A stretch of DNA of 32,000 nucleotides from Patescibacteria group bacterium. Lineage in GTDB: Bacteria > Patescibacteriota > Gracilibacteria > BD1-5 > UBA2023. The stretch covers positions 228,078 through 260,077 of the forward strand of contig JBAQBR010000001.1 of assembly GCA_049293675.1 (NCBI GenBank), written 5' to 3'. The position numbers were made by a program, and so were the translations under genes. The notes under the pieces are model-generated. The model ran no database searches. It worked only from the letters and a program-made list of their open reading frames with translations, and had not been told where the DNA came from. Of this stretch, positions 1 through 32,000 are shown piece after piece. Numbering within the stretch: position 1 is the stretch's first letter; each line of letters starts with the position of its first letter.

Positions 1-382
1 TAAGTATTTGATTAGAAAAAATAAATCAACCAGCACTAATAATATTAGGATTAAGAATTTTCAAAAACTTTTCAACAACTAGAACCAATACTGAGCGCAG
101 ATATTCGAGTCGCTGCTGATTCTCTGGCAAAGTCTCAAGAAAATCATCTATCTCTTTGGATGTTGGAATTCATCAATTTGAAACAAGATTTACTAAATTA
201 GGAGTCCTAAGAATAGCTAAATCTAAGATCTCAGAAGCATCTTTTAATCAATCTGAATTATCTCACAAAATAATATCCTGAACTCTCCCAGAGGATTTTC
301 TATACAATTCCCGAAATAATTGTTGTCTTTTTAACTCAACAAGATTATTAATTTTATCAATGTCTAATTCCGGAAGATTCAT
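1..382 (-). CDS. hypothetical protein (C-terminus runs off the window edge)
   Basis: Minus-strand frame open from ATG at 382..380 to position 2 with no TAA/TAG. In-frame TGA at 263-265, 248-250, 173-175, 170-172 and 26-28 must be read as sense. Starts 10 nt downstream of the pepF stop. AT-rich, with no motif I recognise. Confidence 0.5.
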
Positions 383-392
383 AAAAATTGAA

Positions 393-2174
393 TTATATGA
401 GTTGTTCAAATTCCTCCACCATCTTCTCTACCTCTCTGAGTCCTGCACGATAGAATTCTGGAGAAGCGATATCGATATTGTACCTAGCGAGCAGGTCACG
501 TGGACGCTCACTGCCACCAGCACGGAGGATATCCTTGTAGTCTTCGACTGAGAGAGAACCATCTTGCACCTTGTTGTAGAGGGCAAATGTGAGGAGGTTC
601 CCGAATGCATACGCATAGCAGTAAAACGGCGTGTGGTAGATATGTGGTATCATCGACCATCCAGACTCATCCTCTGGCGCAATATCATGACGCACCACTC
701 CACCATAGAGCTTCTCTTGTTCTCATCTCCAGAGGACATTGAGATCCTTGTATGTGAGCTCTGCGCCTGTATGTATCTGTTCATGGACTTGTCGCTCGAA
801 TACGACATACTGCACCTGACGGAATATAGTAGCAAATATATCCCCGAGACGCTCATTGAGATATTCTTTGTATTCCTCTGTGGAGACGAGAGATTTTACC
901 TTCTCGCCTAATAGCATCTCAGAAAATATCGATGCAGTCTCAGCCATCGAGAGTGGTGAATCATAGACTGGAGCCTCTTGCACCTGAGAGAGGTGTCCAT
1001 GGATAGCATGTCCGAGCTCGTGTGAGATAGTCGAGACATCACGGAGTTTGCCTGTGAAGTTGAGGAGGACGAATGATTCTTCTCACTTGCGGTAGCTCGC
1101 ATAAGCACCACCTCGCTTCCCTGCACGAGGAAATACATCGATACGTTCTTCTTCGATCATGCGCTTAGAATAATCATAGAAGTCAGTATCAAAATCCTGC
1201 ATCACAGAGAGATGAAGATCATAAGCCTCTTCGAATGTGAAGTCCTTGTCTGACTGACCGAGTGGAGCACCAACGTCCCAGACGGAGAAGTCAGAGTCAA
1301 ATCCGAGCATCTTTGCCTTGGCTTGTAGGAATCTCTGATATATTGGGTAAGCCTTCTCTACTTCACTGAGGAGCATACCTACCACCTCATCATCCATCTC
1401 TTCAGAGATATTGCGCTGAGCCATGACATTGGCACCATAACCACGCATCTTGATCTCACTCGTCCAGTCCTTAACTATCGATGTATAGATATTCCCAAGG
1501 GATATCTGATTCTGCTTGGTGTTGTAGACGCGACGAAGTGAGCGATATGCTTCTTCTCGTATACCCCTATCAGTATGCTGACGATAACTACGAACCTCTT
1601 CTTCGGTGAGGTTCTTCTCCTCTCCTGCTATAGTCATAGTGAATTCATACGAACCTGTGAGCTCATCATGGAGACTCCCTGCGAGTCCGAGTGGACGAGA
1701 CTTGAGATTGAGGACATACTCTTCACGCTCACCGAGGATATACTTGATACCGTCAGCGGTCGAGAGGAGATCGTTCTTGAATCGTGCAAGTTCTGGAAGA
1801 GTCGACCACTCCATGATACGATCATATCCTATCTGTTTCCATGCTTGTGCAACGAAGAGGAGCTTGTTCGCAGCTTCGTTGTAGATATAGTCTACTTCCC
1901 CCATCTTCTTGGTCACAGTGAGATCCTGTGTATCGAGTGATGAACGGTAGAAGAGATAGTAACTCGGTGTTGCCATCCGATGAGACATCTCAGTATAGTC
2001 ATGATAGAATTCAAGAATCTGAGCAGATGAGTCAAAAGTCCCAAAAGTTTTCTCATACTTGTCTGCGAATCCGGTTGCAAGAGGAAGAATATTGGCAATA
2101 TCAGCATCGAGACGAGGATCACTGAGGTCAGAGTAAAAATATCGTGCTAGGTTCCAGTTGGTTGGGTAAGACAT
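393..2174 (-). CDS. pepF: oligoendopeptidase F (M3B metallopeptidase)
   Basis: Track ORFs 393..698, 723..983 and 1083..2174 share one frame. They are separated only by TGA (tca at 723-725 and 1083-1085). The joined 593-aa product carries the zinc motif ISHELGH near 1010-1030. The true stop is TAA at 393-395. Confidence 0.9.
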
Positions 2175-2192
2175 AGTGAGGGTTTTTAGTAT

Positions 2193-2660
2193 TTAGTTAA
2201 GAGTTCTGAGGGTAGTGAAGGCTTTTCGGACAATCATATCAAATCCTGGACGCCAATCAGTGTAGTTGTCTATATTAGATTCGCGAATCCATCGAGCCTC
2301 GGAGTGTTCCGTAAGGGTAATTTCTGGTTTTGTATCTATCTCGCGGACATAGCAGAGGAAGATAAATGCACGCTCAGAATATTGTGTTGTCATTTCATAT
2401 CGTTTTTCTGTATGAAAAAGTTGCGTATTGGACTCATCAAGAGAGATATCGATTCCGAGTTCTTCCTGAACTTCCCTACAGAGAGTATAGAGTGGAGGAT
2501 TCTTGCCATCTGATTTGCTTATCTTGCCTCCAGGGAGTTCTCGCCAGAGTGGAAGTCAGGGATATGATTCAACAACTGTCAAAATCTCATCACCACACTT
2601 GAGACAGAGCTTGGTGGCAACGTAGAATGTTTCTTCGTGTATGAGTGGATTATCAGACAT
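2193..2660 (-). CDS. NUDIX hydrolase
   Basis: ORFs 2193..2393 and 2556..2744 are in frame and joined through TGA at 2556-2558. Nudix-box-like GGKISKSDGKNPPLYTLCREVQEELGI. Start chosen at MSDNPLIHEE (ATG at 2660), because the upstream Met at 2744 would overlap a hairpin and T-run. Confidence 0.8.
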
Positions 2661-2757
2661 GTGAGAAGTATATAAAAAATCCCCTCTTTTAAAAGAGAAA
2701 GTTTGATTTTCTGAGATATATATTCCATTCTCAATACTCTTCACTCTATACTCTATA

Positions 2758-3360
2758 CTACTTCTTAAACTTCAGGAACTTGAGGAGTGCTTCGCGTGTA
2801 GCCATGATATCTCCCGTGGCTGTATGTGCATCATATCCTGTGATATGGAGTCTATCAGCGATACCTCCAGGCTTGGAGAGACTCGTACTCGTGAATGGAA
2901 GTGGTATCTTGTTGTATCTCGCGATGGCATTGGCCTGATTGGCTATCGACTTGGTATCGATGATATCATTGCCGAGCTTTTCATAGAGCTTCTCTCGACG
3001 CGCATTGGCAAAAACACTAGCAAGAAATGCTATATCTGCAGTAATATACTGTCCTATGATAATCGGCTTCTGTCCCCCACCGAAGTATGTCTCAAGAAAT
3101 CCATCCCAATAATCACAGAACTCTTCATAAGACTTACCCATCGCGATACGATCCAGTGTGAATCAGTTATACTCAAGTGAAGCGGGATCAATAATCACAT
3201 TGTCTGGTGGACAGAGATCCATATGGAAGTCCCCAATAATCTCAAAAAGGTCATCCATAACAATGGCGCCCACTTCAACAACACCATGTTGAAAAGGATT
3301 GAGCCCCGTCATCTCGAGATCGAGAACGAGATATGTTCACTTTTTCGGTTGATTTTCCAT
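2758..3360 (-). CDS. DEDDh-type 3'-5' exonuclease (DnaQ/Orn-like)
   Basis: N-terminus MENQPKKGTYLVLDLEMTGLNP (Exo I) is recovered by reading two in-frame TGAs upstream of track ORF 2758..3141. Exo III-like HTATGDIMATREAL near the C-terminus. 200 aa, TAG stop at 2758-2760. Confidence 0.8.
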
Positions 3361-3429
3361 CAGAAAATTATAATATATCGGAAATGCCGATAGAGCAATA
3401 TATTTATATTTGTTTTTTTGTCAAAAAAT

Positions 3430-4032
3430 ATGCCAAAACCGTTTATCATTCACGATCCGTACTTTGAAAAGGCGAAAAAACTCGGCTACCGTGCGCGGAG
3501 TGCATTCAAGCTCCTTGAAATACAAGAGAAGTTCAATATCATCAAACCTCGTATGAATGTTCTGGACGTTGCTGCAGCACCAGGAAGCTTTCTCCAGGTG
3601 ATTGCCAAGATAATCGGTCAAGAAGGAAAGGCTGTTTGAATTGATATACAGAAGATAGATCCCAACTTTGGCTTTCCCAATATCCACCTCCTACAAGAGA
3701 GTATCTTCGAATATGAGAAAATCCGTATATATCTCGATTCACTTGGAATCTGACAGTTCGATCTCATCACTTCAGATATTGCTCCATCAACAACTGGTAT
3801 GACAGGGGTAGATCAATATCGTTCCGTAGAACTCAATCTCGCAATCCTGGATGTAGCCAAGGCATTCCTGAAGAAGTGAGGCAATCTCGTACTGAAGGTA
3901 TTCGTCTGAGAAGATGTGAATGATCTGATGTTCCCACTCAAGGAGCACTTCAACAAGGTAAGTAGATTCAAGCCCAAGGCATGTCGTGATAGGAGCTTCG
4001 AGGAATACTTCATCTGTATATGAAAAAAATAG
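3430..4032 (+). CDS. rlmE: 23S rRNA 2'-O-ribose (U2552) methyltransferase RlmE/FtsJ
   Basis: DPYFEKAKKLGYRARSAFKLLEI, VLDVAAAPGSFLQV, DLITSDIAP and GGNLVLKVF. Continues through TGA at 3637-3639 plus four more TGAs to TAG at 4030-4032. ATG at 3430 is preferred over the TTG at 3418 used by the track. Confidence 0.9.
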
Positions 4033-4055
4033 TCCGATATATCGGACTATTTTTT
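4031..4055. terminator. bidirectional rho-independent terminator shared by rlmE and the DUF177 gene
   Basis: Perfect hairpin AGTCCGATATATCGGACT flanked by an A-run (4023-4030) and a T-run (4050-4055). It lies between two convergent stop codons. Confidence 0.8.
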
Positions 4056-4422
4056 AGAATGAGTAACACGCCATAACAATCTCTTCGCGAATAACAGGAG
4101 CAAGGTCAATCGTCATAGAGCGGACATCGAGTTGTTTTATATCATCATCGTCTGTTTCTGGATCGATATTTTTTTTCCATGTACGTTCGAAGTTACCGAT
4201 ATTCACGGTATGTATTTTTTCTTCGTAGAGGACTGTGGTTTTGAGGTTCTCAAATATTACACTCACACCCTCATCGAGAGCAATAATCTGGAGTGTGAAC
4301 TCAAGTGGCTTCTTGAATGATATATCTTCCATGTATCCATCAAAAACTTCTCCAGAAAAAGAAAACTTCTTCGAGTCTCAAGTATATGATGATAATATAT
4401 CTCCAACCGGAATAGTAAACAT
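4054..4422 (-). CDS. DUF177/YceD-family protein (large-subunit rRNA accumulation protein-like)
   Basis: Track ORF 4054..4332 extends upstream through TGA at 4378-4380 to ATG at 4422 (MFTIPVGDILSSYTGDSKKFSFSGEVF...). The acidic ETDDDDIKQLD segment and the overall length are typical of DUF177. Confidence 0.7.
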
Positions 4423-4449
4423 ACCTAATATCTAATAACTAATATCAAC

Positions 4450-5007
4450 CTAAGCATCCATCGCTTTCATAGCATCGAGAGCTACGGTGTTTCCTGTTTT
4501 CTCGAAGAGTATGCGAGCCTCATCTTCGAGCCCTGCAGCCATGAGCGCCACTCAGAGATCATTCACTATCATCATCTCACCAGGTGCAAGGTGATGAGCA
4601 CGGCGAAGGAGCGAGAGTCCACGAGGGATTGCCCCCTTCATCACATATGCCCAACCGAGATTGCGGATAACTTCAGCGTTGTTGGGCATGAGTGTATTGG
4701 CACGAGTGAGCACCTCGATAGCATGATCAAAATCCCCTCTCGCAACAGCAATATATCACTCGAGATATGTCCCTGTTCCACTCTCAGGATGGAGTGTACG
4801 AGCATAACTAATCACTTCTTCTGCCTTCTCAAGATTGTTCTCGAAGAGATAGATATCAGCAAGTTCCTCGTAGAGACGATAGTCATCAGTATACTTAGTC
4901 AGTGCTTGCAATGCTGCATCACGCGCCTCGATATACTTGTTCTCTTGCTTAAGGAGTTCGATAGATTCGATAACTGCCTCAACCGGATGTGAAAAAGATG
5001 AATTCAT
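4450..5007 (-). CDS. tetratricopeptide (TPR) repeat protein
   Basis: ORF 4756..5007 is joined through TGA at 4756-4758 and one more TGA to TAG at 4450-4452 (186 codons). Repeated 34-aa TPR-like units, e.g. YRLYEELADIYLFENNLEKAEEVISYA and GDFDHAIEVLTRANTLMPNNAEVIRNLGWAY. Confidence 0.75.
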
Positions 5008-5087
5008 AGCTCGAATTATAAGTTTTTTGGTAGGAAAATCAAGGGAAAGGAAAAAATTGACAGATTAATTTTATTATGGAAAATAAC

Positions 5088-5114
5088 TTGACAAAGTTTA
5101 CTAAATGCTATAAT
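5088..5114 (+). promoter_or_regulatory. sigma-70-like promoter for the 5138 gene
   Basis: Perfect TTGACA (5088-5093) and TGcTATAAT (extended -10, 5106-5114). The spacer is only 15 nt. It lies 24 nt upstream of the ATG at 5138. Confidence 0.5.
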
Positions 5115-5137
5115 AGATGGAAATTAACTATATTTAT

Positions 5138-5689
5138 ATGACTAATCATCCAAGTGTACCTGAACAATCTCCCTGAGATACAGAACAAACTTATAAGATT
5201 CAGTTTCAGTATCTAGATTGAAGTTGAGATAGTTGAAGGTGACACTCTATAGTCTGAGTACAAACAAAAAATACTAAGAAGATAGTACATTATCTTGAAT
5301 GGGATAGTAGACGTATCATAGATAGTTCTAGCAATATTGAGCCTGTTGAAAAAGGGCTAGGTGATTCTTGTGTAAATTGTGGCTATCATAGACCTTCTTG
5401 GGTTGGGGAAATATTTGAAAAAACGACAAAGTGACTTACTTGTCTCCAGTTGGATAGGCCTGATCATCATGCTCAACGTACTCTCCCATCTGATGATGGT
5501 AAGACTGTAGTGAAGGGTTGTATATGTCCTCATCATACTGAACAATGAAGCCAAGAATGGTATGAAAAGGTTATAGATACACAAAAATCTTTTCTCGTTG
5601 TTACAGATTGAGAAATCGTATATGATTATTCAGATTTTTCAGTTACTTATGGAAAGTGAGGAGTACCGAAAATCACTCCCAAATACTAA
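5138..5689 (+). CDS. hypothetical Cys/His-rich protein, visible only under TGA=Gly
   Basis: 183-codon frame from ATG 5138 to TAA 5687-5689 with 9 in-frame TGA and no TAA/TAG. Contains CVNCGYH, a further Cys (GLTCLQ) and CICPHH. Has its own promoter-like element and a strong downstream terminator. Nothing is called on this strand in the standard-code track. Confidence 0.6.
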
Positions 5690-5696
5690 TATCATC

Positions 5697-5728
5697 AAAA
5701 AACCTCAGACCTATGCCTGAGGTTTTTT
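5697..5728. terminator. bidirectional rho-independent terminator
   Basis: AAAAAACCTCAG-acctatgc-CTGAGGTTTTTT. An A-run and a T-run flank an 8-bp stem. The hairpin overlaps the last codons and the TAG stop (5711-5713) of rlmN. Confidence 0.8.
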
Positions 5729-6799
5729 GATAGTCTTGCCAGTTTCGGTTGCGAGTGACTTGCCTTCTTCCTTGAGTGCGAGCTGACCACAAGCAGCATC
5801 GATATCATCACCCATCGTATGACGAACGGTTGATGGTATGCCATAGTTATCGAGTGTATCTTGGAATTTTTTGATGATCATTTTTGATGTTGGGAGGAAT
5901 CCATCAGAGTCACTTCCCTCTCCTGGATTGTACGGGATAAAGTTTACATGTGCGAGTCGCCCCTTGAGAAGTTCACCAAGTTCACGAGCGTACTCAAGTC
6001 TATCAGTGACTCAATTGATCATGATGTATTCGTAGAATACCCGCTTATTCGTGATTGCAACATACTCATCGATACTCGCCATGAGGACATCGATAGGATA
6101 TGTCTCCTCAACAGGCATGATACGTTTGCGGGCTTCATCGTTGGGCGCATGAAGAGATACCGCAAGTGATACCTGTGGGAAGTCGCGAGCGAAGTCCACA
6201 ATACGTGGGGCAATACCACACGTCGAGACAGTGATACGACGATTCGAGAGGTCGAGCTTCTTCTGGCTACAAGCTATATTGATAGATTTTTTTACTTGTT
6301 CGTAGTTGAGCAGTGGCTCACCCATACCCATATAGACGATATTGCGGAGCTTGCGGTCTTCGCGGGCAAGATGATGCACTGCCCACATAATCTGATCGAT
6401 GATCTCAGAGAACTCGAGATTGCGGATGAGTCCGAGCTTCCCTGTAGCACAGAAGCTACACGCCATAGGACAACCTGCCTGAGAACTCACACAGAGTGTA
6501 TTGCGACCTGAGAGATGACGCATGATAACAGCCTCGATGAGCTTGTCATCATGTGTACGGAAGAGGAACTTGGTTGTCTGTCACTCTGAATCAGTCTTCT
6601 CAGAGTGGAGTGTGAGGGAGGTATACGAGCAATTCTCTACAAGGAGTTCACGGATGTCCTTCGGAAGTGTCTCAATAAGGTCAAAATCCGTAATCAGATT
6701 CTTGTATATAGCATTCTCTATCTGGGCATAGCGAAACTTCTTGTGTCCATGGGACTCAAGGAGAGTAATAATCTGAGATTCGTCGTGTATGGAAAACAT
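5711..6799 (-). CDS. rlmN: 23S rRNA/tRNA adenine-C2 methyltransferase RlmN (radical SAM)
   Basis: Three in-frame pieces (6581..6799, 6011..6523, 5711..6010) are joined by TGA at 6581-6583 and 6011-6013. Radical-SAM motif GCPMACSFCATG, plus GMGEPLLN and C-terminal DIDAACGQL. 362 aa. Confidence 0.9.
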
Positions 6800-6811
6800 A
6801 AATAATGATAA

Positions 6812-7180
6812 TTAACTGTGTGCCTTTTCTTTTTTCTGGCGGATGAGCTCTTTCATGCGGCGGGCTTTGTCTTGGAGAGGATTGCCAGTCTTGCGAGCAA
6901 AACTGGAACCACACCCACAGTGAGTATTCACAGCTTCACCTGAGACAATCCACTTAGTTCCAGAGCGAGTGATGCGGATATCTCTAAAAAAATCTGATTC
7001 GGAACCACGAGTATGAAAAGTTATACTATCCTGACCTACGATTTTTGTATCCATTCATGGAGAGATTCATTCTTCGATTTGGACTTTTTCTCCTGCACAT
7101 CCACGGGCAATGAGAAAACAAGAGACATCAGTGATGTCTCGAGCTTGCCAGTCAGAGATGGTACGAGAATCAAAAATCAT
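6812..7180 (-). CDS. IscA/ErpA/HesB-type Fe-S cluster insertion protein with a basic C-terminal tail
   Basis: ATG at 7180. Two TGAs precede track ORF 6812..7054. ARGCAGEKVQI and the family signature CGCGSSF are present. They are followed by an unusual Lys/Arg-rich tail, RKTGNPLQDKARRMKELIRQKKEKAHS. Confidence 0.7.
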
Positions 7181-7250
7181 AGTAACTGCTTACATTCAAA
7201 AATGAAATAAAATTTTCAAAAACAAGAAGTTCGTGGTTTTTTAGAATTTC

Positions 7251-7679
7251 CTAGAGTCCGAGGAGGATGGCTGCTGTCGTAAAACCAATGATACCGCCTG
7301 CAAGTGCCTCAATTGGAGTATGTCCAAGAGTCTCATTGAGTTCATTGCCATCATCTGGAGTGAGCTCATTGAGTGCCTTGGCATGGAGTCATGCCTGGTA
7401 TCGGACATTCATCGCATCATAGATAATGATGATAGAGAACACAAGACATATCATGAACTCATCACTCCATGGACCGTTCTTGATGCCCATAGAGGTAGCA
7501 AGTGCGATAACAAACGTTGAGTGAGCAGAAGGCATACCCCCACTTCCAAGCATATTAGAAAAACTAAATTTTCCTTTCGTAGCATGAACGACCCCCTTTA
7601 CAACTATGGCAACAAAAAGTGCCGTAAAAGGAATAAGGAGTGTATATGAATACAGGTATGTCTGGAATTGTTCAAACAT
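7251..7679 (-). CDS. divergent PAP2 (DUF212/YuiD-like) membrane protein
   Basis: GSGGMPSAHSTFVIALATS and YDAMNVRYQA-(TGA)-LHAKALNE are typical of this family. Start set at MFEQFQ (ATG at 7679) so that it does not overlap greA. TAG stop at 7251-7253. Confidence 0.7.
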
Positions 7680-7689
7680 AGAGAGAGGA

Positions 7690-8178
7690 TTATCGAGACT
7701 CGACAATGACGTATTCTTTTTTCCCAGCAGGAGAGACAACTGAGATAGTGTCTCCAACATTCTTTCCAACTATTGCCTTACCAAGTGGTGACTCATTACT
7801 AATCTTCCCATCGAGGATAGATGCTTCCTGGGAACCAACGATAATATAAGTGATTTTATCTTTTGATGTGACTTCTTCTACTGTTACAGTAGCACCAACA
7901 TTGATACCTGCTTTACGCTTTTTTCCTGACTTCTCTTCTTCGATAATCTCATAATTTCCTGGCTTGAGGAGCTCTTCGAGTTCTGCGATACGGAGCTCAA
8001 CTTGAGCCTGATCATCACGAGCTTCCTGATATTCAGCATTTTCAGAGAGGTCTCCATAAGAGATAGCTTCTTTGAGCTTATTGGCAATCTCTACACGTTT
8101 TTCTTCACGGAGAACACGGAGTTCTTCTTGGAGTTCTGCGAGACCTGAAGAGGTAAGAAGAATTTTTTTATCAGACAT
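7690..8178 (-). CDS. greA: transcription elongation factor GreA
   Basis: Intact 162-aa ORF with no TGA. Signature GDLSENAEYQEARDDQ, an N-terminal coiled coil and a C-terminal FKBP-like domain. Confidence 0.95.
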   Translation of the reverse strand: MSDKKILLTSSGLAELQEELRVLREEKRVEIANKLKEAISYGDLSENAEYQEARDDQAQVELRIAELEELLKPGNYEIIEEEKSGKKRKAGINVGATVTVEEVTSKDKITYIIVGSQEASILDGKISNESPLGKAIVGKNVGDTISVVSPAGKKEYVIVESR

Positions 8179-8187
8179 GGGTAAGAG

Positions 8188-8214
8188 GGATTAGGAATTA
8201 GGAATTAGGTATTA
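8188..8214. repeat. heptamer microsatellite (TTAGGWA)x3 in the greA leader
   Basis: ggaTTAGGAATTAGGAATTAGGTAtta, between the greA start (8178) and the stop of the upstream gene (8212). Confidence 0.8.
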
Positions 8215-8880
8215 CTTTTTTAACAGAAGTGACTTGATAACTGGGAATCTTGTCTTTGGTATCTCAAGGACGATACACTGGGACTCTATCTCTATCACAA
8301 GGCGGACAAGAGTATCTGCTTTTGGGGGATTGACATAGAAGCTTCGAAATGGAAATGGTTTGTCTTTATCATTCACTGTGTATACATCAGCACCAACTGC
8401 TTTCATATTTTTGAGGAATACATCATACTTGATAGAGAGAGGTATTGCTTTTATTCCCTGCTTAGCATCCAGATATGTAGAGTACTCCGTAGACTTGTCG
8501 AATATAAGCAGCTCATAGATACCAGTATTCTGAACGAGGGAGAACTCCAGTGTAGGCATCACCTTGGCAAGGAACTTTCCAGAAATTGGAATTACAACTT
8601 TACCAGATGCAGTTGAACCACTCGTTGTCTCATTTTCTAGCATTACCCCTCCTCATTGTGAGGAAGTAAGTGCCTCTACCTTTTCCATAAGTTCATTGAT
8701 TTTTTCTTCATTCTTTATCTGGTATTTGAGTGTTTCAAGTTCGATAGGTGTCTCTGGTTGTTTGACTGTACTTGTTCTTGTTGGAAGAGTAAATCATCAC
8801 TCTTTTCCTGCAAGCGAGTAGACAATACTCCCGATAAATACGAGGGCTGTCAGTGCAAGAGTAATAAGAGCAATACGCAT
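8212..8880 (-). CDS. hypothetical membrane-anchored or secreted protein
   Basis: ATG at 8880 gives the hydrophobic N-terminus MRIALITLALTALVFIGSIVYSLAG. Three in-frame TGAs (encoding GG and G) join it to track ORF 8212..8643. 222 aa, no recognisable family. Confidence 0.6.
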
Positions 8881-8888
8881 AAATACAA

Positions 8889-8912
8889 GTTAAAAGTTAA
8901 AAGTTAAAAGTT
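8889..8912. repeat. heptamer microsatellite (GTTAAAA)x3
   Basis: GTTAAAAGTTAAAAGTTAAAAGTT, between the start of the 8212..8880 gene and the nusG stop. Confidence 0.85.
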
Positions 8913-8942
8913 CTAAAATAACAACTCATAACTCAAACCACT

Positions 8943-9497
8943 TTACTTCTTTTTCGAGACACTCGCGAATTCGATCTCAACTGGAGTATCACGACCAAGG
9001 AGATTGATCATGATCTTCACAAGACCCTTTTGGGTATTGATCTCGATAACCTTTCCTTCACTTCATTCGAATGGACCATTTTTGACCGTAACATAGTCCC
9101 CTGCTTGCATATCTGTCTTGTACTCTTCACTCTTCTCAGTGAGGATACCTTTGAGTTGCTCGAGTTCAGCACCACTTACAGGAACTGGAACCGTACCTGC
9201 ACCAAGAAAACCAGTTACATTCGGAGTATTACGAACAATATACCATGATTCATTAGTTACAATCATGCGAACAAGGATATATCCAGGGAAGATATTCTTT
9301 TGTTTTTTTACTTTTACACCTCCAGCACGTATGGAGATAGAGTCATGTGTTGGGACGAATACATCGAGAAGGTAGTTCTCCAGACCGAATGCCTCACGAC
9401 GCTGCATGAGTGATTCTTTTACATTGCCTTCTGTACCAGAGATAACGCGGATAACATACCATTCTCATTCTGTTTTTGGAGAGAGAAGATCGAACAT
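8943..9497 (-). CDS. nusG: transcription termination/antitermination factor NusG
   Basis: MFDLLSPKTE-(TGA)-EWYVIRVISGTEGNVKESL N-terminal NGN domain. KOW motif GDYVTVKNGPFE-(TGA at 9063-9065)-SEGKVIEI. 184 aa, directly downstream of secE. Confidence 0.9.
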
Positions 9498-9524
9498 AAT
9501 AGATAGAGGGATTAGAGATACAAA

Positions 9525-9863
9525 TTATTCAGCGATAGCACCAGTGAGGTCAATTGTGATTCCAGTGTTAGTAGAGCCAGTATTGGTTGCACCTGATTGT
9601 GAGAGCTTCTGTTCAAGAGCCTCTGTGATATCATCGAGTTCACCCTGAGTAACTGTATCAGATACAGGAGATACGATATCATGAGGGAAAAGTCCACGAA
9701 CTGCAACGAGTCCAGACTGGATAAGAAAACCGAGGGCCATAAGAAGAACTGTCACAACAACAATAACAACTATATTGTACATCATGTATTTTTTGGTCTC
9801 ATTGGGAGTAGGCCATACAACATGCTCGAGTTCTGCTTGCGCATCACGAAGGAATTTGAACAT
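9525..9863 (-). CDS. secE: preprotein translocase subunit SecE with an extended C-terminal tail
   Basis: ELEHVVWPTPNETKKY followed by one TM helix (IVVIVVVTVLLMALGFLIQ). Conserved position immediately upstream of nusG. About 50 extra C-terminal residues. Confidence 0.85.
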   Translation of the reverse strand: MFKFLRDAQAELEHVVWPTPNETKKYMMYNIVVIVVVTVLLMALGFLIQSGLVAVRGLFPHDIVSPVSDTVTQGELDDITEALEQKLSQSGATNTGSTNTGITIDLTGAIAE

Positions 9864-9930
9864 AAAAGGAAAAGATAAGGTTTTACGAACGGAATTATAT
9901 GAAAAAAATGGAGAGAGTCAAAGCATTTTA

Positions 9931-9950
9931 AAATCCCCTAATGGGGACTT
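9931..9950 (-). terminator. second (back-up) terminator hairpin downstream of the giant gene
   Basis: TCCCC-taat-GGGGA. On the minus strand it is followed by ATTTTAAAAT. Confidence 0.45.
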
Positions 9951-9992
9951 AATGTTGGAGTGATTATAGCGAAAGATTGTGAAAGTCAATAT

Positions 9993-10017
9993 AAAATCCC
10001 GATTGCTCGGGATTTTA
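9993..10017. terminator. rho-independent terminator immediately after the giant gene
   Basis: AAAATCCCGattgcTCGGGATTTT, a symmetric hairpin with flanking A and T runs. It begins 3 nt after the stop codon at 10020-10022. Confidence 0.8.
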
Positions 10018-10019
10018 TA

Positions 10020-13000
10020 CTATTCACCAGATACAGTAGAGACCTCAGAGACAACCTCAGTTGTAACTTCTGTTGTTGGTTCTGTTGGAGCAACTTCTGT
10101 AACTATAGATTCTATTAAAGCTTCTGGAGCTGTAGACTCTACAGGGTTTGTATCTGAGACTACTTCTATAGAGATATCTTCTGGAAGAGCCTCTTCTGGA
10201 ATTACTTCAGTTGTGATTTCTTCTTCAGGAGTTTCTTCTAGAGTTGATCCTGTTGTCTCTTCAGCTATTTCTTCTTCTACAAGTCCTACAGGAAGTGATT
10301 CTTCTGGAGATTCTTCCGTTACAATAGCAATTACTTCTGAAACTGATTCGATTATAGTTGACTCTACTGGAGCAAGTTCACCTGAAGCTGCTGTTGACGA
10401 GGTAACACTTGATCCTGTGACCATGAGTGCTATCCAGTCGAATCGTGTATCAGAAGATACGTTGTTCTGTGTCTCGATAGTGAATCCTGTGACACCCTTG
10501 TCTGTGACTCTATACGTGACGAATGCATCTGCACTCACCGTAATGGCTGGGATAGTTGCATATGGTCGAGCGAAGTCAATGCGTACGGAGTTGGCACCCG
10601 CGAGGATGACAGCAGTACCGGCCATATCAGCATCTTCGAATACTACACGTTCTTCGAATACTACATCAGACTGGAATGTTACAGACTTCACGAATGTGAC
10701 TATCTCATTAAACACTGTCTCCATCTGTACGAAGAGCTTTTCAAGAGTCCTGATAAACGCTGAAAGGATACCAGTATCATCAGATGACTCTGTAACTGAC
10801 TCTGTCGGTACACTCGATTCAAGGGTACCTACTCGTCCTAAGAGAGAAAAGAGAGAGCCTGAGAATACATCCACAGTTCATGAGAGTGACTGTATCTCTG
10901 ATTGCACTCCACCGAGAGTTGTTATCATAGCGCCAAGGCTTGATGTAAGGGTCTCGATATCTGTAAGGAGATTGGCTACATCTGATTCGCCTGTTCCGGT
11001 TTTTGGAGATAGAGTATCTATCTTCGCGAGTGACTTCTGAACCATATATGAGAATCTGTCGAGAACTTGCGAGCCTGAAGCGTTCATGAGAATATTCTGG
11101 TAGTCTGACTCATCTATACCATCATAATATGTATTCTCGACGAATACTATAACCGTTCACTCTGACTCACCTGAGAGTCCTGTAAGTGCCTTACCAATAA
11201 CTCGTCCTGCCTCAGTGGCCCGCATACCAATACCAGGAGTACTGGAAGTCGTGATATAGTCACCAGCTACGATATCACCATTGGAATTATCTACCTTGAC
11301 TGGCACACGTCCAGCAAGCCCAACGATAACTGGTCTGCCAGTTCCATCTGTATCACCGATAACCATTCCTGGTTTTGTCGATATGATACCGAGACTCTTG
11401 TTGTCATATGCACGGGTAGTCTTGGCAACCTGCGATATACCGTTTCCAGCAAGTGCAACGATATGACCTTCACTGAGTGTTGCATCATCTGTATAGTAGA
11501 CTTCTGCGAGATCGGCACCACGGATTTTGTATGCTTCGAGCTTACTACCTGCAAGGACTGTGAGATTGGCAGCAGTGATAGGTGCCCAGCGAAGTTGCAC
11601 TGTACCAGCAGTAGTTGCTGTGATTGTACCTTGGATTTTTACATTGAATGACGTGGCAGAAGCATTGATGATAGTATTCTGCATGAGAGTTGGTACATTG
11701 TCACAGTCAGTCGTACGTACTTGTGGAAAAGCTGTACCAATAGGCTCAATACCAGACATAGTCACATCACATGTCCAACCAGCAGCACCGAGGATATCGG
11801 CCTTCCAGTCTGGCGTGGCACTATTGTTATTGAGTACATTGAGATCGATATCGAATACCCAGGTCTCACCTGCATTGACTGAGAATGCGAGTTGATCATC
11901 ATTCTGTATAGCAATAGCATTAACCGTCTCAGTTGTAGACTTGGTAATCATCTGAACCATCTCCCCATCCTGATCCCCTATCCATTTCCATGCAGTACCA
12001 TTCCAGATAGCCTGACGAGACTGTCATGCCTCTACTCGCTCACCGAGCATAGTAAATCCGACAGTACCAATACTATTGATATAGACGATGCGTCCTGCTA
12101 CTGTGCTCGTTGGAGTTGGTAGAGTAAGTGTCTGATTCGCAGTTGTCTGGGTGATATTGAACGCCGTCTTGATATCAACTGTTGTTGCGGCTGTTCCGAT
12201 AGCACCACCAGCTGCGAGGTTGGCAACAATCATAGATTCAAAAAGAGTTGAACCAGCGTTATGGAGTGTCGCGAGAGATGCACCAGTTCCGAGAGAAAGT
12301 GAACCATTGGCACTGATAGCAGAAAGAGTTGTTCCTGTACTATTTTCCCAACGAGTAAGGTGTCCAGATTGTCCTGCAGCTCCACGTACCATGAGTGCAA
12401 CCTTGGTTGCTTGTTGATTCGGTATGAGTACACCATAGTCATCCTGGAGTCCATATGCGACAGGAGCATAGTCGATATTGGCCTGACGATTCCCCACAAG
12501 TTGGAGTCCCCACCAAGATGTAAGTGCTGACTGATTGTTGACAATAGGTATGAGAGAGAGGTCGAGACCAAGGAGATAGCGAGAAGATTGAAGTGTCCCA
12601 GCAACATCGAGAAGTTGTGCTGGTGTGGCTGTTCCGATTCCAAGTCGACCAGTTGCTGCATCATAGAACATACCACCAGTCTGAGTGAGTCCACCTGTAG
12701 GGGAACCGAATACAAGTTGTCCACTCGTGAATCCTGATAGCATACCACCTGTGAGTGTTCCAATACCTACATTGTTCCCTACACGAGTGAGACCAGTTCC
12801 GAATGTGAGGACACTTTCCTTGGAGTTAAAAGTATTCCAATCAGTAGATGAGAGAAAACCATCGGTTGTTGTATTTGCTTGATTGATGCCAAAAATTCCT
12901 GTAGTACCACTATACGTAAGTGGTCATGTGACACTGAGTGCTGAACGAGCACGAGCATCAGTGAAGTAGAGGTTACTTACACCTTCAGTGAGATTGTCTG

Positions 13001-14789
13001 TATCTTTAGCTCAGAATGCTGTATCAAAACGTGCTTGAGTATAGTAGAGGTTGGTTCCTTCAGTAAGATCTGTAGTTGTTTTGAGTCCAAAAGCAGAGTC
13101 GAATCGTGTAGTTGTGTAATAGAGGTTGGTACCTTCTGCTACATCTGTTGTGGTTTTTGTTGCGAGTCTTGTATCGAAGTCAGTATTGGCACGAGCTGTA
13201 GTATAGTAGAGATTAGTACCTTCTGTGAGATTAGTTGTAGAACGTGCTGCAAAGTCTGTATTGAATCGTGTAGTTGTGTAATAGAGATTGGTACCTTCTG
13301 TTACATCTGTTGTTGTGCCATTCCATCCGAAGAGACCAGTAGTATTGTTGTAAGTAATACCACTTCCTGCTGAGAGGGATGTAAGGTTAATCTTGTTATT
13401 GAATGTATTCCAATCAATTGCAGAGAGAGCACCTGTTGTTGTTGAGGATGCGAGTGCGAGAGAGAGTTGCTGTCCTACGAGAGAGAGACCATTGGTTGTT
13501 GCGAGAGTAAGAGCATCATGAGAAGCTCCAACAAGAGTTGCGAGAGTTCCTGAGAGAGTTGTGATGTCTCCAATTGCTGTAGTGAGGTTTGAATTGGTAC
13601 TAGCAAGGTTACCAGAGAGTGTGAGGAGATTTGAGTTGGTTGTTGAGAGAAGACCAGAAAGAGTAGTAATGTTGGAAGTATTGGTTGCAATGTTAGCTGT
13701 ATTCCCCGCTACAACTCCAGAGAGTGAAGTGAGGTTAGTTCAGAGAGTTCCTACTGTTGAAGTGAGGGTGACAAGGTTACCAGAGAGTGTGAGGAGATTT
13801 GAGTTGGTTGAAGCAAGTCCTCCAGAGAGAGTTGAGATATCTGAGAAAAGTGTAGAGATATCAGTAGTAACTCCAGAAAGTGAGCTATTAATGGTAGCAA
13901 TAGTTCCTGAGAGTGCGTTCTGTGCACGAGCATCAGTGAAGTAGAGGTTAGTGATTCATTCTGACACTCCATCTGTCGTCACAGAGAGGACAGCAGAGAC
14001 AATAGAGAGAACTCCACCTGAGAGTGAGAGTCCTGCACCAACACCTACACTATTCACACTTCCAGATCCATCACGACCAAGTATCTCTATAGGAGTACCA
14101 ATTCCACCATTGAGCGTGATAGTATCTATCTGAGCAGATTGAGCAATAAAATCAGAGAGTATTGTTGTACCACTTACAGTGAGGCTTCCAGAGATAGTCT
14201 GGTTCCCTGCTATGAGAGAATTCCCTGAGACAGATTGGTCTCCAGAGATGATGCCATTGTTGACAAGAGCAGAATTCGAAGAAGATGAGACATATCCACC
14301 GATATTTGCAAATGCTGTACCATTCGGTGTAATAAGTGGTGCAGTACTAAACCCACTCGTCGGTATCTGGGCAACTGGGACAAGAGGAGCAGAATTGAAT
14401 TCCGTTTCTTGCTCAGTGGTATTTGTATTCTTCGTTGGTTTTTTTGGAAATATCCAAGATCCATCACTTACCTGATATGTTCATGCATTGATAGCATAGA
14501 CACTTGGCTTTGCCACAAGAGCTGCGCTTAGCATAATATTCTTCTCAGTTACACGCGTTCCAAGCCATGAGTCATCGATAGTAGGATTGGTCTGGATATA
14601 GACATATTCCTGCTCAGTAGGTTTAAGTACTCAGATACCTCGTGCGGACGTTCAGAGTATTCCCACTTGCTGAGCAAGCATGAGGAATATGAGAAAAAGC
14701 GACAATGGCCGATAATGAGTCGGATGTAGAGTACTGCGTGGAACAGTCGCTTGTGATAGGTGAAAGTGTTTTTGTCTGTGTATTGACAT
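10020..14789 (-). CDS. giant (1589 aa) membrane-anchored fibrous surface protein with tail-fibre-like repeats
   Basis: I checked codon by codon that the minus frame is free of TAA/TAG from 14807 to 10023. 10 in-frame TGAs (10878, 11157, 12024, 12924, 13011, 13740, 13956, 14481, 14631, 14652) join track ORFs 10020..10874, 10878..11087, 11157..11960 and 12024..12743 to an ATG-poor 2-kb N-terminal part. The N-terminus has a hydrophobic anchor (LSLFLIFLMLAQQVGILG). The start could alternatively be ATG at 14681 or 14534. Confidence 0.8.
12940..13985 (-). repeat. in-frame coding tandem repeats inside the giant gene
   Basis: Six copies of T(T/D)xx(T/A)EGxxNLY(Y/F)Txx(R)(F/A), with DNA cores gtagaggtt or atagag(g/a)tt near 12966, 13044, 13119, 13206, 13281 and 13941. 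There is also an (S/T)xxSNLxTLSG(N/G)L array at 13480-13935. It includes a 30-nt exact duplicate, accagagagtgtgaggagatttgagttggt, at about 13611 and 13779. Confidence 0.85.
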
Positions 14790-14910
14790 AGAACCTGATA
14801 TTAGTAATTACCCTTTTAGGCTATCACGTCAATCCACATAAAACAAAAAAAGCAACATATTTCGAAGGAAAAATACATTGACTTATATATATACGGTACT
14901 ATGAATTATT

Positions 14911-15168
14911 TTACTGAACTATCTCTGTGAATCTCTGAACTTGTTTTCAAACATGCTCAACAATATCATACCAAACTGATAATGGTCGTGTGACAAGCGC
15001 ATATCCATGTGCCCAACTCTCAGGTGGAGCATCATAAAGTGGTCGATACACAACCATATCTTCGTGTGTCTCAGAGTGAACAGCAATGTCAATAACCTCA
15101 TACGTGTGAAGTTCTGTTCCATCGGATTTGTAGTGGCGCCAATGGCTACCAGGAGTAGGTTTTTGCAT
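14911..15168 (-). CDS. DUF1653-family small protein
   Basis: HWRHYKSDGTELHTYEVIDIAVHSETHEDMVVYRPLY matches the DUF1653 pattern. The track stop at 14947-14949 is TGA, and read-through adds 12 residues (G plus KQVQRFTEIVQ) before TAA at 14911-14913. Confidence 0.7.
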
Positions 15169-15177
15169 AGACTAAAA

Positions 15178-17166
15178 TTACTTCTCTAGCACTGCCTTGA
15201 TTCTTCTTACGCCCGCTGAACTTGACTCTTCTTTTGATATCTTGAATCTTCCCATCTCTGCAGAAGTCTCGACATGAGGACCACCACAGAGTTCACGAGA
15301 ATACGTGACACCATTGGCACCAACCATAGAGTAGACCTTTACGATATCTGGATACTTTTCCCAAAATGATCCTGAGACACCTGTTTCCTGCGCTTCTTTT
15401 TTGTCCATATTCGCGATAGTGACAGTAAGCTCTGATTGTATAGCTTCATTCACATAGTCCTCCACTGACTGTATCTGTTCTGGAGTCATCTTTTCCCCAT
15501 GAGTGAAGTCGAATCTGAGACGCTCAGCTGTGATATTGGATCCTGCTTGTGCAACATGAGTACCGAGCACCTTACGGAGACCTGCGAGCATGAGGTGACA
15601 TGCAGAGTGAAGTGCTGTTGTCTCAACTCCATCATCAGCGAGTCCTCACTTGAACTTCCCTGCCGCAGCCGTACGAGAGAGCTCTTGATGCTTCTCGAAT
15701 GCCTTTTTGAACCCTTCGATATCGACCGTAAATCCATTTTCTTTTGCAAGTTCGAGCGTCATTTCAAGAGGAAAACCAAATGTTTCAAAGAGAAAAAATG
15801 CTTTTGTTCAAGTCAGAATCATTCTTCAATTAGCATCATTTACTATTTTATTATTTTCACTTAATACAATGAGTTCGGCTAATCTTGAATAATTAACTTC
15901 TTTCAGATATTTTTCAGAGGTTTCTTTGGCTATTTCTTTTACAAGAGGATTAATGGAATTATTCCCTGAAAGACTATTAATACTATCTTGAGTTAGACTT
16001 ATATCACTAGTTTCTCATTTAATACTTACAATAATTTTATCAAATTCTCTTTCTCAATCTCTTAGAGTTTTGCTAAATTTCCCTTCCTCCATGCTGAGTT
16101 CATTTTTTATCTTATCTGCATTATTCTGGACACTCGCGTAAATCCCTGAGAATTGCTCGATATATATACTCGCAATTTCGGTAGTAAATGGAGCCTCATA
16201 ACCCATCTTATATGCCTCACGGATAGCACGACGGATGAGACGACGGAGGATGTATCCTTGGTCGATGTTCTTCGGAGTGACACCATCAGATATCATGTGA
16301 GTAGCAGCACGGAGATGATCAGCGATGATACGAGCACCACGTTCGCTATAGTTCACTTCACCGACAATCTCTCGGATACGAGCAAGTACAGGAGCGAAGA
16401 GATCAGTCTCATATACGCTCTTCATCTTGTTGAGTGTTACTGTACATCTCTCTATACCCATACCAGTATCTACACACTGTGCTGGAAGTGTCTCGAGAGT
16501 AGTAGCATCGACTCGATTGTACTGCATGAATACATTGTTCCATATCTCCATCCACATAGGGGAGTCAGTTCCCTTATTGGACCCGCGTGGAGGTTTCCCT
16601 TCACCCATCCAGTAAAATATCTCAGTATCAGGACCACATGGACCTGTTGGACCTGCCGCCCACCAGTTATCTTCTGCAGGAAGTCGAGCAATACGTTCGT
16701 CACCGAAATCAAGTCCATTCTCTTTCCAGACATCTTTCCAGATATCTATAGATTCGGTATCGAGTGGAGCATTGGCATCTCATTCAAAGACTGTCACAGA
16801 TATCATCTCAGGATCAAGTCCGAGCCACTGTGGAGACGTGAGGAATTCCCAACTCATCGCAATCGATTCACGCTTAAAATAATCACCGAGTGACCAGTTC
16901 CCGAGCATTTCGAAGAATGTGAGATGTGTATCATCACCAACATCATCGATATCACCCGTACGAACACACTTCTGTACGTCAACAAGGCGCTTACCGAGTG
17001 GATGTGGCTCACCGAGGAGGTATGGTACAAGAGGTTGCATCCCTGCAGTGTTAAAAAGCACCGAAGGATCGTTCTCAGGTACAAGCGGTGCAGATGGGAT
17101 AATTGCGTGGTTTTTTGACTTAAAAAATTCGAGATATTTTGCGCGGATTTCAGATGCGAGGATCAT
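15178..17166 (-). CDS. alaS: alanine--tRNA ligase, short form lacking the C-Ala domain, with an AT-rich internal insertion
   Basis: Track ORFs 16780..17208, 16054..16608 and 15178..15591 share one frame, joined by TGA at 16780, 16054, 16015, 15826 and 15808 among others. Motifs: [52 protein letters not shown], and editing-domain HSACHLM and CGGPHV. Start at [15 protein letters not shown] (ATG at 17166). 662 aa. Confidence 0.9.
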
Positions 17167-17262
17167 AGAGGGTAAAAATTGGAAAATAATATCGTGAATT
17201 ATACACAAAATAGAAAAAAATCCACTCGAAATCGAGGGATTTATAGGTAAGAATTTTCAGTA

Positions 17263-18441
17263 TTACTTTTTTCGAGTATTGTATGCCAATATGAGGAGTC
17301 CGATGAGGACAGTGAGGCTCACTCCCCCTATCATGAGGACACTCGGATATGGTACACTCAGAAGCGGGAAGAATATATTTTTGGACTGGAGGAATCCCTG
17401 TAAGAATCAGATGATATATCACTGTCCTACGAAGCACACAAGTATATAGCTCAGTATTCCTGCGGATATGAGGAGTATTGGTTCGAGGAAGACGAGGATA
17501 TATCGACTCATATTCTCTATCTTGTACTGTCTGATGAGTGAGAAGACGTATTCCTTCTCTCTGAAGTATCCACTCAAGAGCAAGAACAAGAATCCATAGA
17601 GTATAGCGATGATGCTCACCATGACAGATACGAGTATCCGTGCAATAGTCTCAAGTGTACGCTTCTGTTCGACTATTGTATCAGCATCGAACTTCAGCGT
17701 ATAGCCACTATATCGAGACTCTATCTCCGCGCGCGATGAGGCATCCATCATGTATGCAACGACTTTGTAGGGAGGACTCTGTGTGTATCAGAGTTTTCTC
17801 ATCTCTTGATCTGCTGTATCATATGGGATAACCACCCCGAATCAAGGATAGTCACTATCGACATGTGTGATCTTGGAGGTGTAGGTATTCTCTGACTTCT
17901 CAGGAAGAGAGAAGAGCTTCGACGCACCAAAAACAAGTGTCACTCCCCTACCGACTATATCTGATTCAGAAAATACAGGGAAAAAAGCATGCGATCAGGC
18001 GAATTCGAGATTGTAATACTTGAGCATCTGAGATGATATACCGATTCCATCAGTTCCTCCAGTTGACTCACGTATACTAAAAGTCGGAACATCGATATCG
18101 AGAGAAAACTTGAAGAGATCGAACTTTCAGAGGACAGATATATCGAGGAATCTGAACTCGCGATAGCGTTCGATATCAGTATCTTTTTTTATCTCTTCTA
18201 TAACCGTAGAGGATATTCATCACTTCTCTCTATCAAAAAGTTGAAATATATTGGATCCAGCAGTAAGTGAAAATCTCCTCTCATCTATACCGTCTAGGGT
18301 ATAATAAGCAATACCTGATGCTATGTTGATATAGAGAAAATAAAACACAAATCATATGCAGGCACTCACAAAAGTAGCAAGCACAATACTCACAGTACGA
18401 GTCCAAGAAGATGAGAGATTACGCAAGAAAAAAGAAAACAT
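17263..18441 (-). CDS. ABC transporter permease, FtsX/MacB-like (1 TM, extracytoplasmic domain, 3 TM)
   Basis: Frame checked codon by codon from ATG at 18441 to TAA at 17263-17265, with about 10 in-frame TGAs. N-terminal TM VSIVLATFVSACIGFVFYFLYI, a roughly 220-aa soluble domain, then three C-terminal TM helices. The start lies 1 nt after the ATPase stop. Confidence 0.75.
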
Positions 18442-18442
18442 A

Positions 18443-19123
18443 TTATAGTCTAATAAGAGATCATCCGTCAATTCGATACTCTCGAGCATCTGAGAGGATG
18501 AATCCTCTATCATGCGTCACCACCCAGAGAGTTGCATGATGCTCTCGGATATAAGTAGAGAGGAACTCAAGTGCTATAGAGTAGAGTCTCTCGTCGAGAT
18601 GTGAGAATGGCTCATCGAGGATGAGTATATCTGGTGCTGACACTAGCATGCGGATGAGAGCGATACGTTCTCTCTCTCCACTCGAGAGTCTCTCAATCGG
18701 TGTATCGAGGAGGCTTCACACTTCAAGTGTCTCTATACACGTATCGAATACTTTCTCAGAGAATCTATAATCTCAGAAGAGTGAAGGAAACATGATATTT
18801 TCTCGTGCAGTGCTCGACTCGAAAAATACAGAATCTGTAAAAAACACTCAGATATGCTCTCTATAAAAAGCACCAAATCAAACATCTCGTGTAGATATCT
18901 CCTCATATCCTACACTTCCAGAAGATGGCACATCGATGCCTGTGAGTATACGCAGAAAAGTAGACTTCCCCGAACCAGAAGGTCATCTGAGTATCGATAT
19001 ATCTCCTCGATGTATATCGAGAGTAACATGAGAGAGTATATCCTGCCCTGTATATGTATGCGATACATCTTGTACGCGGATGAGTGGTTTTATTCTATTC
19101 TGAGAGGATGTATTATTATTCAT
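18443..19123 (-). CDS. ABC transporter ATP-binding protein
   Basis: Walker A LR-(TGA at 18983-18985)-PSGSGKST, signature LSSGERERIAL, Walker B ILILDEPFSHLD and H-loop VVTHD. 226 aa. Confidence 0.9.
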
Positions 19124-19132
19124 AAAATAGAC

Positions 19133-20065
19133 TTAACGAATCTCTTTGCGGATAAGTTCCGAGAAGTCTTGTTCCCCACTTACAGTACGAGCAAGCTCAT
19201 CGATACGATAGTAGGCACGGGCTTCTTCGAGAGGGAGCTCAGTATCTATCAGTTCTGCTTCGTAGACAATCTGGTCAGAGTGGGCCGGGAGGAGTGTATA
19301 TTTTCCGCCATCAATCTTCTCTTTTCTCAGTGCATTGGCATGTTGCAATATTGTAGTAGTACAGTTATTCCAGAGAGTGTTATAGAACTCTGGTTCGCGC
19401 GTAAGCTTATCAGTACGTATCATCATGGAGCGGAAGAGTGCTTGAATTTTATCTTTTGGTGTATCGATAGGATACATATATACCTGATTACCCCGATAGT
19501 TGGTACGGAGCTTGATAACATCAGATTCACTAGCAACTATATACTGGATCTCGAACTCATTGAGGATTCACTTGAGGGCATCAAAGGACTCCCCTCTTTC
19601 CTTGCGAAGCTCTGCTGATATAACCACATTCTTACCTCAAGAGAATGAAAAAGAAAGCATAGTGTGAGCAGGTCCAACGCTGTCTGAAAATGGAGTAATG
19701 ATATAATATACCTTCTCTATCTCATCGAGATCAAAAGTATCATCATAGTATCCTGGCACAAACTCAGTATCTGAGGTCCAAGTATGATTGCGGATGTTCT
19801 GAACTGCGATACTATCTCATGACCATGTGATGGTTGGGAGTACTGCATCTTGATTCTCCCAGTCACGATGGAGGGATGGTTCTTTTGAGAGCCACCAAGC
19901 AAGTCATACAGTAAGTCATAGTAGTAGAGCAACGAGAATAGCTCGCTCAAGCCAATACCAGAGAACCTTGATGATTTTCCAGACAAAACAGAGAACCTTA
20001 GAGAAAAAAGAAAAAAAGTTTTTTATCCAAGAAAAATGTGATGTACTATTATCTTTTTCTTTCAT
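19133..20065 (-). CDS. DUF4105 (Lnb N-terminal periplasmic domain) membrane protein
   Basis: ATG at 20065. TM region ILVALLLGLTVGLAWWL, then PSLHRDWENQDAVLPTITWSGDSIAVQNIRNHTW and FYNTLWNNCTT, which are characteristic of DUF4105. About 8 in-frame TGAs join it to track ORF 19133..19477. Confidence 0.75.
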
Positions 20066-20364
20066 GATGCGGGCACGACGATATGATGTCATATACTCTA
20101 TAGGGTATGTTATATATTATTCTGATTTCTCATCCTTGAGGTAGCACTTCACCTGGAGAAGTATGAGAATACCATGATGAGTTCGCCAACAATCATAAGA
20201 ACTATGATTTCTTGTTCGTGTTTATGGATAGCAGGCCTAGATTACGATCTTCATGATAACAATGAAAGTAGGAATGGAACATATGGAAGGATATATTATT
20301 TATCCAAAAAAACAAGAATCCGTCTATTTTTTCCCATTGACTCATAGTAATAATATTCTTATAT

Positions 20365-20402
20365 ACAAAAAAAGAGACCTCCAAAATGGAAGTCTCTTTT
20401 TT
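20365..20402. terminator. rho-independent terminator of the rplJL operon (bidirectional architecture)
   Basis: AAAAAAAGAGACCTCCA-aaa-TGGAAGTCTCTTTTTT. 10 of 11 bp pair in the stem, flanked by an A-run and a T-run. It lies 80 nt downstream of the rplL stop. Confidence 0.8.
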
Positions 20403-20481
20403 GATAAGAATGGATCCCTCGTTTTTCACTCAGGATAAGTATCTTGTATCCAATCGTGCAATGCACTCTTGGACAATATAC

Positions 20482-20862
20482 TTACTTAACTTCAACTGTA
20501 GCACCAGCCTCAGAGAGTTGAGTCTTGATCTTTTCAGCTTCATCCTTCTTAACACCCTTCTTGATGTCACCACCATTGTCAGCGAGAGCCTTAGCCTCAG
20601 CAAGACCGAGACCAGTAATCTCACGGATAACCTTGATCACTGCAATCTTTTGAGCACCAGCAGAAGTCATAACAACATCGAATGATGTCTTTTCCTCGTC
20701 AGCAGCACCACCAGCAGCACCACCAGCCATAACAGCAACTGGAGCAGCAGCAGAAACTCCGAACTTCTCCTCCATAGCAGAGACGAGGTCAGCGAGTTCT
20801 ACGATAGTAAGAGTTTCAACGAGATCCATGATCTGTTGTGCGTTCTTTGAGAGATCAGCCAT
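20482..20862 (-). CDS. rplL: 50S ribosomal protein L7/L12
   Basis: [36 protein letters not shown], an Ala/Gly hinge, and [24 protein letters not shown]. Start set at ATG 20862 rather than the upstream Met in the track. No TGA codons. Confidence 0.95.
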
Positions 20863-20950
20863 AATAAAAATAGATAGAAAATAAATATACTTGATCGAGA
20901 TTTTCACCTCGCACCTATCCCGATATACGGGACAGGATGTGAGACGAAAA

Positions 20951-21607
20951 TTATTCAGCCTTTGGTTCTTCTGTAGGAGTCTCTACCGCAGTTTCTGCTA
21001 CTGGAGCTTCCACTGGAGCCTCAGGAGCAACTTCTGCTACTGGAGCTGGAGCTTCAGCCTTGGCAGGAGCAGCACCAACAAGATCACCAACCTTTGTAAC
21101 ACCCTTTGCTGTGATATCCTTCCCTGCAGCATCGAAGAATCGTGCAAGACCAGAGAGTGGAGACATCATAGAACCGAGGAGTTTCGCGAGGAGTACTTCA
21201 CGAGATGGGAGTGTAGCGAGTTTCTTCGTCTCAGCACCATCCATAAGACGACCTTCCATGTAACCAGCAACGAATGTGAGCTTCTGCTCTTTTTTCCATT
21301 CGTTTGCATACTTGTTAGCAACTCCGAGTGGAGCAATTGCATCACCCTTAGCGATAACGAGCGCAACCTGACCAGGAAGAGTATTGATATCAACCTCTAC
21401 ACCGTAGACATTCTTGAACGCGATACGGATAAGAGTCTTCTTAGCAGTGAGAAATATTGCATTCTGTGCGCGGAGATCTCGCTTGAGAGCAGATACCTCG
21501 AGAACGGTAACCTTTGTATTTGAAGTAAAACCAACACTTGTAGCCTCTTTGAGGTGAGCCTCGAGGACCGCAAGTTGTTCTACTTTCTTTGCCTTTGATA
21601 CAGCCAT
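20951..21607 (-). CDS. rplJ: 50S ribosomal protein L10 with an Ala/Pro/Glu-rich C-terminal extension
   Basis: Intact 218-aa ORF directly upstream of rplL. The L10-like core ends at about ...[16 protein letters not shown]. The extra tail is [39 protein letters not shown]. No TGA codons. Confidence 0.9.
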
Positions 21608-21816
21608 ATAATAAGATAATTAAGAGGTAATCTTCTGACGACATGAAGCGAAAAAAAATCGCGCATATCGCACGAACAGTTGAGAGTTTTAGTTTTTGGT
21701 TCTTGGTTATCAGTTGTTTCCAACTAATACCCAATACCTAATGCCTAATAACTATACTGTCCATCTCGGTAGGCTATTTTTAGTCCAAATAGGAACCTAC
21801 GGTCTGCGATAGAAGT
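21608..21816 (-). promoter_or_regulatory. long structured 5' leader of rplJ (candidate L10 leader)
   Basis: About 209 nt lie between the consensus promoter and the rplJ ATG. The minus-sense RNA contains CGCAGACCGTAGGTTCC and the 9-bp stem TATTAGTTG-GAAA-CAACTGATA with a GNRA loop. Assignment to the L10-leader family rests on position plus weak recollection of the motif, not on a covariance-model hit. Confidence 0.4.
21684..21751. repeat. two opposed 7-nt periodic tracts in the rplJ leader
   Basis: (RGTTNTT)x5 at 21684-21718 and (CYAATRC)x4 at 21724-21751. The two tracts are partly complementary and flank the GAAA-capped stem. Confidence 0.7.
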
Positions 21817-21822
21817 GAGCCG

Positions 21823-21849
21823 ATTATAGCGAATATTATTATTTGTCAA
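21823..21849 (-). promoter_or_regulatory. sigma-70-like promoter for rplJL
   Basis: On the minus strand: perfect TTGACA (21849-21844), a 15-nt spacer, and perfect TATAAT (21828-21823). Confidence 0.5.
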
Positions 21850-21875
21850 AAGTTTTTTTTATATATACTTCCTGT

Positions 21876-23783
21876 ATGAAAAAACTCCTCCTCATATGTG
21901 CGATCGTGGTTCTTTTTGCCTGAATATATGCAACCTCTGTAATCAGGATAGTATGACGAGAACTGAACCGAGAATACTGACATATCGTACTCCATGACAT
22001 CCGTGGCAATACACTCACATCCAAGTGACTCCCATGAGGGTACATGGTTCCCTACACTGGAAGCCTTGATACGACACTATTTGATGCGCTCATATATATA
22101 GAGGATAAGCGATTCAGAGAACACTCAGGCATAGACTATAAGGCAAAAATCTCAGGAATACAAGAAAACATCAAGGCCGGTAGAATCGTACGATGAGGCT
22201 CCACGATCACAGAACAATATATCAAGAATATATATTTTAGAGGAGAAAAAAGAACAATAAAGCAGAAGATAGATGAGGCTATAGCCGCCTTGTGGATAGA
22301 GCAAACTCACTCAAAAGAAGAGATATTGAGAGGATACCTCGACAATATCTACTTCGGCAATAATACATATGGATTACAGTGAGCACTCGATCTCTATTTC
22401 CCATGAAAAACTCCAGAAGACCTCACAAAAGATGATATACTCGACATCATCACGCGTATCCATAGTCCGAATATATGAGCATCAGATAGTAGCGAGTGGA
22501 AACAGTACAGAAAGGAGACAGCAACTCGACTCGGTTGGGAAGCTGGAACTCCATGACTCGATAGCACATACAGAAGGACATCTATAGAACTCTACCCAAT
22601 GATAACACAGCGGGTGATACAGTCTCAAAAAAAGTACTGTAAATGAGAAAAGGAAGAGCTCAAAAAATGGACATACAACATCCCACAAGACATGTGTCAA
22701 CGGGGCTCTATGGATCTACGTCTCTCGGTATCGCTTGAGTTACAAGACTATACCAACAATATTATACAGAAGACACTGGGTCGAATAGAGCAGGAAAATG
22801 TCACAGGCAGTGCTGTCTATATATACAATCCAACTGACAAAAAAGTACTTGCATATGTCGGAAATAGATGAGTGAGCTCTATCGATGGAGATATCGACAT
22901 GATAACACGCCGTCGTTCTGTTGGTTCGATTCTGAAGCCCTTTATCTATCTTTTGGCGCTCAGAGAGTGATCAGAACTCGAGTCACTCATACTCGATGAC
23001 ACAAGAACATATCCAACATGAATCGATGGAAAAGTATTCATCCCACAGAACTACAATCCTCGTGCATATGGACCAATTCGCCTCAGGGAAGCTCTCGGAA
23101 ACTCACTCAATAGCTCAACCGTACGACTCTCAGAAGCCATCGGAATCGGACGAATATATGACTTTTTCAGAAGTATTGGACTCTCACTCGACCATGATGC
23201 TGGATACTACGGATATGGTATATCCCTCGGAACAGTTGAGCTCTCACTCGAGAATATCGTAGAGTCATATAGTCTCCTCATAGATACAGAAGACCCGAAT
23301 ATCTTTCTTATAGAGAAGGCTCTCAGTGATCCTAAGAATCGAGCAAAAACCTTCGGAATATCGAGTATCCTCAATTCATCTATAGGACTCCCCGTCAAGA
23401 CAGGAACAAGTACAGACTTCAGAGATAATTGGGCGGTATCATACCACAGAGATGCCATTATAGGTATATGGGTAGGCAATGCCGATGGATCAGCCATGGA
23501 GGATATCTCATGAGTGAGTGGAGCTGGGCCAATATGGCACACCATCGCCGAATACATGATAGGACGCTGATTGATACAAGATACATGAACAATTCTTCCA
23601 ATATGAGCCAGTGAGACACTTCTCTGTCTCGATACGCGTTGCCTCAGGAAGGAACGAACATATATGAAGAATCCTGAAAGTATAAAAAGTCGACCGCTTG
23701 ATAACATCTACTATGAGGAAGACTTCGTATGACCTATGACAGAAGAAGATAAGAAAAAATGGGGTATAAAAAAGGGGGATTAA
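21876..23783 (+). CDS. class A penicillin-binding protein (glycosyltransferase GT51 plus transpeptidase)
   Basis: 635-codon frame ATG 21876 to TAA 23781-23783, with about 19 in-frame TGAs by hand count. N-terminal TM. GT51 motifs EDKRFREHSGID and R-(TGA at 22194-22196)-GSTITEQ. Transpeptidase SxxK (SVGSILKPF), SxN (SLNS) and KTG (KTGTS). The track shows only fragments of it. Confidence 0.9.
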
Positions 23784-23855
23784 AATGACCCAATAGAGAA
23801 AAATTAAGGATATTTCTCTTGCATAATCATAAAAATACGTAAAATACACAACACT

Positions 23856-24845
23856 ATGATACCATTCGACAAAATATACAGTTGGCTTTTTAAGTCATTC
23901 AACATATCGGGAGAGACGGAGCTTATTGAGCGTCTTGTAGGAGATGGATACGCCGAGATTATGATTATCAAGAGGTCATGGATATTTGCATTATTCATAC
24001 TCTGGATACCAATTGTTATTCTATGACTTTCAGGAATCAGCATCTGGATTGCGTATGATAGTGTAGATATAGATATCATCAAATATACCCTCATAGTTGG
24101 GAATATACTGATGTCGATGATACTCATACTATCAACCATTACGTATATCCGTCATTTTAGACGGGTTCATGGTGAGCCGACAATAGAGACTGATACAAAA
24201 AAACTCACAGATAATCTCTCACTTGGTGACAATTATTTTAGAAGTTTTTTTAACTGGTCGATCACCAATCAATTCATCCTCATCATTATCATTGTTCTTG
24301 AGATAGCAATGGTCGTCCTTTTTGGAAGTCAGATAGGAGAGCACTTCTGGATACTCGCGACGGATACACTCGTCATCATCCTCGAGATTACCTTCCTCAG
24401 ATATTTCCGCAAGCGGATGATGGATCTTGAGATGGATTACAATGTTGTTGTTCCGGGGAAGGTGTTTTTTGTAAACCAGTCAGGTGTCCTCTCTACAATT
24501 CAGACCATCGAGAGCGACAAGATAAAAACGGTTCAATCGTTATTTCCAAGTAAGATAGCCAGTTTTTTTAACTACGGAACCATCAATGTCCTCACTGAAG
24601 GTGATACTCAAGCAATGATGGGAACGATGAGTATGTACTATGTGACCAATCCTGATGGAGTTGTTACCAATATCCAGACTCTCCTCGATGAAAAATCCGA
24701 AGAGAGAAAAGAAAAGGCAGCGGTAATATTGGAGGAGATTGCACAGGCAACACAAATAGGCAACACAAAAAATGAAGAACAAAAAGAAGAGAGTAAGCGT
24801 CATACAATCGATACACGTGAAAAAATACGTGATGTACTCAGATAA
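23856..24845 (+). CDS. hypothetical multi-pass membrane protein (possible bPH/YdbT-like domain)
   Basis: ATG 23856 is joined to track ORF 24111..24845 through one TGA. There are 4 hydrophobic helices. A soluble segment VFFVNQSGVLSTIQTIESDKIKTVQ...INVLTEGD resembles bacterial PH domains. Lys/Glu-rich C-terminus. Confidence 0.55.
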
Positions 24846-24859
24846 AAACTATAACAATT

Positions 24860-25402
24860 ATGATTATTACACTTGGTGGACATCACGGCGCAGGAAAGAG
24901 TACTCTCTGAAAAAAACTTGCGGAACATTTTGAGTTCAAGAGATACTCAACTTGAGATTTTATGCGGGAACTCGCAATGGAGAGATGAATATCCTTGATT
25001 GATCTCGGACGCGAAGCTGAATCAGATGGTTGAGTCATCGATACTATACTCGACGACAGGCAAAAAAATCTCTGAAAGATAGAAGATAATTTTATTATTG
25101 ATGGACGCCTTGCTTTTTATTTTATTCCTCATGGAAAAAGAATTTTTCTTACCGTTGAGCCACTAGAGGCGGCAAGAAGAATATTCCATGATGAATCACG
25201 ATTGTGAGTAGAAACCCATGAAACAATAGAGCATGCAGCAGAAAATATCGTCGTACGTAGAAATAGTGAAGATGAACGCTATATGAAGTATTATGGTGTA
25301 CATATATACGATATGAGCCTCTATGATATAGTTGTTGACACAACAGATAGAACTCCAGAACAAGTGTTCGAAGAAGTATTAGCAAGACTCAACAATGACT
25401 AG
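24860..25402 (+). CDS. cytidylate kinase-like P-loop nucleotide kinase
   Basis: MIITLGGHHGAGKSTL-(TGA)-KKLAE P-loop, with 7 in-frame TGAs. 180 codons ending at TAG 25400-25402. Similar in length and layout to archaeal-type CMP kinases. Absent from the standard-code track. Confidence 0.65.
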
Positions 25403-26216
25403 TTCATATTCTCAAAAACATATCCTCACAGAGCCTCTCGGAAACAATGCCTTTGCTTGGCAAGAACGAGAGGTTTTGTATGGTCACTCACCTACTCTCA
25501 TCATTCCGAGTCTCATAGACGGAACTATCGAGGACGTGATGCTGTGAGACGATGTAGTATTCGAAGAGTGAGAGGATGGACAGATACGATCATGTACAGG
25601 ACTTCGAAACTTTGTACGACTCCGTCATTGCGACGTAGGAAGCAATCCAGCTAATAAAAAAGGTATTCCTAATATTGTTTCTGGATCGCTTCGTACCTCG
25701 CGATGACAGATACAGGCAGAGATACTTATCTTCGACAACCACAACCATGCACTCTACTTCTGGCTCGAAGCAGTGAGACGATGAGTTGTTGAGACAGGAT
25801 TCGAGCTCATACATATCGACGAGCACTCAGATCTCTGGGATAACTCAAATAAGCTCGATAGAGATAGAGCAATACAAGACGAGCAATACTCTTGGGATTT
25901 TGCCAATCTAGAGTGCAATGTTGGAAACTATATACGGCCAGCACTCAGGGCTTGACTCATCTCAACTATGATACGTATAGAGAACGAATACCAGATAGAT
26001 GAGTATATGGACTACACTCCATCAGAGAATAGTATTCTCAATATCGATATCGATATATTCGCCCCCGAACTCGACCATATTCCTGAGTGAAAAAAGATAA
26101 AAATCATCAAAAACTTGCTTGGGAAGGTAAAATATGTCACAATAGCAACATCACCTTACTTTATAGAGCAATGAAAGGCTATTGAGAAATTACATCAAAT
26201 TCTAAAACAAGAATAA
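25395..26216 (+). CDS. UPF0489-family protein
   Basis: 273-codon frame with about 11 TGAs. ILIFDNHNHALYFW and LIHIDEHSDLW match my recollection of the UPF0489 (C5orf22-like) signature. The ATG at 25395 overlaps the kinase stop (ATGACTAG). Confidence 0.55.
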
Positions 26217-26560
26217 AACCACTCTATTCTCCAGATGAAGTAAGTCTCATAGAATCATGGATTGAGGATTGATTAAGAATATTAAAAGATACAGGAAAAA
26301 GTGTAAATTATGAAGAGATGTGTCAGAGAATACTAGATACGATTCCTGGAAACTTTCTTATAATTGAATTTGAGAATCTAATTATCTGATGGAAGAGAAA
26401 ATTTAGTGAGAAGTATTCAAAAAGAGATAGAAGTAATGCATTCAAGGACTTTATCAAAGAATTACACACAAAATGATTAATAAAGAATGAAGTGCACTGA
26501 CTAACTGGTAGTTTCTCAGAAAAGATAACAAGTATAATACAAAAAAACTCAACTAATTAG
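26171..26560 (+). CDS. hypothetical protein (AT-rich, start uncertain)
   Basis: 129-codon frame from ATG 26171 to TAG 26558-26560 with 5 TGAs. It overlaps the preceding gene by 46 nt in another frame, and its stop codon lies inside the terminator stem. No recognisable motif. Confidence 0.4.
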
Positions 26561-26577
26561 TTGAGTTTTTTATTTTT
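26541..26577. terminator. bidirectional terminator between convergent small genes
   Basis: AAAAAAACTCAAC-taatta-GTTGAGTTTTTTATTTTT. Both convergent reading frames end inside the hairpin. Confidence 0.75.
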
Positions 26578-26772
26578 ACGTCGCTGCATTCATTCATCAA
26601 GTTTTTTGATATGATCGTGATGCTGATGATCATGTGGCGGATGGTCTGAGGTTGCATGGGGAGATGTTTTTACTCATCAATCCCCTTTCTCTGAACTCGT
26701 ACTCGCAAAAACACCAGTTACAGGGATAGAGCAGATAGTAGCGATGATGATGATCCTATAGGAACGAAACAT
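26557..26772 (-). CDS. small secreted His-rich protein
   Basis: ATG at 26772. Signal-like N-terminus MFRSYRIIIIATICSIPVTGVFAS, then HATSDHPPHDHQHHDH and a basic tail. 3 in-frame TGAs, 71 aa. Confidence 0.45.
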
Positions 26773-26885
26773 AATATGTGTTTTTATATGTATTTATAAG
26801 CATATTTTAGCATATATTAATATATTGACAAGTATAATTTTTATTTTTATATGAAAAACTCGACATTTTAGAGTTTTTTGCTATC

Positions 26886-27350
26886 ATGCGTGGCATGAAA
26901 GTAGTTCCCAATAAGACCATCATCGAGAACAAAAAAGCCCTCTTTGACTATGAAGTTATAGAGGAATTTGAAGCAGGTATTGTCCTCTATGGCCCGGAAG
27001 TCAAGAGTCTCAGGGCTGGTCAAGCCAATCTCAAGTGATCATATGTCACCCTCCACTCAGGTCGTCCAGTCCTTGTCGGATGCCATATATCAGAGTACAA
27101 GTCCAATACTGGAACCAAGTTCGAACCAAAACGAGAACGCAATCTCCTGATATCACAGAAGGAGATATCCAGACTCCAACAGAAAACCAAAGAAATGTGA
27201 GCAACCATAGTCCCTGTCGAGATATATACCAAGGGCAATCTCTTCAAGGTACGCATCGCCCTCGCCAAGTGAAGAAGAAAGTGGGAGAAGAAGAATCTCC
27301 TCAAAGAACGTGACCTCGACCGCGAAGTCGCAAGAAAATTTAGATTTTAG
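26886..27350 (+). CDS. smpB: SsrA-binding protein SmpB
   Basis: [36 protein letters not shown]-(TGA)-SYV and a C-terminal basic tail [16 protein letters not shown]. 154 aa with 3 TGAs. Confidence 0.9.
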
Positions 27351-27378
27351 AAATCATTAAGTTATCTTTTTAATTTTT

Positions 27379-27510
27379 GCTTCTTTATTTTCACGAGCTT
27401 TTAGAATCTGTCAGCGAAATTTTCATAAAAAATACAACGTCTCTGAATTTTGTATTTTTAGAAAATAAGCTGATATCAGATTCAAAAGTGAGTGAACGAA
27501 AAGAAGAACC
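27379..27510 (+). other. nested imperfect inverted repeat / candidate structured RNA downstream of smpB
   Basis: The outer arms 27379-27415 and 27469-27510 pair in blocks (TCAGC/GCTGA, GAATCTG/CAGATTC, CTTTT/AAAAG, TTCTT/AAGAA). The inner hairpin is AAAATACAA-12 nt-TTGTATTTT (27428-27458). No ORF in any frame under either code. Confidence 0.4.
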
Positions 27511-27553
27511 TTTTGTTACTTTTCAGTTATGAAAAGTAAATATACACCATCTT

Positions 27554-28873
27554 ATGCTCAACGAACGTTTTACATCCTACTTTCATGATACATTCTTCCT
27601 GTGAAAAGAAGAAGAGTTTCAGTCTTTTTTATCAGCAATAGAACAGCCGATTCCTCGTACCATCCGTATCAAGGAGGGAAAAGAGAAACAAGTACAAGAA
27701 AGTCTCGAAAAAGATGGTTGGATACTTACCGCAACCAATATCCCAAGAGTCTACAGCATGGATAGGAGAGAGGATTTTGATCCACTTGAGCGTCGTCTCG
27801 GATTTTCTCTTGATCATCTTCTTGGGAATTTTTATATCCAAGAGCTTGCTGCTGCTACTCCTGTAGATATACTTGCGGATAGCACTATCCAGACCGATAA
27901 CTTCCTCATACTCGATATGGCATCGAGTCCTGGAGGCAAGACAACTCAGCTTGCAGAATACTATCCCAATTCTTTTATCATAGCGAACGAACCAACCCGT
28001 GAACGCATACCACAACTCCTTCAGAACCTCGAACGCATGGAAACACCGAACGTTGGTGTGACACTCTATCCCGGACAGTATTGGAAACACCTTCCAGAGA
28101 CTTTTGATCGTATACTTCTCGATGCTCCATGTAGTGGAGAATGAACCCTCTACAAGTGAACCGATGCTGTGAAACACTGGCATATCAAAAACATCAAAGA
28201 TATCTCTCGACTCCAGACCAAGCTCCTTGATGCAGCACTTCATAGCCTCAAGGTTGGTGGTGAGATGATATATTCAACTTGTTCACTCAATCTCCTAGAA
28301 GATGAGTGAGTTGTAGAAGCAATGTATGAAAAGTATGGAAATTCATTTGAGATACTATTTCAGAAAAAGTTCTGGCCACATATCGACGGAACTGGGGGGT
28401 TTTTTATCACCAAGATACGCAAGACTCAGAGCCTAGAACAACAGGAAAAAAGTTGACTCAGATGAGGAAAAAATGACAAACTCAAGGTATTCCGCGGGGA
28501 TACGTATCCATGGGAGTTCCAAGATGGAGTCAAGCTCTATGAGCACGACAAGAAGATACTCGCCGTAAAAAATAGTCCTCATGGACTCATTGACACCTAC
28601 TTCATGCGATTCTGAGAACAGATAGGTAATATCGAGAACTGACGGTTCGAGCCAAGCATATGGTCAAATCGCTATATAGATACTACAGGACTCGAGACCT
28701 ACAATATACAGGATGAACTCATACTTGATAGTTACCTCAGAGGCAATCCTCTAATACATGAGTGAAAAGATGCCTATATACTCATCTCATATAACTGAGA
28801 ACAGATAGGTCTCGAATACAGAAAAGATAATACAATACAAAATACATTCCCAAGAGACTGGCGTAGAAAATAA
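27554..28873 (+). CDS. rRNA cytosine-C5 methyltransferase, RsmB/RsmF (NOL1/NOP2/Sun) family
   Basis: 439 codons with about 12 TGAs. DMASSPGGKTTQLAE (SAM binding), DAPCSGE-(TGA at 28142-28144)-T and YSTCSLN catalytic-Cys motifs. The C-terminal roughly 150 aa resembles the RsmF extension. Confidence 0.85.
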
Positions 28874-28874
28874 G

Positions 28875-28900
28875 AAAACCCTCCATTTTGGAGGGTTTTT
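28875..28900. terminator. bidirectional rho-independent terminator
   Basis: AAAACCCTCCA-tt-TGGAGGGTTTTT, between convergent stops at 28873 and 28914. Confidence 0.8.
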
Positions 28901-28913
28901 CTGAGGATACTGA

Positions 28914-29834
28914 TTAGTTCATGAGTGAATCAATCTTCTGAACGAAGTTGGCAAGTGGATACGCACCCTCAACTGTTGTATATTTCCCTGTCTTCACATT
29001 GAGGATGAGTGTACCTGGTGTACCACCGAGCCCGAGTCCGTTAGCTTCTTGAGTTTCAGCGAGGAACTCTGCAGCTGTCTCCTTGGCATCATAACATGCT
29101 TGCCACTTAGCTATATCAACTCCTGCTGTTTTGGCAGCTTCTCCGAGATTGGCTACAGGGAATACTGCTGATTGAGTTGTGCCATCCATAACTGCATGGT
29201 AGAACTTTGCATATGCCTCGTTCCCTCCTACCTTTTTTGCACAGAGTGCACCAACTGCCTTTGCTTCAGTACCAGAGTGATTTACTCCACGATTATTCTT
29301 GAATGCAAATGCAACCTTGTCTCCATATTGTGTAACGAGAGATTCGCGAAGCTTGGTCTCTGAATATTGACGGATACAGAATGGGCACTCCATATCAGAG
29401 TATTCGATAGCTATGATATCTGCCTGAGTATTGCCTTCGAGAGCCGCGCTTGATACAATCTTCTCAATCTGAGCAGCATCCATAACTTGATCTACTGCTG
29501 GGGTAGGAGCTGTTGCAGTACCGTTGGCACCTCCATTGGACTCGATAAATTGTCTAATCTGAGGAATCTGTTCCTGCATCTGGATAAGTGTTGCCTTGCT
29601 TACGAGTTCATAGTTTTCCTTACCACCAACTTTCTCGTACTCGAGTTCGAGGAGTGCCTTTTTGACACCGAGCGCGTCGATACCAGTCGATGCAGGAAGA
29701 GTTACAGAATTCCCTGTAAGGAGATAGATATTGAAAAATCCTTGAACAATAACAATCGCAAGGAGGATATATGTTACAAGAGCTGACGAAGTAGGAGTAG
29801 GGACTACTACTGGAGATGGTTCGTGTTTCTGCAT
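28914..29834 (-). CDS. membrane-anchored DsbA/BdbD-family thiol:disulfide oxidoreductase
   Basis: Intact 306-aa ORF with no TGA. N-terminal TM LVTYILLAIVIVQGFFNIYLL and active site CPFC in the thioredoxin-fold context IEYSDMECPFCIRQY. Confidence 0.8.
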   Translation of the reverse strand: MQKHEPSPVVVPTPTSSALVTYILLAIVIVQGFFNIYLLTGNSVTLPASTGIDALGVKKALLELEYEKVGGKENYELVSKATLIQMQEQIPQIRQFIESNGGANGTATAPTPAVDQVMDAAQIEKIVSSAALEGNTQADIIAIEYSDMECPFCIRQYSETKLRESLVTQYGDKVAFAFKNNRGVNHSGTEAKAVGALCAKKVGGNEAYAKFYHAVMDGTTQSAVFPVANLGEAAKTAGVDIAKWQACYDAKETAAEFLAETQEANGLGLGGTPGTLILNVKTGKYTTVEGAYPLANFVQKIDSLMN

Positions 29835-29844
29835 AGAGTATGAT

Positions 29845-29870
29845 TAAAAAATACCTACGAATTGTAGGTA
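29845..29870 (-). terminator. hairpin plus T-run between tsaD and the DsbA-like gene
   Basis: On the minus strand: TACCTAC-aattc-GTAGGTA followed by TTTTTTAATC, only about 10 nt upstream of the DsbA-like ATG. Confidence 0.5.
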
Positions 29871-29938
29871 CAATAAGGCCTAAATCAAGATGAAAACAAA
29901 AAACTCTTTGACAAAGCCATGAAATCCAAACTAACTTC

Positions 29939-30925
29939 TTACTTTGAGTCTCTGATATACTCATAATATGCCCGAATGCCTACCATGGCAGCATTGTCCA
30001 TGGAGTAGAGTATCTTTTTTGGTGCAACAAAGTTCCAACCACGATTCATAGCTTCCGATGTAAGCGTATCCTTGAGTCGAGTATTGGCGCTCACTCCACC
30101 TGCAAGAGCAATATTGGTGATTCTGTATTGTTCTGTTGCTTGTATGAGCTTGGTCGCGAGCACATCTGTAATTGCTACTTCTGTAGCATATGCAATCCTT
30201 TCTATATTTGATTGTGTCATCTCATCAAGGGAATCAATATATCGCTTGATAGCGGATTTCATCCCAGAGAATGAGAAATCAAGCTCCTGACCCGAGAGTC
30301 AACGTGGGAAGAGCTTAGCTGCAATTTGTTTTTCCTCAGTTGAAGCCCTACTTGCGAACTCCAACGAGAGTCGTGCAATCTTGGTTCCACCTGGAAATCC
30401 GAGCCCAAGCATCTTCGCAACCTTATCAAAACACTCTCAGGCAGCATCATCACGAGTCTGTGATATCATCTCGAATTCAAACATACTCTTCCAGAGATAT
30501 ATCTCTGTATGACCTCAGGAGACTGTGAGTATCATAGTAGGAAACACTAGCTCATCAGCCTCACGTTCGAGGAAGTTGGCGAACATATGAGACTCTATGT
30601 GATCTATCCAGAATATTGGCCTATCCAGAGAGAGGGCAAGGGTATCTGCAACAGTTGTACCAGTGAGGAGTGATGGTGCAAGTCCTGGTCTCGCTGTACA
30701 GGCTATGACGTCGATATCTGCGAGAGTAATACCCGAATCCTTGAGAACATCATCAATGCATGGAAATATCGCATTTGCATGGCTACGTGCAGCAACCTCA
30801 GGGACAACGCCACCTGTTGTATCATGTTCGAGTTGAGTTCGCGTAGACATAGCAATGAGTTCCCTGTCTCTCATGAGAGCAACAGAGGTATCATCACAGG
30901 ATGTTTCGAAGGCGAGGAGGTACAA
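29939..30925 (-). CDS. tsaD: tRNA N6-adenosine threonylcarbamoyltransferase TsaD
   Basis: LAFETSCDDTSVAL, LTVS-(TGA at 30515-30517)-GHTE, FPGG and ALAGGVSAN. Three track ORFs are joined by TGAs. There is no ATG, so the start is TTG at 30925. 328 aa. Confidence 0.9.
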
Positions 30926-30953
30926 GTTAGGTATTGGATGTTAGGATTTAGAG
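30926..30953. repeat. 14-nt direct repeat GTTAGGNATT(N4) x2 upstream of tsaD
   Basis: GTTAGGTATTGGAT GTTAGGATTTAGAG, immediately upstream of the tsaD TTG start. Confidence 0.7.
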
Positions 30954-31010
30954 ATGAGATTTGTTGCTAGAAGATATACAAAAACTGAGAAAGTTCAAGA
31001 TATTGGAAAG

Positions 31011-32000
31011 TTATATGATTCCATGATCCCTGAGAGACTCTATTTGTTTGAGATTACAGACCGAATTCAACTCTCATTCAGTGAGATTTTTTATTCCATC
31101 TACACTTCCTGCAAGTTTTAGGAGTTTTTTGCGTGTGACTGGTCAGATTCATGGTATCTCTTCAAGAATATTCTTTTTCATACTTTTCATACGTGCAGTT
31201 TTATTGGCCGTGATAGAGAATCTATGTGATTCGTCTCGGGCCTTCTGGAGTACCATAAGTTCTGGTGTTCCTTTTTCAAAGAGTATTGGATTTTTCTCTC
31301 CAGGAAGGAATATCTCTTCTTCCCTCTTGGCGATAGAACATATCTGTGGAATTTTATCAATAGCTCATATCTCTTCATATTGGAATGCTGGAGATCAATT
31401 GTCTTGATTACTAGAATTATGGATACTTCCCTCGCCAGAATTACGAGAATACCAGATTCCCTCTTTGACCCCTGATACAGCACTAGAAAGTTGTCACTTT
31501 CCTCAATCGATGATGATAAGATGAGGGAAGTTATCCTGTTCAACTCACTCAAGTGTCCGACGATACATCACTTCTCGATGCGAAGCAAAGTCATCTATAT
31601 CACCATCTGTAAGTGTTTTTATCTTGTATTTCTTGTACCGAGTGGTGTCTGGCTTGCCATCGACAATACAGACCCGACTCGCATAAGTGAAGTGACCGTC
31701 AGTATGTGATATATCATAACATTCAAATATTATCTCCCCCTTAGCCGGGACATCATAGCCGAGTGTTGTAAGAACATTTTTCATATGCTCACGAGTGAGT
31801 GTTTTGTTTTCGAGAGAAGCAAGTTCTTTTTTATAGGCATATTCACGAACCTGCGTGAGCGTGAAGTCTATGATTTCTTTCTTTGGTCAGATTCTTGGGA
31901 TCTCTACTTTTATTTTTCTTGTCATAAGAAAATCAACAAAAGACTCATCTGCAATACTATTTTGAAGCAATAACAGGTCAGGTAAGTCTCCTGATTGCTC
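31011..32000 (-). CDS. uvrC: excinuclease ABC subunit C (N-terminus beyond the window)
   Basis: ECYDISH, IIID-(TGA 31503)-GK-(TGA 31494)-QL matching IIDGGKGQL, SIAKREEEIFLPG, LQKARDESHRFSI, and the HhH motif IP-(TGA)-I-(TGA)-PVTRKKLL. TAA stop at 31011-31013. Confidence 0.9.

Follow-up and report, generated by a model that had tools for sequence, protein, structure and literature searches.

How TGA is read is the central question raised by the 32,000-nucleotide stretch of DNA analysed here (the window). The first-pass annotation held that TGA encodes glycine across the window, as in translation table 25, and this reading is supported by alignment columns, codon exchanges among relatives, a tRNA(UCA) and the absence of RF2. 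We are close to certain that the window belongs to a ~1.12-Mb Gracilibacteria genome that uses NCBI table 25, with UGA as an ordinary glycine codon and only UAA and UAG as terminators. The assembly, of 41% GC, consists of three contigs and is scored 60.5% complete. Among named relatives, the nearest are MAGs labelled Candidatus Gracilibacteria (identity up to 74%), in agreement with the original assignment to Gracilibacteria or Absconditabacteria.

Reading frames and gene content

Frames were defined as ending at TAA or TAG alone. In the coding-density comparison that the first-pass annotation had proposed, the share of the window covered by ORFs of at least 100 aa is 47% for table 11, rises to 86% with TGA as sense, and is just 58-63% when TAG or TAA is made sense instead. 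All three contigs behave alike, with coverage of 44-52% under table 11 and 82-91% with TGA as sense; the genome-wide TAG-sense or TAA-sense controls reach 0.56-0.67. TGA occurs in 734 of the 767 genomic ORFs of at least 150 aa (mean 7.3 per ORF) and makes up ~26% of all glycine codons in the genome. ORFs end at 503 TAA and 264 TAG genome-wide, a split that is fixed by the frame definition and is no test of the stop set.

With TGA as sense the window holds 30 credible genes, 26 of which carry at least one in-frame TGA (123 in total), consistent with the earlier estimate of at least 25 of 34 genes. Translation with table 25 yields full-length Pfam matches for PepF, RlmE, RlmN, NusG, SecE, AlaRS, the ABC ATPase, L10, L7/L12, PBP1, SmpB, RsmF, TsaD, UvrC and others, and the TGA-extended products span orthologue lengths end to end (AlaRS 1-662, TsaD 1-322, RlmE 3-204). 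The genes are given below with coordinates, strand, product, in-frame TGA and support.

393..2174, minus: oligoendopeptidase F (peptidase M3), 593 aa, 2 TGA; PF01432, E 5e-47, residues 197-577
2193..2930, minus: NUDIX hydrolase, 245 aa, 2 TGA; PF00293
2758..3687, minus: RNase T/DnaQ-like exonuclease, longest ORF 309 aa, true start probably further downstream, 3 TGA; PF00929, residues 120-298
3418..4032, plus: RlmE/FtsJ rRNA methyltransferase, 204 aa, 5 TGA; PF01728, E 4.5e-48
4054..4422, minus: hypothetical protein, 122 aa, 1 TGA; table-25 ORF without Pfam match
4450..5007, minus: TPR-repeat protein, 185 aa, 2 TGA; TPR families
5711..6799, minus: RlmN radical-SAM rRNA/tRNA methyltransferase, 362 aa, 2 TGA; PF04055 and PF21016
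6812..7180, minus: hypothetical protein, 122 aa, 2 TGA; table-25 ORF
7251..7769, minus: DUF212 (divergent PAP2) membrane protein, 172 aa, 1 TGA; PF02681, E 3e-38
7690..8178, minus: GreA, 162 aa, 0 TGA; PF03449 and PF01272
8212..8880, minus: hypothetical membrane-anchored protein, 222 aa, 3 TGA; table-25 ORF
8943..9497, minus: NusG, 184 aa, 2 TGA; PF02357 and KOW
9525..9989, minus: SecE, ORF 154 aa, 1 TGA; PF00584
10020..14789, minus: repeat-rich surface-fibre-like protein, 1589 aa, 10 TGA; single unbroken table-25 frame, under table 11 pieces of at most 284 aa
14911..15168, minus: DUF1653 protein, 85 aa, 1 TGA; PF07866
15178..17208, minus: alanyl-tRNA synthetase, ORF 676 aa, 6 TGA; PF01411, E 1e-133
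17263..18570, minus: predicted multi-pass membrane protein adjoining the ABC ATPase, ORF 435 aa, 10 TGA; table-25 ORF without Pfam match, true start probably later because the ORF overlaps that of the ABC ATPase
18443..19123, minus: ABC transporter ATPase, 226 aa, 6 TGA; PF00005
19133..20092, minus: Lnb_N-domain protein, 319 aa, 5 TGA; PF13387, E 5e-33
20482..20907, minus: ribosomal protein L7/L12, 0 TGA; PF00542 and PF16320
20951..21607, minus: ribosomal protein L10, 218 aa, 0 TGA; PF00466
21843..23783, plus: class A penicillin-binding protein (PBP; GT51 and transpeptidase), 646 aa, 19 TGA; PF00912 and PF00905
23856..24845, plus: hypothetical membrane protein, 329 aa, 1 TGA; table-25 ORF
24860..25402, plus: cytidylate-kinase-like P-loop kinase, 180 aa, 6 TGA; PF13189 and PF02224
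25395..26216, plus: UPF0489 protein, 273 aa, 7 TGA; PF12640
26886..27350, plus: SmpB, 154 aa, 3 TGA; PF01668, E 5e-49
27377..28873, plus: RsmF/YebU-type 16S rRNA m5C methyltransferase, 498 aa, 11 TGA; PF01189
28914..29834, minus: DsbA/thioredoxin-like secreted protein, 306 aa, 0 TGA; PF13462 and PF01323
29939..30925, minus: TsaD (t6A synthesis), 328 aa, 3 TGA; PF00814, E 8e-72
31011..32000, minus: UvrC, C-terminal 329 codons (gene exceeds the window), 9 TGA; PF08459 and HhH
Outside these 30: doubtful ORFs at 2-409, 5117-5689 and 26087-26560

Residues and codons facing TGA

To assign a meaning to the codon, TGA was masked as X and nine proteins were aligned to orthologues from genomes without in-frame TGA; 48 TGA columns, each with at least three such orthologues, were scored. 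Glycine makes up 517 of the 853 residues facing TGA (60.6%) and tryptophan two (0.2%), with log-odds of +66.5 bits for Gly, -90.6 for Ala (the next best) and -155.6 for Trp. The predicted enrichment for glycine is thus evident, at 60.6% versus 66.6% in columns at the genome's own GGN codons, and the claim that tryptophan positions use TGG agrees with the 60% Trp found in TGG columns. All 19 TGA columns that are at least 90% conserved are glycine. Approximately 44% of TGA columns are without a Gly majority in distant orthologues; they lie at variable positions, and columns at the genome's own GGN codons show the same in 27% of cases. Among recoded relatives, TGA and GGN are exchanged 470 times (own TGA against their GGN 166, own GGN against their TGA 304) and TGA and TGG three times.

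The seven codons on which the glycine reading was originally built are all TGA in the frame and strand given (minus strand: 18983, 31503, 31494 and 30515; plus strand: 22194, 28142 and 3637), and each falls on a conserved glycine. In the ABC ATPase, the Walker A motif G-PSGSGKST takes its first Gly from TGA 18983-18985; Gly is present in 5/5 at both columns 47 and 92, the former being this Walker A site. UvrC has TGA on five invariant Gly columns, 31887 (4/4) and 31503, 31494, 31149 and 31143 (5/5 each), the second and third lying in IIDGGKGQ; Gly likewise stands at IIDGGKGQ and PGIGP in the solved structures 2nrt and 3c65. Both TsaD sites, 30515-30517 in VS-G-GHT and 30437-30439, are invariant (5/5 each), with 9 TGA and 21 GGN in relatives at the former and 6 and 24 at the latter. 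The PBP codon 22194 lies in GGSTIT (Gly 23/26, and Gly opposite X in alignments to solved structures), and TGA 22968 and 23511 occupy conserved Gly columns (21/26 and 26/26). In RsmF, TGA 28142-28144 supplies the last Gly of DAPCSGEG (8/10 orthologues), where 2frx and other solved structures have Gly and Gracilibacteria relatives have 12 TGA and 17 GGN. Invariant Gly columns also face TGA in RlmE (3637-3639 and 3907-3909, 5/5 each) and SmpB (27036, 27198 and 27270, 4/4 each). For AlaRS, TGA 16780-16782, 15808-15810 and 15646-15648 face Gly in 32/34, 23/24 aligned residues (10 gaps) and 34/34 of a first ortholog set, and all three columns remain at least 90% Gly after the addition of 80 orthologues.

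Decoding and termination of translation

A tRNA-Gly with a UCA anticodon and the loss of RF2 were the expected genomic correlates of this code. A 79-nt tRNA(UCA) was identified by ARAGORN at positions 80398-80476 of contig C2 (Rfam tRNA model 44.2 bits), and it carries the glycine identity set G1:C72, C2:G71, G3:C70 and U73, the acceptor-stem and discriminator features by which bacterial GlyRS recognises its tRNA. Its acceptor end (GCG/CGC plus U73) resembles that of the genome's two tRNA-Gly, and all 22 sequences compared share G1, C2 and G3, sequence positions C73, G74 and C75, and the discriminator U without variation. The cloverleaf is backed by seven pairs with compensatory changes, a number reached by 0 of 500 shuffles. 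This tRNA is present in 21/21 sampled genomes of the order; the order's version is 79 nt long, with an extra nucleotide that permits a sixth anticodon-stem pair and A at the usual G18, features for which a literature search found no description. By the same identity criteria, tRNA(UCA) was called a glycine acceptor by Shulgina & Eddy 2021 (PMC8629427). The genome encodes one dimeric-type GlyRS (contig C2, 260683-262092), which, judging from the identity elements, would charge tRNA(UCA) with glycine even though anticodon position 36 is A rather than C. By wobble, U34 of this tRNA might in principle decode UGG as well.

The sole class-I release factor has a PVT motif; it clears the cut-off of the RF1 model (461.7 bits against 400) but not that of the RF2 model (255.9 against 370). 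RF2 was not found in the genome, a grading we keep because the assembly is in three pieces and 60.5% complete; it is also missing in 21/21 order relatives that are 89-100% complete, and a simple assembly gap is therefore unlikely. Across 200 sampled genomes of the class, RF2 turned up in 0/7, 0/13 and 0/1 genomes of the order's families f1, f82 and f83, and in 0/22 and 0/2 of f91 and f102 in other lineages; it is present in f2 (22/22), f6 (22/22), f90 (21/21) and f4 (6/6). In-frame TGA in AlaRS was observed in f1, f82, f91 and f102 alone, and every family with in-frame TGA in the sample is one without RF2. With RF2 gone, UGA would have no competitor for its decoding at the ribosomal A site and so would be read through as glycine at every occurrence, with RF1 alone presumably terminating at UAA and UAG.

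Reading TGA as tryptophan, the table 4 usage of Mycoplasmatales and certain insect endosymbionts, would open the frames equally well, and automatic pipelines have chosen it: Logan holds TGA=W forms of the window's SmpB and NusG. The column counts refute it; the three exchanges with TGG against 470 with GGN also speak against it, and the separate tRNA-Trp(CCA) has G73 and an acceptor stem unlike that of tRNA(UCA). We give this reading virtually no credence. Comparably negligible is the view that TGA marks real stops or Sec sites, through pseudogenes, sequencing errors, or Sec or context-dependent read-through. Table 11 annotation does give many short ORFs, and ARAGORN labels the tRNA 'SeC', a name it gives to any UCA tRNA. 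However, the genomic abundance of TGA is far too high for Sec or decay, the frames remain uninterrupted and align with Pfam models over their full length, TGA positions are kept as Gly or TGA/GGN across genomes, and a tRNA with a 7-bp acceptor stem, 4-nt variable region, U73 and a general Rfam tRNA match lacks Sec architecture.

A dual meaning, in which UGA is mostly glycine yet ends some genes by context or through an unrecognised factor, is very improbable. The ORF definition itself makes every gene end at TAA or TAG, which leaves room for such cases; against them stand the failure to find RF2 in this genome or any of the 21 sampled order relatives, the match of TGA-extended products to orthologue lengths, and a coverage of 0.82-0.91 with little space for over-extended genes.

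Relation to known codes and public annotation

Table 25, the Candidate Division SR1 and Gracilibacteria code, was reportedly described in 2013 by Campbell et al. in PNAS and Rinke et al. in Nature. The present genome shares with it UGA as glycine, UAA and UAG as stops, a tRNA(UCA) with the same identity elements, RF1 kept and RF2 lost, and a small CPR genome with relatives named Gracilibacteria; there is no difference in the code itself. Proteomic support for table 25 exists for a BD1-5 bacterium (Hanke et al. 2014, PMC4032931), and the Codetta survey of Shulgina & Eddy 2021 (PMC8629427) covers it. That survey also predicted an extended code in Absconditabacteria (SR1), with UGA as Gly and CGA/CGG as Trp, and CGG read as Trp in some Gracilibacteria. 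The Absconditabacteria share UGA as Gly and the class-level clade with our genome, but here CGA and CGG remain arginine. They fall on invariant Arg columns (PBP 500, 22/25; UvrC 255, 5/5; SmpB 83, 4/4; RlmE 27, 5/5), face Trp in 0-1.4% of residues, and are replaced in relatives by CGT, AGA and CGC; neither codon is rare (8.4 and 2.6 per 1000), and a tRNA-Arg(UCG) is present. No codon other than UGA appears to have changed meaning. Table 4 genomes (Mycoplasmatales, Entomoplasmatales, insect endosymbionts) likewise have UGA as sense, RF2 lost and small size, but differ in the amino acid (Trp), the decoder (tRNA-Trp(UCA) rather than a Gly-type tRNA) and an extremely low GC.

The code of this organism is therefore NCBI table 25, known since 2013. 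The warning that standard-code annotation would misrepresent these genes is borne out by the NCBI NusG of this genome, which has 129 aa and ends exactly at the second TGA of the 184-aa table-25 protein. Public databases thus carry misread products of this genome, both a TGA-cut NusG (NCBI) and TGA=Trp versions (Logan).

Reading frames and gene content

Read with translation table 11, the window yields open reading frames (ORFs) mostly of 80-250 aa, and long frames emerge when table 25 is applied. The share of the window occupied by ORFs of at least 100 aa is 47% with table 11, 86% when TGA is treated as a sense codon and 58-63% when TAG or TAA is treated as sense, and the same measure across the three contigs of the genome gives 44-52%, 82-91% and 56-67%, respectively. 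This gain in coverage is more than the mere loss of one stop codon, because the TAG- or TAA-sense controls gain far less, and the low coverage of these controls relative to the TGA-sense reading indicates that TAA and TAG are still used as stops. Re-prediction with alternative tables, proposed in the first-pass annotation as a check on its claim that TGA encodes glycine throughout the window, thus placed the TGA-sense coverage far above that of table 11.

We counted 30 credible genes, 26 of which contain in-frame TGA, with 123 such codons in total; the four TGA-free genes encode GreA, L10, L7/L12 and a DsbA-like protein. Full-length Pfam matches were obtained across several functional groups.

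Full-length Pfam matches among the products of the window
Translation and RNA modification: AlaRS, RlmE, RlmN, RsmF, TsaD, SmpB, L10, L7/L12
Transcription and secretion: GreA, NusG, SecE
Envelope and transport: class A penicillin-binding protein, ABC ATPase, Lnb_N protein, DsbA-like protein, DUF212
Others: PepF, NUDIX hydrolase, DnaQ-like exonuclease, TPR protein, DUF1653, cytidylate-kinase-like protein, UPF0489, UvrC

Genome-wide, 767 ORFs reach 150 aa or more, and TGA occurs in 734 of them (mean 7.3 per ORF, 5596 in total), at a frequency of 18.0 per 1000 codons and representing 25.8% of glycine codons. These ORFs end in TAA (503) or TAG (264), a split that follows from a frame definition admitting only those two ends.

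Several frames and intervals were of uncertain status. A fibre-like, repeat-rich gene of 1589 aa (10020-14789, minus strand) is shadowed by long antisense or off-frame table-25 ORFs, which look like by-products of repeat composition and not genes.

Shadow ORFs of the fibre-like gene
9979-11103, plus strand: 374 aa
11067-12122, plus strand: 351 aa
12879-14531, plus strand: 550 aa, 20 TGA

The ORF at 5117-5689 (plus strand, 190 aa) lies in a region of ~700 bp that separates rlmN from the TPR gene. Neither Pfam nor 25 relatives from the order, two of them of the same genus, gave a match for this ORF, and TGA supplies 10 of its 18 'Gly' codons; on these grounds it was left out of the gene count as doubtful and is probably not a gene. 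The gap at 26216-26886, upstream of smpB, lies in a region of low GC (36% over 26001-28000) and includes a possible gene of ~120 aa, the tail of an ORF at 26087-26560, and a 71-aa minus-strand ORF (26557-26772) whose start resembles a signal peptide and which includes a His-rich segment (HPPHDHQHHDH); scanning 26100-26950 against Rfam at a weak threshold produced chance-level matches only and no family. At the edge of the window, the ~530 bp that separate pepF from a phosphomannomutase-like gene downstream (window 1-392 together with 227938-228077 of contig C1) contain only TGA-rich ORFs (6 TGA versus 2 GGN), and this interval is probably non-coding.

Amino acid assignment of TGA and of other codons

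To determine the residue at TGA, nine window proteins were translated with TGA masked as X, so that the codon introduced no bias in alignment, and were compared by tblastn with orthologous loci fetched from other genomes, which were sorted by the presence or absence of TGA in the aligned region. This provided 48 TGA columns, each with at least 3 orthologues lacking in-frame TGA. Glycine accounts for 517 of the 853 residues opposite TGA (60.6%) and tryptophan for 2 (0.2%); in the same comparison the genome's own GGN codons face glycine at 66.6% and its own TGG codons face tryptophan at 60%. In a simple column log-odds score, Gly reaches +66.5 bits; the next best residue, Ala, stands at -90.6 and Trp at -155.6. 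All 19 TGA columns with conservation of at least 90% are glycine, and no TGA column has a tryptophan majority. Few columns were gained from RsmF because its orthologue is present in only 10 of 50 genomes sampled across the phylum, and the cytidylate-kinase-like protein (6 TGA) had no match in five standard-code relatives.

The seven TGA codons that the first-pass annotation had placed on invariant glycines were all confirmed in position, strand and frame, and every one falls on a glycine column, as do two further TGA codons in the PGIGP motif of UvrC.

TGA codons at conserved glycine motifs
3637: RlmE
18983: Walker A motif of the ABC ATPase
22194: GGSTIT motif of the penicillin-binding protein
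28142: CSGEG motif of RsmF
30515: TsaD
31494 and 31503: IIDGGKGQ motif of UvrC
31143 and 31149: PGIGP motif of UvrC

Alignments with solved structures concur in placing glycine opposite TGA. Among recoded Gracilibacteria relatives, TGA in this genome is aligned with GGN 166 times and GGN in this genome with TGA 304 times; TGA stands opposite TGG just 3 times. The tabulation of residues opposite TGA, a further check proposed at the outset, therefore showed enrichment for glycine and near absence of tryptophan.

In a per-codon table of ~3000 aligned codons, the standard residue is the most frequent for every other sense codon except TTA (n=8, ambiguous between Ile and Leu). In Absconditabacteria and certain Gracilibacteria, CGA and CGG are reported to have been reassigned to tryptophan (PMC8629427), but this Absconditabacteria-type change is not seen in the present genome. 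The share of tryptophan is 0.000 opposite CGA (25 columns) and 0.014 opposite CGG (7 columns), a small sample, and CGA columns carry a weak arginine signal (R 0.15, K 0.28) at positions that are variable on inspection. A CGA/CGG reassignment was rejected since the invariant columns are arginine and relatives substitute other arginine codons.

Release factors, tRNA(UCA) and their distribution

The genome encodes a dimeric-type GlyRS (C2:260683-262092) and a single class-I release factor, which exceeds the cut-off of both RF1 models, carries the PVT tripeptide and falls well below the cut-off of the RF2 model. RF2 is reported as 'not found' because the assembly is in 3 pieces; with RF1 present, this agrees with the anticipated loss of RF2. 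No tRNA or Rfam family was found within the window, and the tRNA evidence was consequently drawn from the rest of the genome, where ARAGORN identified 38 tRNAs, including tRNA-Gly(GCC), tRNA-Gly(UCC), tRNA-Trp(CCA) and the UCA-anticodon tRNA for which a search had been proposed. No tmRNA was found by ARAGORN; a missing tmRNA despite SmpB was considered and rejected, as the Rfam model RF00023 finds one and there is no anomaly.

RNA genes outside the window
G000:C2:80398-80476 (contig C2 of the window's own genome): tRNA(UCA), 79 nt, ARAGORN; Rfam tRNA model 44.2 bits
G000:C1:86720-87164, minus strand: tmRNA, 75.9 bits (cut-off 47)

The acceptor end of tRNA(UCA), GCGGGGG...CCCCGC-U-CCA, is like that of both tRNA-Gly species and unlike that of tRNA-Trp (G73). 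This tRNA is present in 22 of 22 genomes of the order at 86-100% identity, and the glycine identity elements G1:C72, C2:G71, G3:C70 and U73, invariant in the 22 sequences, are the criteria used by Shulgina & Eddy 2021 for tRNA(UCA) as a glycine acceptor (PMC8629427). Seven pairs of the cloverleaf show compensatory changes, a result matched by 0 of 500 shuffles.

These observations bear directly on the competing explanations. Table 4, in which TGA encodes tryptophan, is contradicted both by the residue counts, with only two tryptophans opposite TGA, and by the tRNA complement, in which the sole tRNA-Trp has anticodon CCA and G73 and the UCA tRNA has U73. Canonical tRNA-Sec is distinguished by a long variable arm, an acceptor stem of 8-9 bp and G73. 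Selenocysteine recoding is contradicted by the 7-bp acceptor stem, 4-nt variable region and U73 of tRNA(UCA), and by the occurrence of 5596 TGA codons in 767 ORFs where rare TGA at Cys/Sec positions would be expected. Interpretation of the TGA-containing genes as pseudogenes is likewise contradicted. On sequence evidence the genome is assigned to table 25, with UGA as glycine, and this assignment is supported on every test proposed in the first-pass annotation. Glycine at UGA has proteomic support in another BD1-5 bacterium (PMC4032931).

The structure of tRNA(UCA) has some unusual aspects. An extra nucleotide permits an anticodon stem of six pairs, in which C29-G47 and U30-G46 are added to the usual stem; both are invariant in the 22 sequences and, as they never vary, are neither supported nor refuted by sequence. 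The D-loop has 10 nt with A in place of G18. A six-pair anticodon stem is also found in tRNA-Sec, the other decoder of UGA, and tRNA-Trp(CCA) with its anticodon stem cut to 4 bp is reported to read UGA (PMC13092985). There is a small chance, by the converse of the shortened stem, that the tRNA-Gly(UCA) of this order may have a specialised architecture in which the longer stem would tune efficient reading of UGA and bar U34 wobble on UGG. Our literature search returned no description of this shape (79 nt, a possible sixth pair, A at the G18 position). In three relatives (loci L249, L251 and L259) tRNA(UCA) lies 5-25 nt from tRNA-Gly(GCC), an adjacency that would fit an origin of tRNA(UCA) by duplication of tRNA-Gly.

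Relatives were found with the TGA-free DsbA-like protein, as an AlaRS query gave only standard-code AlaRS from many phyla; the nearest, at 47-74% identity, carry the title Candidatus Gracilibacteria bacterium, in keeping with the initial placement in Gracilibacteria or Absconditabacteria. In-frame TGA in AlaRS was not found outside the window's own genome in a 150-genome sample of the phylum, and in a 200-genome sample of the class it was confined to the own family (f1), a family of the same order (f82) and two other lineages (f91 and f102). With RF2 presence in the class sample defined by E of at most 1e-90, RF2 is missing from every family with in-frame TGA and present in nearly all class families without it.

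RF2 in families of the 200-genome class sample (genomes with RF2/genomes)
Not found: f1 0/7, f82 0/13, f83 (same order) 0/1, f91 0/22, f102 0/2; also missing in two single incomplete genomes
Present: f2 22/22, f6 22/22, f90 21/21, f4 6/6, f104 9/9 and others

Within the window's own order, RF2 was found in 0 of 21 sampled relatives, and a full-length 79-nt tRNA(UCA), with anticodon UCA in each, was recovered from 21 of 21 sampled genomes and nowhere else by blastn. Family f83 has tRNA(UCA), and the aligned part of its AlaRS is without TGA. A covariance-model search of the recoded families identified tRNA(UCA) in one f91 genome, G185; the hits for two other f91 genomes (G158 and G173) and for f102 included no tRNA(UCA), and the best hits in f102 were tRNA-Gly(UCC). 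Two loci were noted in f91, of which L273 represents an unusual tRNA or else a pseudogene.

tRNA-like loci in f91
L267, G185:C4:88057-88133: own tRNA(UCA) with a GCG... acceptor stem and U73; the body sequence is unrelated, CCA is not encoded, and G26-C44 could likewise add a sixth pair to the anticodon stem
L273, G173:C3:30235-30310: tRNA-like gene with a Gly-type acceptor start (GCGGGT...) and a 6-nt anticodon loop (ATTTAT), labelled 'tRNA-?(Lys|Stop)(tt)' by ARAGORN

Public translations and significance of the reassignment

By exact look-up, a collection of 15 billion proteins lacks SmpB, NusG and the kinase as translated with table 25; versions of SmpB and NusG with TGA as Trp are present, with Logan as their source. 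The NCBI NusG (window 8943-9497; entries P0015 and P0011 were examined), from a contig of 1,118,814 bp, is a 129-aa product that begins after the first TGA and stops exactly at the second, and the KOW domain is therefore lost. The warning that standard-code annotation would generate false pseudogenes thus holds true for this record. Public protein sets for this DNA are thus in error in two respects: NCBI has products truncated at TGA, of which the NusG is an example, and Logan has products with tryptophan in Walker A and in further glycine motifs. Homology searches and structure prediction are distorted by such translation errors, and completeness estimates may be as well; the genome has a completeness score of 60.5%, compared with 89-100% for relatives of the same order, yet an NCBI protein of this genome sits on one contig of 1,118,814 bp, and use of the wrong code in gene calling may account for the low score.

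The UGA = Gly code has been known since 2013, and the finding is correct and ordinary, a confirmation of the established code for a further Gracilibacteria genome. All downstream readings of the window need table 25. The pattern across the class, in which every family with in-frame TGA lacks RF2 and one conserved tRNA(UCA) is carried order-wide, provides a clean internal illustration of the distribution of the reassignment.

Follow-up and report, generated by a model that had tools for sequence, protein, structure and literature searches.

A phage-tail-fibre-like protein encoded among housekeeping genes in a Gracilibacteria genome as a probable surface attachment fibre

Introduction

A 1589-residue protein built from modules of the phage tail-fibre type is encoded among housekeeping genes of a bacterium that is probably tiny and host-dependent. 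This raises the question of whether the gene serves the cell or a phage, and of what such a fibre would do at the surface of its producer. An initial annotation of the window (the whole stretch of 32,000 nucleotides analysed here, whose position numbers are used throughout) had called the gene an orphan and proposed it as a host-attachment fibre. Herein, its reading frame, genomic setting, modular architecture and relatives are described, and the possible functions are weighed.

Reading frame and genetic code

The initial annotation described one uninterrupted frame under genetic code 25, in which TGA encodes glycine. This was correct, and the gene lies on the minus strand, a point that had been left unstated:

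10020..14789, minus strand: complete fibre coding sequence, 1589 aa plus TAG stop, genetic code 25

The open reading frame (4770 nt) runs from an ATG at 14789 to a TAG at 10020-10022, has zero internal TAA or TAG codons, and is intact only when TGA is a sense codon; under table 11 it falls into at least six pieces, owing to ten in-frame TGA codons. Sequence comparison supports the reading of TGA as glycine, since these codons lie mostly on glycine columns of the homologue alignment. For instance, position 1211 is glycine in 48 of 54 homologues, and position 922 is occupied by 20 G and five 'W', the latter representing TGA mistranslated elsewhere. Code 25 is likewise needed by all neighbouring genes.

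The gene is also preserved in other assemblies. An independent assembly is 100% identical to it across 3.6 kb, and a strain variant (L169) keeps the frame with a 27-nt in-frame insertion in the region encoding the acidic tail. Because the changes in this variant are mostly synonymous and its indel is in frame, the gene appears to be under purifying selection. Together with full-length homologues and syntenic orthologues, these data uphold the description of one gene rather than several.

The gene contains 155-156 glycine codons, and not the roughly 190 estimated initially, of which ten are TGA; in the PBP gene the fraction is 19 of 59, in line with the third stated previously. This low usage had been taken to suggest either high expression or a foreign origin. 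The first suggestion is compatible with the codon counts, which fit fairly high expression; the second does not follow from them, because TGA use is equally low in several housekeeping neighbours and ribosomal protein genes contain no TGA at all.

Genomic locus

Pfam searches confirmed the housekeeping setting and the absence of phage genes that had been noted at the outset. Downstream, on the same strand, lie secE and nusG, and on the upstream side DUF1653 and alaS. Elsewhere the window encodes greA, rlmN, a TPR protein, an M3 peptidase and the PBP. No capsid, terminase, portal, integrase or tail gene was found by Pfam within the 32 kb. The two tandem terminators reported after the gene were recovered as two hairpins followed by U-runs, beyond which a predicted promoter opens the next transcription unit:

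9987..10022, minus strand: terminator hairpin 1, 16-bp stem including the stop codon, then a U-run; dG -20.2 kcal/mol, z = -8.2 (0 of 200 shuffles equally stable)
9931..9950, minus strand: terminator hairpin 2, then UUUU; dG -11.1 kcal/mol, z = -2.8
9894..9921, minus strand: sigma-70-like secE promoter, TTGACT-16-TATAAT, 11 of 12 matches

Upstream of the fibre gene, the motif search returned no convincing promoter. In the relatives L177 and L178 the same locus lacks the gene, and the L178 spacer carries a hairpin homologous to terminator 2. Since a related genome has this empty site, the fibre gene is regarded as an accessory insertion. In tetranucleotide composition the gene stands apart from the rest of the window, a signal confounded by amino-acid bias.

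Modular architecture of the fibre

All motifs listed in the initial annotation are present and could be mapped. The N-terminal half comprises the following features:

14643..14789, minus strand: leader (aa 1-49) with a basic/His-rich N-region, the hydrophobic segment LSLFLIFLMLAQQVGILG and a small-residue 'TSA' motif
14265..14627, minus strand: N-terminal domain (aa 55-175), YVYIQTNPxIDDSWxG ... SDGSWIFPKK ... FNSAP ... TPNGT
13965..14264, minus strand: Gly/Ser/Asn-rich beta-type region (aa 176-275) containing NGIISGDQSVSGNSLIAGNQTISGSLTVSG, with weak PHROG matches
13470..13904, minus strand: coiled-coil stalk (aa 296-440), about 20 uninterrupted heptads of the xxLxTLS type
12795..13469, minus strand: repeat region (aa 441-665), DWNTFNxK motifs flanking five TEG(T/VS)NLY(Y/F)T units of about 25-29 aa each

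The leader contains the highest Kyte-Doolittle 19-residue window of the protein (1.89 at aa 29) and, from its sequence, would be a Sec signal peptide or else a signal anchor. This layout, HHRP-LALFLLFVILCQQLGILG-TSA, recurs in the syntenic orthologue P0001 (locus L002); the leader of L020 is much shorter and different, and the N-terminus of L011 was taken from a stop-to-stop ORF with an undefined start. The domain that follows, presumed to be the cell-proximal attachment part, matched no Pfam or NCBIfam family and was seen only in the close Gracilibacteria relatives L020, L011, P0001 and P0183-P0185.

NGIISG...TVSG lies at aa 178-207 of the beta-type region. The periodicity of the stalk is pronounced, with a power of 5.0 at 3.5 residues against at most 0.6 at other periods, and weak matches to trimeric coiled coils were obtained (P22 gp26, UspA1 and the tail needle family phrog_1219). 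In the repeat region, DWNTFNxK occurs at aa 459-466 and 650-657, and EGTNLYYT in four units (aa 498, 523, 552 and 577); two degenerate units lie at aa 277 and 602. NLYFTDARA is present at aa 281-289 and 606-614, as stated earlier; however, the second unit follows the TEGTNLYYT units, so the supposed bracket spans more than the coiled coil. At the nucleotide level the region contains an 87-nt tandem repeat of 2.7 copies, which appear old because only 67% of positions match between them. The region matches the 'structural protein' family phrog_697 (E = 1.1e-17), and cyanophage structural proteins (156 records) at 37-57% identity.

Four modules follow, the last with a putative cleavage site:

12261..12692, minus strand: module A (aa 700-843), starting with FYDAATGRLGIGTATPAQLLDVAG; boundaries from homologue end-points
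11970..12257, minus strand: module B (aa 845-940), small beta domain
11529..11969, minus strand: module C (aa 941-1087), predicted TNF-like/C1q-like jelly-roll beta-sandwich
11019..11522, minus strand: module D (aa 1090-1257), putative Peptidase_G2-type intramolecular chaperone
11502-11516, minus strand: putative autocleavage site Ala1092/Asp1093 within ADLAE, from alignment to phi29 gp12

The motif FYDAATGRLGIG... lies at aa 708-731. Module A was modelled at pLDDT below 50 and gave no fold match in the structure search. Module B (aa 852-921 at pLDDT ~95), of which the homologue P0153 has three to four tandem copies, gave no significant one. Module C, modelled at pLDDT 80-95 and with two invariant cysteines (1007 and 1029), resembled the TNF-like lectins PLTL (9ib6) and BC2L-C (2wq4/6tid) at Foldseek probability 1.0 and a target-normalised TM of 0.5-0.58, with only ~8-14% identity. 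4-1BBL and the phi812 spike knob were also matched, as were knobs at the C-terminal ends of phage tail fibres, with E values as low as 3e-10. Module C is a candidate glycan-binding knob.

The segment ADLAEVYY...GRVPVKV, beginning with ADLAEVYY at aa 1092-1099, had been likened to fibre-tip domains. It is better described as part of a putative chaperone and autocleavage module, on the evidence of PF11962, an alignment with gp12 and a fold match. The window protein itself scores 23.1-23.7 bits against PF11962, below the cut-off of 25; within the family, 19 of 30 members match (best E = 1.7e-7). The family profile aligns with phi29 gp12 at S691/D692-FAE, the Asp and Glu of the motif are invariant, and the predicted fold agrees with preneck appendage barrels at 30-34% identity and an rmsd of 3.0-3.8 Å. 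Residue 691 is the end of mature gp12 (PMC6542822), and the mature virion is devoid of the gp12 chaperone (PMC9863714). The same cleavage motif is found in 80 of 80 phage homologues. In all of these the G2 module is terminal (5-53 aa after the core), whereas it is internal in 78 of 78 cellular homologues (120-787 aa) and in the window fibre (374 aa). Because the module is internal here, its role may differ from that in phages, for example as an uncleaved trimerisation clamp. With the repeat, knob and G2 matches, the attribution of tail-fibre-type modules made at the outset is borne out.

Beyond module D, three C-terminal features were delimited:

10740..11006, minus strand: second coiled coil (aa 1262-1350), periodicity 3.5-3.6 residues, power 1.9-2.2
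10419..10607, minus strand: module E (aa 1395-1457), H-type-lectin-like, within a conserved family block from about aa 1340
10023..10412, minus strand: acidic tail (aa 1460-1589), Glu/Thr/Val/Pro-rich, 32 Glu in 130 residues

The second coiled coil weakly matches that of reovirus sigma-1. Module E is H-type-lectin-like at the level of family sequences: the window copy reaches 17.8 bits against PF09458, below the cut-off of 24, 11 of 16 family members match (best E = 1.7e-7), and the homologues P0175 and P0181 carry precomputed PF09458 matches. In the PDB, the family profile is closest to Helix pomatia agglutinin (E = 0.013). The single 'globular domain' reported initially resolves into two predicted ones, the jelly-roll of module C and the H-type-lectin-like module E. 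The length of the acidic tail varies between strains. No LPXTG, SLH or lipobox motif and no Pfam anchoring match was seen, so that the fibre would lack a known anchor should its leader be a cleaved signal peptide. Nor did any part of the fibre match an enzymatic or toxin domain.

Distribution and divergence of homologues

The protein is far from an orphan, as 621 and 63 protein matches were retrieved. The repeat module has hundreds of relatives and is common to more than 100 of the 120 homologues listed; at least 496 genome stretches contain the tip block (modules C and D), and almost all of them come from CPR/Patescibacteria. Judged from these matches, the family is large, undescribed and spread across CPR lineages. 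Many CPR proteins with the repeat module carry S74 domains, and the homologue P0002 has been named 'trimeric autotransporter adhesin' by JGI.

Full-length homologues of ~40% identity occur in other Gracilibacteria, and the survey for syntenic homologues proposed initially yielded orthologues maintained in three genomes, with lengths of 1371, 1589 and at least 2092 aa. L011 is collinear with aa 292-1574, and P0001 with the N-terminal 843 aa, its tip modules being replaced. In two relatives the neighbours at the locus are 84-94% identical and the fibre 45-53%, with modules swapped. By sequence, the fibre thus appears to diversify by module exchange far faster than its neighbours, as would be expected of a host-range determinant.

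Comparison with known systems

The closest known system is that of the mosaic adhesive trimer (MAT) fibres of Bdellovibrio bacteriovorus, which are trimeric and displayed at the cell surface for prey recognition (Caulton et al., 2024, PMC10769870). Their tips are swappable, and some of these are TNF-like lectins best matched by BC2L-C 2WQ4 (PMC10769870). Both are cell-encoded kin of phage tail fibres of at least 1000 aa, in which an N-terminal export signal and a lineage-conserved N-domain precede a long fibre and swappable C-terminal tips, including a TNF-like lectin matching 2WQ4. In both groups, many members end in an autoproteolytic chaperone, and MATs serve a bacterium that itself lives on other bacteria. 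Several differences were also found. Similarity to the window N-domain was detected only within a narrow Gracilibacteria clade, and the stalk consists of an alpha-helical coiled coil and TEGTNLYYT repeats instead of a beta-helix/beta-prism. The chaperone is of the G2 type (Asp/Glu, phi29 gp12-like) and internal, followed by a coiled coil and the H-type-lectin-like domain, whereas that of MATs is S74 (Ser/Lys). Furthermore, the organism uses code 25 and, as a CPR bacterium, is presumably monoderm.

The pre-neck appendage (tailspike) protein gp12 of Bacillus phage phi29, with its C-terminal autochaperone (PF11962 Peptidase_G2; PDB 3GQ7, 3GQH, 6QZ9), shares with module D the aligned site (S691/D692-F-A-E and A1092/D1093-L-A-E), the invariant Asp/Glu and the predicted barrel fold. 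Unlike the window fibre, gp12 belongs to the virion and has an enzyme body of beta-helix fold, and its chaperone, formed by the last 163 residues, is discarded; the window fibre has no such enzyme domain, and its internal module scores just below the Pfam threshold. The giant 'structural proteins' of T4-like cyanophages (S-RIM14, S-M1, P-RSM6, S-WAM1), encoded in phage genomes, have only the TEG(T)NLY(Y/F)T module in common with it. The lectins provide further parallels, namely the TNF-like ones (Burkholderia BC2L-C N-domain, Photorhabdus PLTL) through the fold of module C and the H-type ones through the family-level signature of module E.

Trimeric autotransporter adhesins (YadA, UspA1) likewise have a long trimeric coiled-coil stalk. 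However, the C-terminal YadA-type beta-barrel anchor is lacking in the window fibre (no Pfam match), and the polarity is reversed, the export signal and the presumed attachment both being N-terminal and the tip C-terminal. The organism, as a CPR bacterium, is probably devoid of an outer membrane.

Proposed function and alternatives

Altogether, the product of the gene is probably a homotrimeric surface fibre resembling those of phage tails, either secreted or tethered to the membrane, which most likely recognises other cells and attaches to them via surface glycans. The host-attachment reading proposed initially therefore remains the best available one. TNF-like lectins, Helix pomatia agglutinin, gp12, gp26 and UspA1, the relatives of the coiled coils and of modules C, D and E, are all trimers. 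In the proposed mechanism, the N-terminal hydrophobic segment would direct the chain through Sec, and the N-domain would hold the fibre at the producer surface. Module D would nucleate trimerisation from the C-terminal side, as in phi29 gp12, and zip up the beta modules, the repeat region and the ~20-heptad coiled coil. Given the conserved A-D-L-A-E motif, it may then cut the chain at Ala1092/Asp1093, leaving a stalk tipped by the jelly-roll knob of module C. Speculatively, the C-terminal fragment (G2 barrel, coiled coil, module E and acidic tail) would then be either released or kept as a second lectin-bearing unit.

A general envelope fibre, forming a nap or associated with an S-layer and serving spacing, protection, biofilm formation or as a phage decoy, is rather unlikely. 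Here, the lectin-like domains would bind the producer's own wall polymers, and the H-type-lectin end with the tail could act as anchor, with the N-terminus distal. A long Thr/Ser/Gly/Asn-rich protein with a coiled coil and an acidic tail would suit such a role, as would an N-terminus with no anchoring motif beyond its hydrophobic segment and a TGA avoidance like that of well-expressed genes, which hints at abundance; the Bacillus exosporium fibre BclA also bears a terminal TNF/C1q-like knob. By contrast, tip replacement, very fast divergence relative to the neighbours and absence of the gene from a close relative fit a determinant of interaction or host range better than an envelope component that is essential, and by analogy with phages and MATs the variable tip would point away from the cell.

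A role as a lectin or attack factor that is secreted and processed is less likely still. In that case the C-terminal trimer freed by G2 cleavage would be the product and the N-terminal part its scaffold or carrier. The lengths after the G2 core in cellular and phage homologues imply that the region past the putative cleavage site has been systematically elaborated, and at least 14 homologues keep module E behind module D. However, the fibre lacks any recognisable enzymatic or toxin domain, C-terminal extensions differ among homologues, and conservation in the full-length ones covers the N-terminal 1090 aa, which bear a well-formed knob.

A prophage remnant or phage-derived cassette, with no present cellular function or in use by a phage or satellite, is very improbable. 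Several modules are common to phages, the gene is inserted relative to L178 with an atypical (and confounded) composition, and a Phage_holin_4_2 family gene is next in line to the homologue P0012. Against this stand the lack of phage genes across the 32 kb, an intact gene with mostly synonymous strain changes and syntenic orthologues in three genomes, an internal G2 architecture unlike that of all 80 phage homologues, and an export signal atypical of virion fibres. In addition, the ten TGA codons sit at glycine positions, which indicates that the gene evolved within code 25.

The chance of an artefact, either a chimeric ORF from repeat misassembly or a pseudogene open only under table 25, is close to nil: short-read contigs of other runs do break in or beside the gene (L168 starts at 12978; L166 and L172 end nearby) and table-11 gene calls fragment it, but the identical independent assembly, the in-frame variant, the collinearity with P0001 and L011, and the placement of TGA on glycine columns in a neighbourhood that needs code 25 throughout all support a genuine gene.

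Gene integrity and reading in genetic code 25

The initial annotation had described one uninterrupted frame of 4.77 kb at window positions 10020-14789 without stating its strand. The frame was confirmed and lies on the minus strand, where it runs without TAA or TAG from 14807 to 10020, has its first ATG at 14789 and encodes 1589 aa followed by a TAG stop. The plus-strand reading of 10020-14789 was ruled out by nine TAA/TAG stops. Every sequence motif listed for the protein was located in it, but the glycine codons, put at about 190, number 155-156 in our count.

Ten in-frame TGA codons break the gene into six or more pieces under table 11, and public table-11 gene calls for this record and for the Logan re-assembly cut it to 239, 267, 69 and 284 aa. 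Because table-11 callers return four or more fragments, the fibre family is easily missed in code-25 genomes, and its full-length proteins are under-represented in protein databases. The stored gene calls for loci L167 and L168, made with the standard code, also fragment many neighbours (PBP, UvrC, RlmN). In homologue alignments, the TGA positions of the window gene fall mostly on glycine: position 1211 is Gly in 48 of 54 aligned sequences, position 278 is read as 15 Gly and 2 Trp, and position 922 as 20 Gly and 5 'Trp', the latter being the signature of TGA mistranslated as tryptophan. Judged from these alignments, reading TGA as glycine is justified for the fibre gene.

The claim that this is a single gene was borne out by independent assemblies, in which the frame is kept, and by full-length collinear homologues, namely L011 (2154 aa) and L018 (2825 aa), at about 40% identity, together with the syntenic P0001 and L020 proteins. 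One independent Logan assembly (L168) matches window 12978-9401 at 100% identity, and a locus from another run (L170) shows 99.8% identity. A third run (L169; window 10020-11132 compared with L169:1-1759) holds a strain variant at 96.6% identity, in which all 33 substitutions, about 27 of them synonymous, lie within the fibre gene and none in the adjoining 622 nt (spacer, secE and start of nusG). Its sole indel, 27 nt inserted in frame, adds SETQVEEVV to the acidic tail. The pattern speaks for an intact gene under purifying selection and marks it as a local variation hotspot; it also suggests that a diverged allele segment was imported into the variant by recombination.

TGA makes up 6% of the glycine codons in the fibre gene against 20% in 17 other genes pooled (Fisher p = 8e-5), with a gene-to-gene range of 0-40%. 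This scarcity had been attributed to either high expression or a foreign origin. The second explanation is rejected for want of evidence, since values for the M3 peptidase (5%), DsbA (0%), RlmN (10%) and the L10 and L7/L12 genes rplJ and rplL (0 of 26) are comparably low or lower. The rplJ/rplL pair (window 20482-21619) uses no TGA and has GGT in 23 of 26 glycine codons, whereas TGA supplies 30-40% of the glycine codons in PBP, CMP kinase and RsmB; in this genome, TGA-encoded glycine thus appears to become rarer as expected expression rises. The low TGA use of the fibre gene is compatible with good expression. The tetranucleotide composition of the gene is atypical, but this measure is confounded by its Thr/Ser/Gly/Asn-rich repeats. 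A strong local GC skew of +0.33 (plus strand) at window 13001-14000 coincides with the coiled-coil and repeat region and is probably an effect of codon and amino-acid composition, with Thr/Ser/Asn codons on the minus strand.

Modular organization of the fibre protein

Whole-protein searches of Pfam, PDB (phmmer) and NCBIfam gave nothing above thresholds, and the informative searches were exclusively those by segment and at family level. Module boundaries were set from the end-points of homologues.

Segments of the fibre protein (gene at window positions 10020-14789, minus strand), with the basis of assignment where one applies
aa 1-49: basic region, 18-residue hydrophobic segment and 'TSA' motif; Sec signal or signal anchor
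aa 55-175: conserved N-domain, confined to close relatives
aa 176-275: Gly/Ser/Asn-rich region
aa 296-440: about 20 perfect heptads
aa 441-665 (window 12795-13469): repeat module of DWNTFN and TEGTNLYYT units
aa 700-843: module A, no fold assigned (structure model and fold search)
aa 845-940: module B, no fold family assigned (structure model and fold search)
aa 941-1087: module C, TNF-like jelly-roll (structure model and fold search)
aa 1090-1257: module D, G2-type chaperone (Pfam, family profile, fold match and motif)
aa 1262-1350: second heptad segment
aa ~1340-1457: module E, H-type-lectin-like (family-level Pfam and PDB profile matches)
aa 1460-1589: acidic tail (composition)

Two of these segments resemble lectins. 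Module C was modelled at a pLDDT of 80-95 with a predicted jelly-roll beta-sandwich fold, and Foldseek against the PDB returned 9ib6, 2wq4, 6tid and 6a3v with probability 1.0 and target-normalised TM scores of 0.44-0.58. It resembles trimeric TNF-like lectins (PLTL, 9ib6; BC2L-C, 2wq4/6tid), TNF ligands and the knobs of phage spikes and fibres. Module E itself scores 17.8 bits against PF09458 (E = 0.0036), short of the Pfam gathering score of 24 bits. At family level, H_lectin (PF09458) is matched by 11 of 16 members (best 1.7e-7), two homologues carry a precomputed match, and the family profile finds Helix pomatia agglutinin as its best PDB match (E = 0.013). The fibre protein may accordingly be a glycan binder. 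In the structure model of aa 623-921, module A has a pLDDT below 50, and the fold search yielded no match at E <1.

A G2-type chaperone in an internal position

Module D matches PF11962, the Peptidase_G2 family, at 23.1-23.7 bits (E = 4-6e-5), short of the Pfam gathering threshold of 25 bits, and 19 of 30 homologous modules match it at E <=0.01 (best 1.7e-7). The family profile aligns ADLAE with SDFAE of 6qz9 and 3gqh, which corresponds to S691|D692 of gp12, the pre-neck appendage of Bacillus phage phi29. Asp1093 and Glu1096, which we take to be the catalytic pair as in MEROPS G2, are invariant in 30 sequences, and an [A/S]-D-x-A-E motif opens module D in 80/80 viral homologues. The last residue of mature gp12 is 691 (PMC6542822), the chaperone fragment in the crystal structure begins at D692, and the chaperone is missing from the virion (PMC9863714). 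Cleavage of the window protein at A1092|D1093 is putative on this motif alignment. A Foldseek search of BFVD with the model retrieved the 'Preneck appendage protein' A0A8S5VGI4 (34% identity, rmsd 3.0 A, E = 5e-6) and A0A8S5T1T8 (30% identity, rmsd 3.8 A); no solved gp12 chain was among the top PDB fold matches for the module C/D model. The pLDDT of module D is 52-89 per 10-residue block (mostly 65-89), with model residues 218-225 and 286-288 below 50.

The G2 module of gp12 is terminal, and that of the window protein is followed by 374 aa. Across the family, 120-787 aa follow the module D core in cellular proteins (78/78 scorable genomic loci), against 5-53 aa in viral ones (80/80), which indicates that, in the cellular family, a phage-type autochaperone came to lie inside the protein and further modules were added after it. 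A coiled coil and module E make up these additions in at least 14 homologues. If cleavage occurred at A|DLAE, one precursor would give a cell-attached stalk with a TNF-like knob and a coiled-coil/H-type-lectin unit, the latter either released or still docked. Three CPR homologues (P0147, P0148 and P0154) contain two module D copies per protein; such a pair of internal autocleavage modules would fit poorly with the role of a simple terminal chaperone. Module B occurs in 3-4 tandem copies in another homologue, P0153.

Genomic context and variation at the locus

Directly downstream of the fibre gene, Pfam identifies secE and nusG, both on its strand, and upstream of it DUF1653 and alaS, in agreement with the initial view of a fibre embedded among housekeeping genes. 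Other genes of the window include greA, rlmN, a TPR protein, the M3 peptidase, a class A PBP, smpB, rsmB, a dsbA-like gene, tsaD and rplJ/rplL. The asserted lack of nearby phage genes also held among the Pfam-identified genes of the window. Rather than lying in a prophage or a morphogenesis module, the gene has housekeeping neighbours in the window and in the compared loci L001, L002 and L020.

The two tandem terminators proposed for the gene were recovered by folding as hairpins with U-runs 3' of the stop (dG -20.2 and -11.1 kcal/mol); a terminator scan had missed both minus-strand hairpins because the U-run overlaps the stem. After the hairpins comes a sigma-70-like promoter of secE with 11/12 matches. 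The 121-nt spacer that precedes the ATG yielded no convincing sigma-70-type promoter, its TTGACG at 14827-14832 standing without a proper -10 element, so that read-through or co-transcription from alaS-DUF1653 is possible. SecE (window 9525-9863) has a long Thr/Gly/Ser-rich C-terminal extension after its conserved TM helix and is 39-55% identical in relatives whose NusG is 77-94% identical.

The arrangement fibre-secE-nusG-...-rlmN-TPR(-M3) is shared with L002 (Logan SRR14932614) and L020 (Gracilibacteria MAG HEM.3). DUF1653 lies immediately upstream of the fibre gene in L020; in L002, which has no DUF1653 match, an Mrr-type gene separates the fibre gene from an alaS fragment about 1.3 kb upstream. 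Neighbouring proteins of these loci are 84-94% identical to those of the window (NusG 91% and 94%, RlmN 91% and 93%), and the fibre proteins, of 1371 and at least 2092 aa, are 45-53% identical to the window fibre. The L020 stalk has a much expanded coiled coil and repeats. In P0001, the L002 orthologue, modules B-C-D are replaced by a different segment, which shows a sub-threshold Laminin_G_3 match (E = 0.04), a weak ConA-like hint, and no PDB sequence match. The L020 fibre (L020:3273-9581) stops within the H-type-lectin-like domain after '...DTVFD', where the window reads FDW..., with about 600 nt left before secE; this early stop could reflect a truncated allele, a TGG-to-TAG change or a sequencing error.

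A more distant relative (L178/L177; NusG 85%, AlaS 76%) shares its gene order with the window essentially from end to end and has no fibre gene. At this empty site (L178:9266-9913 and L177:3619-4266, compared with window 9863-14911), DUF1653 and secE are separated by about 140 nt, and the spacer already contains hairpin 2 and the secE promoter block. Synteny and the empty site together indicate that the fibre gene is an accessory insertion in a housekeeping locus, or was lost in L178, and that it diversifies by module exchange. Part of the spacer of the relative (TATATAATCAATGTAAC...CCCTTCGGGG) resembles the left and right junctions of the window insertion, a resemblance that could stem from a duplication made by the insertion. 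Among 19 NusG-anchored metagenome loci, none had fibre-like sequence within reach.

Distribution of the family

The protein had been introduced as an orphan tail-fibre-like surface fibre among housekeeping genes. While the setting is upheld and the module identities are refined, 'orphan' is refuted by 621 proteins that match the whole protein and 63 that match its non-repeat C-terminal part. Most of the 621, which are 1100-2500 aa long, have only aa 470-670, the repeat module, in common with it, and many of these repeat-module homologues end in a Peptidase_S74 chaperone. In a genome scan, at least 496 stretches proved to carry the C+D tip block. CPR bacteria (Gracilibacteria, Saccharibacteria, Microgenomates, Paceibacteria, Peribacteria, Dojkabacteria, Gottesman-, Roizman- and Uhrbacteria, and others) account for almost all of the best 80, with a few contigs binned as Bdellovibrionales or Gammaproteobacteria.

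B-C-D is present in L005 (JBILXY010000022.1), L024, L013, L025 and other loci from bins labelled Bdellovibrionales, Bdellovibrio sp., Pseudomonadales and Gammaproteobacteria. It occurs there at no more than 58% identity, in standard-code ORFs of more than 2000 aa and on different scaffolds (YadA-head-like repeats in L005); the L005 'Bdellovibrionales' protein has only B-C-D in common with the window fibre (58%). Either module transfer between bacteria living on other bacteria or mis-binned contigs would account for these cases.

Viral relatives share individual modules. IMG/VR viral contigs have only module D in common with the fibre (37-42% identity). In annotated phage genomes (n = 50,697), the repeat module is confined to 'structural proteins' of T4-like cyanophages of Synechococcus and Prochlorococcus (156 records, 37-57% identity), a strikingly narrow occurrence for a module common in CPR bacteria, and tblastn with the C+D block gave no match in annotated phage genomes. 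Five unannotated genes, each encoding 300-350 aa, lie ahead of the gene for P0012, a homologue of 2276 aa in the standard code (L003), and a Phage_holin_4_2 family gene and a NAGPA-domain gene come after it (L003:16835-18414). This context may be phage-like or lysis-associated, unlike that of the window.

Relation to known fibre systems

The recognisable modules point to an extracellular fibre, homotrimeric and of the phage receptor-binding-protein type, which the cell itself encodes and maintains; its surface location, trimer formation and role in host attachment are presumptive. We rate it as a cell-encoded phage-fibre-like adhesin, a kind already known, with a distinctive family-wide architectural twist. 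A more far-reaching reading, which we regard as rather improbable, is that CPR/Patescibacteria possess a large, previously undescribed family of host-recognition fibres, built from phage fibre modules and similar to the mosaic adhesive trimer (MAT) fibres of Bdellovibrio bacteriovorus. Under that reading, the G2 autochaperone was moved inside the protein, autocleavage would yield two trimeric lectin-bearing products, and the exchange of tip modules at conserved loci would set the host range of the episymbionts. In the literature consulted on Gracilibacteria and Absconditicoccaceae, type IV pili and a few generic adhesin-domain proteins are the only attachment candidates named, and we found no paper linking such fibres to CPR bacteria. 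As a candidate for how these ultra-small bacteria find and hold their hosts, the fibre gene is concrete and testable: it encodes two lectin-type domains, it is hypervariable while its locus is conserved, and one close relative lacks it. The family-wide re-use of a phage autochaperone in a new position poses a clear biochemical question.

By analogy, the closest known system is that of the MAT fibres, and the likeness is functional rather than sequence-based. MAT fibres are trimers displayed on the surface of a predatory bacterium (PMC10769870). They have a signal peptide and a conserved N-domain, their tips are interchangeable and include TNF-like lectins matching 2WQ4, and an autoproteolytic chaperone is often present. 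The window fibre has a TNF-like tip in module C and is presumably a trimer; its own N-terminus is of an export type and carries a conserved N-domain. Tips are replaced between syntenic orthologues, B-C-D sits on a different scaffold in L005, and many repeat-module homologues end in S74. The two systems differ in that the chaperone of the window fibre is of the G2 rather than the S74 type and is internal, its stalk is an alpha-helical coiled coil, and its N-domain appears unrelated to the beta-rich domain of about 130 aa described for MAT fibres. A sequence search with aa 1-275 gave three short matches, all from close relatives and none from Bdellovibrio. Trimeric autotransporter adhesins, in contrast, have a YadA-like C-terminal anchor; the window fibre shows no such Pfam match in the whole protein or its segments, and its C-terminus is instead an acidic low-complexity tail.
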